Below are positions 1-62,393 of a stretch of DNA of 62,393 nt, piece after piece. This stretch comes from Candidatus Muiribacteriota bacterium (GTDB lineage: Bacteria; Muiribacteriota; DAOVTB01). The notes beneath the pieces are model-generated. The model worked only from the letters and a program-made list of their open reading frames with translations, did not search any database and was not told where the DNA came from. Each line of letters starts with the position of its first letter. Position 1 is the stretch's first letter. Location of the stretch: assembly GCA_030633305.1 (NCBI GenBank), contig DAOVTB010000004.1, positions 1 through 62,393 on the forward strand, read 5' to 3'. Made by a program: the position numbers and the translations under genes.

Positions 1-601
1 CCAGACTTTCATCCTGTTTAACGAATTCAACACTTATGGATAAAACACGTTCTACTGTTTCTAGGAGTATTTCACCACCAGGATTCTTCAGTTTTTCATA
101 TAGAGTTACAGTAGTTTCATCTTCTGCTATATTGACTTTTTTTCTCAAAAGTATTTTCCCGGCATCCATTTTCAGATTCATCTTGATTGTTGTGACTCCG
201 GTGAACTTTTTCCCATCGACAAGTGATCTCTGAATAGGTGCAGCTCCTCTATATTCTGGAAGTAATGATGCATGGAGATTTATACATCCAAATTCAGGAA
301 TACGAAGAGTCTTTCTTCGTAAAAGTTGCCCATAAGCAACAACAACTGCAATGTCAGGTTTTAAACTTTTTAAAAAAGACTGGCTTTCTTCAGAATTAAT
401 ATCTTCAGGCTGAAAAAAATCAATCCCATATTTTAAAGCAATCTTTTTTACTGGAGTCTCAATGACCTTCTGTCCACGACCTGATTTACGATCCGGTTGA
501 GAGACTACAGTGTTGATCTGTAATCCATTTGTTATAAGATATTCCAGATTCCAGGCTGCAAATTCAGGTGTTCCCAAAAAAATAATGTTATTTTTTTCGA
601 T
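1..601 (-). CDS. fmt: Methionyl-tRNA formyltransferase, N-terminal part (runs off the window); start codon uncertain (ATC at 601 or ATT)
   Basis: Manual minus-strand translation gives NIIFLGTPEFAAWNLEYL...VVSQPDRKSGRG...VVAYGQLL...INLHASLLPEYRGAAPIQR, the Fmt signature motifs. It follows def. An in-frame TAG lies just upstream and there is no ATG/GTG. Confidence 0.93.
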   Translation of the reverse strand, partial: MEKNNIIFLGTPEFAAWNLEYLITNGLQINTVVSQPDRKSGRGQKVIETPVKKIALKYGIDFFQPEDINSEESQSFLKSLKPDIAVVVAYGQLLRRKTLRIPEFGCINLHASLLPEYRGAAPIQRSLVDGKKFTGVTTIKMNLKMDAGKILLRKKVNIAEDETTVTLYEKLKNPGGEILLETVERVLSISVEFVKQDESL

Positions 602-1115
602 TTTGCAGTCTCCCTATTTTCTTGATTTCTTTAAGTTTTCCGCTTAACGGTACCAAAATAGCAGGCTTTACTCTATCAATAAACAATATTCCATCAAGAT
701 GATCCAACTCATGTTGAAAAGCCCGAGCTGCAAATTCATCAAGTTCTTCCTCTATTACATTGCCTTCCAAGTCAAAATACTTCACTTCAACCGATACCGA
801 TCGTTCAACTACTGCAGTTATCTCTGGAAGACTTAAACAACCCTCTTCTTCAACAGAAGTTAGTGGTGAAGATGAAATAATTTCAGGATTAATATAAACG
901 GTCAACCCTTTACCAAAATCAATTATAAACAATCTTTTGTTAATTCCTACCTGCGGAGCAGCCAAGCCTACACCATTATCAATTGCATACATAGTCGCTG
1001 CCATTTTTTCGACAAATTCAACAAAGTTCAAATCTATTTCCTCTATAAAATCCGAGGTTTTTCGTAATATTTTGCATCCGTATTTAATGATTTCAAAATT
1101 ATCATTAGTAGTCAT
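588..1115 (-). CDS. def: Peptide deformylase
   Basis: Motifs GVGLAAPQVG, EGCLS and QHELDHLDG; adjacent to fmt. Confidence 0.97.
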   Translation of the reverse strand: MTTNDNFEIIKYGCKILRKTSDFIEEIDLNFVEFVEKMAATMYAIDNGVGLAAPQVGINKRLFIIDFGKGLTVYINPEIISSSPLTSVEEEGCLSLPEITAVVERSVSVEVKYFDLEGNVIEEELDEFAARAFQHELDHLDGILFIDRVKPAILVPLSGKLKEIKKIGRLQNRKK

Positions 1116-1380
1116 ATCCTTTTCCTTTCCTCTGAACCAATAATTATAAATCTTTTTATGATACCCTACAAATACTATATTTTCAAGACTATTTTACGGA
1201 AACTGTATTTTAAAAAAAGATATCTAGTAAATCATTATATTATAATCCAAAAGAACTCTGATTTGATACTATTAATATATTTTCCTATAAAACTTGTCAA
1301 TTAACTATTCTTTGTTTTATACTTTTAATAATAATTGTTTAATCATTATTCGCTGATTTTCACTTAAATATGGAGAATTT

Positions 1381-2931
1381 ATGAAGAAATTTTTAGTTTT
1401 TTTACTACTTTGCACTTTCACAATAAGTATTATGTATGCTTTCTCTTTAACGCACTCTCTAATCAAGTCTGGCGACAAGTTTATTAAAGAGAAAAATTTT
1501 ATTGGTGCTCAAAAAATATTTTCAACCATTACAGTTCTTGATCCTGAAAATAATAAGGCCAGAAGTAAACTTATCCAGGTTTTTCTTGAAACAAAAGACT
1601 TCAAAAAGGCTCTTCGAGAAGTTCATATGGCTCTTTCTTATGAAGGTAATAATAAAGAATTTCTAAAACTAAAGGGCGAGCTTGATAAAAAAGTACAACT
1701 TGAAAAGAATCCAGAAAAAATCCAGAAAAAAGTAAAAAAGAAAAAATTCAAATTACCAAAATTCGTCTCTGTAACTGGACTTTTGAAGCTTAAATCAAAA
1801 ACTACGCACCTGGGTATCTCTAAGAAAAATCGCAAAAATTTTGACACAGCCCATAATTATTATAAAAAGCAGAAATATAAAGAAGCTATTGGATTTTTTG
1901 AAAAAGTTTTGAAATCACCTGCTGATAAAAATAATCTTTCAGTTAATCAATTTGCCGGAGAAAGTTATTTCTGGGTCGGGGATTATGATAAAGCTATAGC
2001 ATTGCTTAGTAAAGTTGTTAAAGCTGAAAAGAAAAATATTGAAGCCAGAGTTATACTTTCATATGCATATATGGCACTAAAAAAGCCTGAATACATCAAA
2101 GCACTTAAATATTTTAATGAAGTGCTTGAAATCAAGAATAATTACATTCCTGCTCTTGTTGGAAGTGGTGTATGTCAGTTAAAGACTGGAAATGATTCAA
2201 AGGCTGAAGTTATTTTCAATATGGTAATTAAACTGGCACCAACCGAATTGAAAGCATATTATGGACTTTCAGAAATCTATCTGAAAAAGAAACTTTATGA
2301 AAAAGCTATGGGTTACTTGCATACTGCACTTGCATTTGTCCCAGAATCCTACGAAACCATTGAAAAGATTGGTGATATTTATGTAAAGATGAAAGATTAC
2401 AAAACTGCCGGTTACATTTACAGAAAAGCCATGGATTTTTCTCCATCAAATCCTGATCTTTATGGAAAATTATGTATCTCATTACTTTTGAGTAAACAGA
2501 ATTTTACTGCTGGTCTTTATCTTGGAAAAGCATTGAAACTGGATCCAGAAAATGAAGTAATCCATTTTGCGCATGGTATGTTCTGGGAAGCCAATATACA
2601 ATTTGAAAAAGCTGTCAACGCTTATAGAAAAACATTATCCATTGATCCACATCACATAGATGCAAGATTTTACCTGATCAACTTACATATGGGTAATTCA
2701 AATATATTTCCAAATGCTGCAAAGATTTATAAAAACAGAATTTCTCAGGTCACCAATATTTTTCTGGCCGAGGAAAATATTCAGGAACTATACGGTATTG
2801 ATAAGAAAAATATATATATAGAAGAACTGAAGGATTTTGAAAATACCATCTTCAATAAAAAAGCTGATATTGAAGAAAAAGAAGCTCTTTATGATGAAAT
2901 GTATGACATTAAAGTTAGAACTAATCATTAA
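1381..2931 (+). CDS. Exported tetratricopeptide-repeat (TPR) protein
   Basis: N-terminal signal peptide; many ~34-aa helical repeats (e.g. AMGYLHTALAFVPE, AVNAYRKTLSIDPHH); GGAG RBS. Confidence 0.85.
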   Translation: MKKFLVFLLLCTFTISIMYAFSLTHSLIKSGDKFIKEKNFIGAQKIFSTITVLDPENNKARSKLIQVFLETKDFKKALREVHMALSYEGNNKEFLKLKGELDKKVQLEKNPEKIQKKVKKKKFKLPKFVSVTGLLKLKSKTTHLGISKKNRKNFDTAHNYYKKQKYKEAIGFFEKVLKSPADKNNLSVNQFAGESYFWVGDYDKAIALLSKVVKAEKKNIEARVILSYAYMALKKPEYIKALKYFNEVLEIKNNYIPALVGSGVCQLKTGNDSKAEVIFNMVIKLAPTELKAYYGLSEIYLKKKLYEKAMGYLHTALAFVPESYETIEKIGDIYVKMKDYKTAGYIYRKAMDFSPSNPDLYGKLCISLLLSKQNFTAGLYLGKALKLDPENEVIHFAHGMFWEANIQFEKAVNAYRKTLSIDPHHIDARFYLINLHMGNSNIFPNAAKIYKNRISQVTNIFLAEENIQELYGIDKKNIYIEELKDFENTIFNKKADIEEKEALYDEMYDIKVRTNH

Positions 2932-2948
2932 TTTTTTTAGGAGGTAAT

Positions 2949-5528
2949 ATGAAACATTTATCAGTATTTATCATTCTTTTTTTATTTTGTTCATTCGTTC
3001 TTTACAGTCAAGCTTCTACTGGCGCATCACCAAGAAACGTTATTTTTGCTGAATATCAGACAAAAGTAGAAGATGCTATGAAAGGCTCTGGACCAGGAGC
3101 TGGACATGTACAATTTTTTATCAAAGGTCCTTTTGAGGTAAGAAGAAACCCTGATGTAATGCTTACACAAGATATGTTAAAAAATAAAGTTGCCACAGAT
3201 GGAATGACAGCTAAAACTTTTGACCCTAACGATATGACAGATTCAAATATTGATGAATGGGAAAAAACAGCATCAATTGACTGGGAAGCAACACTTGAGC
3301 CCAAACCTTTTACAGCTGAAACTTATAATAGTGCCGGAAAAAAGAAAACAAACTCTACCTTCTGGGATATATATGAAGATTATTCCCTGCATAAAAAGTG
3401 GACTACATTTCCAATGGATGCTGTTGATCTTGCTACAGCCAAATCAGATCTGGCAGCAGCAAAAACTGCAAAGATCAAAAATGCAGCTCCTGGTGCAAAC
3501 CCATATTGGATGTATAAATATAATGGAAAATGGTATTCCTATAAAAAAGTAGAATATCAGTGGGAATTTACCAACTTTCAAAGAGTTGGCCAATCTCCAA
3601 ATGTCTCTTACCAGACTTTAAATGATGTTCCTTCACCAAAGATTTTTGATTCCAAAACTTATGATCCAATGGCTAAAAAAATCCAGAAATATATCCACGT
3701 AAAAGCTTTTGATCCTGGAATCAGACTCCTTCCAACCACTCCAAAGGAATTAGAGTGGGTATTTGGTAAAATGCAACGTGTATACTATACATTGACTTAT
3801 ACCTATACAGAATATAATGATATTGAAGAAGTTTTAGATACAAATGGTAAAGCAATCGGTTTCAAACCCAAGGGTGCAGGCACAACTTATACAGATGTTA
3901 AACCTGAACTTTTCAATGCCTTTGATTACAGAACTGGTGTTAAAAAATCACCTAATGAACCAGATTCCTTAGAAGCACTTGGAAAACAGTATGGAACCAC
4001 TTTCAAAACCGGGTATGCAGCTGTTTATATTGAAGACTATCTGCCACCAGCATCAGATCCAGCACAGACATTAGTGAACAACAGCGCTTCCAGTGCAAGT
4101 GCCAATTCAAAAGAACCTATCTTTGTTGGAAAAGACGCAGCTTTAAATAAGCAAGCTGGTCCATCAGGAAAATTTTCAATGGTTCTTGAAGATAATGGAA
4201 TTGCTTCAAATAATGCAACTATCAGCTACGGCATAGGTAAATATGATATATACTGGCTTGTTGATCCATCAAAACCATCTAGTGCAAACGATGAACCAAT
4301 TGCGTATCTTCCTGCCGTTAAATCGAGCATAGGGCCATATATGGGTAGTTTAAAAAACACCATGCATGTTAATAAAAGAATTCCTAAATTGCGAGAAAGA
4401 AGACTCTATCTCGGTGGTAGTTATTATCAGAGATTAAAAGGTGCAGCAATCAAGATCGTCGATAACGATGGTGATTTGATGGCAACTGAAATTCCTCTGA
4501 CTAATCCTCAAACTGGAGAAAAGGATATCTTTGGTTCTGGAGAGGTTTCTGTGGGTAATGAGGACATTCTTTTTCCAAAAAATTCCTCACAGGAATCCTG
4601 CGATCCTCCTAATGAAACATCAAAAATTGAGATACAGGTGTCTGACTGTTGTAGTAACTCTTCATCTGTGTTTGAAGCAAGAATCGTCTATTATGATGAT
4701 ATTCGCCCAAATATTGAAGTAAAAGTTACCGTACCTGTCAAAGTTCGCGATGAATCTGATGACGATGGTGAAATAGATGGAATAAGGGAGAAACTATACT
4801 ATAGAACGGTTCCAAATGACCATAGAGCAACTGCATGGCCAGCAAAATATAATTCTGGTTACTGGCCTTATTCTACATGGCCTGAAGATAACAGAATTGG
4901 TGTATCCCAGTATACCGAAATAGTTCAACCAATGTTACAGAATACAGATCCATGCAGGAAAAAAGATGAAGTTAAATATGGAATCTGGATCAATAATGAT
5001 GAGGTCTGGAATTATGATCACATCAAAAATGATGGTTGGTATCCAGACAAAGATGGTAATGACTTTTTAGCACCTCTTGTGTTTCCAGAAGATCTTCGTG
5101 TAAAACTGGAAATTCTGGCACGTGACAATATTGATGGTTATATTGCACATCCGAAAGCTCCGGATGGTTCACCAATGGAAGAAGTATATGGTATTTCCAG
5201 AATGGAAATCGAAGTACTTAACCCTGAAGGACACAACATTACAAAACTTATTTACAGCAAAGATACCGTTATTCTAAAAAGAGAAGAAATGCTCGAAGGA
5301 CTTGAAAAAGGTGGTTGGGGTCAATATAGTGAATACATCAATATTAGTTCTCCAGGATATCATATTCTTGTAATCAAAGTTTGGGATGGTAATGAAAATA
5401 TAACTAATGCTGATGATAATTTTAGTGATCCAGTTGAAGGAATCCTAGGAAATTATCGTGAATTACGCCTCCCGCTTCTTATAAAAAAGACTGGCGACAG
5501 TCTAAGTATCCACGGGGTCAGCAACTAA
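2949..5528 (+). CDS. Large secreted hypothetical protein (859 aa), probably beta-rich/Ig-like modules
   Basis: AGGAGG RBS and signal peptide; recurring DxxP linkers (IEDYLPP, YDDIRPNI); no family recognised. Confidence 0.75.
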   Translation: MKHLSVFIILFLFCSFVLYSQASTGASPRNVIFAEYQTKVEDAMKGSGPGAGHVQFFIKGPFEVRRNPDVMLTQDMLKNKVATDGMTAKTFDPNDMTDSNIDEWEKTASIDWEATLEPKPFTAETYNSAGKKKTNSTFWDIYEDYSLHKKWTTFPMDAVDLATAKSDLAAAKTAKIKNAAPGANPYWMYKYNGKWYSYKKVEYQWEFTNFQRVGQSPNVSYQTLNDVPSPKIFDSKTYDPMAKKIQKYIHVKAFDPGIRLLPTTPKELEWVFGKMQRVYYTLTYTYTEYNDIEEVLDTNGKAIGFKPKGAGTTYTDVKPELFNAFDYRTGVKKSPNEPDSLEALGKQYGTTFKTGYAAVYIEDYLPPASDPAQTLVNNSASSASANSKEPIFVGKDAALNKQAGPSGKFSMVLEDNGIASNNATISYGIGKYDIYWLVDPSKPSSANDEPIAYLPAVKSSIGPYMGSLKNTMHVNKRIPKLRERRLYLGGSYYQRLKGAAIKIVDNDGDLMATEIPLTNPQTGEKDIFGSGEVSVGNEDILFPKNSSQESCDPPNETSKIEIQVSDCCSNSSSVFEARIVYYDDIRPNIEVKVTVPVKVRDESDDDGEIDGIREKLYYRTVPNDHRATAWPAKYNSGYWPYSTWPEDNRIGVSQYTEIVQPMLQNTDPCRKKDEVKYGIWINNDEVWNYDHIKNDGWYPDKDGNDFLAPLVFPEDLRVKLEILARDNIDGYIAHPKAPDGSPMEEVYGISRMEIEVLNPEGHNITKLIYSKDTVILKREEMLEGLEKGGWGQYSEYINISSPGYHILVIKVWDGNENITNADDNFSDPVEGILGNYRELRLPLLIKKTGDSLSIHGVSN

Positions 5529-5535
5529 ACCATGG

Positions 5536-5624
5536 GTCCTGAATGAGCGAATCTTGAAATTTTCTGCATCAGTTTAAGTCTGCAACGTATGTTAAGGCAT
5601 GAACAATAATTTAATCTCGTTCAA
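5536..5624 (+). repeat. Family A structured element, internally deleted copy
   Basis: GTCCTGAATGAGCGAATCTTGAAATTTTCTGCA matches the 5' arm of the other family A copies; degenerate 3' arm AATCTCGTTCA; starts a few nt after the upstream stop codon. Confidence 0.75.
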
Positions 5625-5639
5625 AGTTCGATTATTATT

Positions 5640-5680
5640 GGTGCCAGGGCTTATTTCACATACGAAACCTGGCACTTTTT
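5640..5680 (+). terminator. Hairpin with U-tract (family D-like GGTGCCAG...CTGGCAC), probable intrinsic terminator
   Basis: GTGCCAGG...CCTGGCAC followed by a T run, downstream of the 859-aa gene. Confidence 0.55.
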
Positions 5681-5808
5681 ATTCACATAGAATATAAAAT
5701 TTTTCGCGGCAAATATGCAATACCTTCTATAAATAATATGATATAATAAGGGATTAAAATATAGTCTTTCATTAAAATTTTTAATAAGTAAAGGGGATAA
5801 ATTTCAAC

Positions 5809-7854
5809 ATGAGAAAGCTTTCATATCTATTGGTATTTCTTGTAATTTTTTCAACTGCAACAACTTTATACGGAGGACTTGATAAGTTCTTCCTGTTAGA
5901 GGAAAATAAAAGACCTTTATACTATAATGTTTTAAATGGTCTTCCAAGTAACCATATCAATGATATGCTCTTTGATAGAAACTCCACACTTTATCTTGCA
6001 ACCGGAAACGGTCTTTGTGCTTTTGATGTTTATACGCATAAATCAAAAGTCTACAATGATGAAAATGGAATTTCCCATAATAACATCCTGGATATTTTGA
6101 AAATATCTGAAAACCTGCTTGTTTCTAATATAGATGGATTATGGTTATTCAAAACAGCAACCGGTAAATTCACTAAAATAAAAATAAAGAATTTTGAAGA
6201 CGTTCCAACCCGTCTTGTTTATTGTCCAATGTGTAAAAAACTGTATGTTGGGGTCACCACAGGTCTTTATGTCCTTTCAAATTTTAATCCAGATAATCCA
6301 TATAAATTCAAAGTAAAATACTATCCAGTTGATAGCACTGTTTATTGGGTAACAGTTTATAAAAAAACCTGTTATATCGCAACCAAAAAGGGATGTTTTA
6401 AACTTCAGAATGGGAAATTTGTTCCATTAATGGAATTTATGAATAAAAAAATTACTACACTGGCTGTTGTAAAAGATAAATTGATCATCTCGCTTGAAAC
6501 AGATTTTTTTTCATATGATGGTAAAAAAGTTGTATTACTTAAAAGTCCTTCAACTATTGGAATGTATGGAATCTATTTTGTCTGGAATGATCCTTTGATC
6601 CTGGCAGATTCATGCTGGTATGTAACCAATCTCCCCTGGATAGGTCAGGCATTTAAGAAAAGTTTTGGAGCTTTTAGACTTACTCTTGATAAAAATGATA
6701 AAGAAAAGTGGCAAAGGATTAAACATAAAAGAATTTCTTATAAATATGATAAAGGAACAACAAATCTTACATGTGTAGCCTTTGATGGTTGTTCTGTCTG
6801 GGTAGGAACACCTGGTGAGGGAATGATCGAATTAAGGGAAAAAATTAGAAAACCAAAGGTTTTGAAAAAGAAAAAAAATGCTCGTACTAAAGTTAAATCA
6901 GTTCCAACAGTCAAAGTTGAATCCATAACTTATGATAAAATTTCTACAATTCAAAAAAGATCAGAAATCAATATAAAAAATTCTCTGAAAATTTCAAATA
7001 TTGTTCTGAATCGCACTCCATTATCACTTACCGTATGTGATAATGAAGATATACTTGTTACTGATGAAAGAAGTGTTTACAGACTTACAGATTCAAATAA
7101 GATTGAAAAAATAGCATTACCTTCTTTCCAGAATGATGATATTTTCAAAGATTCAATTATCTTTCAGAATAAACTCTATGTACTTACCTCACTCAATAAT
7201 CTGTATGCAATTAATACTGATGTTAAGAAAGTCATACATAAGTTCAGATTCAAAAATGACGTTTCATCATTAAAAGTCTATAATAATTCTGTTTATCTTA
7301 AAGGTGACACAACGCTTTATAGAATCAGTACTGATAATAATTTCCAACTTTATGAATTTTCTTCCAAAATTGGTGATTTTTATCCTTTTAAAAATGATAT
7401 GGTAATAACTTCCGGAGGAGGTATATATATTCTTCGAAATGGTAATGAAGAACCAGAGGAACTTCTCCCTTTCATTACTACAAAACCTTATTCTCTTACA
7501 ACTCATAATGATAAAATCGTTTTCTATAATAATGAGCAGATGATATATCTGGAAAACTTCAAGAAAAAGGATTTTTTAAAAGATATTTTTTCAATCCGGT
7601 CAACAAAAATTGCATTGATTGCTGTCCTTAAAGGTGCAATACAATTCCTTTTACCTGACAATAGATCAAAATCTCTGATTTCCAGAAATGGAAAAATGCT
7701 TCTATATGATGCAGGAAACAATGAGGTATTAAAAAAATATAATACCAATGCTTGCATTCCTCTTGATAAAAAACCTGATCACATCGTATTGGCTACCGGA
7801 AAAAGAAAATTGATCCTGATATATAGGAATCAGTTATATGTTTTACAGATGTAA
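5809..7854 (+). CDS. Secreted beta-propeller protein (two-component-regulator propeller-like blades)
   Basis: Signal peptide; GLPSNHINDMLFDRNSTLYLATGNGL, GISHNNILDI and VWVGTPGEG are Reg_prop-type blade motifs. Confidence 0.75.
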   Translation: MRKLSYLLVFLVIFSTATTLYGGLDKFFLLEENKRPLYYNVLNGLPSNHINDMLFDRNSTLYLATGNGLCAFDVYTHKSKVYNDENGISHNNILDILKISENLLVSNIDGLWLFKTATGKFTKIKIKNFEDVPTRLVYCPMCKKLYVGVTTGLYVLSNFNPDNPYKFKVKYYPVDSTVYWVTVYKKTCYIATKKGCFKLQNGKFVPLMEFMNKKITTLAVVKDKLIISLETDFFSYDGKKVVLLKSPSTIGMYGIYFVWNDPLILADSCWYVTNLPWIGQAFKKSFGAFRLTLDKNDKEKWQRIKHKRISYKYDKGTTNLTCVAFDGCSVWVGTPGEGMIELREKIRKPKVLKKKKNARTKVKSVPTVKVESITYDKISTIQKRSEINIKNSLKISNIVLNRTPLSLTVCDNEDILVTDERSVYRLTDSNKIEKIALPSFQNDDIFKDSIIFQNKLYVLTSLNNLYAINTDVKKVIHKFRFKNDVSSLKVYNNSVYLKGDTTLYRISTDNNFQLYEFSSKIGDFYPFKNDMVITSGGGIYILRNGNEEPEELLPFITTKPYSLTTHNDKIVFYNNEQMIYLENFKKKDFLKDIFSIRSTKIALIAVLKGAIQFLLPDNRSKSLISRNGKMLLYDAGNNEVLKKYNTNACIPLDKKPDHIVLATGKRKLILIYRNQLYVLQM

Positions 7855-8920
7855 AAATAAAAAATATATCTTATTTATATTCATTTTGATTTTCAATCTC
7901 TCAATAGAGCATGTTTTTTCCTATGATATTGAAAAGAAAAACAATGATGTAAAAATAACCATTAATTCTAAAGGAAAAATATTAAATTCAATTACAGATT
8001 CAAGATATCGCAAAAGTCTTTTTAAAACCATAAGAGATATTGAATTTAAGACTCCTGAGCAAATCATTGTTGCAACCTGGGGAAATGGAGTTTACATCCT
8101 TGATGCGGATCTTAATATAAAAAAAAGATATTTTACGTATGAAACCGCTAATGCTTTATACATGATGCCTGAAAAGAATGAGGAGCTTAACTTCCTTGTT
8201 GGAGGTAAAGGAGCAATTGGAATATACTCAAAAAAAAATACTGAGAAAATTGTAAGAACTCGTAGTCTTCGACAGGGTGGTATTTATCATGATATCTGTT
8301 ATAAAAAGCCATATGGAATTCTAGCTGGAAGTACCGGAAAGGGTATTTACATATTTTCAGATTCAGGTAAATACAAGAACAATATCGAAAATCCATTGGA
8401 AACTCTTTGGATAAATTCATTAAAAATTGATCCACCAGAATGGTTTTTAAAAAAATATCTTAAAAATCCAGATTCAGATTACATTCTCGTTGGCGGCAAT
8501 AAAGGAATAGAAATCTATGATCTAAAAAACAACGCAACTTTTCCAATTAAAAATATCAATGGATTTGTAAACAGTATCAGATTTTCATCTCACAAAGCGG
8601 TCGTCACAACAACAAATAAAGGTATCTTTCTTTATTACTATTCTCGCTGGATTCACTTTAGTAAAAATTCCGGGCTAAACGGAATAAATATTTTTGATGC
8701 TGCAATTTGCGGAGATAGAATTTATCTTGCGACTGAAAAAGGACTCTTCTATATTAATTACATACAGGATGATTGTTCCAAGAAAGTAATCCCTGAATTC
8801 ACTGAAGAAACAAGAATAATCTATCCATATGGAAATGATCTGATCATCGGAACAAAAAATGGAAGAGTAGCAATCTTTTCTCCCAAAGATGGAAAAATAA
8901 TTAAAGAAATTAACTTTTAA
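7838..8920 (+). CDS. Secreted beta-propeller protein
   Basis: Hydrophobic N-terminus; blades IIVATWGNGV, LAGSTGKGI, IYLATEKGL, LIIGTKNG; overlaps the upstream stop. Confidence 0.7.
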   Translation: MFYRCKNKKYILFIFILIFNLSIEHVFSYDIEKKNNDVKITINSKGKILNSITDSRYRKSLFKTIRDIEFKTPEQIIVATWGNGVYILDADLNIKKRYFTYETANALYMMPEKNEELNFLVGGKGAIGIYSKKNTEKIVRTRSLRQGGIYHDICYKKPYGILAGSTGKGIYIFSDSGKYKNNIENPLETLWINSLKIDPPEWFLKKYLKNPDSDYILVGGNKGIEIYDLKNNATFPIKNINGFVNSIRFSSHKAVVTTTNKGIFLYYYSRWIHFSKNSGLNGINIFDAAICGDRIYLATEKGLFYINYIQDDCSKKVIPEFTEETRIIYPYGNDLIIGTKNGRVAIFSPKDGKIIKEINF

Positions 8921-8933
8921 TAGGGGCTAAATA

Positions 8934-10448
8934 ATGAATAGAATTGTTTTAGTTTTACTTATAACATTTATCATTGCTTCAAATATTTTTGCAAGCGGTC
9001 TGGTAACAGACAATGAAAAACAACTTGGCGAAAACTGTTACAAGATGGGGAATAGAATTTCAATTATAATTGACTCACATCGTAAAGATATTGAAAATGC
9101 TGATCGTGTCTTTTATTATCCTTTCAATCAAACCGTTTTGATTGAATCTAATAATAAGTTTACTGTGTTTGAAAATAACAAACTTCAAGAAATAAAATTC
9201 CAGACTAAAGAAAAAATAAATGATTTTGAGTATTTTAATGGGAAATTACTTGCGGCTACAAATACCGGATTATTCATTGAAAATCAGAAAATATTGAGCA
9301 ATATGGCAGTTTTAGCTTTAGTTATCTATAACGATCAGCTTTATATTTCTACTCCAGGAAAAATTTATGTTTCCCATTACGGTGAAAACCTTAATTTCAA
9401 GGAACTAAGAAAATTTAAGATTTTTGGGGCATTACTAATAAATAAATTTGAAATTCTCAACAATTCATTAACAGCTATCGATGATAGAAACAGATATTAC
9501 AGAATAGTTGGCGGAATAATTTCTCCGATAAAGCAAAAATGCATTGTAAAGAAAACAGTTACTGAAAAAAAACAAAAACTCCGAAAAGCGACATCTGTAA
9601 ATTCTTTCAACGTAATGGATGTTAAACCTCGACCAACTTATCTGGAAAATAAGGAAAGAGTCAATCTTCTTAATTTCTTAAATGGAATGAGCCTGAAAAA
9701 ACATCAATATCAAAAGCTCATTGAAATAGCTCAAAAAGCTATAAAAATAAGAAAAAAACTTATAAGCGTAATCGATGAGAAGCGACTTATTGCAACAAAG
9801 ATAATCGGTGAAATGTATGTGAAATTAATGAAGGGCTATAAACTTGATTCTTCTTTTCTTGGAGATGTCAGTGACATATGTGGAGCTGTAGATCCTGTAA
9901 AACACCAGCTTCATGGTGCCATGTGTGATCTTGAAGAAGAAACACTTACTGTATTTACTCCAATTGAAAAACAGCTGGTAATAGATTTTGTACCATGTGT
10001 GGTTCCTCCTCTTGGACTATCAGATCCCATCAGAATCGGGCAGGCAGGTTATTCATACGCTGATAAAAAATTTCTTGATGACGTACGTAAACTTTCACAA
10101 ATTGAGTACTTCAAAAAAAAGGATAATCTAATCGCACACGTTCTTTTAGAAGCCCAAAACGAATTTGGTCTTATAGGAAAAGAAACTAATGATTATCTTA
10201 TTGATAAAATTGGAAAAATACTTCTTAAATGCAGGAGCCTGGCCCAAATCGATTATGAAATACAACGTGAAGACATGGCAGTTCAGGTTAACAAGGAAAA
10301 TCTCGAAGCATATTTGAAAAATAAAAGAGAAACCTTTCGGAGAAAAGTCCAGAGGTTTCCTGGAAAAATTGACTTTCTTTTTATGAGTGAGTTCTCATTA
10401 GATATTTATAGACATAAACTGAAATTGCTTGAAAACAAGGAGATATAG
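8934..10448 (+). CDS. Secreted hypothetical protein: propeller-like N-half plus helical C-half with a PCVVPP...DPIRIGQA segment
   Basis: Signal peptide; LLAATNTGL blade motif; tightly linked to the downstream radical SAM gene. Confidence 0.7.
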   Translation: MNRIVLVLLITFIIASNIFASGLVTDNEKQLGENCYKMGNRISIIIDSHRKDIENADRVFYYPFNQTVLIESNNKFTVFENNKLQEIKFQTKEKINDFEYFNGKLLAATNTGLFIENQKILSNMAVLALVIYNDQLYISTPGKIYVSHYGENLNFKELRKFKIFGALLINKFEILNNSLTAIDDRNRYYRIVGGIISPIKQKCIVKKTVTEKKQKLRKATSVNSFNVMDVKPRPTYLENKERVNLLNFLNGMSLKKHQYQKLIEIAQKAIKIRKKLISVIDEKRLIATKIIGEMYVKLMKGYKLDSSFLGDVSDICGAVDPVKHQLHGAMCDLEEETLTVFTPIEKQLVIDFVPCVVPPLGLSDPIRIGQAGYSYADKKFLDDVRKLSQIEYFKKKDNLIAHVLLEAQNEFGLIGKETNDYLIDKIGKILLKCRSLAQIDYEIQREDMAVQVNKENLEAYLKNKRETFRRKVQRFPGKIDFLFMSEFSLDIYRHKLKLLENKEI

Positions 10449-10449
10449 A

Positions 10450-11574
10450 ATGGATCGTAGAACTTTTTTGAAAACAGTATTAGCCTCAGGATGTGGTTTT
10501 TGCATGAAGTATAATCCTTATGCAAACCTGTTAGCCAATCAAATGGATACAAAAAATGGTATTCCTCTTGAAAAAGCAATGTTTGGTAAAAAATTGAGTT
10601 CTGGAATTGTTCAATGCCAGACCTGTCCAAATAACTGTAAATTAAAGCTGGATCAATCAGGAATATGTCGATCTCGACATAATAAAGACGGAATATTGTA
10701 CACTTCTGCAACAAGACCAGTTGTTGCTTTAATGGATCCAGTAGAAAAAGCCCCACTTTTTCATTTTTTTCCTGGTTCTGAAGGGCTCAGTGTGGCAACC
10801 GCTGGTTGTAACCTTTATTGCTCCTACTGCCAAAATTATGAACTTTCACAATATGCTCCAGAGGAAAAAGATTTTTTTGAATTTCCATCAAAAGATGCTA
10901 TTAATACACTTTCAAAATATAAAGCAAAATTCATTACATTCACCTATACAGAACCAGCAGTTTATATGGAATTTATTGATAAAATCGCACCTGCCGTCAA
11001 AGACGCTGGTTTTAAAATTGTTTTCTGCTCTGCATTGTACCTGAATAAAAAACCTCTAGACAGATTGATTCAATATGGTGATGCCTTTTCAGCTACTTTA
11101 AAAGGTTTTAACGATATCTTTCTAAAAAAATACATTGGCGGAAGTCTCAAAAATTTTCAGGATAGTCTTGTACAGGTAAAAAGCGCTGGAAAATGGCTTG
11201 AGATCATCAATTTAATGATTCCATCTTTAAATGATGATCCAAAGGACGTAAGGAAAATGTGTAAATGGATTAAAAATAATGTTGGTGATGATACTCCACT
11301 ACATTTTGGACGGTTTACTCCAATGTTCAGGCTTAAAAACCTGCTTCCCACACCAGTTAAAGTCCTTGAAAGATCGGTGGAAATTGCTAAAGAAGAGGGA
11401 TTAAAATATGTTTATATTGTTAACTATGCACCTCATGAACATAACCATACTTACTGCGATAAATGCAATACAAGGCTAGTAGAGCGTATTGGTTACATTA
11501 TAAAATCAAATATAATCACCAAAGATTGTACCTGTCCAAAATGTAAAAATCCAATTCCAGGTGTTTATTTGTAG
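10450..11574 (+). CDS. amrS: AmmeMemoRadiSam-system radical SAM enzyme with twin-arginine (Tat) signal peptide
   Basis: CxxxCxxC (CNLYCSYC), N-terminal CQTCPNNC, DPVEKAPLFHF, TYTEP, PLHFGRF, C-terminal CxxC pairs. Start moved to ATG 10450 (AAGGAG RBS), giving MDRRTFLK. Confidence 0.88.
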   Translation: MDRRTFLKTVLASGCGFCMKYNPYANLLANQMDTKNGIPLEKAMFGKKLSSGIVQCQTCPNNCKLKLDQSGICRSRHNKDGILYTSATRPVVALMDPVEKAPLFHFFPGSEGLSVATAGCNLYCSYCQNYELSQYAPEEKDFFEFPSKDAINTLSKYKAKFITFTYTEPAVYMEFIDKIAPAVKDAGFKIVFCSALYLNKKPLDRLIQYGDAFSATLKGFNDIFLKKYIGGSLKNFQDSLVQVKSAGKWLEIINLMIPSLNDDPKDVRKMCKWIKNNVGDDTPLHFGRFTPMFRLKNLLPTPVKVLERSVEIAKEEGLKYVYIVNYAPHEHNHTYCDKCNTRLVERIGYIIKSNIITKDCTCPKCKNPIPGVYL

Positions 11575-11611
11575 TTTGTGATTCACTAAGTGACTATGTT
11601 AAAATACATTT

Positions 11612-12751
11612 GTGAATAAAACACCATCCAGAAAAAATAACACTCCTTATTCTTTACTCCACTTCCTTATTCTGTTCATTATAATCTGGTCTGTTTCACT
11701 GTATTTATCTTCTTCCCTCATGAATCATATGAATGATTTCAGGAATAATCTCTGGAATCCACTCCGTCTGCTCAGTCAGGGGAAAAGTCTCTATAATATC
11801 AATGAACTGTTCCCGGGAAAACAGGCAGTCTGGCTTCCAATGGCTCTAGGTCTTTTTTTTCCTTTAGGATTTCTCCCACTTAAAATAGCTTGTTCTATCT
11901 GGTTTTCTTTAAACCTGTCTATACTGATCACAATGTTTATTATTTATTCACAATACCGTGAAATAAATCGAACAAGCAAATTACTCAGTGCCTTTGTTAT
12001 TTTTCTATACCCCTTTGCCATAAAATCTTTATTTATGGGGCAAATCACTATTATTATTGCTGCTATATGGTTTTTTATTGCACATTATTTTTCCAAACTT
12101 CCGACTTTTTTCGTATCCATTCTTATAGTAATTTCATTAACAAAACCCCAACTGGCCATCCTTGTTTTTCCAATCGTTTTTTATCATCAGCTTTCCGGAA
12201 TTGGAAAACCACCACTCTGGAAACTTTTGATGACATATCTGGCAGGTTTCACAATTTTACTTCTCCCGCTGTTTATCTTCCATGCAGAATGGATTCCAGA
12301 TTTTATCACTGCATTAAAAAACAATCCAAAATGGCTACATCCGAGTACATTTCAAGTACTTAAAAAAAATCTGGGGAATTCGGCTTATATCCTGAATATA
12401 TTATTGTACATATTCGCACTATTCTCGGTATTCAAAATTTATATGTCCAAAGGGCTTCGAGCTGCTATATTGATTGGACTCGCATTGACTCCACTCGTTA
12501 CCCCATATCTTTGGAGTTATGATTTCATTATTATTCTTCCACTGTTTATTCATATACTCTGCACTTCAGATTCAATCAAGATTAAAGTTGTACATTTATT
12601 GGTGTTTACCTTAATTTCTGTCTGGATTTATTACAAATCAGCAAATATAATCAAATTCAGTGATTATAACTACTGGTGGACCTCATGGGGATTGTGTACC
12701 GTCTCTTTGATTTTCTATTTCAAAAAAATCAAATATAATCACCAACGATAG
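11612..12751 (+). CDS. Polytopic membrane glycosyltransferase, GT87/DUF2029-like
   Basis: Many TM helices; DF near the N-terminus, GQ, KPQLA and PYLWSYD motifs typical of GT-C/GT87 proteins. Confidence 0.7.
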   Translation: MNKTPSRKNNTPYSLLHFLILFIIIWSVSLYLSSSLMNHMNDFRNNLWNPLRLLSQGKSLYNINELFPGKQAVWLPMALGLFFPLGFLPLKIACSIWFSLNLSILITMFIIYSQYREINRTSKLLSAFVIFLYPFAIKSLFMGQITIIIAAIWFFIAHYFSKLPTFFVSILIVISLTKPQLAILVFPIVFYHQLSGIGKPPLWKLLMTYLAGFTILLLPLFIFHAEWIPDFITALKNNPKWLHPSTFQVLKKNLGNSAYILNILLYIFALFSVFKIYMSKGLRAAILIGLALTPLVTPYLWSYDFIIILPLFIHILCTSDSIKIKVVHLLVFTLISVWIYYKSANIIKFSDYNYWWTSWGLCTVSLIFYFKKIKYNHQR

Positions 12752-12812
12752 TACATGTCTAAAATGTAATAATCTGAATCCTGTGGTTTGTTTGTAGTTT
12801 TACCCATATTAC

Positions 12813-12892
12813 AGATAATATTTTATCTATTATTCGTTTTTTAGCTTTTAAATGATAATATTTTATCTTTTATTTCATCTTTATGATATAAT
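12813..12892 (+). promoter_or_regulatory. Probable hipBA operators and extended -10 promoter
   Basis: GATAATATTTTATCT (palindromic GATAA-N4-TTATC) at 12814-12828 and 12854-12868; TGaTATAAT at 12884-12892, 6 nt before ATG 12899. Confidence 0.6.
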
Positions 12893-12898
12893 TTATAT

Positions 12899-13207
12899 AT
12901 GGATAATCTAATTCCTACTATATTAACTACAAAAGAAATACAATTATTGATCGCCAGTAGAGTCAAAAAACTACGATTAAATCAAAGATTAAAACGACAA
13001 AGTCTCGCTGATATAGCTGGCGTTTCTGTATCCACTTTAAAACATTTTGAGACTACAGGAAATATTTCTTTAAAAACATTATTATTGATTGCCACTGCAT
13101 TGGGAAGAATTGAAGAAATTTCTAAATTATTTCAAATAGAAGAAATCAGTTCACTAAAAGAATTGGAAGAATCCTGTAAAAAATCTCCCAAAAGGGGTAG
13201 ATTATGA
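12899..13207 (+). CDS. XRE-family HTH antitoxin (HipB-like)
   Basis: RLNQRLKRQSLADIAGVSVSTLKHFETTGNISLKTL helix-turn-helix; overlaps the hipA start. Confidence 0.88.
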   Translation: MDNLIPTILTTKEIQLLIASRVKKLRLNQRLKRQSLADIAGVSVSTLKHFETTGNISLKTLLLIATALGRIEEISKLFQIEEISSLKELEESCKKSPKRGRL

Positions 13208-14451
13208 AAAATGAATTTCTTCAAAAGCTTAATGTTTATTTCACAAAAACAAGTAAACTATCGTTTAAAATTGGGACTCTTGCTCAAAAAGATAACAGCC
13301 TTTTTTTTGAATACGATAAAACATGGTTGGATAAAGAAATTGAATTATCTCCATTATCCCTACCTCTAAAAAAAGACATATTTAAATTCAATCATTATTC
13401 ATTCAGTCCAATTTTTGGATTATTTGACGATTCCCTTCCTGATGGATGGGGGCTTATATTGATGGACAGGTATTTCAGGAAATCCGGTATTGATCCATCA
13501 ACAATTTCTGTTTTGGACAGATTATCTTTCATGGGAAATAATACAATGGGAGCACTCACATATCTGCCTTGCAGTAACAATTATAATGAAAAAAATATAT
13601 TCAACCTTCAAAAATTAGCAGAACTTTCAAAAAAAATATATGACGGTGAACCAGCAGTTTTAATCCCTCAATTACTAAAAGCTGGTGGTAGTCCGGGTGG
13701 TGCAAGACCAAAAATTCTTGTTGGATATAACAAAATGGATAATCATATAACAAACTGGAATAATGAACTCCAAAAAAATTATAACCATTATATAATCAAA
13801 TTTTTTAGTAAAAATGATTTTCCTGATTCGGGTATTCTCGAATATATTTATTCAATAATGGCACGATATTCAGGAATTGAAATGAATGAAACAAAATTAT
13901 TCAATTGCAAGAATGGAGAATCATATTTTGGAACAAAACGTTTTGATAGAGAAAAAGATAATACCAGGAACCATACTCATAGTTTTGGAAATTTAATCGA
14001 GTCAAATTTCAGAATTCCATCATGCGATTATTCAGATCTCTTTAAAATCACTTCATATTTAACAAAAGATCACAGTGAATTATTAAAGGTTTTCAGATTA
14101 ATGGTTTTCAATATTTTAGTTCACAACCGTGATGATCATGTTAAAAATTTCTCCTTCATACTTGATGATGCAAGAAAAACATGGAAATTAGCTCCTGCAT
14201 ATGACCTTACCTATGCAAACGGCCCAGGCGGCGAACATTCAATGACTGTAAATGGAGAAGGGAAAAATCCATCAATTAAGGATATGATGGATATGGCCAA
14301 AAAATATGATATAAAAAAGAATATTGCGAAGAATATCATTGAAGAAATAATCACAGTTATTGAAAAATTTCCGAAATATGCAAGTGAAAATCATCTTACT
14401 GAAAAGACAACTGAATTTATCTTTAAAAAATTAAAATCTTTCAGAAATTAA
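13204..14451 (+). CDS. hipA: HipA-family serine/threonine kinase toxin
   Basis: FDDSLPDGWG, GGSPGGARPK, KRFDR, NRDDHVKNFSF and LAPAYD motifs. Confidence 0.95.
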   Translation: MKNEFLQKLNVYFTKTSKLSFKIGTLAQKDNSLFFEYDKTWLDKEIELSPLSLPLKKDIFKFNHYSFSPIFGLFDDSLPDGWGLILMDRYFRKSGIDPSTISVLDRLSFMGNNTMGALTYLPCSNNYNEKNIFNLQKLAELSKKIYDGEPAVLIPQLLKAGGSPGGARPKILVGYNKMDNHITNWNNELQKNYNHYIIKFFSKNDFPDSGILEYIYSIMARYSGIEMNETKLFNCKNGESYFGTKRFDREKDNTRNHTHSFGNLIESNFRIPSCDYSDLFKITSYLTKDHSELLKVFRLMVFNILVHNRDDHVKNFSFILDDARKTWKLAPAYDLTYANGPGGEHSMTVNGEGKNPSIKDMMDMAKKYDIKKNIAKNIIEEIITVIEKFPKYASENHLTEKTTEFIFKKLKSFRN

Positions 14452-14478
14452 TTTCTTATTTAATCTACAATCCTGCGT

Positions 14479-17217
14479 TTAAAATGGATTATCTCCATTG
14501 ATCCCAATAATTCGGTAATCATTAAAACGTTTTACTCTGAAATATGTTAAACCTGAGCTTGAATAAGTTCTTCCATCGTTATCTCTGAAAGTTTTATTCC
14601 ATTTAATCCGTATGCGATAAAGGTTACGAACTTTTTCCCATTTAAGATCACGGATTTTAACATATAGACGTCTATAGTTTCTAAATCTATGACGAAGGCC
14701 ATCTACTATTGCATCAAGATTTCCAGTATTGAAATTATATCTATTGAAAAGCTTTTGAATATTTACAATATCCTCTTCATTAAACGAATTAAATAGTTTT
14801 GTGAAAAATCTTTCCAGTGATTTTCTTTCATCAAACCATGTACAATTGGCAGTATAAGTCCTGAATGTATCTGTCAGAACATTTTCATACCTGTCTTTAG
14901 CAGTAAAAGTGAACCTAAACCGCTCATTTTTAAATGGTACAGGAAAAAATATTCTCCAGTAGCTGAATCTTCCTTTTTTCTCTACTCTATAACCCTTAAT
15001 TAACTCATTTTTAAGATCTATAAGCTTACAATAAACAGTTTTAACAGGATAAAATTCTTCGCGAATCTTAAGAAAAATCTCAATAGTTCCATTTCTGGTA
15101 TCATCAAAATTTAAAAAAACTTCTTTTAATCGATCGGTCATCCTTACATTATTTATACTGATATCAATGATCTCACATGGTCGATTATTCCATTGGATTC
15201 TTTTTTTGAAATAAGTCCATACATTTTTAAGATTATCAAATTTAGAATTGATCTCTGGAGAGATTTCCCCATCACGTATTAAAACATCAATTTTTCTTTT
15301 CAACTCATCATAAATTCTTGCAATTTCGTATTTCTTGGAATACGGGATATCTTTTACATCTCCCCATTTCCTTAATTCCGTCATTACGATATCAATATTT
15401 ACAGATATCTTTTTATTCTTATATCCTTTTACTTTCTTTTGATAAAGTTCCTTTTCTTTCCTTTTTTTCTTTTTAATATCAAAAACCAGGATTTTTTCTT
15501 TCCAGAGTTTTATCTTTTTCATTATTTCATCAAGATCCAGATTATCTTCATGGATCTTTTTCTTTACAAGTGTATTAGGATCCGGTTTATTAATATCATC
15601 TTTAACAGTTATAAAATCTTCAGATATCCAGCCTGGGGAATCAATATAAAAAGGAATCTGATCATAGCAAATCTTTCCGTGGAAAAGATCATGCATTGCA
15701 TATCTTCCTTCAGCTGTTTGCTCAACAAGCTGAGGTATCTGAGCTGTTAATTCCTCATACAATTTCCTGAATTTTTTTAAAAACTCTACAATTTCAATTG
15801 TATCAAGATACCTTTCTTCAATTGTTCTTACATCAACATCTCTTTTTGGATGAATATAATCTGTATAGAATTCTGAAGACCTGGTCTGTAATTCCAGCAA
15901 CTGCTTCTGAAATTTCAATTTTAAAGCTCTCCGGCTCTGCAGAATACTTTTTAAATCTTTGACAAAGGTTTTAAGAGTTTTTATTCTTTTATTAATTTGT
16001 GTTAATATTTCAGTTCTAAGATCCCTGAATATTGGAAAAATCCGGGAAATATTTTTAAGATTTGCATTTCCCTTTTCTAAAAGAAGATTCAATTTTATTC
16101 TGTAAAGTTCTATTTTTTCCAGGCCAAGACTTTTTTTCAAACGATCAATTTTCCTGATATTTTCTGAGATTTCTGTCCATAGTGATTTAACTTTTCCAGA
16201 TTTTTTCTTTAATTCCAGATTTCTGGATTCAAGATCAATTATCTTTTTCTGTAAAACAGATTTATTATCAGCTACTTTCTTAAGCTTTGTCCTGACTTTG
16301 CTTTTAAGACAGTTCATGGCATCCGAAATATTTTTTTGTAGAAAACGAAACCATTCTTCTCTGACAGAAAGATTTTTCAGTTCTTCTTTCAAATCAATAA
16401 ATGAAAATCCAGATAGTTTTTTTAATACTACACTGCGATATTTAATGAGATCTTCAACATCTTTTTCAGAAATGCGTGCCATGTTTTCAGCATCTTTGTT
16501 CATAAGTACATGGGAATAAATATCAAAATTCAGTTTAAGATCATTTAAGCCTGCTACATATTCATTCATCATTTTCCTGGATTCTTTAAGTTTATTGTCT
16601 TTATTGTATTTTTCTCCAGATACAGAAATGATCTTTTTAATTTCAGAGTAGAATTTTCTCTCCATTACATTGAATTCGATTTCCTTCTGCCGGGAATCAA
16701 GATAGATGAGTTTTTCTGTAGAAAATCTTTTAAAAACTCTACTTGTACGCAGCCTTTCCTGATAATCAAGTGCATTGTATTTTTTTATCAGATCAGGTAA
16801 AAGTTTATCAGGATCATCATATCTGTAATTACGAATTTTGGGACTCAACCAGTATTCTTCTGAAAATTGAAGTCTTTTCATCATAATTTCAGACATAAAC
16901 TTCTTCTTTTCTTCATCAGTTGAATAAACATCCTGTTTTATCTTTTTAAGAAAATCTACAAAAATTGCCATTACTTTTTTGGCAATTTCAGAATCAACTT
17001 TCTTTAAACGAAGCTTATTACCAGATGCCTCTAGCATTCTTATTTCAGTTTCCAGATTTTTGACTTTTGTATTGAATTTACTTACTTCAAATTCTGTGTT
17101 CAATTCAAATGCTGATGCTGGTATCAGCGTTGCTGCAAAAATTATTAAAAAGAAAGAAAAGAATTTACCAACTATACCTGAACTATTTTGTTTTACAATT
17201 TTTTTCATACTATTCAT
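14479..17217 (-). CDS. Large exported coiled-coil protein with possible C-terminal NTF2/SnoaL-like domain
   Basis: Signal peptide (IPASA); long K/E/L heptad regions; C-terminal helix-helix-beta-meander pattern. Confidence 0.65.
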   Translation of the reverse strand: MNSMKKIVKQNSSGIVGKFFSFFLIIFAATLIPASAFELNTEFEVSKFNTKVKNLETEIRMLEASGNKLRLKKVDSEIAKKVMAIFVDFLKKIKQDVYSTDEEKKKFMSEIMMKRLQFSEEYWLSPKIRNYRYDDPDKLLPDLIKKYNALDYQERLRTSRVFKRFSTEKLIYLDSRQKEIEFNVMERKFYSEIKKIISVSGEKYNKDNKLKESRKMMNEYVAGLNDLKLNFDIYSHVLMNKDAENMARISEKDVEDLIKYRSVVLKKLSGFSFIDLKEELKNLSVREEWFRFLQKNISDAMNCLKSKVRTKLKKVADNKSVLQKKIIDLESRNLELKKKSGKVKSLWTEISENIRKIDRLKKSLGLEKIELYRIKLNLLLEKGNANLKNISRIFPIFRDLRTEILTQINKRIKTLKTFVKDLKSILQSRRALKLKFQKQLLELQTRSSEFYTDYIHPKRDVDVRTIEERYLDTIEIVEFLKKFRKLYEELTAQIPQLVEQTAEGRYAMHDLFHGKICYDQIPFYIDSPGWISEDFITVKDDINKPDPNTLVKKKIHEDNLDLDEIMKKIKLWKEKILVFDIKKKKRKEKELYQKKVKGYKNKKISVNIDIVMTELRKWGDVKDIPYSKKYEIARIYDELKRKIDVLIRDGEISPEINSKFDNLKNVWTYFKKRIQWNNRPCEIIDISINNVRMTDRLKEVFLNFDDTRNGTIEIFLKIREEFYPVKTVYCKLIDLKNELIKGYRVEKKGRFSYWRIFFPVPFKNERFRFTFTAKDRYENVLTDTFRTYTANCTWFDERKSLERFFTKLFNSFNEEDIVNIQKLFNRYNFNTGNLDAIVDGLRHRFRNYRRLYVKIRDLKWEKVRNLYRIRIKWNKTFRDNDGRTYSSSGLTYFRVKRFNDYRIIGINGDNPF

Positions 17218-17414
17218 GATCCAATCTTCTTAATATTTTTATTAAATTTAGATTTTTTTCTTTCTCAATATTCTCTGTAGTAATTATTAACTCCATATAT
17301 CATAAATTGTTAATCGATATTCTTTATTTAATTTTATCTCTTTATTCATGTCCTGGTAAATTCTTTCTCTTTATGTATCCTGTACCATTTTATATGTTTT
17401 AACAGAAAAAAGTT

Positions 17415-17494
17415 ATCTGGCGTTGGGGTCAGGGTACTATGAATTTTTTTGAAATTCAAAAAAATTAAAGTACTTCTTACCCCTTTTATATTAA
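17415..17494. repeat. Family B palindromic element (GGGGTCAG...CTGACCCC type)
   Basis: Near-identical to 30626-30706; related copies at 28372-28430 and 42958-43035. Confidence 0.85.
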
Positions 17495-17518
17495 CCATTT
17501 TTTCCCTTCTAATCTTTC

Positions 17519-17590
17519 TTTATCTTGTTAATCCTGTCTAATCTTCTTTTCTCTGCGTTCTCAGCGTTCTCTGCGCGATGTCTTCTTTTT
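17519..17590. repeat. Family F short pyrimidine-rich tandem motifs (ATCTTGTTAATCCTGTC; CTCTGCGTTCTCAGCGTTCTCTGCGCG)
   Basis: 32-nt block identical to 39620-39651; the 9-nt-unit repeat also occurs at 30732-30765 and 32774-32812. Confidence 0.8.
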
Positions 17591-17593
17591 TCT

Positions 17594-19531
17594 TTAAAAT
17601 ATCGTTATCAACTTAATTGTTGAATTCGCATCCTTTCTAGATTCACTTGTATCCCAGTAATCATATTTATCATAATTAAGCTCAAATTCAATCCTGTTCC
17701 TTACTGTCATCTTATGGTAAAGCTTCATAAAAAATCCTGACATATCATAATCATCTTCTTCTCCCCTGTGGTCTTGAAAACGAAACTTTACCCCACCATC
17801 AAGTCCTGTTATAGAATTCAAATAGTAACTAAGTTTCATGTACCAGCTTGTAACATTGTCACTATCAAGTGTCCGGGCATATTCCTGTCTGTAATAATTA
17901 ACATTTGTACTAAGGTTCATGGAACCAAATAAATTTTTCTCAGCAAGAAAATCATAAGTATGTCTTGAAAAATCATTATCACGATCTTTATAATCCAATT
18001 CGTTATCCACATAAACACCAAAATCCCATTTATCCAGAAACATATTGTTTATAGGTCTATACTCCAAAATATACGAAGTTTTTACATAGCGTCTATAGAG
18101 TGAATTTATCTCATCTCGTCTTGATCGTATTCCGTGTGATATTTTCAACTGTAGTGGAAATCTTTCAGTAAAAGGACGTAGATGAACTGAAATTCTTGGT
18201 TCAAAAACTTTCTCTGGATTTGCAGAAGAATAATTAAAATCCTGAGAGTAAATATCAAAGTAACTCTCGATCTGCTCGTTAAATTTATATCTCAATTGAT
18301 ATGACATATTTTCGCTATGAGGAGTATAATTCCCGTTTAATGCTGTATAATCTTCCCCAACAAGCAGATATTTAAAATTCCAGGATGTCTTTCTACTGTT
18401 GTAATCAATAAACATATTATAAAGATGATCATGAACTTTCAGATCAACAGGTGAATTTTTATCAGGATTCCATTCTGAAAAAGCATATTCTCCTCTTATA
18501 CGCAGTCGATCTTTTATAAGATATGACTCAATAAAACCAGCCCAAATCCAGTTCTGTTCAGCAGGTCCGACATAATTAAGATCATCTATTGAATCTGTCC
18601 GGTCACGAACATCAAGATAGTGCAGACCAATGTCAAACCACTTTTTGAAATTTCCTTTTACTTCTCCCCAGAATGTATCTCGACCATAAAATTCTTCATT
18701 TATTCCTCGATTGTTATATCCATATCCTGCAGTAAATTGAAAATTGTCGGTTTTCACTCCTCCGCTTATACCACGAAGATCAATACTTGATGTTGATTCA
18801 AAAAGAAAGGGTCTTAGATGACCACCATGTAAAACAAAAATTCCTTTTTCAAGATATACTGACCCGTATTCCAATCGATATGTTTTATCATTGAAATTCC
18901 TATCATTACTATAGTAACTGTCGAGATCTATTTCAATTAATCCACCAGTTTTAAAATACTTTTTACCAGAAAAAATTATTCCCTGATTCAAAAAACCATC
19001 TGCTTTATATGGAGAATATTCTTCAGGACCATCCACATTGACATATCTTAACTCGGTTTCCAGCCTGAGATCCCAATTGAATTGATAGAAATATTCATCT
19101 TTTAATTCTGCAGACCTTCTAATTCTTTCAAATTCAAGCATTTCCTTATCAATCTTTTTTACCGATTCCTCTTCATTTTCTTCTTCTGGTATTAAACCTG
19201 GTTCATATGCTTTGTCTCTTGTATCAATAAAAGCTTCTCCAAAGATTTTATTGATCTTCCAGTCATATTCATTTTCGGAGGTCATATGATCTGTTTTCCC
19301 TGTAATTTGTTTGTAGCCAAGATTTTCAAGAGTTTTTTTATTATCAGGATCATATAATTTCCGTTCTTCCCATTCAAATCCTAATTTTTGCAAAACTTTC
19401 CTTAATTCATGCTGTCTGTCAGGATCACGGTAATCTTTTCTGATACCATCAATGGCAGAAAGCCTCAATGATAGCAGAATAATCAAAAAGATTATCTGGA
19501 TTATTCTTAAAATTTTTCCCGTACTACGCAC
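17594..19531 (-). CDS. Putative outer-membrane beta-barrel protein
   Basis: Signal peptide from GTG 19531 (GGAG RBS); alternating aromatic/hydrophilic beta strands rich in Y/D/N; C-terminal Phe. Confidence 0.7.
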   Translation of the reverse strand: MRSTGKILRIIQIIFLIILLSLRLSAIDGIRKDYRDPDRQHELRKVLQKLGFEWEERKLYDPDNKKTLENLGYKQITGKTDHMTSENEYDWKINKIFGEAFIDTRDKAYEPGLIPEEENEEESVKKIDKEMLEFERIRRSAELKDEYFYQFNWDLRLETELRYVNVDGPEEYSPYKADGFLNQGIIFSGKKYFKTGGLIEIDLDSYYSNDRNFNDKTYRLEYGSVYLEKGIFVLHGGHLRPFLFESTSSIDLRGISGGVKTDNFQFTAGYGYNNRGINEEFYGRDTFWGEVKGNFKKWFDIGLHYLDVRDRTDSIDDLNYVGPAEQNWIWAGFIESYLIKDRLRIRGEYAFSEWNPDKNSPVDLKVHDHLYNMFIDYNSRKTSWNFKYLLVGEDYTALNGNYTPHSENMSYQLRYKFNEQIESYFDIYSQDFNYSSANPEKVFEPRISVHLRPFTERFPLQLKISHGIRSRRDEINSLYRRYVKTSYILEYRPINNMFLDKWDFGVYVDNELDYKDRDNDFSRHTYDFLAEKNLFGSMNLSTNVNYYRQEYARTLDSDNVTSWYMKLSYYLNSITGLDGGVKFRFQDHRGEEDDYDMSGFFMKLYHKMTVRNRIEFELNYDKYDYWDTSESRKDANSTIKLITIF

Positions 19532-19767
19532 CAATTGATACTCCAAATGAAGATTCAATAAAATTATCGGCAATTAATACTATATATATAGAAATTATTA
19601 TCTTAAATTGACAGATATAGTTAAATATTTTAAACTCCTTAAAGAATAAAAAAAATATTTTTTTATTTTTATAATTAACATTGAACATTTATTGAAAAAC
19701 CATATCTTAATAAATAGAGAGACTTGTCATAATATTTGAAAATAGCTATAATTTATCTAGGTGAAAA

Positions 19768-22131
19768 ATGAAAAAATATACTACTTTGAATTCTAATTCA
19801 TACCGTGCTTCAGCGTTGATGCTCGTTCTTATTATTGTAGCAATTGTTAGCATATTCGCGCTAATGATTGCAAATATGAGTTCTGGTGAGAGAACACTTA
19901 TTGAAAAAAGTCTCAAAATGTGCAAAACTCAGAATCTTTTTGACGCATTCATGAAGATCATTATTCCTATGATTCGGGGGGAATTGAAGGATCAAAATTC
20001 AACGTTGTATAAAGAACTCTATCTTGAACTTGTTAAAAGCCAGAGCGAATTCACCAAAAATACTTCTTTTACAATAGATATAAAAAATTCTATCTTTTTC
20101 AATACAAATGCCAAACCATCTTCACAGACACAGAGAAAAGTTTTACTTGATAGGTTACTACAAGATTATGGTGGCCAAAGTTCCTTAAATAAACTTGACC
20201 TCTCAATCAATATTAATCCGAAAAAATTTGACTATTATACCAATGTATATTTTAAAGAAGACAGGGAAAAATTTGGAAGTCTGCTTTTCACACTTTCAGT
20301 AGATTTAAATGGAGAAGCCCATTCTCAGCAATTTTTCTGTGATGTAAAAGTTGTATGCAGGATCCCGGAATTGCTTGGAAAATTCAACCTGCTAATAAGA
20401 AATGCACTTGACAGTAATATTGCTTATCCAAAAATGGAGGATAGAAAAAACAGATTTAATCTTTTTGTTAATGCTCCTGAAGCTAATAGTCTTTCTAATA
20501 AATGTAATGTCTTTTACCTTACAAACGGAGATTCTAAAAAAAATGGGCTCAGATGGCTCCACGACTACGGCGGGGATGTAAAAAATACTGCACCGGCACA
20601 AAAAAAACTTTTTAATGATATTATCAACACTTTTGGATGGATATACCTTGGGACACACTATCAGGGAAAAGCATCTGAACTTTACCTGAAAGCAACTTAT
20701 GGTGAAGGAAATATAAACGCCAGTGAAGATTTTCTGTTCTATATGCAGAATCCTGATTTCAATAAAAATGATCCGCAAAACCCTGAAAGAATGTTAAAAG
20801 ATGGTAATTTCAAGCATGATTACTGGGAAGTCCGCAACTGGAAAATGGGTATTTGCAGATTAAAAGATACAAGATATCACAAATTTTTTGCATCATATTA
20901 TGATGCAAATGAAGAAGCCTTTAATTCAAGTTTTCTTCACCTTTTTGGAATGCCACCAGGCAAAAATGGCGGAGGAATATCTCCAACACTTGTTCTTGGA
21001 AAAATCAGCTCAATAGGACTGAAATTTGCAGGGGCAGCTTTAAACTATGATGTAGTTACAGCAGATACCACAGGAGTATTACAGCAAAGAATTGATAAAA
21101 TAGTCACATACGGTACACCTGCACCACCAAATGCTGCAACAAGTTTCCCATGGACTCCATTACCTCTTTGCCACGACTACAGTTCTTTTACAGCAATTGA
21201 AAATATTGTGGATCCCGGTAGTAAAGATATTTTCAAATTTTTCATGGAAGATGCTACAAGTAATGAGTTTACACCAAAAACTAGTGGATTCCCTAAAATG
21301 GCAATGAACAATTACCCGAAACCAGGGACTTCTCCTCCCTCTTCATCAGGTCCAGGCTACAGTACTTTGATGTCTCAGTTTTTCCACAAAGTGTATAACG
21401 AAAATATTGATTATATTATTACTGGAAATTCCTTTAAGGAACCAACAAAAACATTACCAGACAGGTTTTACTATCGTCATGATGAGGATATACATCTGGC
21501 ACCCCCAAAACATCTGCCTCTTAAAAATCAAAATGTAGTTCTTCATAAAATTTTAAAAAACCAGTCTGAATTGGATAATTTTCTGTTACCTAAAGTTGCA
21601 TGGAATTTTAAGGATCAGGATTTTACAACGAGTTTGTCTTCAAAAGGACTATTGTATGTAAGACCTAATTCTCAACCTGTTGAAAATGTATTGACTCTTG
21701 ATGGCATCATTCAGTTCAAAGGTGATATAACCCTGGAAAACATCTGTGTCGAACGTGGCGGAATGATCATAACCGACGGTAATATCTATCTGAAGGGTAA
21801 TATCAGGCAATGGGGATCGCAAAATAGTTCAAGCGAATTACTTGTTTTATACACGACAAATGGGGATATCAAAATCCAGACCAAAAATGGCCAATCTGAA
21901 ATATGGGCTTCCCTTTTAGCACCAAACGGAACAATTACAACTGATGGAATCCTGAGTATTTATGGAAATGCGGTCATGGATCATTTACACTTTAGAAGTG
22001 GCTCTTACATAACTGGATTTGCAAAATACGGTGGAACGCTTGATTATAATTCTAAGCTTGGAATTCTACCTAACAATAAGGATTATCATAAGACTTTCAT
22101 GCTTTCTTTTAATGAGGCAATGTACAAATGA
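19768..22131 (+). CDS. PilX/GspK-like large minor pilin
   Basis: N-terminal RASALMLVLIIVAIVSIF (PilX-like, no E5); C-terminal GDI/GNI beta-helix-like repeats; coupled to two prepilin genes. Confidence 0.65.
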   Translation: MKKYTTLNSNSYRASALMLVLIIVAIVSIFALMIANMSSGERTLIEKSLKMCKTQNLFDAFMKIIIPMIRGELKDQNSTLYKELYLELVKSQSEFTKNTSFTIDIKNSIFFNTNAKPSSQTQRKVLLDRLLQDYGGQSSLNKLDLSININPKKFDYYTNVYFKEDREKFGSLLFTLSVDLNGEAHSQQFFCDVKVVCRIPELLGKFNLLIRNALDSNIAYPKMEDRKNRFNLFVNAPEANSLSNKCNVFYLTNGDSKKNGLRWLHDYGGDVKNTAPAQKKLFNDIINTFGWIYLGTHYQGKASELYLKATYGEGNINASEDFLFYMQNPDFNKNDPQNPERMLKDGNFKHDYWEVRNWKMGICRLKDTRYHKFFASYYDANEEAFNSSFLHLFGMPPGKNGGGISPTLVLGKISSIGLKFAGAALNYDVVTADTTGVLQQRIDKIVTYGTPAPPNAATSFPWTPLPLCHDYSSFTAIENIVDPGSKDIFKFFMEDATSNEFTPKTSGFPKMAMNNYPKPGTSPPSSSGPGYSTLMSQFFHKVYNENIDYIITGNSFKEPTKTLPDRFYYRHDEDIHLAPPKHLPLKNQNVVLHKILKNQSELDNFLLPKVAWNFKDQDFTTSLSSKGLLYVRPNSQPVENVLTLDGIIQFKGDITLENICVERGGMIITDGNIYLKGNIRQWGSQNSSSELLVLYTTNGDIKIQTKNGQSEIWASLLAPNGTITTDGILSIYGNAVMDHLHFRSGSYITGFAKYGGTLDYNSKLGILPNNKDYHKTFMLSFNEAMYK

Positions 22132-22613
22132 GTACATATATTAGAAAAAGGGGACTTTCACTTGTTGAAATTATTATAGCAATGACAATTATGATCATGC
22201 TTATTGTACCAATATATAACCTTCTTTCAGTCTCACAACGAGGTGTCCACCAGAGTGCAGGACGGCTTCAAAGTAAAATTTACTCCTCAGACCTCATGGA
22301 TTTACTTGTAAGTCTGACCTTTGATGATCTTCCTCCATACAGTTCTTCTACCAGCTGGAATGGAGATAGTGAAAAATTGTATAAATTGCTGAATACCAAA
22401 TTAGGACCAAAAATTTTTGGAGCACTGACGGTGAAAGATATTTTTGATGTGGATAAAGAATATAATCGAAAAATATCAATTGAAAGTTATAATTATCAGG
22501 ATGATCCGGTTCAAATTAATTTTTTTTATAAAATCATACGCGTATCTACTACATACAAAAATAAAAAAGGGAAAAGTACAAACTTTACCCTGACTAATAT
22601 GGTAAAAAAATGA
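22128..22613 (+). CDS. Type IV prepilin-like protein
   Basis: RKRG/LSLVEIIIAM class III signal with E5. Confidence 0.85.
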   Translation: MSTYIRKRGLSLVEIIIAMTIMIMLIVPIYNLLSVSQRGVHQSAGRLQSKIYSSDLMDLLVSLTFDDLPPYSSSTSWNGDSEKLYKLLNTKLGPKIFGALTVKDIFDVDKEYNRKISIESYNYQDDPVQINFFYKIIRVSTTYKNKKGKSTNFTLTNMVKK

Positions 22614-23176
22614 TTAAAAAATATTTAAGAAGTTTTAGTTTGATTGAGATTCTCGTTGGAATGAGTATCCTTGCAGTTATGTCCATCGGAATCTATAGTT
22701 TTTCTACAAATAGTCAGAAAACTGTAACCAAAAGTGCTAATCTAATTAATTTCATGCAAAGTTTTGCAAGATTGTTGCTGTATTATGAAAAAGATTCTAT
22801 GAGGGCAATCCTTCCGGCTGATCTACAAAAAAATCTTTCTTCATTTCAGAATACTTATGATGCAAAAAATTTTGAAGTAAAAAATAATGGTGTAAAAACA
22901 AAAGTGGAATATATTTATGATAAAAAAAAGGGGACATTGACACGAAAAGGTGGAAATGGAAAAAAAACGGTTTTGTTTGACTCTGGATTGTCTGAATTAA
23001 AAATGAATCCGTTTATCCTGTACTATACTTCTACAGTTCCAGGATATCGCCCTGGTGTTTTTGTTTCAGCTACTTATAAAGAAAGAGATAAAGTTGTCAA
23101 GACGCTAAAGAGAATTATTTTTTTTAAATACAATAAAGATGTTCAGGACACATACAATTCCTGGAAATATCAATAA
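22610..23176 (+). CDS. Type IV prepilin-like protein (PilW/GspJ-like)
   Basis: LRS/FSLIEILVGM class III-like signal with Ser at -1; ATGA overlap with the previous gene. Confidence 0.8.
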   Translation: MIKKYLRSFSLIEILVGMSILAVMSIGIYSFSTNSQKTVTKSANLINFMQSFARLLLYYEKDSMRAILPADLQKNLSSFQNTYDAKNFEVKNNGVKTKVEYIYDKKKGTLTRKGGNGKKTVLFDSGLSELKMNPFILYYTSTVPGYRPGVFVSATYKERDKVVKTLKRIIFFKYNKDVQDTYNSWKYQ

Positions 23177-23189
23177 GGGAGTATTAAAT

Positions 23190-23609
23190 ATGAGAAAGAT
23201 CTCAATTTTTTTAGCACTATTTTTTATATGTTGTACTTTAATGGCTGATTTAGCACCAGTTACTATCATGCAAGGCACTCCAGCAGACTGTCTATATAAC
23301 ATTTCTAAAACAGTTTATGGAACTCCAAGTTTATGGCGCGCAATAATGGATTATAATCCAAGCATAACAGATGAGACAAAAATACCTAATGGAATGTTAA
23401 TAAAAATTCCTGACAAGAGTGTCGCAGAGCAATTAATGAATGCTACAACTCCTGCTGAAAAACAGGCTATAATTGCTGCGGCCAGCACTGGTACCGTACC
23501 AGCCACTCCTCCACCGACAACTACAGGACCAGCTCCTAAAGTATATCCTGATCCTGACAGTCCTCCATACAACATTGAACGGGCATTTGGATCAAAAAAA
23601 GTTAACTAA
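23190..23609 (+). CDS. Secreted LysM-domain protein with Pro/Thr-rich tail
   Basis: Start at ATG 23190 (AAGGGAG RBS); signal peptide; DCLYNISKTVYG...WRAIMDYN...IPNGMLIKIP LysM pattern. Confidence 0.8.
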   Translation: MRKISIFLALFFICCTLMADLAPVTIMQGTPADCLYNISKTVYGTPSLWRAIMDYNPSITDETKIPNGMLIKIPDKSVAEQLMNATTPAEKQAIIAAASTGTVPATPPPTTTGPAPKVYPDPDSPPYNIERAFGSKKVN

Positions 23610-23613
23610 ATTC

Positions 23614-23688
23614 ACATACTGACTGTACGGTGCCAGCGTCTCTCGTTGGACTCGTCTCTAATAAGAGACCTGGACACCGCATTGCATA
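23614..23688 (+). repeat. Family D palindromic element
   Basis: ACATAC..CTGTACGGTGCCAG...CTGGACACCGC..GCATA; reverse-complement homolog at 26679-26753. Confidence 0.8.
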
Positions 23689-23891
23689 TCTATTTTTAAT
23701 TAATAGCAATTTTAATCCAATCTAGTTCTGAGATACCATACCATTATAGTTAATTGAACAAAAAAGTAGCCTTGACCATCGTCATTATTTATCATTAGTG
23801 TGTTACTTGGAATAACAATTTTTTTAATTGCTACATAGCCTTAGAACCCTTTTCCTATTTCCTTTTTTTCTTTATCTTATTAATATCCATA

Positions 23892-24019
23892 TCCTGCGTT
23901 CTGAAAGAGATGAAGGTTGGAATTTTCAAATCAATTTATGCTGACGTGTACTCTTTTTGTACTTCGCAAGCATAAATTAATGCTGTAAATTTCAAGATTC
24001 GCTCATTCAGGACGCAGGA
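23892..24019 (-). repeat. Family A structured element, full copy
   Basis: Terminal inverted arms TCCTGCGT(T/C)CTGAA; conserved TGAGCGAATCTTG and CCAACCTTCATCTC on the minus strand. Confidence 0.9.
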
Positions 24020-24028
24020 ATATATTGT

Positions 24029-24057
24029 TTGACTTTGTGACAATATATATTTATAAT
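24029..24057 (+). promoter_or_regulatory. Sigma70-type promoter of secDF
   Basis: TTGACT-17 nt-TATAAT upstream of the GGAGG RBS. Confidence 0.7.
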
Positions 24058-24105
24058 ATCAAAATAATTTTTATTAATATAAACGTTTCAGGAGGAATAG
24101 TATTA

Positions 24106-25677
24106 ATGAATAAAGCACAAAAATTTGGGATATCAGTTTCAATTCTGGTTCTCATACTGGCAATGTGGATTGCTTTTCCATTAGACAAAAAACTTACATT
24201 GGGACTTGATCTCAAGGGTGGACTGGACCTTGTTCTGGCAGTCGATACTGAAAAGCTCAGAGAGAGTACACTTAACAAACTCAAGATAAAGCTTAAAAGT
24301 GAATTTGTTACAAAAACCCTTCCGGGTGTTGTAATAAAAACAAATAAAGCAAAAGATCCTAACAGTTTATTTCTGGATATTTCAAAACTTGAACAGAAAC
24401 ATCGCGTTCAACTTGAAACAATTTTGGATAAGGTAGAAAAAATAACAGTTAAGGGAAGCTGCAATACTGATAACAATATTATTGTAACACTCTCTTTAAA
24501 AAATTCTGAATCACAGGCACTTGATAAAGCACTTTTGATCATAAGAAACAGGATTAACCAATTTGGAGTTGCAGAACCACTAATCAAAAAAGTTGAAGGA
24601 CGAAATAGAATTCAAATACAGCTTCCTGGAATAAAAAATGCTTCCAAAGCTGTTGATTTAATTAGAAAAACAGGGTTTTTACAATTTAATCTTGTAAAAA
24701 GAATTGTTTCAAGTCCCATTCAGGCACAAGCAACAATGGATGAGGAAACTGAAATATTACTAAAAGAAGAAAGAGTCACAAGAAGAGATGGTAAAAAAAC
24801 TGTTGAAAAAATCTGGTACATACTTGAAAAGGATCCTGCAATGACTGGTGATAAATTATCTGATGCCAGACAGGGTTTTGGTGGAATGACTGGATCAGAA
24901 GCATTGGTATACCTTACCTTTTCAGGTGAAGGTGCAGTTGAATTTGCAAATGTAACCAGTAAAAATGTGAAAAAACAGCTTGCTATCATACTTGATGGGA
25001 AAATTAAAAGTGCTCCATCAATCAAGCAACCTATTATGGACGGAAGTGCTGTAATTGAAGGTCGTTTCTCACTTGAAGAAGCAAAAACTCTTGCTATGGT
25101 CTTAAAATGCGGTTCCCTTCCGGCTCCAGTTAAAATTCTTGAAACAAGGATTGTAGGTCCTACTTTAGGTGCAGAATCAATTAAACGCGGAGTAATGGCA
25201 ATACTCTTTGGATTTCTTGCTGTCATGATATATATGATTGTCTATTACAAATTTCTTGGTATACTTTCTGTTTTTGCACTGTTTTTCAACCTCACACTCC
25301 TAGCGGCTGGACTCGCTATTTTTGAAGCAACATTAACACTCCCCGGAATTGCAGGTATTATTCTTACAATTGGTATGGCTGTCGATGCAAATGTTATCAT
25401 TTTTGAAAGAATCAAAGAGGAACTAAGGGCAGGAAAAACTCTTCGAGCTTCCATAGAAGCCGGATTTCGAAAAGCATTCATTACTATTTTCGATGCAAAC
25501 ATAACAACATTACTTACTGCTTTTGTACTTTTTCAAGTTGGTTCAGGACCAGTAAAAGGATTTGCAGTTACTCTAGCCCTTGGTATTTTAGCCAGTATGT
25601 TTACAGCATTATATGTTGTTAAATTCTTTATACTGGGTATTGTTAATATCAGAAAATTGAAAAGTCTTAACATTTAA
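24106..25677 (+). CDS. secD: Protein translocase subunit SecD
   Basis: LGLDLKGG, RINQFGVAEP, VGPTLG, TLPGIAGIILTIGMAVDANVIIFERIKEE; start at ATG 24106 with GGAGG RBS. Confidence 0.97.
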   Translation: MNKAQKFGISVSILVLILAMWIAFPLDKKLTLGLDLKGGLDLVLAVDTEKLRESTLNKLKIKLKSEFVTKTLPGVVIKTNKAKDPNSLFLDISKLEQKHRVQLETILDKVEKITVKGSCNTDNNIIVTLSLKNSESQALDKALLIIRNRINQFGVAEPLIKKVEGRNRIQIQLPGIKNASKAVDLIRKTGFLQFNLVKRIVSSPIQAQATMDEETEILLKEERVTRRDGKKTVEKIWYILEKDPAMTGDKLSDARQGFGGMTGSEALVYLTFSGEGAVEFANVTSKNVKKQLAIILDGKIKSAPSIKQPIMDGSAVIEGRFSLEEAKTLAMVLKCGSLPAPVKILETRIVGPTLGAESIKRGVMAILFGFLAVMIYMIVYYKFLGILSVFALFFNLTLLAAGLAIFEATLTLPGIAGIILTIGMAVDANVIIFERIKEELRAGKTLRASIEAGFRKAFITIFDANITTLLTAFVLFQVGSGPVKGFAVTLALGILASMFTALYVVKFFILGIVNIRKLKSLNI

Positions 25678-25704
25678 TAATTTATATATCCGGAGGATTC
25701 AAAA

Positions 25705-26613
25705 ATGACGAAGCAGATTGATTTTCAAGGAAAAAAGCACATTGCGATTGGAATTTCGGTAATTCTTATTGTAATAGCTGCAATTTCTATTTTCACAAAA
25801 GGATTAAATTTCGGTATTGACTTCAAAGGTGGAAGTCTTTTGCAGATACAGTTTCCAGTTGAAAAAAAGATAACTGAAAAAAAGATAAGACCAATTTTGG
25901 AAAACCCTGAATTTGGCTTAAAAGCAACTCAAATCTTAATTCAAAAATTATATGATATAAATGGTTCACACAATGGACAATTTCTTGTAAATACTCAGGA
26001 ATTAAGTCCTGATCTCAGAAAAAAAATAGTCTCTGCCTTAAAGAGTAAAATTGGTATGTCTGATATTCTTCGTGAAGAAAATGTAGGACCTGCAATCGGG
26101 AAAGAATTACGTGGTCAAGCCGTTAAAGCTATTCTAGCTTCACTTATTCTTATTTTATTCTATATATGGTACAGATTTGAATTCAAATTCGCTGTTGGTG
26201 CTGTAGTTGCATTATTACATGATATTACAATAACATTGGGAATCTTTTCATTGTTTGGAAAAGAAATTTCTATTCCTGTAATTGCTGGTTTCTTAACCAT
26301 TATCGGTTATTCATTGAATGACACGATTGTTATTTGTGACAGAATCAGGGAAAATATGAAACTGATTAGAAAAATGAACTTTCAGGATCTCGTCAACAAA
26401 TCTATCAACCAATCATTAACAAGAACAATCAATACATCATTGACTACATTCTTTCCAGTTTTGATTCTCTGGTGGTTTGGTGGAGCAGTTCTTGAGAATT
26501 TCGCTCTGTCACTCCTGATTGGTGTTGTTATAGGTACATATTCTTCAATTTACATTGTTTCTCCAATCGTTATAGGATGGAGAAACCTTGAACTTGCAGA
26601 AACTAAAAAATAG
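25705..26613 (+). CDS. secF: Protein translocase subunit SecF
   Basis: GIDFKGG, VGPAIG, LLHD, IGYSLNDTIVICDRIRE, RTINTS. Confidence 0.97.
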   Translation: MTKQIDFQGKKHIAIGISVILIVIAAISIFTKGLNFGIDFKGGSLLQIQFPVEKKITEKKIRPILENPEFGLKATQILIQKLYDINGSHNGQFLVNTQELSPDLRKKIVSALKSKIGMSDILREENVGPAIGKELRGQAVKAILASLILILFYIWYRFEFKFAVGAVVALLHDITITLGIFSLFGKEISIPVIAGFLTIIGYSLNDTIVICDRIRENMKLIRKMNFQDLVNKSINQSLTRTINTSLTTFFPVLILWWFGGAVLENFALSLLIGVVIGTYSSIYIVSPIVIGWRNLELAETKK

Positions 26614-26630
26614 ATTTTAATTTTTCATAT

Positions 26631-26662
26631 AAAAGGGGATCTTAATCGATTCCCTTTTTTTT
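26631..26662 (+). terminator. Intrinsic terminator after secF (possibly bidirectional)
   Basis: AAAAGGGGATC-loop-GATTCCCTTTTTTTT. Confidence 0.75.
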
Positions 26663-26678
26663 ATGCCCGAAATTTTGG

Positions 26679-26753
26679 TATGCGGCGCGGTGTCCAGGTT
26701 TCATTTGAGAAACGAAATCCAGCGAGAAACCTGGCACCGTACAGCGCGTATGT
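26679..26753 (-). repeat. Family D palindromic element
   Basis: Reverse complement aligns with 23614-23688. Confidence 0.8.
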
Positions 26754-26792
26754 AGTTTTTTTATGGTAATTAGATATTAATTATTTGATCTC

Positions 26793-26818
26793 GGACAGGC
26801 ACAGGGGCCTGTCCCTAC
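26793..26818 (-). repeat. GTAG-type REP-like palindrome
   Basis: Minus strand reads GTAG-GGACAGGC-CCCTGT-GCCTGTCC. Confidence 0.75.
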
Positions 26819-26839
26819 TTTCTTTTTTTTCTAACTGTT

Positions 26840-27289
26840 TCAGGACGCTGAAAAGTTCATTTGCATTTCTACTATACTTCCACCCTCAGGCGAAGGAGTA
26901 ATTTCAAAAGAATCCATAAAGTTTTTCATAAGGAAAATACCACGACCTCGAAATCGAAAGATATCTTCTTTTCTATTAGGTTTATATTCTACGTACTCCT
27001 CTTTACAAAAACCGATTCCATAATCAATGATCCGTACTTTCAATGTCCGATTTTCTACAAGGAATTCAATATCTACACTTTTTTCAGTATTTTCTCCATC
27101 ATAACCATGTTCAATACAGTTATTATATGCTTCAACAAGGGAACTGACTATTTCATTTTCCGCCTCTCCAATAAATTCAAATTTATAAACCAGCGTTTCA
27201 AAAATCTTGATAATTAATGATAGCATCGCATAAGTTGCAGGAACTGATATTTTTACTAAATCACATTTTCTATCTTTTTCCAAATCCAT
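26840..27289 (-). CDS. RsbW/SpoIIAB-like anti-sigma factor kinase (HATPase_c)
   Basis: EAYNNCIEHG (N box), DYGIGF (G1), GRGIFLMKNFMD (G2). Confidence 0.88.
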   Translation of the reverse strand: MDLEKDRKCDLVKISVPATYAMLSLIIKIFETLVYKFEFIGEAENEIVSSLVEAYNNCIEHGYDGENTEKSVDIEFLVENRTLKVRIIDYGIGFCKEEYVEYKPNRKEDIFRFRGRGIFLMKNFMDSFEITPSPEGGSIVEMQMNFSAS

Positions 27290-27421
27290 ACTCCCCTGTT
27301 TTAAGGCTTTTTTATAGTTTAAGATCTGTCAAATTTCTATCATGTCATTAACAAAGGCATTTGTTTCAGACACTTTCACTTTTTTATAAGCTTTTCCATT
27401 TTGTTTGATAAATTCAACATT

Positions 27422-27656
27422 TTATCCACAATTATTTTTTACTATTCAAGTCCTAAAACTCTATATAAGAAAAGGTTTTCGCATTTCTAATTACTTATCC
27501 ACATTATCCACAATGGTTCAGGAAATCATCTAACAAACTTGCAATTCGTAAAAATTTAAAAATGGATAAGTCCCTACTAATAATACACTTCAGCTTTTTG
27601 GATGTCAATTTTGTTTTGATATTTCAGATTTTATTTTTTTCCACAGCCGTGGATAA
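27422..27656. promoter_or_regulatory. DnaA-box cluster distant from dnaA
   Basis: Perfect TTATCCACA at 27422-27430, 27495-27503 and 27504-27512; near-matches around 27561 and 27637-27656. Confidence 0.75.
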
Positions 27657-28273
27657 CTTTTCGGTGTTGAAAATTTTTTGTCAATTATTACCAAAACACC
27701 TTTAAACAATGCATCGTTTTTCATCAAATTATAATATAATACTTTACTAAGTCTTCCACCAATTTTTTTTAGCAGATCTTGAGATTCTTCTAATTCATTC
27801 TCATATTGAGTTAAAGACTTAAAAGCCATAAGACGGCCATTTTTTTTTAATACTGGGAGTGATACTTCAATCAGAGTTCTAAGATGCGAGAACGCTCGGC
27901 AAACAGCGATATCAAATGGTCCAGGATGATTGCCTGTCCTGTACTCTTCAGCACGGGTTCGAATCACAGTAAGATTTTCTAGTACGAGATTATTTTTACA
28001 ATCTGTTAAAAAATCTGTTTTCTTTTTATTACTTTCAACTGCGCAGAAATTTACTTCCGGAAAAACAATGGATAACGGTATTACTGGAAAACCGCCTCCA
28101 GAACCGATATCAATAACTTTATTTCCTTTTGAAAGCAGGTTATTATCCTTAAAGACTGTTATTGAATCATCAATATGGAATTTAATTTCTTCTGATTTTG
28201 ACACCAGATTATGGAGTGATGAATTGATTAGTTCAGAGTACTTTTCAAATTTTGATTCAGTATCCATTTTCAT
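27605..28273 (-). CDS. rsmG: 16S rRNA m7G527 methyltransferase RsmG (GidB)
   Basis: HIDDS, DIGSGGGFPVIPL, VESNKKK, RAEE, CRAF, TPKSYPR; start at ATG 28273 with AGGAG RBS. Confidence 0.95.
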   Translation of the reverse strand: MKMDTESKFEKYSELINSSLHNLVSKSEEIKFHIDDSITVFKDNNLLSKGNKVIDIGSGGGFPVIPLSIVFPEVNFCAVESNKKKTDFLTDCKNNLVLENLTVIRTRAEEYRTGNHPGPFDIAVCRAFSHLRTLIEVSLPVLKKNGRLMAFKSLTQYENELEESQDLLKKIGGRLSKVLYYNLMKNDALFKGVLVIIDKKFSTPKSYPRLWKKIKSEISKQN

Positions 28274-28317
28274 ATTTATTCTCCTTGTAATATAAATCAT
28301 CTGGCTCAGGGGTCAAC

Positions 28318-28333
28318 TGTTTCACACGAAACA
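28318..28333. promoter_or_regulatory. parS-like site
   Basis: TGTTTCACACGAAACA matches the consensus TGTTTCACGTGAAACA at 14/16 positions; origin-proximal. Confidence 0.55.
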
Positions 28334-28371
28334 TTTCATGTGCATGAACTTCAGGTATGCGTCATTATAAC

Positions 28372-28430
28372 GGGTCAGGGCACATTGAATTTTTTTGAAC
28401 ATCAAAGAAAATTCAAGTCCTTCTGACCCC
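28372..28430. repeat. Family B palindromic element
   Basis: GGGTCAGGG...GAATTTTTTTGA..TCAAAGAAAATTC...CTTCTGACCCC; a left-end fragment also lies at 28299-28316. Confidence 0.8.
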
Positions 28431-28505
28431 ATCTATATTGATATTAATTATTCTTTCCTTTCACTTTTATTCTATTTTTTTCCTCATTTTTTCTTTTTAC
28501 TAATC

Positions 28506-28628
28506 TGCGTTCTGAATGAGATGGAGGTTGGATTTTCTCTGTATTTGGAAAAGCCAAGGCGCACTCTTCTGTGCGTTGAGGTTTGTACGTAACACAGAAA
28601 AATACAAGATTCGCTCATTCAGGACGCA
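28506..28628 (-). repeat. Family A structured element, full copy overlapping the mnmG stop codon
   Basis: TGCGTCCTGAATGAGCGAATCTTG...CCAACCTCCATCTCATTCAGAACGCA on the minus strand. Confidence 0.9.
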
Positions 28629-30432
28629 ACTTTAAATATTTCATTAAATAAAAAATATCTGATGGCGATATTCCAGAAATTTTTGAAGCTTCAAATAAAT
28701 CAGTAGGATTTAATTTTTTTAATTTTTCACGTGCTTCAAATGAAAGCTGGGTTATTTCATCAAATGGTACATCAGCAGGAATTTGATATGAAGATAGATC
28801 CTGCATATTCTTAATCACTTTTTTCTGTTTCTTAAGATATCCGCTATATTTGATTTCAATTTCAAGTTTTAAAAGTGTATTATCGCTAAATCCAGCGAGG
28901 TCAATCCTACTGTCATCTATGTCTTTGATTTTAGTTTCAGGTCTTTTTATGAAATCAAAATAAGTCTTCTTTGAACGTGGTAATCTAAAAGATTTCAGAG
29001 TATTCTTAAGATGGATTCGATTTTTTTTATCGCCAAGATATCGATCAAGTCTGTCTTTAGAAACCAGTCCTAACCTGTAACCTGTAGTAATTAATCGATC
29101 AGTTGCATTATCGACTCTTAAATATAACCTGTTTTCTGCACGTGCAGTAAACAGCCTGTATGGTTCATTTAAATTCTTATTAACAATATCATGAATTAAA
29201 ACTCCTATATAAGATCCTGTCCGATCAGGAATAAATGGATTTTTTTCCATGATATTCAACGCTGCATTTACTCCAGCAACAAATCCCTGTGCAGCAGCTT
29301 CTTCATATCCACTGGTCCCATTTATCTGTCCTGCAAAGTAAAGGTTCTTAATTTTTTGTGATTCCAAAGTAAGGGAAAGCTGTGTTGAATCAACGGCATC
29401 ATATTCTATTGCATATCCTGGTCTTTTAATCACACAATTTTGTAATCCCTTAATAGAATGTACTATATTTTCCTGTAATTCAAATGGAAAGCTTGTCGAA
29501 AGACCAGAAAGGTAATATTCATTAGTATATAATCCTTCAGGTTCAATAAAAATTGTATGAGATTCCTTATGACTGTATTTATTAATCTTATCTTCAATAC
29601 TTGGACAATATCTTGGACCAACACCCTTTATATTTCCAGAAAACAGTGCTGATCTTTCCATATTATCTAATATGATTTTGCGAGTATCTACATTTGTCCG
29701 GGTAATAAAACAATCCATTTTCCCGTTGATCCTGTCCTTAATTTCATATGTTGAGAAACCACAAAATTCAGGAAGCGATTCCTGTCTTTCAATCTTATCA
29801 AAATCTATTGTCCGGCCATCAACACGAGGAGGCGTTCCGGTCTTTAATCTTTTTAATTTTAAACCAAGACCTGTAAGACATTCAGATAATTGAACAGATG
29901 GTAATTCTCCACTTCTTCCAGCATCATAAGTAAAGTTTCCAATATGTATTTTTCCACCTAGAAATGTTCCACCAGTAATAATTATCTTTTTTCCAGACGT
30001 CGTATAACCATTTATTGTTTTTACACCAACTGCACCAGTACTATCAGTTACAATCTCAGTGACCAGACCTTGCCGGACACAAAGATTTTTACAATTTACC
30101 AATGTTTTCAGCATTTTCTGACAATAATCGAATTTGTCTATTTGCACCCGAAGTGCCCGGACAGCATACCCTTTACTTGTATTAAGATATCTCCATTGAA
30201 TGGATGATTTATCAGTGTTTGCAGCCATTTCCCCACCTAATGCATCTAATTCGGCAATCAAATGGCTTTTTCCTACTCCGCCCATACTGGGATTACAAGG
30301 AGGATGAGCAATACGATCAAGATTTAAAGTCAACAATAAAGTCGACATACCCATTCTGGCAGCAGCAAGTGCCGCTTCACATCCTGCATGTCCTCCGCCT
30401 ATTACGATTACGTCGTAGGATTTATTCACCAA
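28615..30432 (-). CDS. mnmG: tRNA U34 carboxymethylaminomethyl modification enzyme MnmG (GidA), downstream paralog
   Basis: GGGHAGCEAA, CNPSMGG, RLKTGTPPRV, GPRYCPSIEDK, AGQINGTSGYEEAAAQG. Confidence 0.95.
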   Translation of the reverse strand: MVNKSYDVIVIGGGHAGCEAALAAARMGMSTLLLTLNLDRIAHPPCNPSMGGVGKSHLIAELDALGGEMAANTDKSSIQWRYLNTSKGYAVRALRVQIDKFDYCQKMLKTLVNCKNLCVRQGLVTEIVTDSTGAVGVKTINGYTTSGKKIIITGGTFLGGKIHIGNFTYDAGRSGELPSVQLSECLTGLGLKLKRLKTGTPPRVDGRTIDFDKIERQESLPEFCGFSTYEIKDRINGKMDCFITRTNVDTRKIILDNMERSALFSGNIKGVGPRYCPSIEDKINKYSHKESHTIFIEPEGLYTNEYYLSGLSTSFPFELQENIVHSIKGLQNCVIKRPGYAIEYDAVDSTQLSLTLESQKIKNLYFAGQINGTSGYEEAAAQGFVAGVNAALNIMEKNPFIPDRTGSYIGVLIHDIVNKNLNEPYRLFTARAENRLYLRVDNATDRLITTGYRLGLVSKDRLDRYLGDKKNRIHLKNTLKSFRLPRSKKTYFDFIKRPETKIKDIDDSRIDLAGFSDNTLLKLEIEIKYSGYLKKQKKVIKNMQDLSSYQIPADVPFDEITQLSFEAREKLKKLNPTDLFEASKISGISPSDIFYLMKYLKLRPE

Positions 30433-30448
30433 TATCTCCTTGTATTTT

Positions 30449-30474
30449 GGTCAGACACAGAGACCTGTCCTTAC
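30449..30474 (-). repeat. Degenerate GTAG-type REP-like palindrome
   Basis: Minus strand GTAAGGACAGGTCTCTGTGTCTGACC, homologous to 26793-26818. Confidence 0.65.
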
Positions 30475-30485
30475 ACTATAATATA

Positions 30486-30583
30486 GGTATAAGGTGCCAA
30501 ATCACTATGAATTTATACCTATACCTATTGCCATATAAATTAAAGTCCATTGGCACCAATCAGTGGACTTTACTATTTTTTGT
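30486..30583. repeat. Family C 98-bp element (GGTGCCAA...TTGGCACC)
   Basis: Closely similar direct copy at 39505-39602. Confidence 0.9.
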
Positions 30584-30625
30584 GATTAGCCTATTCCTCT
30601 TTATTTGTTTGGGTGAGTTAAACTA

Positions 30626-30706
30626 ATCTGGCGCTGGGGTCAGGGTACTGTGAATTTTTTTGAATTTCAAAGAAAATTAAAGTCCTTCTGGCCCCTTTTA
30701 TATTAA
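30626..30706. repeat. Family B palindromic element
   Basis: Near-identical to 17415-17494. Confidence 0.85.
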
Positions 30707-30769
30707 TTATTTTACCTTACTTTATTTTTTTCTCTGCGTCCTCAGCGTTCTCTGCGCGAGATCTTATTT

Positions 30770-32632
30770 TTATTTTCCTGTAATATAGTTCAAAATTATA
30801 CTTATATCATTAATATTTACACCACAAACCCGGGCAGCTTCTCCGATAGTATTTGGACATTCACGATGAAGATTATCTTTGGCTTCATTTGAAAGTGCCT
30901 TTATTTTTGAAAAATCAAAGCCTTCAGGTATTTTATAATCTTCAAGTTTCCTTAGGCGTTCAATCTGTTTTTGCTGTCTGCATAGATAACCACTGTATTT
31001 GATCTCAGTCAATATAATATCCAGCCATTCCTGTGGAATATCACTGTTCAATTCATAGCCAAACTTCTTTAAATCTGGATATTTGATTTCTTTACGATTC
31101 AGGATATCTTTAGCAAAATATGTTTTTTTAATAGGAACAGACCCAATCTGGTCCAGTATTTTGTTGTTTTCTTTATTTGGGTTTATCTTGAATTCTGCAA
31201 GGACTCCAAGTTCTTTGTCTATAGCATAATATTTATTCTTTACTCTAGAATAAATCTCTTTATCAATCAAACCATATTTATAACCATCATCAATGCATCT
31301 TTTATCAGCATTATCCTGCCTAAGTGAAAGTCTAAATTCTGCACGTGATGTCATCATCCTGTATGGCTCAACAATTGTACGGGTTACTAAGTCTTCAACT
31401 AAAACTCCTATATAGGATTCAAATCTAGCTGGAATAAATGGTTCTTTATTTTCAAGAAAAAGTGTAGCGTTCAATCCTGCCACAAATCCCTGTACTGCAG
31501 CTTCTTCATAGCCACTGGTTCCATTTATCTGACCAGCAGAATAAAGTCCTTTTATATTCCTGTTTTCCATTGTTATCTTAAGCTGTCCGGGCGGAAGATA
31601 GTCATATTCAATTGCATAACCATACCTCATAATTTCAGCTCTCTCAAACCCGGATACAGTCCTGATTATCTTTTCCTGAATATCTGCAGGCATACTTGTT
31701 GTAAGTCCCTGTAGATAAATTTCTTCGCTATTTTCACCTTCAGGTTCAATGAATATCTGCTGTCTTAGATTCTTCGGAAATTTAATAACTTTTCTATCTA
31801 TTGACGGACAATATCTTGGACCAGAATCAGTAATATTTCCTATTACGATTGGGGAATTCTGGAGATTATCCTGAACAATCTTGATCGTATCTTCATTAGT
31901 ATAAGCAAGATAACTTGGAATATTACAATGCCTGGTTCCCTTATATTTTATCGAGAAACCCACATTATCATCACAAGGTAATTCACTGAATTTACTATAA
32001 TCAAGGCTTTCTCTTCTTACCCGTGGAGGCGTTGCTGTCTGGAATCTATCCAGCTGGAGTCCAGCATTTCTCAATGAATCAGATAATTTCGTTGCTGAAA
32101 GTTCATTATGAGGTCCTCCAATATAGGATGTCTTCCCAATAATTATACGACTTCCAAGAAATGTACCTGTTGCAAGTATCACACATGGAGCATTAAATTC
32201 ACGACCATCAGCACAACGGATTCCATAAATAACATCATTTTTAATCATCAATTCAGCTACTTCAGCCTCAATCAGATCAAGATTTTCCTGCCCTTCAAGA
32301 ACCTTTCGCATCCTGTATTGATATGCTTTTTTATCTGCCTGCATTCTCAGGCTGTAAACCGCAGGACCACGAGATTCGTTCAGCATCCTGGCATGAATAA
32401 AGCAGTTATCAATATTTCTACCCATCTCGCCACCATAAGCTGATAATTCATACACAAGATGGCTTTTCCCCGGACCACCAATACTGGGATTACAAGGCAT
32501 CATAGCAATATTATCGAGATTGATTGAAAAAGCAGCTGTTTTATGTCCACGCCTGGAAGCTACAAGAGCTGCTTCACAACCTGCATGTCCAAGTCCTACT
32601 ACTAATATTTCATATTTATCTTTACTATTCAT
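30770..32632 (-). CDS. mnmG: MnmG (GidA), upstream paralog with variant motifs
   Basis: GLGHAGCEAA, MPCNPSIGG, RFQTATPPRV, GPRYCPSIDRK, AGQINGTSGYEEAAVQG, PYRMMTSRAEFRL; ATG 32632 chosen as start. Confidence 0.95.
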   Translation of the reverse strand: MNSKDKYEILVVGLGHAGCEAALVASRRGHKTAAFSINLDNIAMMPCNPSIGGPGKSHLVYELSAYGGEMGRNIDNCFIHARMLNESRGPAVYSLRMQADKKAYQYRMRKVLEGQENLDLIEAEVAELMIKNDVIYGIRCADGREFNAPCVILATGTFLGSRIIIGKTSYIGGPHNELSATKLSDSLRNAGLQLDRFQTATPPRVRRESLDYSKFSELPCDDNVGFSIKYKGTRHCNIPSYLAYTNEDTIKIVQDNLQNSPIVIGNITDSGPRYCPSIDRKVIKFPKNLRQQIFIEPEGENSEEIYLQGLTTSMPADIQEKIIRTVSGFERAEIMRYGYAIEYDYLPPGQLKITMENRNIKGLYSAGQINGTSGYEEAAVQGFVAGLNATLFLENKEPFIPARFESYIGVLVEDLVTRTIVEPYRMMTSRAEFRLSLRQDNADKRCIDDGYKYGLIDKEIYSRVKNKYYAIDKELGVLAEFKINPNKENNKILDQIGSVPIKKTYFAKDILNRKEIKYPDLKKFGYELNSDIPQEWLDIILTEIKYSGYLCRQQKQIERLRKLEDYKIPEGFDFSKIKALSNEAKDNLHRECPNTIGEAARVCGVNINDISIILNYITGK

Positions 32633-32724
32633 GGCTTTCGCGCCTTTAATTATTACTTTCAAAAATCGACATTCATTACTCAATGTTCGTTATTCTATTT
32701 AATGCATCCGATGTTTATTATAAC

Positions 32725-32749
32725 GGGAGGGTCACAGAACATCCCCTAC
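32725..32749 (-). repeat. GTAG-type REP-like palindrome
   Basis: Minus strand GTAGGGGATGTTCTGTGACCCTCCC. Confidence 0.55.
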
Positions 32750-32813
32750 AATATTAATTATTTTACCTTCTTTCTCTGCATTCTCTGCGTTCTCTGCGCG
32801 AGATCTTCTTTTC

Positions 32814-34169
32814 TTACTTACCTATACAGAAAGTACTAAATACCCTGTCAAGTATATCTTCAGTGCTTATTTCGCCAATTATTTCCTTTAAATAATTAAG
32901 GGCATCATAAAGATCCACTGAAACACAATCCAGGGTATAACCATTTTTTATAGTTTCAAGGCTCAGATCAAGTGATTCAATAGTCTGTAGAAGGTGGCTT
33001 TTCTGTCTTTCATTAATAAGGAATATCTCATCATCCATTTTAAGATCTCCAACAGTAAGACTGTATATCTTTTCAACAAGTTCATCAAAACCAACACCGG
33101 TTTTAGCTGAAATTAAAAGCTCAGTTGAACTATTTTCATTTTCAACACTCTTTTTTAAATCACATTTATTTTTAACAGTCAGATGTTTATATTTCTTCAA
33201 CTTTTTTTCAAGTTTTAAATTTAATTCCTGATCCTCCAGGCTGATATCCGTAACAAAAAGAATTAAATCACTGGTTTTTGCCATTTTAAGAGCTTTTTTA
33301 ATACCAATTTTCTCTATTGTATCACTCGTTAACCGCATTCCAGCCATATCAAAAAATCTGTAAAGAATTCCTTTTATCGAAATCTCACCCTCTATGATGT
33401 CACGAGTTGTACCAGGAATATTTGTTATTATCGCTCTGTCCTCTTTCAATAATTGATTTAGAATAGAAGATTTTCCACTGTTGACCATACCAAATAAAGC
33501 AATTCTATACCCATTTCGTATGTAATCACAAGATTCCCGATTTTTTAAAATATCCCGTATTATTTTTTGAATAGACTTCACTTCAAGAGAAATGGTTTTA
33601 GTATTACCAGCTTCCACTTCATCTTCAGGAAAATCCAGATAAGCTTCAATTCCAGAAATTACTCCAACAAGTGTATCCCTTATCTCATTTATTTCCTTTG
33701 AAAAGGTTCCTTTGAGATTATTATAGACCAGCGAAAGAGCTTTTTCATTTCTTGTCTGGTATATTTCACTAATTGCTTCAGCCTGAAGAAGGTCAATTTT
33801 TGAGTTCAAAAAAGATCTTCTTGTAAATTCACCAGCATCTGCAACACGTACACCATTTAAAATGATTGAATTAACAATAAGTCTCGATATTAAAGGAGTT
33901 CCATGAAAAAAGATCTCAAAACAGTCTTCCCCGGTATAAGAGGCCGGACCTTTAAAAAAAACTGCTGTACCCTGATCAATAAAACCATTTTCAGATACAA
34001 AATCACCAAGATATACTTTTCTGGCAATAAATTTAATGTCTTTTTTTTTATACTCTGGAACAAATATTTTTTTTAATACTTCAAGACTTTTATCACCACT
34101 AACTCTAATGCCTGAAACAGGACCATTACAAGAAGTAATAAAAGAAACTATAGTATCGCTAGTGAACAT
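32814..34169 (-). CDS. mnmE: tRNA modification GTPase MnmE (TrmE)
   Basis: SYTGED, GEFTRRSFLN, GMVNSGKSS (G1), GTTRD (G2), DMAG, NKCD, C-terminal FCIGK. Confidence 0.97.
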   Translation of the reverse strand: MFTSDTIVSFITSCNGPVSGIRVSGDKSLEVLKKIFVPEYKKKDIKFIARKVYLGDFVSENGFIDQGTAVFFKGPASYTGEDCFEIFFHGTPLISRLIVNSIILNGVRVADAGEFTRRSFLNSKIDLLQAEAISEIYQTRNEKALSLVYNNLKGTFSKEINEIRDTLVGVISGIEAYLDFPEDEVEAGNTKTISLEVKSIQKIIRDILKNRESCDYIRNGYRIALFGMVNSGKSSILNQLLKEDRAIITNIPGTTRDIIEGEISIKGILYRFFDMAGMRLTSDTIEKIGIKKALKMAKTSDLILFVTDISLEDQELNLKLEKKLKKYKHLTVKNKCDLKKSVENENSSTELLISAKTGVGFDELVEKIYSLTVGDLKMDDEIFLINERQKSHLLQTIESLDLSLETIKNGYTLDCVSVDLYDALNYLKEIIGEISTEDILDRVFSTFCIGK

Positions 34170-34851
34170 CACCAGTAGTTTGAGTCTGCTCTTTATTGAA
34201 TTTTTTTTTAAAATCCTTTGGCGAGATCACAACTTTACGATTTGGCTCAGCACCTTTACTGTATGTGTAAAGATTACGATAAGTTTTTAACGTCTTGTGA
34301 ATGATCTTTCGCTCGAAAGAGTTCATAGGTCTCAAAAATATAGCTTTTTTGGTTGAAGCTGCTTTTTCAGCAAGCCTGATTGCCATTTCTTCAAGATCCT
34401 TCTGCCTTTCCTGTTTAAACTTTGAAACATTTACTTTCACCCTTACAAGACTGTCAGTCTTTTTATTCAACATCAGGGAAAGCAGATGCTCAATCGCATA
34501 CATTGCTGCTCCGCGACGTCCAATAAGAAAACCCAGATTCTCACCGTTTATATCTATAAAATATTTGTTTCTATTATCATGTCTTACTTTTACCTCAACA
34601 TCAGTACGTCCAGTACAGTCGATGATTTCTTCTATCCATTTCGTAAGATAATTTTCATATTTTGGTTTTATAGTAAATCTTATTCGTGCTTTTTTGCCAC
34701 CAAGGAACCCAATCCCCAGAAAACCTTTTGTTTCTTCATTAAGCACTTCATATTCATATTTTTCATTTTCTTTTAATTCAAGAGTCTTTTTGGCGATTTC
34801 TACTGCTTCTTCTACACTTTTGCCGGTAACTTCAATCACTCTTTTTTCCAT
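34159..34851 (-). CDS. jag: Jag/KhpB (EloR) RNA-binding protein
   Basis: Jag_N (GKSVEEAV, KGFLGIG), KH (LIGRRG) and R3H (ERKIIH) domains; lies between yidC and mnmE. Confidence 0.93.
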   Translation of the reverse strand: MEKRVIEVTGKSVEEAVEIAKKTLELKENEKYEYEVLNEETKGFLGIGFLGGKKARIRFTIKPKYENYLTKWIEEIIDCTGRTDVEVKVRHDNRNKYFIDINGENLGFLIGRRGAAMYAIEHLLSLMLNKKTDSLVRVKVNVSKFKQERQKDLEEMAIRLAEKAASTKKAIFLRPMNSFERKIIHKTLKTYRNLYTYSKGAEPNRKVVISPKDFKKKFNKEQTQTTGDVH

Positions 34852-36362
34852 TATTTTTTGGCTCCTTTTTTCTTTTTCTTACCTTTTTTGCTTTCAGGTT
34901 TGTTTTCAATGGAAGGATCTTTACCTTCCGATTTTTTTGGAACGCTCTTATCTCCTGCATTGGTATTAACTACTGCAGGTTTAACTTTCCCAAAATCAAG
35001 TTTAGTCTGTACCATTGCGAGGATATTGGATACAAACCAATAGATCAATACTCCAGCAGGTAATGCCTGACACAGAAAAAACATCATCACAGGCATGATC
35101 ATCTGCATATTTGACTGCTGAGGATTATTTCCTGTATTCTGCATTTTCATCTGAAAATAAGTTGATACTGCAATCACAATTGCAAGCACAGGAATACTTG
35201 AATTTCCAATTTTCAAAAATTCCGGACCAGAAAGATCTTTAATCCATAAAAAACCTTCTCCTTCTAACTCAATAGATGTCCTTAAAGTGCTGAATAGTGC
35301 AAACAATATCGGTAACTGAATCAAAAGCGGAAGACATCCTCCAAATGGATTGATCTTGTGTTCTTTATACAACTGAAGGACTTCCTGATTCATTTTTTCC
35401 TTTTCAGTTCCATATTTTTTCTTGAGCTCTTCAACCAATGGCTGTATTTTCTGCATTTCAGCCATAGATTTATTCTGCTTTGCATTCAAAGGATAAAGCA
35501 TTATTTTAACTGAAATTGTAAGCATTATTATTGAAATTCCCCAGTTATGAAACATTCCATAGAAAAATCTTAAAATAAATAAAAGAATTTTACTAATTGT
35601 ACCTGTATCCAAAAGATTCTGATATTTATAAGTAGTCAGAATGGCCTCTTCTTTAGGTCCAACAAACATCTCAAATTTACAGGGAATCCTGTCTCCTTTT
35701 TCCATTTTCATAGTTGGAAGACATATTTTTATTTCTCTAGTGATCAATTTATCATTTTTTTTCTTTGCAATTACATATTTCTCAACTGATGCTGTAGTTT
35801 TGAAAAATGCTACTGAATATCTCTTATTCAGTCCAAGTTCCTTAATGTCACCTCCTCCATATTCCTTCTCATCAAGCTTTTTCAATGCTTCACCATTAAA
35901 ATCGATAATAGATTCATCAATTCCATCAGGAGTTGATGCAATATCCAATGAAATAACAGGTTTTAAATTGACTTGTTTATCAGATAGATTCTTATAAGAA
36001 AGGTCCAGATAGATTTTGTAACTGGAAAGCTTATATTCTTTAGTTACTTTAATTTTAGAAGATGCTGCTTCAAATACAATACTTTTTGAATCTTTATGGA
36101 TAATTTTGTATTTAAAATCAGCTTTGGGAGTTTCAGTTAATTCTATATCTGTTCCAAATACAGAACTTTCTCCAGTAAATACAGAGAGATTATTATATTT
36201 TTTACTCTGGAGTGTAACAGCACGTATGGATCCTTTATCGTTATTAAACAAAATCCTTACTACTTTATTCTCAATGACTTCCTGCCCGAATGATGGACAT
36301 GTAATCAAAAACAATAGTACAAAAACAGTTGCTACATTTATAATAAACCTGGTCCTAGACAT
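34851..36362 (-). CDS. yidC: Membrane protein insertase YidC
   Basis: FVGPKE, NWGISII, INPFGGCLPLLIQLPI, WIKDLS, LPAGVLIYW; start at ATG 36362 with GAGGAG RBS. Confidence 0.96.
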   Translation of the reverse strand: MSRTRFIINVATVFVLLFLITCPSFGQEVIENKVVRILFNNDKGSIRAVTLQSKKYNNLSVFTGESSVFGTDIELTETPKADFKYKIIHKDSKSIVFEAASSKIKVTKEYKLSSYKIYLDLSYKNLSDKQVNLKPVISLDIASTPDGIDESIIDFNGEALKKLDEKEYGGGDIKELGLNKRYSVAFFKTTASVEKYVIAKKKNDKLITREIKICLPTMKMEKGDRIPCKFEMFVGPKEEAILTTYKYQNLLDTGTISKILLFILRFFYGMFHNWGISIIMLTISVKIMLYPLNAKQNKSMAEMQKIQPLVEELKKKYGTEKEKMNQEVLQLYKEHKINPFGGCLPLLIQLPILFALFSTLRTSIELEGEGFLWIKDLSGPEFLKIGNSSIPVLAIVIAVSTYFQMKMQNTGNNPQQSNMQMIMPVMMFFLCQALPAGVLIYWFVSNILAMVQTKLDFGKVKPAVVNTNAGDKSVPKKSEGKDPSIENKPESKKGKKKKKGAKK

Positions 36363-36444
36363 AACTGTAAAAAACTCCTCTTTAAATAATAATCTAACAT
36401 ATTTTTTTCCTGACTTATAAAGCAACCAGCTCAGAAAATCAGGA

Positions 36445-36669
36445 TTACAGTAGTGGATCGTGTCCACCTTCACAGAATGGATTACATCTTAAAATCCTAT
36501 GGATAGTTAGATACATTCCTTTAAAGAAACCGTATTTTTGAAAGGCCTCAAGAGAATAAGTTGAACAAGTCGGTGTAAATCTGCACGTCGGCGGCATCAC
36601 CGGTGCAATGACTTTTTTATACAATTTTATAAAAAATATTGCCATCATGGACAATAAATTAAACTTCAC
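36445..36669 (-). CDS. yidD: Membrane protein insertion efficiency factor YidD
   Basis: [10 protein letters not shown] and [15 protein letters not shown]. Confidence 0.95.
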
Positions 36670-37015
36670 TTATCAATCTTTTTCCTGACAATAGACTAAT
36701 AGTCTCCCTATAAATATTTTCGTAACTAAAAGAAACTATTTCTCTTTTAACAATGAAAATCATATGGAGAGACTTTCTTAGTAAATGACTATTTAATCTA
36801 AAAAATTCCCTTACAAGTCTTTTAAAACGATTTCGTTTCACTGCGTTTCCAAATTTTTTTTTTGCGACAACTGCAAAAGCACTAGCTCCATTGAGGCATT
36901 CAGTATACACTATGTCAAAATTTCTGCCTCTTATACTATTTCTGTTTTTAAAAACATTACCAATCTGTCGTGCTTTCAATCTGTTATCCTTAGATACAGT
37001 AAACCTATTGAACAC
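36659..37015 (-). CDS. rnpA: Ribonuclease P protein component
   Basis: [18 protein letters not shown] (RNR motif); GTG 37015 overlapping the rpmH end taken as start. Confidence 0.93.
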
Positions 37016-37139
37016 TAATTCTTTTTCTGCCTTTTCTTCTACGAGAACCGAAGACTTTGGATCCGCTTCTTTTCTTCGCGAGAAAACCATGAGTTCTTTT
37101 GCGTTTAATGGTACTTGGTTGAAAAGTTCTCTTGCTCAT
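37005..37139 (-). CDS. rpmH: 50S ribosomal protein L34 (44 aa; not in the ORF track)
   Basis: Manual translation [44 protein letters not shown]; AGGAGG RBS; upstream of rnpA. Confidence 0.96.
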
Positions 37140-37183
37140 AACATCCTCCTGTTTTAAGTCAAATTATACATTTGAAGTATAAG

Positions 37184-37212
37184 ATTATAAACATAACCTC
37201 CTGTTTTGTCAA
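37184..37212 (-). promoter_or_regulatory. Consensus sigma70 promoter of the rpmH operon
   Basis: Minus strand TTGACA-17 nt-TATAAT. Confidence 0.85.
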
Positions 37213-37225
37213 TGTTTATTTACCG

Positions 37226-38158
37226 CTAAAGGCGACGCCAATTAACAAATGAATCTACAATTGCAAGAATTACAGGTACAAAGTTAAACAAAAAAATTAA
37301 CGGAAGAATCATTAACCGTTTTACTGCTCCAATCCTGCGGCTGGCTAAAATAAAGACAATAAGCGAATATCCCAGGAAAAAAAGGCTTATATAACTTACA
37401 GAAAATAAGTTTATCATTACATAAAACAGCCACTTTTGACTGATATTTTTTAAACCTAGACAAAGTACAGAAGTTATTATTAAAAGAAAACTCAGTTCTT
37501 TAGGAATTTTCCACAAAGGTAAAGGAGGCAGTTCGGGAAAGGGAACACTGAAACGCTTGAAAAGATAACCTGATGCAAAAAAATTCAAATAAAACATTGC
37601 AAATGAAACCAGAAAGAATAACATCAGAGGAACTTCAATAAGTATATTAAGGTAATAAATCGGATATTTCTTGAAACCTTCTGAAACAAAACTCAGGTTT
37701 TCAAAAAGCCAGTTGATCATCTTCATAATCATCATCTTGAATTCTTTTACCATATCTTCAAGACCAAAAAGCTGTTCAACACCATAATAAAAGAACAAAT
37801 TAAAAATAAGAATAATTATAATTGAATAAACAGCAACTCTGAAAGGATCAAGAAAAATCCGTGTCATCACTCCTGTTACTACTGATAAAAATCCAAAAAT
37901 AGAAAGATAAAAATATGCCTGTACAATACCAAGTGATAGAAAAACAAGAACAAATGCCACTGACATGGAAAGAAATCCAAATCCAAAACCGTAGACAAAT
38001 GAAATCAATGTCAATGGAACCGGACAAAGAAGTACTCCAACAAGATTCAATATAGGAACATTTGAAAAAAAATACAGGATAACCGTTATGGCACTTAAAA
38101 GTGCTGAAACAATAATTTTTCTTTGCGGAAGGTCTCTGGCATTTATTCGGCTTTTCAC
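37226..38158 (-). CDS. DUF2232/YybS-like membrane protein
   Basis: Polytopic; ALLSAI, LCPVPL, WKIP and C-terminal IVDSFVNWRR pattern of the family. Confidence 0.75.
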   Translation of the reverse strand: MKSRINARDLPQRKIIVSALLSAITVILYFFSNVPILNLVGVLLCPVPLTLISFVYGFGFGFLSMSVAFVLVFLSLGIVQAYFYLSIFGFLSVVTGVMTRIFLDPFRVAVYSIIIILIFNLFFYYGVEQLFGLEDMVKEFKMMIMKMINWLFENLSFVSEGFKKYPIYYLNILIEVPLMLFFLVSFAMFYLNFFASGYLFKRFSVPFPELPPLPLWKIPKELSFLLIITSVLCLGLKNISQKWLFYVMINLFSVSYISLFFLGYSLIVFILASRRIGAVKRLMILPLIFLFNFVPVILAIVDSFVNWRRL

Positions 38159-39441
38159 TATTCTTCGAATATCTGCTTTACAATTTCATCACATCTGATC
38201 TTACTATCAGTAAGAGCCTGTTTCACATCTTTCTGTCCCTGAAGCGCTGCACCCATTTCCTGATTTACCGCATCCTCAAGCATCCCATATCTTGGTATTT
38301 TTGGTCTTGATCTTGTACTGAGAATCTGGTCAAGAAAGACAGCCATTCTGGGACCAAGTTTTTTCTTTAACTCAGGAATAAGTTTTTTATTCACTGGAAT
38401 CTGTTTTAAAGAAGTACACCATTTGACCTGAAAATAATCAGATACCATGAATTCAAGGAACTTATAAGCCAGTTTTTTATCCCTGCAGGTTTTAAAGATC
38501 ACCATATTACTTCCACCAATATTTGAAAAACTACCAGCAGGTCCAGCAGGAATACGTGCTATACCAAAGTCCATTCCGCTATTTTCGCAATCAGCGATTA
38601 ACCATGGTCCGCAAAGTATCATACTGTACTTATCATTCAAAAAACCTGCCTTGGGTTCCACAGCTCCGGATTGCCAGGCACCTGCTTCTATTTTATATTT
38701 ACTGAAAAGATCTTTTTTAAACTGTAAAGCAGCAATAGCTTTTGGTGAATTCAACAGACATTCACCAGTTTGATCATTGATAAATACTGCTCCAAATGAA
38801 TTAAAGAAAGGAAAAGTCCACCAGAGGGAATTATTCATTCCAAATGCATATCTATCGATAAGGCCGTCCTTATCGTTATCTACAGTCAATTTTTTTCCAA
38901 CTTCAACAAATTCTTCCCAGGTCTTAGGAACATCTTTATCGGATAATCCAACATCCCTGAAATGCTTTTTATTATAAAAAAGAGCAACACAGTCAGTTTT
39001 ATCAGGCAAGCCATATATGTTATTCTTTTTTGTTCTCATGTTATAAACAATATTTGTATCAAAAGCTGCATCTACAATGATTTTCTTATATTTTCCTACA
39101 CCATAGGAATCAAGTGGTTCAATTGCTTTTCCCAAAGCTAGAAGCGGAGTCAGTGCAAGATCGATTCTTGCAATGTCTGGTGCTGTTTTTGTATTACAGG
39201 CTGTTCTAAGTTTGTTCTGATGACCACCCCATGGAATAAGTTGAATATTTAGTTTTATTTTATTATCTTCTTCAAATTTTTTGCATAATTCTTTGTATAT
39301 TTTGAATTCTGCTTCGCTATATGTCACCCATACAGTAAGAGCTGTTCCAGCTTTATTAACAGTTCCACCACCTGGAATCAGCAACCAGATAACCATTAAT
39401 ACAATAAGAACAACAACTATTGCATCAAATATTTTATCCAT
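38158..39441 (-). CDS. Carbohydrate ABC transporter substrate-binding protein
   Basis: APDI, YGLP, ALFYNKKHF, PKTWEEF, GGSNMVIF; follows two CUT1 permeases. Confidence 0.92.
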   Translation of the reverse strand: MDKIFDAIVVVLIVLMVIWLLIPGGGTVNKAGTALTVWVTYSEAEFKIYKELCKKFEEDNKIKLNIQLIPWGGHQNKLRTACNTKTAPDIARIDLALTPLLALGKAIEPLDSYGVGKYKKIIVDAAFDTNIVYNMRTKKNNIYGLPDKTDCVALFYNKKHFRDVGLSDKDVPKTWEEFVEVGKKLTVDNDKDGLIDRYAFGMNNSLWWTFPFFNSFGAVFINDQTGECLLNSPKAIAALQFKKDLFSKYKIEAGAWQSGAVEPKAGFLNDKYSMILCGPWLIADCENSGMDFGIARIPAGPAGSFSNIGGSNMVIFKTCRDKKLAYKFLEFMVSDYFQVKWCTSLKQIPVNKKLIPELKKKLGPRMAVFLDQILSTRSRPKIPRYGMLEDAVNQEMGAALQGQKDVKQALTDSKIRCDEIVKQIFEE

Positions 39442-39504
39442 AATTCTTTTTTCTTCCCTTCATGTCTTTCGTGGTTCAATATTTTTTCACATCATCCTGG
39501 TATG

Positions 39505-39602
39505 GGTATAAGGTGCCAAAGCACTATGAATTTATCTCCACACCTATCACCTTATAAATTAAAGTCCATTGGCACCAATCAGGGGACTTTACTATTTTTT
39601 GT
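39505..39602. repeat. Family C 98-bp element
   Basis: Direct copy of 30486-30583. Confidence 0.9.
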
Positions 39603-39619
39603 CTTTCTTTTCTATCCTT

Positions 39620-39672
39620 TTTATCTTGTTAATCCTGTCTAATCTTCTTTTTTCTTCGTGTCCTTCGTGGTA
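39620..39672. repeat. Family F short tandem motifs
   Basis: TTTATCTTGTTAATCCTGTCTAATCTTCTTTT (as at 17519) followed by CTTCGTGTCCTTCGTGG. Confidence 0.75.
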
Positions 39673-39695
39673 AATCTTCTCTTTCTTTTTTTCTT

Positions 39696-40541
39696 CTATC
39701 CTTTTACCGCTCCCTGAGTCATACCTTCTATGAAAAATCTCTGTGCAAGTATAAACAGGAATGCTATCGGCAAAACACTGAAACATGAAGCAGCCATTAA
39801 CAATGTCCACTGGGTACTGTGCTGTCCTTTAAACAATGCCAGTCCTACCGGAATTGTAAGATAAGGACTGTCAGGTGTATTAACGATTAACTGCCACAGA
39901 AAGTTAGACCACTGGCCAAGAAAAGTAAGTAGAAATAATGTTGCAACTACTGGCATAGTAAGTGGAATAACAATTTTTTTGAAAATCTGGTATTCACTTG
40001 CTCCGTCAATATTTGCACTTTCAAACAAAGCATCAGGAATCTGATGAATATACTGTCTCATCAGAAACAGCCCAAAAACATTAGCAAGATGAGGTATTAT
40101 CATCGCCTTATAAGTATTTATCCATCCAAGTTTATTAATAATTGCAAACTGAGGCACCATAAACATCATTCCTGGAATCATAACTGTTGCAAGAAAAGTA
40201 TTGAATAAAAAATTTTTACCAACAAAGTTTTTCTTGGCAAAAGCATATCCACCCATTGTACATATCAAAACTGTCATAATAGAACTGGTTAATGCAACTA
40301 TAAATGAATTCAGAAAGTATTTTCCAAAATTAAATTCATTAACAATTTTACTGAAATTAGAAAAAGTATAGAAATCTTTAAGAGATTCAAGAGTAAAATG
40401 ATTTGGTAAAATCGCAATGGAAAGAGCATATTTTTCTTCCTTAAAAGCTTCAAATATCATCCATATAAGTGGATATAGTACAATGAAGGCACCCACGCAT
40501 AATAAAGCATAGGCTAAAAGATATTTCAGGAATCTTTTCAT
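39696..40541 (-). CDS. Carbohydrate ABC transporter permease (MalG-like)
   Basis: EAA-loop variant LFESANIDGASEYQIF; C-terminal QRFFIEGMTQGAVKG. Confidence 0.93.
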   Translation of the reverse strand: MKRFLKYLLAYALLCVGAFIVLYPLIWMIFEAFKEEKYALSIAILPNHFTLESLKDFYTFSNFSKIVNEFNFGKYFLNSFIVALTSSIMTVLICTMGGYAFAKKNFVGKNFLFNTFLATVMIPGMMFMVPQFAIINKLGWINTYKAMIIPHLANVFGLFLMRQYIHQIPDALFESANIDGASEYQIFKKIVIPLTMPVVATLFLLTFLGQWSNFLWQLIVNTPDSPYLTIPVGLALFKGQHSTQWTLLMAASCFSVLPIAFLFILAQRFFIEGMTQGAVKG

Positions 40542-40544
40542 TCA

Positions 40545-41468
40545 TCAATCTCCATAAGGTTTAATAATTTTGAAGTTTATATAAGTAAGAGTCAATGCAA
40601 TTGCCAGCATTACATAAGAGATGCTGGCTGCGTATCCATATCTACCAAAATCAAATTGTTTCCAAAGATAAAATCCTGAAATACTTGTAGCTCCCATTGT
40701 TTTTCCAGCAATAACAATATTTGGCCCACCCGAACTGTTTGTCATTGCATATATTTCAGTAAAAGCATTTAAACCAGCCATTATACCTGTAACAATCAGA
40801 AACAGAAATACTGGTTTCAAAAGAGGGATGGTTATATGCTTTAACTCCTGCCACCAGTTTGCTCCATCAATCTTTGCTGCTTCATAAACACTCTCCGGTA
40901 TATTCTGAAGAGCAACCAGAAAAAGGATCATTCCAAATCCACAACCTTTTAGAACCATTGCAAAACCAATTGAAGCCAGGGCTGTGTATGGATTCCCAAG
41001 TAATCCGGTGGAATTGAAATAAGTAATTCCAAAGAAATTAAGTACTCTAACAATTATTCCAAATGTTGGAGCATAAATAAAAACCCAGATTGTACCTATA
41101 ACAAACATATCTAAAACATTGGGAAGAAAATATGCAGCTCTGAAAAAAGTTTTCCCTTTTAATTTATTATTTAACATAATTGCAAGAAAAAGAGATAGAA
41201 AAATACCTGCAGGTATAGTCATAATTGCATAAAAAAATGTAAGCACCAGTGACCACCAGAAATTATAATCCTTCGTAATTATCTGAATATAGTTACTAAA
41301 TCCCACAAATTTCAGTTCTCTAAACACATCAAACATATCTGTGTAAATAGAAACTTTGTGGAAACTAAGAAAGAATGAATATATCACCGGATATGCGAGA
41401 AAAACGATATATACCAGCAAAAAAGGTGCGAGGAACAAATAGGAAACAAGGTTCTCTTTTCTTTTCAT
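40545..41468 (-). CDS. Carbohydrate ABC transporter permease (MalF-like)
   Basis: YEAAKIDGANWWQ EAA loop; FVGFSNY. Confidence 0.93.
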   Translation of the reverse strand: MKRKENLVSYLFLAPFLLVYIVFLAYPVIYSFFLSFHKVSIYTDMFDVFRELKFVGFSNYIQIITKDYNFWWSLVLTFFYAIMTIPAGIFLSLFLAIMLNNKLKGKTFFRAAYFLPNVLDMFVIGTIWVFIYAPTFGIIVRVLNFFGITYFNSTGLLGNPYTALASIGFAMVLKGCGFGMILFLVALQNIPESVYEAAKIDGANWWQELKHITIPLLKPVFLFLIVTGIMAGLNAFTEIYAMTNSSGGPNIVIAGKTMGATSISGFYLWKQFDFGRYGYAASISYVMLAIALTLTYINFKIIKPYGD

Positions 41469-41471
41469 CTT

Positions 41472-42878
41472 CTACTTTTTCAACTTGAATTTTTTTTGAA
41501 TTATATCATAATTCCATTTTAAAATCAAAATCAACTCAACCGGATCATAATTCTTTGTCAATTGAAATTCAAGTAAAACATAGTTGTTTCTTTTAGATAA
41601 AATCTTGATTTTTTTCATTTGGATTTCAACCGAATCAAAAAATATTTTGAAGTTATCAAATGATAATTTTTCCCGTAAATCTTTTGAATCATCGGAAAAC
41701 CTGTAACGTTCATAATCAAAGTCAAATACAAGTTTAGCAATTATCTTATTGGCATCAAACTTTATAAATTGAAGTTTTTTTTCATATTTTTCTAGATTAG
41801 TAATCATAATTTTTTCAATTTTTACAATTTCTTGAATTTTTTCAATCTTTTTTACTGGAAATTCTTCTTTTTCAGGAATAATCTTTATTTCTTTTCTTTT
41901 AAGCTTTTCGAGTTTAGCTACATCAGAATCAGTTTTCTTCAATTTCTTTTTAATTACAGATTTTGATTTCTTATTAACTACAGATTTTGATTTTTTATAT
42001 ACTTTTATTGAATAATCTCCAGAATTCAAAACATATAATCGACTATTACATTCAAGAGCATCAACTGGATTAATCAGACTTGTTATCTGTTCTTCAATCC
42101 TTCCGTTTTTCAAAGAATAGTAGATAACTCTTCCAATCAAATCAGTAATAATTAATTTATCATCATCAGATTCGCGAATTGATGTAAAACTAGATCCTTT
42201 AAATTCAATCTTCTTAGAAAGAATACATTTATTATTTTTTAATGTGCAAACATATAGTTTTCCATACCAGGAAGTTATAAAAAAATTATCATTAATCTTA
42301 CAGATAGAAGTCAGCAGATCTTTTTTATCGATTACATCTTTGAGTCCAAATGTCATTATTGGTTTTAACTTACTATTCAATTTTATAATATTCAGATTCC
42401 TATTGTCTAAAACATAGTAATTATTGTTATTGAATGTGATATCAACTGGAAAAATTTTTTTTTTGAAATTGTAAAATCTGAAAGAAGACTCCATATTTTT
42501 AAGAGTAATAAGTCTTTTATTTAATGTATCGCAAATAAAAATAAAATTACCCTTTTTATATGGTAATTTCTTTATAGCAGATGGATATCCTGGATCTGGA
42601 ATTTCAGATGATTTCAATAAGATCCCTGTATTTGAGAAAAAAAGAAGTTTTCCTTTTTTATCAAGTATTACAGTAATTTCTCGATCCAGAAGTTCAAAAT
42701 TTTCCCAAACTCCTTTTTTTTCAAAACAAGTTAATTCGATATTATCAGATTTTACTGGTGAAGCACTGTATGCTATGGAAATTATTATGAAGAAAAAAAA
42801 CAAGATATGCGTATATGGTGCCAGATCTCGTATTAGGTAATGAATCCAACGAGAGACACCGGTATTTATATTTTTCAA
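41472..42878 (-). CDS. Exported NHL-repeat/beta-propeller protein
   Basis: IFICDTLNKR, PVDI...YYVLD, NPVDA...LYVLNSGDYSIKVY repeats; exact start uncertain. Confidence 0.6.
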   Translation of the reverse strand: MKNINTGVSRWIHYLIRDLAPYTHILFFFFIIISIAYSASPVKSDNIELTCFEKKGVWENFELLDREITVILDKKGKLLFFSNTGILLKSSEIPDPGYPSAIKKLPYKKGNFIFICDTLNKRLITLKNMESSFRFYNFKKKIFPVDITFNNNNYYVLDNRNLNIIKLNSKLKPIMTFGLKDVIDKKDLLTSICKINDNFFITSWYGKLYVCTLKNNKCILSKKIEFKGSSFTSIRESDDDKLIITDLIGRVIYYSLKNGRIEEQITSLINPVDALECNSRLYVLNSGDYSIKVYKKSKSVVNKKSKSVIKKKLKKTDSDVAKLEKLKRKEIKIIPEKEEFPVKKIEKIQEIVKIEKIMITNLEKYEKKLQFIKFDANKIIAKLVFDFDYERYRFSDDSKDLREKLSFDNFKIFFDSVEIQMKKIKILSKRNNYVLLEFQLTKNYDPVELILILKWNYDIIQKKFKLKK

Positions 42879-42957
42879 AATTATTTTCCTGCCTTAAGTA
42901 ACACTATAGACTGTGCCATAATCTATTGATAATCTATTTGGGAGGGTAGTAGATAGT

Positions 42958-43035
42958 TGGCGCAGGGGTCAAAGCAACTTTCATGAACTTGGTCATCAAG
43001 TTCACAAAAATTCCATGTTACCCCATCTATATTAA
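42958..43035. repeat. Family B element, diverged copy
   Basis: TGGCGCAGGGGTC...TGAACTTG..CAAGTTCA...TACCCCATCTATATT. Confidence 0.6.
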
Positions 43036-43060
43036 TATTCATCTACATTTAATTCTACAT

Positions 43061-43184
43061 CCGGACATTTGCCGAGATGAGATTTGGATTTTTCATATCA
43101 TTTTAAACCGAGTCGCACTCTTTTGTGCGTCGCAGGTTTTGAAAATGGTATTAAAAATTCAAAGATCGCTCGTCAAATATTCGG
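43061..43184 (-). repeat. Family A structured element, full copy directly after the SPOR gene stop
   Basis: Minus strand ATATTTGACGAGCGATCTTTGAATTTTT...CATCTCGGCAAATGTCCGG; closest to the 60983-61116 copy. Confidence 0.9.
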
Positions 43185-43185
43185 G

Positions 43186-44103
43186 TCAGTCGTAGATTCC
43201 TTTTTTAATCCAAAAACCTACTATTTCTACAAAATTTTCTTTCAAATATTTTGCTTTTTCTTCAGCTTCTTCGCGTTTTTCAAACATTCCAACTCTTACT
43301 TTATAAATTGGCTTGGAATCTCTCTCAGCTGGAATAATGAATATATCCTTTATTCCTGCTTCTGCTATTATTTTTTTCTTCAACTTTTCAGCATTTGCTG
43401 CATTTCGAACAGAAACAACCTGAATAGTATAAAGCTCTTTTAATTTATCTTTTTTAATGTCTAATTTACTATTTCGGTCATCAAATTCTTTTTTTAGATC
43501 ATCAAGTTTAATAGCATCAGTATTATTTTCAAAAATCTTACTACTTAAACCATCTTTTATAGCTTTTTCCTGAATTTTTTTCACTTTTTCTTTATCTTTA
43601 AAACCTGTAACAACAAACGCATGGATATTTTCATAGTTAAGTAATTTCTTTTTCATCTTGAGCTTTAATTTACTATAATATGCTCTTGCCCTCTTCTCAC
43701 TGGAAAAAGGATATACTTTCAATACATATATTTTTATCTCATCTTTTTTCTCTGTCACAACCTTGATTGTATTTTCCTTTACAGGATCTTTCTTAATTGG
43801 TGTCTTATTATCAGGTACTGCGATTTTTGGTGTCTTATTATCAGGTACTGCGATTTTTGGTGTTTTTACTACTGGAGTCTTAACAACTTTCACATCAGTA
43901 TTTTTTTTGACATGGATCTTGATTTCTTTTGTAGGTTTATTATTTCCAGCAACCTGTTTAAGATTGAAAAGTTCTTCCCTGTTTTTATATATTAAAGCTC
44001 CATAAATTATCAATACAACTAAAATTATCCATAACAGGAAAGATACAATTTTATCTCCCTTATTTTTCGGTTCCCATTCAAAATCAGTAGATTTCTTTAC
44101 CAT
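43186..44103 (-). CDS. Membrane-anchored SPOR-domain protein
   Basis: Single TM helix, Pro/Lys linker, C-terminal YTIQVVS...YKVRVGMFEKREEA SPOR pattern. Confidence 0.88.
   Translation of the reverse strand: MVKKSTDFEWEPKNKGDKIVSFLLWIILVVLIIYGALIYKNREELFNLKQVAGNNKPTKEIKIHVKKNTDVKVVKTPVVKTPKIAVPDNKTPKIAVPDNKTPIKKDPVKENTIKVVTEKKDEIKIYVLKVYPFSSEKRARAYYSKLKLKMKKKLLNYENIHAFVVTGFKDKEKVKKIQEKAIKDGLSSKIFENNTDAIKLDDLKKEFDDRNSKLDIKKDKLKELYTIQVVSVRNAANAEKLKKKIIAEAGIKDIFIIPAERDSKPIYKVRVGMFEKREEAEEKAKYLKENFVEIVGFWIKKGIYD
43801..43860. repeat. Perfect 30-bp tandem duplication (10-aa unit) inside the SPOR gene
   Basis: TGTCTTATTATCAGGTACTGCGATTTTTGG occurs twice in tandem. Confidence 0.95.
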
Positions 44104-44119
44104 ATCGTATTCCTTTCGC

Positions 44120-45118
44120 TTATTCTGAAATGATATTTAAATCATATTCACATTTTTTACATTTGGGTTCATTGCTGATCACATCTACATTGAATCCAAT
44201 TCTTTTGATAGCAATTGTACCGCATTTCGGACATTTAGTTGAGGAATGCTCAATATCAAGAACATTACCCAGATAAACAAATTCCAGATATTTTCCACCA
44301 ATCTTTACAATTCTCAGGATATTATCAACATCAGTTGGCGGTATCTTCATCTTGTAGTTCGGATAATACCTTGTCAAATGAAGCGGAATCTTCACACTCA
44401 TAGAGGCTAACCATTCAGCTAAAGAAGTTATATGCTCTTTTGTATCATTCAATGTTGGAATAATAAGTTTTGTAATTTCAAGGTGAATTCCTGACTCAAA
44501 AATTATCTTTACAGAATTCAGGATATCAGCAAGAGTTCCACCACAGTACTTTTCATAAAAAATATTATCAAAAGCCTTGATATCAACATTCATAGCATCA
44601 ATAAACGGCAAAAGTTCTTTTAAAGGTTCAGAATTGATAAAGCCATTGGTGATCATAATAACCTTTAATCCCTTTTCCCGTGCCAACTTTGCTGTATCAA
44701 GAACAAATTCATACCATACAATTGGTTCGTTGTAAGTAAATGCTATACCCGATGCTTTTTCGTCAATAGCTTTTTGAATGATCTGTTCAGAAGTATATAA
44801 GGTCGTAACAGCACTCCCCTGAGAAATCTGCCAGTTCTGGCAAAATTCACATTTGAAGTTACAACCAACTGTTCCTACTGATAATACTTCCGTGCCTGGA
44901 AGGAAATGATATAGCGGTTTTTTTTCGATAGGATCCATCGCTGCATTTGAACATCTTCCATAACTTAAAGCATACAATGTTCCATCATAATTCTTTCTTA
45001 TTCGGCAGAGACCACTTTCCCCAGAGGAAATCACACAATTATGCGGGCATAACTGGCATACTGTTTTTTTATTTTTTAATTTTTTATAATAATATGCTTC
45101 TTTCAGTTCTATATTCAA
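44120..45118 (-). CDS. amrS: AmmeMemoRadiSam-system radical SAM enzyme (cytoplasmic type)
   Basis: CQLCPHNC, DPIEKKPLYHF, GCNFKCEFCQNW, FTYNEP, PLHLTRYYP. Confidence 0.93.
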   Translation of the reverse strand: MNIELKEAYYYKKLKNKKTVCQLCPHNCVISSGESGLCRIRKNYDGTLYALSYGRCSNAAMDPIEKKPLYHFLPGTEVLSVGTVGCNFKCEFCQNWQISQGSAVTTLYTSEQIIQKAIDEKASGIAFTYNEPIVWYEFVLDTAKLAREKGLKVIMITNGFINSEPLKELLPFIDAMNVDIKAFDNIFYEKYCGGTLADILNSVKIIFESGIHLEITKLIIPTLNDTKEHITSLAEWLASMSVKIPLHLTRYYPNYKMKIPPTDVDNILRIVKIGGKYLEFVYLGNVLDIEHSSTKCPKCGTIAIKRIGFNVDVISNEPKCKKCEYDLNIISE

Positions 45119-45144
45119 TAGATTTTCCTCCAGGGTATCAAATT

Positions 45145-45660
45145 CTAATGATACCTGTTTACCATAAATTTATAAAGAACATATTCTTCTTCAGGTAAAA
45201 TCCCTGCTTTTCTACAGGATATATTTATTTGAGTTTCTACATCATCAACTCCATCGAGATCTGGTAGTAAAAGTCCTCTTTTAAAACCAGATTCAACTAT
45301 TATACCAAATTTTTTGGGATCAAGTTCTGAACGATCCTGAACTTTTTGGGGTTCAGTCAAAATATCAACATTTATAACAAGATCATCAAGTTCCTCAGAA
45401 GTAATTTCAGGAAACCTGGGATCTCTTGTAGATGCAGAAATTGCATTATGCATGATTTCAAGAACTACATTTTTCTGAGTTGGCGATATTGTTCCAATAC
45501 ATCCTCTCAATTCACCACTATTCATATGAATAGATACAAATACACCAGCTTTTTTATCAAAAAACTCCTGCTCAACATAATCAGGGAGGTCAATGACCTT
45601 TCCATGTTTTATATAATTCTCAATTGTATCCTCAGCAATCCTTACATAAACAGAACTCAT
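45145..45660 (-). CDS. amrA: AmmeMemoRadiSam-system protein A (AMMECR1 domain)
   Basis: GVFVSI, LRGCIGT, DPRF, GLLLP and KAG motifs. Confidence 0.94.
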   Translation of the reverse strand: MSSVYVRIAEDTIENYIKHGKVIDLPDYVEQEFFDKKAGVFVSIHMNSGELRGCIGTISPTQKNVVLEIMHNAISASTRDPRFPEITSEELDDLVINVDILTEPQKVQDRSELDPKKFGIIVESGFKRGLLLPDLDGVDDVETQINISCRKAGILPEEEYVLYKFMVNRYH

Positions 45661-45673
45661 TTTATGAAACTCC

Positions 45674-46687
45674 CTACCTTGGTATAAATTCTATCGCATT
45701 CTTGGGGCATTTATCAATACATACTCCACAAGAAATACATTTGTCGGCAATTATAGTATGCTTTTCTTTTACTTTACCCTCAATTGCATCGAATTTACAA
45801 TTTTTTATACAAATAGTGCACTTTATACACTTGTCCTGATCAATATCTGCAACTATGCTTTTATGATCTCTTAAAGAAAAAATTACATTCTTTGGACATT
45901 TTTCCATACATTTCCCACAGGAAATACATTTTTCATAATCAATGATTGCAATGTTATTCACAACTTTGATTGCTTTTCTTTTTTCACCATCTACTTCATA
46001 TTCAACTGGACATACCTTTTCACAGATTTTACAACTAATACAACCGATCTCACAATATTTTCTCACATCTTTACCAGGATCTGTTGACATACATCCAACA
46101 TAAACAGTTTTATTCAATGGAACAAGTTCAAGAATATTTCTTGGACATTCAGTAATACAGATTCCACATCCTGTGCAAAGCTCTGTATCAACTACTGGAA
46201 GACCGTTTTCATTCATTGTAATAGCTGAAAAAGGACATACATCAGCACAATTTCCAAATCCTACACATCCAGATGTACAGACTTTTCCTGCTCCATGTAC
46301 CAGAAGCGAAGCTTTACAATCCTGAATTCCGCTATACTCAGCAATAATTGTAGAATTGTTTTTACCACCTGCACATCGTACTCTTGCAACATTTTTCATC
46401 TTTGTAGGTGAGCTTTTTGTACCCATTATCCCGGAAATTTTTTCAGTACATTCCTTTCCACCTGGAATACAAGCATCAATAGCAGCAGTTCCATCCACTA
46501 CTCCCTGTGCAAATCCACCACAACCCGGAAAACCACATGCTCCACAGTTGGCTCCAGGAAGAACGTCTATAATTTTAGTAATTTTTTCATCAACATCAAC
46601 ATGAAAGGCTTTGGCAGCAATACTTAATACCAGCCCAAAAAATAGTCCGAGGCACCCTACATACAATGCTGGAAGTAATACACCCAT
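45674..46687 (-). CDS. rnfB: Rnf complex subunit B (polyferredoxin)
   Basis: LPGANCGACGFPGC plus multiple CxxCxxCxxxCP clusters. Confidence 0.95.
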   Translation of the reverse strand: MGVLLPALYVGCLGLFFGLVLSIAAKAFHVDVDEKITKIIDVLPGANCGACGFPGCGGFAQGVVDGTAAIDACIPGGKECTEKISGIMGTKSSPTKMKNVARVRCAGGKNNSTIIAEYSGIQDCKASLLVHGAGKVCTSGCVGFGNCADVCPFSAITMNENGLPVVDTELCTGCGICITECPRNILELVPLNKTVYVGCMSTDPGKDVRKYCEIGCISCKICEKVCPVEYEVDGEKRKAIKVVNNIAIIDYEKCISCGKCMEKCPKNVIFSLRDHKSIVADIDQDKCIKCTICIKNCKFDAIEGKVKEKHTIIADKCISCGVCIDKCPKNAIEFIPR

Positions 46688-46891
46688 TTATTGAACCTCC
46701 TCAATAGTTATCTCATTTTCATACATTTCTCTTATCCAGGACGCAAAAGAACTGCCTTCATATTTATTAAACATTTTTTTTGCAGTTTCAACAGCATCAG
46801 TCTGATTTTTGCTTTCAACAATAAATTCAACATCAAACTTTTTTCTGACTCCTGTATCCCAATAAGGTATTATAACTTTGAATTTTTTCAT
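46688..46891 (-). CDS. Small hypothetical protein (67 aa) inside the rnf operon
   Basis: TAATG overlap with rnfA; its stop abuts the rnfB ATG; it fills the gap exactly and contains the rnfB RBS (GAGGAGG). Confidence 0.75.
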   Translation of the reverse strand: MKKFKVIIPYWDTGVRKKFDVEFIVESKNQTDAVETAKKMFNKYEGSSFASWIREMYENEITIEEVQ

Positions 46892-47499
46892 TAAAAAATC
46901 TTCAATCCATTAAATCCCATAAAAGCAAGTGCAAGTAAACCGGAAACAACAAAAGCAATTGGCATACCTTTAAAGCATGCCGGTACTTCTTCCAGCTCAA
47001 GTCTTTCACGAATCCCTGCCATTAATACCAGTGCAAGGGTAAAACCTAAAGCAGCACCAACTCCCTGAGTTATTGTTTTTATCAATGCCCAGTATGTTTT
47101 CACTCCAAAATTTTGAATATTCAAAATTGCAACTCCTAAAACTGCACAGTTAGTCGTTATCAGTGGAAGAAAAATTCCAAGTGACTGATAAAGAGAAGGC
47201 ATGCTTTTCTGTAAAAACATTTCTACAAACTGTACAAGAGAAGCTATTACAAGAATAAATGTTACTGTTCTTAAATAACTGAGATCATGTCCTCCAACTT
47301 TAATTGAAAGCAGAAATTTTTCAATAAACCAGGTTGCAATTGAAGCCAGAGTCATAACGAAAGTAACTGCCATTCCCATACCAGCAGCAGTCTCTATCTT
47401 TTTGGAAACACCAAAAAAAGGACATAAACCAAGAAACCTGGAGAGAACATAGTTGTTAACAAAGACTGTTGCAATAATTATAGCTAATAATTCATTCAT
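46891..47499 (-). CDS. rnfA: Rnf complex subunit A
   Basis: [14 protein letters not shown] and [16 protein letters not shown]. Confidence 0.96.
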
Positions 47500-47502
47500 T
47501 TC

Positions 47503-48111
47503 TTATCCCTCCTTCTTTTCTCTTGATGCAATAAAAGCCATGATAAATCCCATTGTAATAAATGCTCCCGGTGCAAATATCATCGCCATTGCAGGTTTAC
47601 TGAATACTTCAATCATCATCGGAGTTCCTGAAAAAAGTGTTCCATTTCCAAAAAGTTCCCTGATTATTCCAATAAGCGAAAGGGCCAGAGTAAATCCAAT
47701 CCCCATCCCCAGACCATCAATGATCGATATAATAATACCGTTTTTTGAAGCAAAAGCTTCTGCACGGCCAAGAATAACGCAGTTTACAACGATAAGCGGA
47801 ACAAAAATCCCAAGTTGCGCATGCAATTCTGGAAGAAATGCACTCATTGAAAGATCCACTATAGTTACAAACGTTGCAATAACTACAATAAAAATTGGTA
47901 TCCTTATTTTTTCAGGTATAATTTTCCTGAAAAGTGATATTACTGCATTACTGCAAACAAGAACAAATGTTGCTGCAATACCCATACCAATGGCATTATA
48001 AAGTGAGGTTGTCACAGCAAGTGTTGGACACAACCCCAGAGCCAGTGCAAGTACCGGATTTTCTTTTATAAATCCTGCAAAAAATGTTTTAGAATAAGTT
48101 TTCTTTGACAT
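47503..48111 (-). CDS. rnfE: Rnf complex subunit E
   Basis: ENPV..LGLCPTLAVT, PLIVVNCVILGRAE, APGAF. Confidence 0.96.
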   Translation of the reverse strand: MSKKTYSKTFFAGFIKENPVLALALGLCPTLAVTTSLYNAIGMGIAATFVLVCSNAVISLFRKIIPEKIRIPIFIVVIATFVTIVDLSMSAFLPELHAQLGIFVPLIVVNCVILGRAEAFASKNGIIISIIDGLGMGIGFTLALSLIGIIRELFGNGTLFSGTPMMIEVFSKPAMAMIFAPGAFITMGFIMAFIASREKKEG

Positions 48112-49238
48112 CAGTTTTTACCTCCGTCAATAGTTTCTTTTAAAGCAATATATTTGTCTACTGATTTCCTTATTGCACTTGTTAACATTCTCGAAGTAAT
48201 TGTAGCTGCTGTAATTACATCTATTCTACCTTTTTTTTCGTCTTTATTATTCAGATAAAGTTCAGAAGGTTTCAAACCATGGAATTTTGACTGCCACCAT
48301 GACTCAGAATCTCCTCTTTTTACTTCCAGAATTCTTGCTCCCAGTCCAGGAGTTTCAGTCTGCTGAAGTACCTTGATTCCTGAAACAACATTCTGAGAGT
48401 TAATGCCAATAACAGTTACTACTTTGTCAGCAAAACAATTAGGTGCTATTTTATAGACTGTTCCAATAGGGTTTTCCCCATAATATGCTACAAAATATTT
48501 ATTGATAGTATATTCATTAAGATCATTAACAGTCAGCTCTTCATCTGAAAACAATTTATAAGCCTGCCCGGGAATAGCCTTTTTATCAGCAAGTTGAAGA
48601 AAACTTGCCAGACCATCTTCAATCTTGAAAATAATATCAGTTTTTCCGATCTTTACAGTTTTAGAATCAAGCAGAATCTGTTGTTTCTTTCCTGCAATTA
48701 AAATTTCAATTGCATCAAGTTCTTTATATTTAACCGGATGTAGAAGTATATTAATCAGAGTAGGTACAAATTTGGGATTCTTTTTAATAAAGGCTGCTCC
48801 CCTTTTCATTTCATCCTCGGTTCCATGAATAGTATCATTTTTGTTAATCAGTTTATTTTCATTGAACGATCTCAATACTACAAAAGCATCACTGTATTCC
48901 TTATTTTCACCCTTTTGTTTTTTCAAGTGTTCAATATTCGCTTTAATGTAATCTTTTCCAATTACGATAAGCTTTTTAAATTCAATTTCTCCATTTCTCA
49001 CAGTAAATTCAGCTTCATTTTTTCCTGATTCAAGAACGGATACATACTTACTGGCTGGAAAATTTCCAATATTAAGTCCACCGTCTTTCATGAAAAGAAC
49101 TTCTTTTCTGGCTCTCATTTCATTTTCATAATTAAGTTTCATTCTTACCGGATATGTTTTTTTATCAACATATGCCATTAGTAAAGCAGCGATAAAACAA
49201 AATAAGAAAAGGGTCATAACCATCTTGAAACTATCCAT
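48111..49238 (-). CDS. rnfG: Rnf complex subunit G (FMN-binding), enlarged
   Basis: N-terminal TM helix, ETPGLG, DVITAATITS flavinylation-like motif; lies between rnfD and rnfE; ATG 49238. Confidence 0.88.
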   Translation of the reverse strand: MDSFKMVMTLFLFCFIAALLMAYVDKKTYPVRMKLNYENEMRARKEVLFMKDGGLNIGNFPASKYVSVLESGKNEAEFTVRNGEIEFKKLIVIGKDYIKANIEHLKKQKGENKEYSDAFVVLRSFNENKLINKNDTIHGTEDEMKRGAAFIKKNPKFVPTLINILLHPVKYKELDAIEILIAGKKQQILLDSKTVKIGKTDIIFKIEDGLASFLQLADKKAIPGQAYKLFSDEELTVNDLNEYTINKYFVAYYGENPIGTVYKIAPNCFADKVVTVIGINSQNVVSGIKVLQQTETPGLGARILEVKRGDSESWWQSKFHGLKPSELYLNNKDEKKGRIDVITAATITSRMLTSAIRKSVDKYIALKETIDGGKN

Positions 49239-50301
49239 TTGCTGCCCCCTTTCCAAAAACTCTTGGAGATGTAAATCGGTCAATCAATGGAGTAAAAGCA
49301 TTCATTATAAGAATCGCATAACATACTCCTTCAGGATAACTCCCAGAGAATTTCCTTATCATGAAAATTAAAAAACCGCATCCGAAACCGAATATTATTC
49401 TGCCTAAAGGTGTAATTGGGGTGGTAACCATATCAGTTGCCATAAAAAATGCTCCAAGAAATAAGCCACCACAAAAAAGATGTATAAACATCATCTGTGG
49501 GTCAAAAAGTTTATCACTACCAAAAACGTATCCCAGAATTGCTACAGTAATAATTGTCGGTGCAGGAATATGCCATGTAATGTGACCGCGGCCTAGAAGA
49601 AATATTGCTCCAATAAGTAAAGCAACCGCAGAAGTTTCACCAATGCACCCGCCAATATTTCCAACAATCATATCCCACAATCCCATTTTGTGCACTTGCC
49701 CAGTTGAATCAATCAAGCCCTGTCCGACTTTTGCAAAAAAATGCGCGCCTGAAGTCAGAGACTGTTCTTTAAAATAACCAAGAGGAGTTGCCATTGAGAC
49801 CGCATCAATAATTTCCTTTCCTTTAACAATTTTTCCAGATAAGGAAAACCAGTCTTTAGAAAGAAATTTGACAGTCGGTGACCAGCTGGTCATAAAAGCC
49901 GGCCATGAAGCTAGCAGAAAAGCTCTACCAATGAGCGCCGGATTAAAAACATTTTTCCCAAGCCCGCCAAATACTGATTTTCCGATTATTATAGCGACAA
50001 TAGAACCTATTGCAGCTATCCATAATGGTGTTGCTGGTGGAAGACAGAATGCGAGAAGAAGTCCTGTAAGGCAGGCACTTCCATCAAGCAGGCAAAATTC
50101 AATTTTTAGAACTTTTCCTGCAACATATTCTGCCACCAAAGCGGAAATAATACACGTCAGTATTACAGCAAGTGCTTTGAATCCAAAAAAATAAATCCCG
50201 ACAAATCCTGCCGGCAATAATGCCAGTATAACGTCCCACATCACAGTTTTTACAGTAATCGGGGAATGAATATGAGGAGACGAAGTAATATTTAGTTTCA
50301 A
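49231..50301 (-). CDS. rnfD: Rnf complex subunit D
   Basis: SSPHI, FGGLGKNVFNPAL, SMATPL, GCIGETS, FMATD, YPEG. Confidence 0.96.
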   Translation of the reverse strand: MKLNITSSPHIHSPITVKTVMWDVILALLPAGFVGIYFFGFKALAVILTCIISALVAEYVAGKVLKIEFCLLDGSACLTGLLLAFCLPPATPLWIAAIGSIVAIIIGKSVFGGLGKNVFNPALIGRAFLLASWPAFMTSWSPTVKFLSKDWFSLSGKIVKGKEIIDAVSMATPLGYFKEQSLTSGAHFFAKVGQGLIDSTGQVHKMGLWDMIVGNIGGCIGETSAVALLIGAIFLLGRGHITWHIPAPTIITVAILGYVFGSDKLFDPQMMFIHLFCGGLFLGAFFMATDMVTTPITPLGRIIFGFGCGFLIFMIRKFSGSYPEGVCYAILIMNAFTPLIDRFTSPRVFGKGAANG

Positions 50302-50314
50302 GCTTTTATCCTCC

Positions 50315-51634
50315 TTACCTATTTTTATTATCTATTATTTTACTTTTTGTATAACGAATCATCTGTACAAGAGGCCGTGATGCTGGACATACATAAGCGC
50401 ACGTTCCACATTCAACACAATCAAGGGCTGCAATTTTTTCTGCTTCATCAAACAAACCTGCATTACCCAATTTCTCAATTTTTGAAGGCATCAACCACAT
50501 CGGACAATGATCAACACATCTTGCACATTTAATACATGGATATTTTTCTTTTTCCTGAGAAAATTCTTTTGAAAATGCCAGAATTCCAGATGTTCCTTTA
50601 GTTACAGAAAAATTTTCTATAAATGGAATTGAAAAACCCATCATGGGTCCTCCAGATATTATCTTGGCTGGTTCAAGAGAAAAATCTCCACAAAATTTAA
50701 ATATTTCACTAAATTCTGTTCCTACTCTGACTATAATATTTTTAGGTTTATGAATACTGTTACCACTTACAGTTACAATCCTTTCATAAAGAGGAGTATT
50801 CAGACATACAGCATCATATACAGCTTTGGCAGTTCCAACGTTCTGTACAACAACTCCAACATCCAAAGGTAATCCTCCTGAAGGAACTTCCTTTTTCATG
50901 ATTGCAGCTATTAAATTTTTTTCAGCTCCTTGCGGATATTTTGCTTGAAGTGATACAACTTCAAATTTATAAGCCTTAGATTTTTCCTCAAGGATGTTAA
51001 TTGCATCTGGTTTATTATTTTCAATACCTATGTAAACTTTTTCAGCTCCGGTAAACTGTTTGATTATATCAATTCCCTTGAGCATTTCTTCAGGAAATTC
51101 AATCATAGTCCGGTGATCAGCTGTCAAAAAAGGTTCACATTCAGCACCATTGATTATTATTGTCTTAATTTCCTTCCCTTTCGGTGGAACAAGTTTTACG
51201 TGGGTCGGAAAAGTTGCTCCTCCCATGCCTACAATACCTGCATCTGTGATCGTTTTTATAATATCTTCCTTTTTCAGATCCTTGTAATTCTGATTTTCTG
51301 AAGCATCATAAAATTTTTCGTCTTGACCATCTGATTCAATAACAACTGCACTGGATTTTCTTCCCATTGGAGTCAAAACAGAAATTATTTCTATAACTGT
51401 TCCAGATAAAGACGCATGGATATTTGCAGATACATATCCCTGCATTTGACCTATGATCTGACCAGTTTTAACCTTATCGTCTTTTTTAACGACTGGTTTT
51501 GCCGGTGCACCAATATGTTGTGATAAAGGAATTATTACTTTTGAAGGCAGTCCCATCTTCTCAGTAGCAAGGTGCTCGGTAGAGCCCTTGTACTCTTCAA
51601 TATGAAAACCACCTGTAAAAGAAAGAGATTTCAT
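50315..51634 (-). CDS. rnfC: Rnf complex subunit C
   Basis: QHIGAPA, GIVGMGGATFPT, NGAECEPFLT, KYPQGAEK, two 4Fe-4S motifs; ATG 51634 with AAGGAG RBS. Confidence 0.96.
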   Translation of the reverse strand: MKSLSFTGGFHIEEYKGSTEHLATEKMGLPSKVIIPLSQHIGAPAKPVVKKDDKVKTGQIIGQMQGYVSANIHASLSGTVIEIISVLTPMGRKSSAVVIESDGQDEKFYDASENQNYKDLKKEDIIKTITDAGIVGMGGATFPTHVKLVPPKGKEIKTIIINGAECEPFLTADHRTMIEFPEEMLKGIDIIKQFTGAEKVYIGIENNKPDAINILEEKSKAYKFEVVSLQAKYPQGAEKNLIAAIMKKEVPSGGLPLDVGVVVQNVGTAKAVYDAVCLNTPLYERIVTVSGNSIHKPKNIIVRVGTEFSEIFKFCGDFSLEPAKIISGGPMMGFSIPFIENFSVTKGTSGILAFSKEFSQEKEKYPCIKCARCVDHCPMWLMPSKIEKLGNAGLFDEAEKIAALDCVECGTCAYVCPASRPLVQMIRYTKSKIIDNKNR

Positions 51635-51671
51635 GTCATACATCTCCTTGATTTGGATTAAAATATTTTGT

Positions 51672-51700
51672 AGCATAATAATTTAAGTGCAATTTGTCAA
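51672..51700 (-). promoter_or_regulatory. Sigma70-type promoter of the rnf operon
   Basis: Minus strand TTGACA-17 nt-TATGCT. Confidence 0.65.
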
Positions 51701-51709
51701 GAAAGTTAT

Positions 51710-52570
51710 GAATACTATTTTATATATATGAATCAAAAAGAAAAGACTAAAACTACTTAAATTTATAAATATCGTAGTAGTAGTAGTAGGGACTGTGGAA
51801 ATGTGGAAACCGTTGGAAAAGATATATGCCAGTTGATTTTTTTATGTGAAGAAAATGTACATATTTTTTTTATAAGCTTCAGATTCTGTTTATAGTTTGT
51901 GGATAACCAGGGATAAAAAAAAAAAGAAACCTTATCCACTTTTTATTAACAAAAAGTTGTTATAAAAAAAAATTTGAATATGAAGGTTGAGTTTAATAAG
52001 TTTTCCAAGCGTTTTTGACCTGACAAAAAACAATTTTGTCGGTTTTATAAAATGTGTTGTGTGGAAAAGTGAGTACTTGGTTCTGAAAAGGCTTGATAAA
52101 CAATGAAACCGAGGTTTGTGTGTTATCCACATCATCAACAAGACTATAGATTTAAGGTGATATATCGATCTCCAATTACCGAAAGCTACATTTGAAATGT
52201 GCTCCTTCGCTTGTGAGATAACAAAATTATAAGGAATCTGGTTTTTTATGATTGAAGTTTCAAGTATATTTGTCAAAGAGATGTTTGAATGATAATAATC
52301 CAAGTTCAGCTTGTCAAATTAAAGAAATAGAGTATTATTTTATATATACAATTTAAAAAAAATTATCCATTTTTAGCAACAAAAAATTGTTATAAAAAAA
52401 TATTTGAAAATTAAGGTTGAGTTTGATAAGATTACCAAGCATTTTATTTCTGACAAAAAACAATTTTGTCAGTTTTATAAAAATGTGTTGTGTGGAAAAG
52501 AGAGCACTTGTTTCTGAAAAGGCTTGAAAAACAATGAAACTGAGATTTGTATGTTATCCACATTATTAAC
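51710..52570. other. Chromosomal replication origin oriC
   Basis: AT-rich tract, then (TAG)5 at 51775-51789, GGAC, then overlapping boxes TGTGGAAATGTGGAAAC (51794-51810), the layout of the Bacillus basal unwinding system. Further boxes at 51898 (TGTGGATAA), 51932, 52060, 52123 (TTATCCACA), 52363, 52491 and 52554 (TTATCCACA). Gene orientation diverges here; upstream of dnaA. Confidence 0.88.
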
Positions 52571-52601
52571 AAAACTATAATTTCAAGGTGGTATATAGAT
52601 G
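51932..52601 (+). repeat. Diverged direct duplication (~240 bp) of the dnaA upstream region
   Basis: 51932-52170 aligns colinearly with 52363-52601. Confidence 0.92.
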
Positions 52602-53948
52602 AAAATAGAGGATAAAGAAATATTATCCGTTTGGAAAAAAGTCCTTAATATCATTAAACCTCAATTGCCGGAAGCTACATATGAAATGTGTTTCGCGTCA
52701 TGCGAACCGACAAAAATAGATGGGAACCAGTTCTTTATCGAAGTATCAAACATGTTTGTCAAGGGAATGATAATTGATAAACATAAAATTCTTATAGAAG
52801 GTATTCTATCTGGACTCATGGGTTTTGCAGTTTCGCTGGATATAACTATAAGGACAACTCCGATTTTGACAAGAAAACCAGAAAATGAAAAAAAACAAAA
52901 GAAAAAAAGTATAAATAAAAAACCTGCCGGCATACCACTTAATCCTAAATATACATTTGATTCTTTTGTTTCTGGAAAAAGTAATGAATTTGCATATGCA
53001 GTATCAAATGCAGCTTCCGAGTCTCCTGGAAAACTTTATAATCCTCTTTTTATTTATGGTGGAGTCGGACTTGGAAAAACTCATCTTCTCCAGGCTATAG
53101 GACATCATATTTTAGAGCGAAAACCAAAAACATCTCTTATATATGTTTCGGCTGAAGAATTTATGAATGATCTTATTTCTTCAATTAAAAACAAGAATAC
53201 TCCAGAGTTTAGGAAAAAATATAGAAAAGCTGATCTTCTGCTGATGGATGATGTACAGCTTCTTGCTGGACGAATTCAAACCCAGGAAGAATTCTTTCAT
53301 ACTTTTAATGAACTTTTTCAAAGGAACAAGCAGATTGTACTTACCAGCGACAGGCCGCCGAAACGCTTGGCTCAAATGGAAGATCGTCTTGTAAATCGGT
53401 TTGAACATGGACTAATAGCTGATGTTCAACCTCCAGATCTGGAATTAAGGATTGCAATTCTTAAGAAAGAAGCGGAAGATAAAGAAGTTGAAGTTACTGA
53501 GGAAATTTTGGCTTATGTTGCCGAAAGAGTTGAATCTAATATCAGAGAATTGCAGGGAGCATTTACCAGACTTGTAGCTTATTCTTCAATAGAAAAAAGT
53601 TTTATTACCAGAGAACTTGTTGATAGAATCCTTGGGGATTTAATTAAGTTTAAAAAACAGAAAATAAATGTTGAATATATAAAAAACCTTGTTGCAGATT
53701 ATTACGAAGTAACTGTTGCTGATCTTATTTCTAAAAAAAGAAGTAATAAAATTACTCATCCAAGGCAAGTTGCGATTTATCTTATCAGAACTATTTTAGA
53801 CTTGCCGTTACAGCTTATCGGTGAAAAATTTGGCGGGCGTGATCATACTACGATAATGCACTCTATTTCTAAGATTGAGGATATGATGAATAGAAATCTT
53901 GAATTCAAAAATGAAATCGAGATTTTTGAGAAAAATCTTTCAATTTAG
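52599..53948 (+). CDS. dnaA: Chromosomal replication initiator DnaA
   Basis: LNPKYTFDSFV, YNPLFIYGGVGLGKTHL, TQEEFFHTFN, FGGRDHTT. Confidence 0.98.
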   Translation: MKIEDKEILSVWKKVLNIIKPQLPEATYEMCFASCEPTKIDGNQFFIEVSNMFVKGMIIDKHKILIEGILSGLMGFAVSLDITIRTTPILTRKPENEKKQKKKSINKKPAGIPLNPKYTFDSFVSGKSNEFAYAVSNAASESPGKLYNPLFIYGGVGLGKTHLLQAIGHHILERKPKTSLIYVSAEEFMNDLISSIKNKNTPEFRKKYRKADLLLMDDVQLLAGRIQTQEEFFHTFNELFQRNKQIVLTSDRPPKRLAQMEDRLVNRFEHGLIADVQPPDLELRIAILKKEAEDKEVEVTEEILAYVAERVESNIRELQGAFTRLVAYSSIEKSFITRELVDRILGDLIKFKKQKINVEYIKNLVADYYEVTVADLISKKRSNKITHPRQVAIYLIRTILDLPLQLIGEKFGGRDHTTIMHSISKIEDMMNRNLEFKNEIEIFEKNLSI

Positions 53949-53973
53949 GACATTTCGGGTTATATAACTAACT

Positions 53974-55056
53974 ATGTTTTTAAAGAAAATAGCCCTGGAA
54001 AATTTCAGGTATTTCTCTGATTTTTCCAGAGATTTCGGTAAATTTAATTATATTTATGGCCCAAACGGGGTTGGAAAATCTAGTTTAATCGAAGCAATCT
54101 ATTTTCTTATGTCAGGAAGGTCAGTACGTTCCGGTAAAGTTTTCAAAAGACATGGACATAAATCCTTAATCTCATTTGAAAAAGAACAGATGAAATTAAC
54201 TGGTTTTTTAGAAATTTTTGGAGAATTAAACGAAATTTCTATTGAAGCTGACAATAAGAAAAAAATATTCTCTATAAATGAAAAAAAACTAAAAAAAAGT
54301 AGTGAATTGTTTAAAATAAGCAGAATATTGATGTTCCATCCTGGTGATATTGCCATTATTGATGAGAATCCTGCATATAGAAGATCTTATTTTGATCATG
54401 AATTCTCAATGATTGACACTGGATACTTCGATGATCTTTTGAAAATAAGAAAAATATTGAGTGAAAGAAACAAATTATTGAAAAATATTCAACTGGGTTT
54501 AAAAGTTGATGAATTATATTTAAAGTCAATAACAGACTCATATATAATATTGACTTTTAATGTTATTTATAATAGAATAACAATGCTTTCTGTGATTCAA
54601 AAAGAATGGCAGAATAAGGGGAAAATTTCCTATAGATTGAATAATCAGTTCGATATTTCCGAGCTCGATAAGGGAAGTTTAAAAGCAAAGATTTTTGAGT
54701 TGCATGAGCAGCTTGAAAAAAGAGAAAAAAGATATGGTTATTCTCTATTTGGTCCCCAGAGAGATGAATATGTATTTTTTGAGAATAGAAACGCTATAAA
54801 AGAGTTCTATTCAACTGGTGAAAAAATGAAATGGATACTTGAATTGAAACTGGCAATAAACAAAGTGATTAGAAATAAAAGCAATATTGCTCCGGTTATG
54901 CTGATGGATGATTTTTTTAATTTTTTTGATCAGAAGAATTATTTGGAATTACTTTGTGGCCTTTCACAGAATCAGGTATTTTTTACTTCACAGGAACGCC
55001 GTAGTGAGATTGGAAAACACTTTGATTCTGTCAATGAAATAGAGTTAATTAGATGA
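53974..55056 (+). CDS. recF: DNA replication and repair protein RecF
   Basis: LENFR, GPNGVGKS Walker A, PAYRRSYFD, GPQRDE, STGE, LMDD. Confidence 0.9.
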   Translation: MFLKKIALENFRYFSDFSRDFGKFNYIYGPNGVGKSSLIEAIYFLMSGRSVRSGKVFKRHGHKSLISFEKEQMKLTGFLEIFGELNEISIEADNKKKIFSINEKKLKKSSELFKISRILMFHPGDIAIIDENPAYRRSYFDHEFSMIDTGYFDDLLKIRKILSERNKLLKNIQLGLKVDELYLKSITDSYIILTFNVIYNRITMLSVIQKEWQNKGKISYRLNNQFDISELDKGSLKAKIFELHEQLEKREKRYGYSLFGPQRDEYVFFENRNAIKEFYSTGEKMKWILELKLAINKVIRNKSNIAPVMLMDDFFNFFDQKNYLELLCGLSQNQVFFTSQERRSEIGKHFDSVNEIELIR

Positions 55057-55667
55057 AAAAACTAGTAGGCGAAATCAAGAATCTAGCAAAAAAAATAGGA
55101 TTAAAGCGTCATCTGGATGTTTTAAACTGTCAGCGTGAATGGTGTGATACCGTTGGAGAATCAGTAGCAAATGAGACCAGTATTGTATCTTCCAATAAAA
55201 ATACGCTTATAATTTCAGTTAACAGTTCCGTGTGGCTTAATGAACTGGTTTTTCTAAAGCAGGATATCCTGAGAAAAATGAAAAAAACGGAATTTCTTAA
55301 AAAATATAGTAACCTTCGTTTTGTTCAAAGATCTGAAAATCCTGTAAAAAAATTGGATAAAGATAAGAAAAACCGAAAAGTTCCTGAGCCTGAACCTGAA
55401 ATTAAGATTCCCGACGATATCAGGTGTGATATAAAAAGAGAATCTGATATGTTCAAGGATGTTGAAATTTCTGAAAAATTTTACAAATTATTTGAAAATG
55501 CTTATAAAGCAAGACAGAGATATATTAAAAATGATGTTTTTATGGAAAAAGTATGTGAAGTCATGAGTTATTTGAATCGGGATCCTGGACTTTCATATTT
55601 TGATTTGAACAGAAAATACGGAAGATACTCAGTTGATATGTATTATTTTGCACTTTATAACAGGTAA
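55053..55667 (+). CDS. DUF721/DciA-family protein with C-terminal extension
   Basis: W..TVGESVANET...LIISVNSSVWLNELVFLK pattern; located after recF. Confidence 0.8.
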   Translation: MKKLVGEIKNLAKKIGLKRHLDVLNCQREWCDTVGESVANETSIVSSNKNTLIISVNSSVWLNELVFLKQDILRKMKKTEFLKKYSNLRFVQRSENPVKKLDKDKKNRKVPEPEPEIKIPDDIRCDIKRESDMFKDVEISEKFYKLFENAYKARQRYIKNDVFMEKVCEVMSYLNRDPGLSYFDLNRKYGRYSVDMYYFALYNR

Positions 55668-55673
55668 TAGGTT

Positions 55674-55922
55674 ATGTATTTACATATAGGAAACAATTTT
55701 ATGCTTTATTCGAAAAATATAATTGCAATGATGGATAAATCAATCTTTGGTTTCAAGGTAAACGAAAAATATATTCAGAGACTTTATAAGCGTAAGAGAG
55801 TAGTTCGAATATGTAATAAGGATGAGATAAAATCTGTTGTATTGACGGATGATGGATTATGTTATATCACAAATATTTCAGTTAGAACATTAGTTAAAAG
55901 AGTTAGGGAAAATAAATTTTAA
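55674..55922 (+). CDS. remB: DUF370/RemB-like small protein
   Basis: MYLHIG...IIAM.D...KSVVLT...YITNISVRTLVKR; located before gyrB. Confidence 0.85.
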   Translation: MYLHIGNNFMLYSKNIIAMMDKSIFGFKVNEKYIQRLYKRKRVVRICNKDEIKSVVLTDDGLCYITNISVRTLVKRVRENKF

Positions 55923-55926
55923 GTAG

Positions 55927-57834
<1,908 letters not shown>

Positions 57835-57849
57835 GAAGGTGAGATAAAA

Positions 57850-60477
57850 ATGTCAGAATACGAGGATAAGCTGGAACACGGAATAGTCCCGATTTATGTT
57901 GAAGATGAGATGAAAGTCTCATATATTGATTACGCGATGAGTGTAATCATCGGTCGCGCTCTTCCAAATGTCAGAGATGGTTTAAAGCCGGTACATTTAA
58001 GAATTCTTTATGCAATGAGAGATCTTGGACTTGTTCCATCAAAGTCTCATAAAAAAAGTGCAAGAATCGTCGGTGAAGTTCTTGGTAAGTATCATCCACA
58101 CGGTGATACTGCTGTTTATGATGCTATGGTCAGGATGGCCCAGCCGTTTGCAATGCGTTATCCGCTTGTAGATGGACATGGAAACTTTGGGTCAGTGGAT
58201 GGTGATAATGCAGCGGCGATGAGGTATACAGAAGCTCGTTTATCGAAACTTGCCATGGAAATGTTAGAAGATATCGAAAAAGATACTGTTGACTGGCGCC
58301 CAAATTTTGATGATTCACTGAAAGAACCTGTTGTACTTCCATCAAAGATACCTAATCTTTTATTAAATGGATCAAGTGGAATTGCAGTTGGTATGGCAAC
58401 AAACATACCTCCGCATAATCTTTGTGAAATCGTTGAAGGTCTTATTGCAGTTATTGATGATCCAGAAATTCAGATTGAAGAATTGATGCAGCATGTTACT
58501 GCTCCTGATTTTCCAACTGGTGGAATTATTAATGGAAAAGCTGGAATAAACAGTGCTTATAGAACTGGTCGAGGTATTATAAAACTCAGAGGAAAGTATG
58601 ATGTCGAGGAAAAGAAGAATAAAAACTGGATAGTTATAACTGAGATTCCTTATCAGGTGAATAAATCAAAACTACTTGAGGCTATTGCTGATCAGGTTAG
58701 AAGTAAAAATATCGAAGGGATTTCAGATCTTCGAGATGAATCAGACCGTAAAGGTATGAGGATTGTAGTTGAACTTAAAAGAGACGTTGAAGCCGAAGTT
58801 GTCGCAAACTATCTTTTTAAGAATACCCAGCTTGAAGTAAGCTTTGGAATCAACCTGCTGTCTATTACAGGTGGAAAACCTCAGACTATGACGCTCAGAG
58901 GAATGTTGAACGAATTCATTGAGCATAGAAAAGATATCATTGTTCGAAGAACAAAATATGAACTTGAACTTGCACTTAAAAGAGCACATATCTTAGAAGG
59001 GTTAATAAAAGCACTTGATAATATTGATGAGATTATTAAGTTAATAAGAGCATCCAAGAATCCAGCTGAAGCAAAAGTCCGCTTGATGGAGACCTTTGAT
59101 TTTACTGATATCCAGGCCCAGGCGATTCTTGATATGCGTTTACAGAAGCTTACCAGTCTGGAAGTTAATAAACTTATAGAAGAATTAGCTGAATTACATA
59201 AACGAATTGAACATTACAGAGCTATTCTTGGTTCAGAAGTAATGGTCCTGGATATGATCAAGGATGATCTGATTTATCTCAAGAATAAATATGGAGATGA
59301 ACGTAGAACAGAAGTTGTAGATCAGGTTCAGGATATTACCCTTGAAGATATGATTCAGGATGAAGAAGAAATAATTACAATCACTCATTCCGGATATATT
59401 AAACGAGTTCCTGTAGATACATACAAAACTCAGCATCGTGGTGGAAAAGGTGTTACAAGCGGAAAGAGAAAAGAAGCTGATTTCATTGAAATTCTTTTTA
59501 AAGCCAATACACTTGATTATCTCTTGCTATTTACCAATACTGGTAAAGTCTACTGGTTGAAAGTATACTTTATTCCAAGAGGCAGCAGAGAAGCCAAGGG
59601 TAAACCGCTTATCAATCTTGTAAACAGAGATAAAGACGAAAGATTTACAGCAGTTATTCCAGTAAGAAATTTTTCACCTGACAGATCTTTTGTGATGATT
59701 ACCAAATTCGGTAAGATCAAAAGAGTTACAATGGATCTTTTTAGTAATGTCAGGAAAAATGGAATAAGAGCTCTTAATTTCGCAACTCCAGAAGATGAAC
59801 TTGTAAGTGTATTGAAATGTGTTAATGAAGATCAGATCTTTATAGCAACTAAATACGGTAAAGCAATAAGATTTAAAGCTACTGATGTCAGAAATATGGG
59901 TCGAACAGCTGTTGGTGTTAAAGCAATAAACCTGAGAGATGGTGATGAAGTTATTACATCTGAAGTTGTTCCAGACGATAAATTCACAATTTTTACTGTA
60001 ACTGAAAAAGGATATGGGAAAAGAACAAAAATTGCTGCTTACAGGCTTCAAAAACGGGGTGGTATTGGAATACGGAATATCATAGTTGATTTTAGAAATG
60101 GAGAAGCAAGAGTAAGCTCTGCTGTTTTGGTTGATGATGAATTGATGATCATTACGAAGAATGGAAAATTGATCCGAATTTTTGCAAAGCAGGTTAGATC
60201 AATGGGCAGATCAACAAAAGGTGTCAGGATTATAAATCTTGGTGATGATGACGAGGTAATTGCACTCGAAAGAATTATTAAGGATGATGAAGTAGAGGCA
60301 AAAATAGAGGCAACAGCTGATTCCAATGTTGATAGTAATGCAAAAGTATATGTTGACGTTGCAGTAGATGGTGATGTCGTCGAAGATGCTGATATTATTG
60401 AAGAAGATGATGTAATCGAAGATGACGATGATATTGTTGATGGTGATGACATAGCAGATGATGATGATGAAAACTGA
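57850..60477 (+). CDS. gyrA: DNA gyrase subunit A
   Basis: YHPHGD, AAMRYTE (catalytic Tyr), GyrA-box QHRGGKG, acidic tail. Confidence 0.98.
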
Positions 60478-60493
60478 TAAGTAATAGTGAGAT

Positions 60494-60847
60494 ATGAAAG
60501 TTAGAAGCCTTAGAGAATATCGGGAAATCAGGTTTAACGCTAGCGAAGGAAAGCTTAGACCTGAAAGAAAAATTCCTAAAGAATTGCTACTGATTGTAGT
60601 AGCGATTATGCTTCTGATTTCCGGGATCTTCTATTATCAGAATGAAATAGAATTAAAGCAATTAAGAAAAGAAAAAAAGCAGATTTTAAAAGAAAAGCAT
60701 AAATTAAAGCTTTTATATGAAGGTAAGAAAAGAGAGATGGAGCTTCTTATGAGAAAAGAGGGTATTGAAAAATATGCTCGAGAGAAGTATAATTTCTTGA
60801 AGCCGGGTGAAATCCTGCTTATAGACGGAAGTGCAGAAAAAAAATAA
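60494..60847 (+). CDS. Septum formation initiator (FtsB/DivIC family)
   Basis: TM helix, coiled coil and IEKYAREKYNFLKPGE motif. Confidence 0.85.
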   Translation: MKVRSLREYREIRFNASEGKLRPERKIPKELLLIVVAIMLLISGIFYYQNEIELKQLRKEKKQILKEKHKLKLLYEGKKREMELLMRKEGIEKYAREKYNFLKPGEILLIDGSAEKK

Positions 60848-60857
60848 TTTCTCTTCG

Positions 60858-60886
60858 TTGACAAGAGAAATTATTTCTGGTAAGAT
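60858..60886 (+). promoter_or_regulatory. Sigma70 promoter of the tRNA cluster
   Basis: TTGACA-17 nt-TAAGAT; the -35 lies within the inverted repeat AATAATTTCTCTT..AAGAGAAATTATT. Confidence 0.75.
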
Positions 60887-60898
60887 TTATTGCTGTGT

Positions 60899-60986
60899 GG
60901 AGAAGTGGCCGAGTGGTTGAAGGCGGCGGTCTTGAAAACCGTTGTGCCGCAAGGTACCGTGGGTTCGAATCCTACCTTCTCCGCCA
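60899..60986 (+). tRNA. tRNA-Ser(TGA)
   Basis: Acceptor GGAGAAG/CTTCTCC, anticodon loop CTTGAAA, long variable arm, GTTCGAATC, encoded CCA. Confidence 0.96.
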
Positions 60987-61116
60987 TCATAACATTTGAT
61001 GAGCGATCTTTGAATTTTTAATGCCATTTATCAAACCTGCGAAGCACACAAGAGTGCATCTCGGTTTGAAATGTCATGAAAAATCCAAATATCATCTCAG
61101 CAAATGTCCTGATGGC
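60983..61116 (+). repeat. Family A structured element in the tRNA-Ser(TGA) trailer
   Basis: GCCATCA..ACATTTG.TGAG pairs with CTCA.CAAATGT..TGATGGC. Confidence 0.9.
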
Positions 61117-61193
61117 AGTTAGATAAAAAAAGAACAAAGAAAAAAAGTTCCAAAGCATATGATATGCTAGGGATTAAATATTTGAATATGTTT

Positions 61194-61286
61194 GGAGAGG
61201 TGGCCGAGCGGCTGAAGGCGTGCGCCTGCTAAGCGTATGTAGGGTTTATAGCTCTACCGTGGGTTCAAATCCCACCCTCTCCGCCA
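61194..61286 (+). tRNA. tRNA-Ser(GCT)
   Basis: Acceptor GGAGAGG/CCTCTCC, anticodon loop CTGCTAA, long variable arm, GTTCAAATC, CCA. Confidence 0.96.
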
Positions 61287-61406
61287 CATTCATAATGAGA
61301 GAATCTTGAAATTTTTTGCACCTTCCCAAGCCTGCGGAGTACAGAATAGTACACCTCGGCTTGAAAAGCCTTAAAAATTCCAACCTTCATCTCATTCTAA
61401 ATGTGG
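61284..61406 (+). repeat. Family A structured element in the tRNA-Ser(GCT) trailer
   Basis: CCACATT...AATGAG pairs with CTCATT...AATGTGG. Confidence 0.9.
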
Positions 61407-61470
61407 TAGATGAATTAATAAAAAAAGAAGATAAAGAAAAATTCTTGATCAAAGAATTTTTTTCTTGGAT

Positions 61471-61547
61471 GCGTTCGTAGTTCAATTGGATAGAGCATCG
61501 GACTTCGAATCCGAAAGTTGCAGGTTCGAGTCCTGCCGAGCGCGCCA
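61471..61547 (+). tRNA. tRNA-Arg(TCG)
   Basis: Acceptor GCGTTCG/CGAGCGC, anticodon arm TCGGA-CTTCGAA-TCCGA, GTTCGAGTC, CCA. Confidence 0.95.
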
Positions 61548-61676
61548 TTCTACGTCCTCAATGAGCGAATATTGAATTTTTCCGCAGCGTTTTAAACCTG
61601 CGGAGTATGCTAATACACCGCAGGTTTAAAAAACTTTGAAAATTCCAATCTTCATCTCATTGAGAACGTAGAATGG
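61545..61676 (+). repeat. Family A structured element in the tRNA-Arg trailer
   Basis: CCATTCTACGTCCTCAATGAG pairs with CTCATTGAGAACGTAGAATGG (one mismatch). Confidence 0.92.
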
Positions 61677-61856
61677 ACTTTAAATAGTAAAATATAAAAA
61701 GAACAAATAAAAAATCTGTATATAAGATGGGTTATCCTGTCTTTTGTTTTTTGCAGGCAAAAAAAGCAAAGACTAAGAGTGAGAAAAAAGAAAAATAACA
61801 AATACCAAATAAAAAATCCACATTTGATGTTTGCTAAACCTCAATAAATTGAGAGG

Positions 61857-61986
61857 TCTCAACCAAAATCTAACAAACCATCGCCAGTACCTGTGCTTGG
61901 TATTGACATAATATTGGTCGGTTGAAAGTCATTATGTCACTACCTGGCACATCTTCTGTGACATCTCAACCAAAATCTAACAAACC
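61857..61986 (+). repeat. Pair of identical 23-bp direct repeats
   Basis: TCTCAACCAAAATCTAACAAACC at 61857-61879 and 61964-61986. Confidence 0.85.
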
Positions 61987-62393
61987 TTCAAAAACTTGTG
62001 ATTAACATTTGTATGATTTGGTTGTATAATTGGAATGTAAAAATGGAAGAGGTGGTGATTATTCATAAATTATAGACCTGACCCCCTTTTGGTTTTGCTT
62101 ATTTAAAAAAAATCAATGCCCTTGAGGTCTCAATTGTTTCCCAAAATTCAAAGCACAATAGTGAATTGATAAAATTATTGAATCAACAGAAAAGTCATAA
62201 TCAAATTATTTCTAATTATATTAAGTCACTTGCGAAATACCAAAATTCAATGATTGAAATCTTCTCTGACTCAAAAGGCACTAGAAACATTAATTTCTGG
62301 GATTTTTTTAAAATTTTTGTAAATAAATATTGGAGAATCTCAATACCAAGAAAAAAGCGAAAAATCTGGGATATGGTCTTGACATTTGACATA

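Follow-up and report, generated by a model that had tools for sequence, protein, structure and literature searches.

What kind of element recurs, seven times in 62,393 nucleotides, at the ends of genes in Candidatus Muiribacteriota bacterium, and which of its strands folds? The window (the whole stretch analysed here) belongs to the MAG GCA_030633305.1, which has a size of 4.64 Mb. The original prediction, made from the bare sequence, described seven copies of a family A of about 125 nt with covarying stems, and regarded them as an undescribed structured RNA or ssDNA element rather than a decaying MITE. All seven copies were recovered by nhmmer, with hits at 5534–5590 (+, 5' half only), 23891–24019 (−), 28501–28630 (−), 43058–43187 (−), 60988–61115 (+), 61283–61409 (+) and 61547–61675 (+); the hairpin, however, is an imperfect palindrome of 128–133 nt, followed by an A-rich, C-poor tail of about 25 nt.

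The copy at 5531–5590 (+) is truncated, as had been claimed, and comprises the 5' arm and the inner 5' half (nhmmer model positions 8–64); its 3' half was not found in the window. It begins about 3–5 nt past the stop codon TAA (5526–5528) of an 859-aa ORF (2949–5528), and adjoins another small hairpin repeat. Two full copies on the minus strand, 28501–28634 and 43057–43189, overlap the genes before them: the stop codon TGA (28615–28617) of the mnmG ORF (28615–30432, −) lies inside the 5' arm of the former, and the stop codon TGA (43186–43188) of an RlpA-like ORF (43186–44103, −) lies at the first stem bases of the latter. Three full copies on the plus strand are found directly 3' of tRNA genes; namely, 60983–61115 after tRNA-Ser(TGA) (60899–60986), whose GCCA forms part of the stem, 61279–61410 after tRNA-Ser(GCT) (61194–61286), where a shortened outer stem takes in the CCA, and 61545–61675 after tRNA-Arg(TCG) (61471–61547), whose CCA forms part of the stem. 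As predicted, six of the seven window copies start where a same-strand gene ends (three stop codons and three tRNA ends). The exception is the full copy at 23890–24022 (−), which is antisense between two plus-strand genes, an ORF at 23139–23609 and secD (start near 24100), and lies upstream of secD; an orthologous copy exists in a relative (L039). A-rich tails were placed on the sequence, with approximate limits, at 23848–23889 (−) for this copy, 28455–28500 (−) for the copy at mnmG, and 61116–61150, 61411–61443 and 61676–61714 (all +) for the three tRNA-linked copies.

The layout proposed earlier was present in all its parts: the outer stem ends GAG/CTC and is followed by an asymmetric loop (CGAAT versus TTCAT), TTGAAATTTT/AAAATTCCAA, a middle stem that varies, TGCGR opposite CYTC and, at the apex, a hairpin. 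The conserved inverted blocks (AATGAGCGAATCTTGAA / TCCAACCTTCATCTCATT) are internal, and the stems vary yet pair. The most variable part is the outermost stem (k=7–18), and the ends are fuzzy, without conserved terminal sequence: many copies start TAAC and finish GGTTR, and the 5' positions k=18–16 show A 0.52, A 0.44 and C/T 0.44 each. In the 3' flank, A constitutes 60–78% at k=28–46. A hairpin just past a gene recalls an intrinsic terminator, but family A is far longer, and on the sense strand an A-run, not a T-run, comes after the hairpin (on the antisense strand a T-run precedes it). Because the T-run is absent from the transcribed strand, the element is not an intrinsic terminator; none of the three family A elements in the tRNA cluster was called terminator-like.

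Genome-wide, 268 nhmmer hits were merged into 171 full and 44 partial copies, far above chance and spread across more than 100 contigs, and a covariance-model search of the genome gave at least 150 matches. The relative (about 80–85% identity in the flanking genes), which is known from two metagenomes, holds 31 further copies, and no family A was found in the other genomes of the phylum that were searched. Among the partial copies listed, about 20 have only the 5' part and about 16 only the 3' part; with these numbers, no duplications and no RVT_1 match, a retroposed (SINE-like) element was rejected. As the prediction had it, family A has no matching Rfam family. At the gathering threshold the whole window yielded three tRNAs only, and in E-value mode four copies gave generic long-hairpin matches only (plant miRNA precursors, 10–28 bits against cut-offs of 84–249), none of which reached its gathering score.

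The position at gene ends is a property of the family as a whole. The upstream ORF is on the same strand in 126 of 139 classifiable copies, so that the orientation relative to genes is non-random genome-wide, as had been expected. The stop codon ends 0–4 nt ahead of the first stem base, or overlaps it, in 91 of 137 copies (k=16–21), and ends inside the 5' arm in 31 of 137. Six of the 37 tRNAs are directly followed by family A, always in sense orientation, and in five of these six the stem extends into the tRNA 3' end. By intergenic class, the element is found in 97 of 2327 co-directional, 36 of 459 convergent and 2 of 383 divergent spacers. In 13 cases the adjacent gene runs against the majority strand of its region, and in 11 of these the element is oriented with the gene. 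In the relative, 24 of 29 copies obey the same rule, and both the gene-end position and the gene-linked orientation are thereby features of two lineages.

Family A is also polymorphic in presence and absence between these lineages. Nine orthologous sites are filled in both genomes, six in the relative only and one in this genome only, and the empty sites include clean ones directly after a stop codon (e.g., TTTGA followed at once by gattc). The differences represent gain or loss, and the unit concerned is the element alone, not a gene with its element. Some "empty" sites (C8 and C95) retain arm-like remnants, so that deletion, not insertion, accounts for some of the polymorphism. At four orthologous sites the central module differs between common outer stems. 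The reported lack of target duplication was borne out in the 3' flanks of 91 copies, in which the stop codon at the junction is not repeated (Fisher p ≥0.1 for TGA, TAG and TAA), and a TA target prediction fails at k=19. A classical MITE of the cut-and-paste, TIR type was rejected, as there are neither conserved terminal inverted repeats nor target-site duplications.

The structure of family A is kept by compensatory change. Among 162 genome copies the median pairwise identity is 0.63, and stem positions are nevertheless paired in 94–97%; the 41 copies with less than 0.70 identity to the consensus still have 94.1% pairing, versus 96.7% in the 25 copies at 0.80–0.85. In an antisense alignment of 41 copies from the two lineages (49 pairs), double-sided changes occur at 36 pairs, and 94.8% of cells are paired, compared with 80.4% in shuffles (0 of 500 reach the observed value); sliding the partner drops pairing to 30–45%. 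The covariation of the stems claimed at the outset is pervasive, and with the lack of target duplication, the gene-tied orientation and position and the lack of an Rfam match it shows that family A is not a passively decaying MITE. However, "rather than a MITE" was too strong, because the element behaves as mobile or lost-and-gained DNA.

It is the strand antisense to the neighbouring gene that obeys the pairing rules. On that strand, wobble cells are G·U in 823 and A·C in 87 cases (162 genome copies), or 195 and 19 in the two-lineage alignment, and two G·U pairs are near-invariant. With the same 49 pairs, only 85.8% of cells are paired on the sense strand, which has three conserved mismatches, all of the A·C type (two near-invariant, and one in 83 of 163 copies). 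RNA folding energy favours the antisense strand in every one of 163 copies (mean −67.1 versus −49.4 kcal/mol), as do RNAalifold (−64.3 versus −33.7 kcal/mol) and DNA folding parameters in all six window copies examined, and the 147 full-length covariance-model matches compared with the nhmmer orientation were, among the matches listed, all antisense. Coding strands in the genome are G-rich (skew +0.14), and therefore a deamination bias of the sense strand would give the opposite wobble asymmetry. The sense-strand 3'-UTR module of the original prediction is thus not supported as the selected fold, with G·U almost confined to the other strand.

We tentatively read family A as a lineage-specific, non-autonomous, REPIN/MITE-like hairpin that targets gene 3' boundaries and folds as bottom-strand ssDNA (or antisense RNA); this seems quite possible, if short of probable. 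The element would have spread to the precise 3' limits of genes, with gains and losses at these sites. The form required to fold would be bottom-strand (template) ssDNA or, with lower likelihood, antisense RNA, and a putative structure-specific enzyme may recognise the folded form and copy or move the element, perhaps in the way of HUH transposases on REP and IS200/IS605 hairpins or of IntI on attC bottom strands. Copies may survive at sites where the sense-strand hairpin, the weaker of the two, does no harm in the transcript of the upstream gene. Several points count against this reading. G·U makes up about 11% of the paired cells (162 genome copies), a level that seems to suit structured RNA better than DNA hairpins, which weighs against ssDNA; we know of no ssDNA transposon with stop codons and tRNA ends as its targets; and if the ssDNA mechanism were coupled to replication, orientation should be tied to replication, whereas the observed orientation is tied to genes. 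The fuzzy ends, the lack of target duplication and the lack of a mobilising gene beside any copy also weigh against it. A bolder version, which we hold to be distinctly doubtful, is a structure-specific mobile element of a new kind that would home gene-strand-specifically to exact 3' gene boundaries (stop codons and tRNA CCA ends), with the template strand folding and the nucleotides at the foot of the hairpin pairing with the gene's final bases. Such a homing element would be a dispersed, integrase-less counterpart of attC, punctuating about 4–5% of genes and a sixth of tRNAs.

Two rival explanations invoke RNA. A sense-strand 3'-UTR or trailer RNA, co-transcribed with the upstream gene or tRNA, could stabilise the 3' end, serve as a site of RNase III/E processing or insulate neighbouring cistrons, in the manner of ERIC, NEMIS/Correia or BIME hairpins. 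It would agree with the tie to the upstream gene in both genomes, the exclusion from divergent spacers and the stems that enter tRNA 3' ends, and the sense strand does still fold at its mean of −49.4 kcal/mol; intergenic hairpin repeats that lie near stop codons and are co-transcribed have a precedent in the part of PMC1590033 on such elements. What makes this explanation unlikely is the pairing itself, as the sense strand carries 823 A·C but only 87 G·U cells, a roughly tenfold reversal, pairs less completely, and bears all its conserved mismatches as A·C, and an A-run follows the hairpin. If, instead, every copy gave or encountered an antisense transcript whose highly stable hairpin served the host at the 3' end of the gene, for example by blocking antisense transcription or marking it for degradation before it reached the gene, the RNA-like pairing rules (A-U, G·U and G-C interchange at many pairs), the precise placement at the 3' edge of the gene to be protected and the enrichment in convergent over co-directional spacers would be accounted for. 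We consider this clearly unlikely: there is no consistent promoter upstream on the antisense strand (a scan of the tRNA cluster gave a single antisense-strand site preceding a hairpin, and it adjoins one copy), the tail on that strand, TTTTTAACC, does not form a −10 box, and the U-rich tract precedes the hairpin and so provides no terminator in the antisense direction. Furthermore, 89 of 139 copies have no nearby gene on the antisense strand, and the single-nucleotide adjacency to the stop codon is given no clear reason.

Two further explanations were considered. Intrastrand template switching in quasi-palindromes is known from the E. coli literature, and together with gene conversion it might keep an old MITE paired and extend its palindrome into the flanks. 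The stems running into host tRNA sequence in five of six cases, the swapped central modules at orthologous sites and a nearest-neighbour identity of only 0.87, which indicates that many copies are not recent, would suit such a process; but it makes perfect complements, and leaves unexplained the conserved mismatches, the near-universal asymmetric internal loops, the tenfold strand bias of wobble pairs, and the gene-end position and orientation, so that it appears very unlikely. Family A also shares the geometry of integron attC sites, being an imperfect palindrome directly 3' of an ORF that keeps one orientation, folds better on its bottom strand and conserves structure above sequence, with many copies that start TAAC and finish GGTTR. 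Dispersed attC-like sites, each at the 3' end of a "cassette" and served by a tyrosine recombinase, are nevertheless highly improbable and close to refuted. The best TIGR02249 (integron integrase) score in the genome, 75.4 bits, falls short of the cut-off of 265; the copies form no arrays, follow core genes (mnmG) and tRNAs on more than 100 contigs, and are gained or lost without the gene; and the conserved boxes are internal, not terminal, AAC/GTT boxes being not universal.

The preferred REPIN/MITE-like reading can be compared with described families. ERIC and Correia elements show a TA duplication at their flanks and both orientations, whereas family A has no duplication and a nearly fixed orientation. 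IS200/IS605 ends and their palindrome-associated derivatives are strand-specific DNA hairpins with orientation-specific insertion and no target duplication, all shared with family A. However, theirs are separate subterminal hairpins at each end, with a fixed 4–5-nt target and replication-linked orientation, while family A is one whole-element hairpin with no fixed target word, a gene-linked orientation and no TnpB. ERIC (Yersinia), NEMIS/Correia (Neisseria), Ype and Efa resemble it as imperfect palindromes of about 130 nt that lie after genes and can fold in mRNA, in the account excerpted from PMC1590033, but they are described at the RNA level, and family A folds better on the antisense strand. 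REPINs, REP doublets mobilised by RAYT transposases, are hairpins of about 100–130 nt with two conserved inverted blocks and a less conserved, structure-preserving spacer, and are extragenic, lineage-restricted, apparently vertically kept repeats with hundreds of copies. An excerpt of PMC3116915, in which IS200/IS605-type ends are among the systems cited, describes compensatory changes in them as common and an ssDNA intermediate as proposed. Family A shares the long hairpin with conserved inverted blocks and a variable spacer, the compensatory changes, and the numerous extragenic, lineage-restricted and apparently vertically kept copies, and its strand-specific folding fits an ssDNA substrate. 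Unlike REPINs, it has neither a GTAG/CGTC tag nor a short REP palindrome inside the blocks, flanks no RAYT, abuts stop codons and tRNA ends precisely, with 91% gene-linked orientation, and carries an A-rich tail; with no tag and no cognate RAYT, it was not assigned to the REP/REPIN class.

The linked mobilising gene that the original prediction proposed to look for did not come to light. None was found next to any copy, nor any ORF flanked by inverted copies as a parent IS would be, in an assembly that is 90% complete, fragmented and broken at repeats, so that absence is weak evidence. RVT_1, Y2_Tnp and TnpB had no match anywhere in the genome in profile searches, and the window's contig had no Y1_Tnp or integron-integrase match among those listed (the NCBIfam scan of the window covered 14 ORFs). 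The genome contains six Y1_Tnp matches, corresponding to five RAYT-like genes of about 285 aa and a short one, and no family A copy exists within 4 kb of them. These RAYT-like genes carry other repeats, with GGGGTCAGGTCTTT inverted repeats or GTAG-type REP in their flanks, and two separate GTAG-tagged repeat families, of 72 and 49 copies, are present in the genome.

A profile built from the six full-length family A copies in the window was searched against the window's own genome (4.64 Mbp in 350 contigs, 33% G+C, rated 90% complete). The 268 matches obtained represent, after merging of overlaps and double-strand matches, 215 places, comprising 171 full-length and 44 partial copies. All seven copies that the original prediction had placed in the window are found there in its sequence. 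Rfam matches in the window at gathering level were confined to three tRNAs; the E-value mode added only generic long-hairpin matches far under the cut-off. Neighbouring copies less than 5 kbp apart form 38 co-oriented and nine opposed pairs, and a tandem pair on the same strand, with about 50 nt between its members, lies at 20611–20887 of contig C255. An exact-pattern scan of 185,579 species genomes gave a single match, a chance one within a coding sequence; a BLAST-type search of 40 relatives in the phylum gave nothing convincing, with one weak 31-nt match; and a covariance-model search (strict filters, 39 candidates scored per genome) found family A in none of 86 further genomes from the phylum, these relatives being related at the same-phylum level only, with close outgroups missing from the set. 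An exact-pattern scan of JGI metagenome contigs detected 27 contigs in two samples, from a relative whose coding flanks are about 80–85% identical to the window's genome and which carries 31 copies.

When the copies are aligned on the invariant GAG...CTC, with k as the position along the outer stem and its flanks, the outer stem is 17–19 bp long. Positions k = 0–16 are 83–99% paired, save for a conserved C·A at k = 9 (83 of 163 copies), and Watson-Crick pairs occur at k = 17 and k = 18 in 109 and 92 of the 163 copies, against 60 and 49 in shuffles; beyond k = 18, pairing in the same copies is not above chance. The hairpin measures 127–133 nt in 162 of the 163. Its best conserved parts are a pair of inverted blocks in the interior; the stems (outer, middle and apical) are variable. 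The 3' tail is G-rich at k = 20–21, T or A at k = 22–27 (often GGTTAAA) and 60–78% A at k = 28–40, where C makes up at most about 7%. Because GTTAAA is kept with any junction stop codon, and because the tail is common to subfamily members at different loci, we count the tail as part of the element.

At least seven copies have in common a nested hairpin of about 95 nt (GGTGCCAG...CTGGCACC) in place of the inner 5' half, and were scored by nhmmer as 3' halves (C244:12604, C209:8792, C247:7429, C127:42165, C259:13335, C54:11852 and C282:3451). Either these copies form a composite subfamily, or the same spot has received insertions more than once. In the window, positions 5591–5680, which come after the truncated copy at 5534–5590, hold unrelated sequence together with a small GGTGCCAGGGC...CCTGGCAC hairpin of the type seen in the nested insert. 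A small ORF inside the element was rejected, as both strands, read by eye, hold only short frames whose length shifts with the variable stems. A scan of the window's tRNA cluster revealed no consistent promoter or terminator inside the element; the only terminator-like site in the cluster (61724–61753) is located about 50 nt past the hairpin of the third element, inside no element.

The covarying stems of the original prediction are well supported. In an alignment of 41 copies from the two lineages, the consensus on the strand antisense to the adjoining gene comprises 49 pairs, and at 36 of these both sides have changed. Paired cells amount to 94.8%, compared with 80.4% when columns are shuffled (none of 500 shuffles attains the observed value) and 30–45% with the partners slid, and the covariation score is 0.449 against 0.187 in shuffles; as the copies are kin, these shuffle comparisons overstate independence, yet the same pairs have changed many times and in both lineages. 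Among 162 genome copies, the median identity is 0.63 between pairs and 0.87 to the nearest neighbour, the latter identity reaching 0.95 or more in only five copies, and pairing stays at 94–97% in every divergence class.

The main revision concerns the strand; the original prediction had a structured RNA or single-stranded DNA element, in sense orientation and perhaps a 3'-UTR module. In RNA folds the antisense strand is the better one in all 163 copies and the sense strand in none (mean free energy -67.1 versus -49.4 kcal/mol), and with DNA parameters it is so in six of six window copies, against none for the sense strand. The RNAalifold consensus reaches -64.3 kcal/mol with 49 pairs on the antisense strand and -33.7 kcal/mol with 37 pairs on the sense strand; over the same 49 pairs, 94.8% of the cells are paired on the former and 85.8% on the latter. 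G·U cells number 195 on the antisense and 19 on the sense strand (the latter being A·C on the antisense) in the 41-copy alignment, and 823 and 87, respectively, in the 162 genome copies; two G·U pairs are near-invariant on the antisense strand, and A-U, G·U and G-C replace one another at many others. Since these several independent measures agree, we conclude that the hairpin is maintained through the strand antisense to the adjoining gene, as single-stranded DNA or RNA. As the coding strands of this genome are G-rich (skew +0.14), cytosine deamination on the sense strand would drive the opposite asymmetry.

The gene-linked orientation noted originally in the window was recognized throughout the genome. 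With ORFs called from 90 aa upwards (3519 without overlap, together spanning 85% of the genome), the upstream ORF is on the same strand in 126 of 139 classifiable copies (the 171 full copies minus 32 lacking a gene on one side within the contig), and six of the 37 tRNA genes have a copy directly 3', always in sense orientation. Copies occupy 97 of 2327 co-directional, 36 of 459 convergent and two of 383 divergent spacers, and the gap to the downstream gene is broadly spread around a median near 170 nt. In 13 cases the adjoining gene is discordant with the regional gene-strand majority, and in 11 of them the element takes the orientation of the gene; with that majority as the proxy, replication direction was rejected as the cause of orientation; GC skew is unusable as a proxy because the coding strands themselves are G-rich.

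A same-strand ORF ends nearby in 137 of the 163 copies. The last stop base falls at k = 16–21 in 91 copies (45 at exactly k = 17), that is, 0–4 nt ahead of, or overlapping, the first stem base; in 31 copies (k = 1–15) a TGA within the 5' arm ends the ORF, six (k = 23–33) have a short spacer, and nine (k of at least 87) are distant. TAA at k = 19–17 is absent from copies with no adjoining ORF; hence the family in general does not bring the junction stop with it, although the opening two bases of that codon, often AA, belong to the stem. At TGA junctions the base opposite the G is C in four of eight copies, versus three of 31 for TAA junctions. In ORF-linked copies, stop codons outside k = 18 are not reached by pairing. 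In five of the six tRNA-linked copies, the helix runs 3–7 bp into the tRNA 3' end (CCA, discriminator and acceptor strand), and therefore the DNA past the 3' arm is complementary to host-constrained sequence; the CCA beside the copies is native, since 28 of the 37 tRNA genes encode it. This could be due to extension of the palindrome through template switching, to selection favouring a longer helix, or to guide-like pairing during insertion.

In the relative, a same-strand open frame ends at the 5' edge in 24 of 29 copies with an intact 5' end. Nine syntenic sites are filled in both lineages, six only in the relative (opposite C325, C8, C95, C260, C255 and C35) and one only in the window's genome (C244:45008, opposite a clean empty TTTGA|gattcaataaattATG in L040, a contig of the relative). 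Insertion directly past the orthologous stop codon is seen at L043/C260, L033/C325 and C244/L040. The insertion precedes the old stop by a few codons in L037, L041 and L048, where the ORF now terminates within the element. The "empty" sites of C8 and C95 contain arm-like words, so some empty sites may be deletion remnants. Four shared sites have matching outer stems and a central module from a different subfamily, a sequence pattern that points to conversion between copies. Of 421 pairs compared between orthologues, 56 had both partners substituted and 25 a single partner, pairing being retained; broken pairs cannot figure in these counts, as the structure was derived from those very pairs. 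In the loops, 124 of 318 positions differ. Contigs of four sequencing runs over 42394–62393 gave no bridge across an empty site and break at repeats, and the joints seen in them are tRNA look-alikes from other organisms.

Bacterial hairpin repeats are commonly viewed as selfish DNA or as RNA stabilisers, and family A splits these views: its position and orientation point to the transcript of the upstream gene, whereas its pairing points to the opposite strand. We tentatively regard it, with somewhat less than even confidence, as a mobile hairpin of the bottom (antisense) strand, moved as single-stranded DNA by a putative enzyme. If so, DNA can locate the exact end of a gene, ORF or tRNA, in a manner unexplained by described transposition systems. 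A 3'-UTR module working as sense RNA would suit the position and orientation but not the pairing rules, and seems unlikely; if true, A·C-rich helices are selected in about 170 mRNA tails, which itself needs explanation. An antisense RNA with a host role, which would act on the strand favoured by the folds, is rated slightly less likely still, and maintenance of the palindrome by mutation appears improbable. On either the bottom-strand or the sense-RNA reading, about 200 natural variants, together with orthologous filled and empty sites in the second lineage, offer material for testing what lets structured repeats survive in so compact a genome.

Family A fails the defining tests of REP/REPIN, TIR-type MITE, attC, terminator and retroposon alike. 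In its workings the closest likeness is to REPINs (PMC3116915) or other non-autonomous hairpin repeats in which it is the single-stranded fold that is conserved. Attachment sites like attC are very improbable, as no integron integrase scored above the cut-off in the genome, where only XerC/D-like scores were obtained. Retroposition was rejected: the genome has no reverse transcriptase (RVT_1) match, and there are no duplications and no 5'-truncation bias. The absence of an obvious target duplication, reported originally, holds for both stop-codon and TA duplications, neither of which is supported. No ORF bracketed by inverted family A copies and no TnpB were found in the genome; the IS91-type Y2 transposase profile matched nothing there, its control likewise matching in no genome. 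Six Y1_Tnp matches are present, five being proteins of about 285 aa at or near the cut-off for REP-associated transposases (RAYTs), and family A is near none of the six. The five RAYT-like genes are bracketed by GGGGTCAGGTCTTT inverted repeats (flanks in C72, C211, C243, C288 and C73), and a RAYT link was thus rejected for the family A copies seen.

These inverted repeats are related to a second family (ATAGATGGGGTCA...hairpin...TGACCCC), found in the window at 28372–28436 and 42963–43030 (minus strand), just downstream of two family A copies; together with the RAYT-like genes they probably constitute a REP/RAYT system of their own. Two families of GTAG-tagged, G+C-rich hairpin REPs (72 and 49 regex matches genome-wide) often lie past the A-rich tail of family A, for example at C204:20046 and C204:20365, and one pair flanks the sixth Y1_Tnp match, a short transposase frame broken by a stop; from their flanking A-run ahead and T-run behind, some look like two-way terminators. 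A short repeat (ctcgcgcagag..cgc.gaggacgcagag) and a "ccacgaaggacacgaag" type recur past gene ends (C325:11250–11300, C255:22200–22260 and C319 near 6050), and the intergenic DNA of the genome is dense with several repeat families. Among the window's genes, mnmG and rsmG occupy 27605–30432. Within 52303–60477, gene direction flips from minus to plus at a 296-nt spacer, behind which come dnaA (52599–53948), recF (53974–55056), gyrB (55942–57834) and gyrA (57850–60477); this area is probably the replication origin region.
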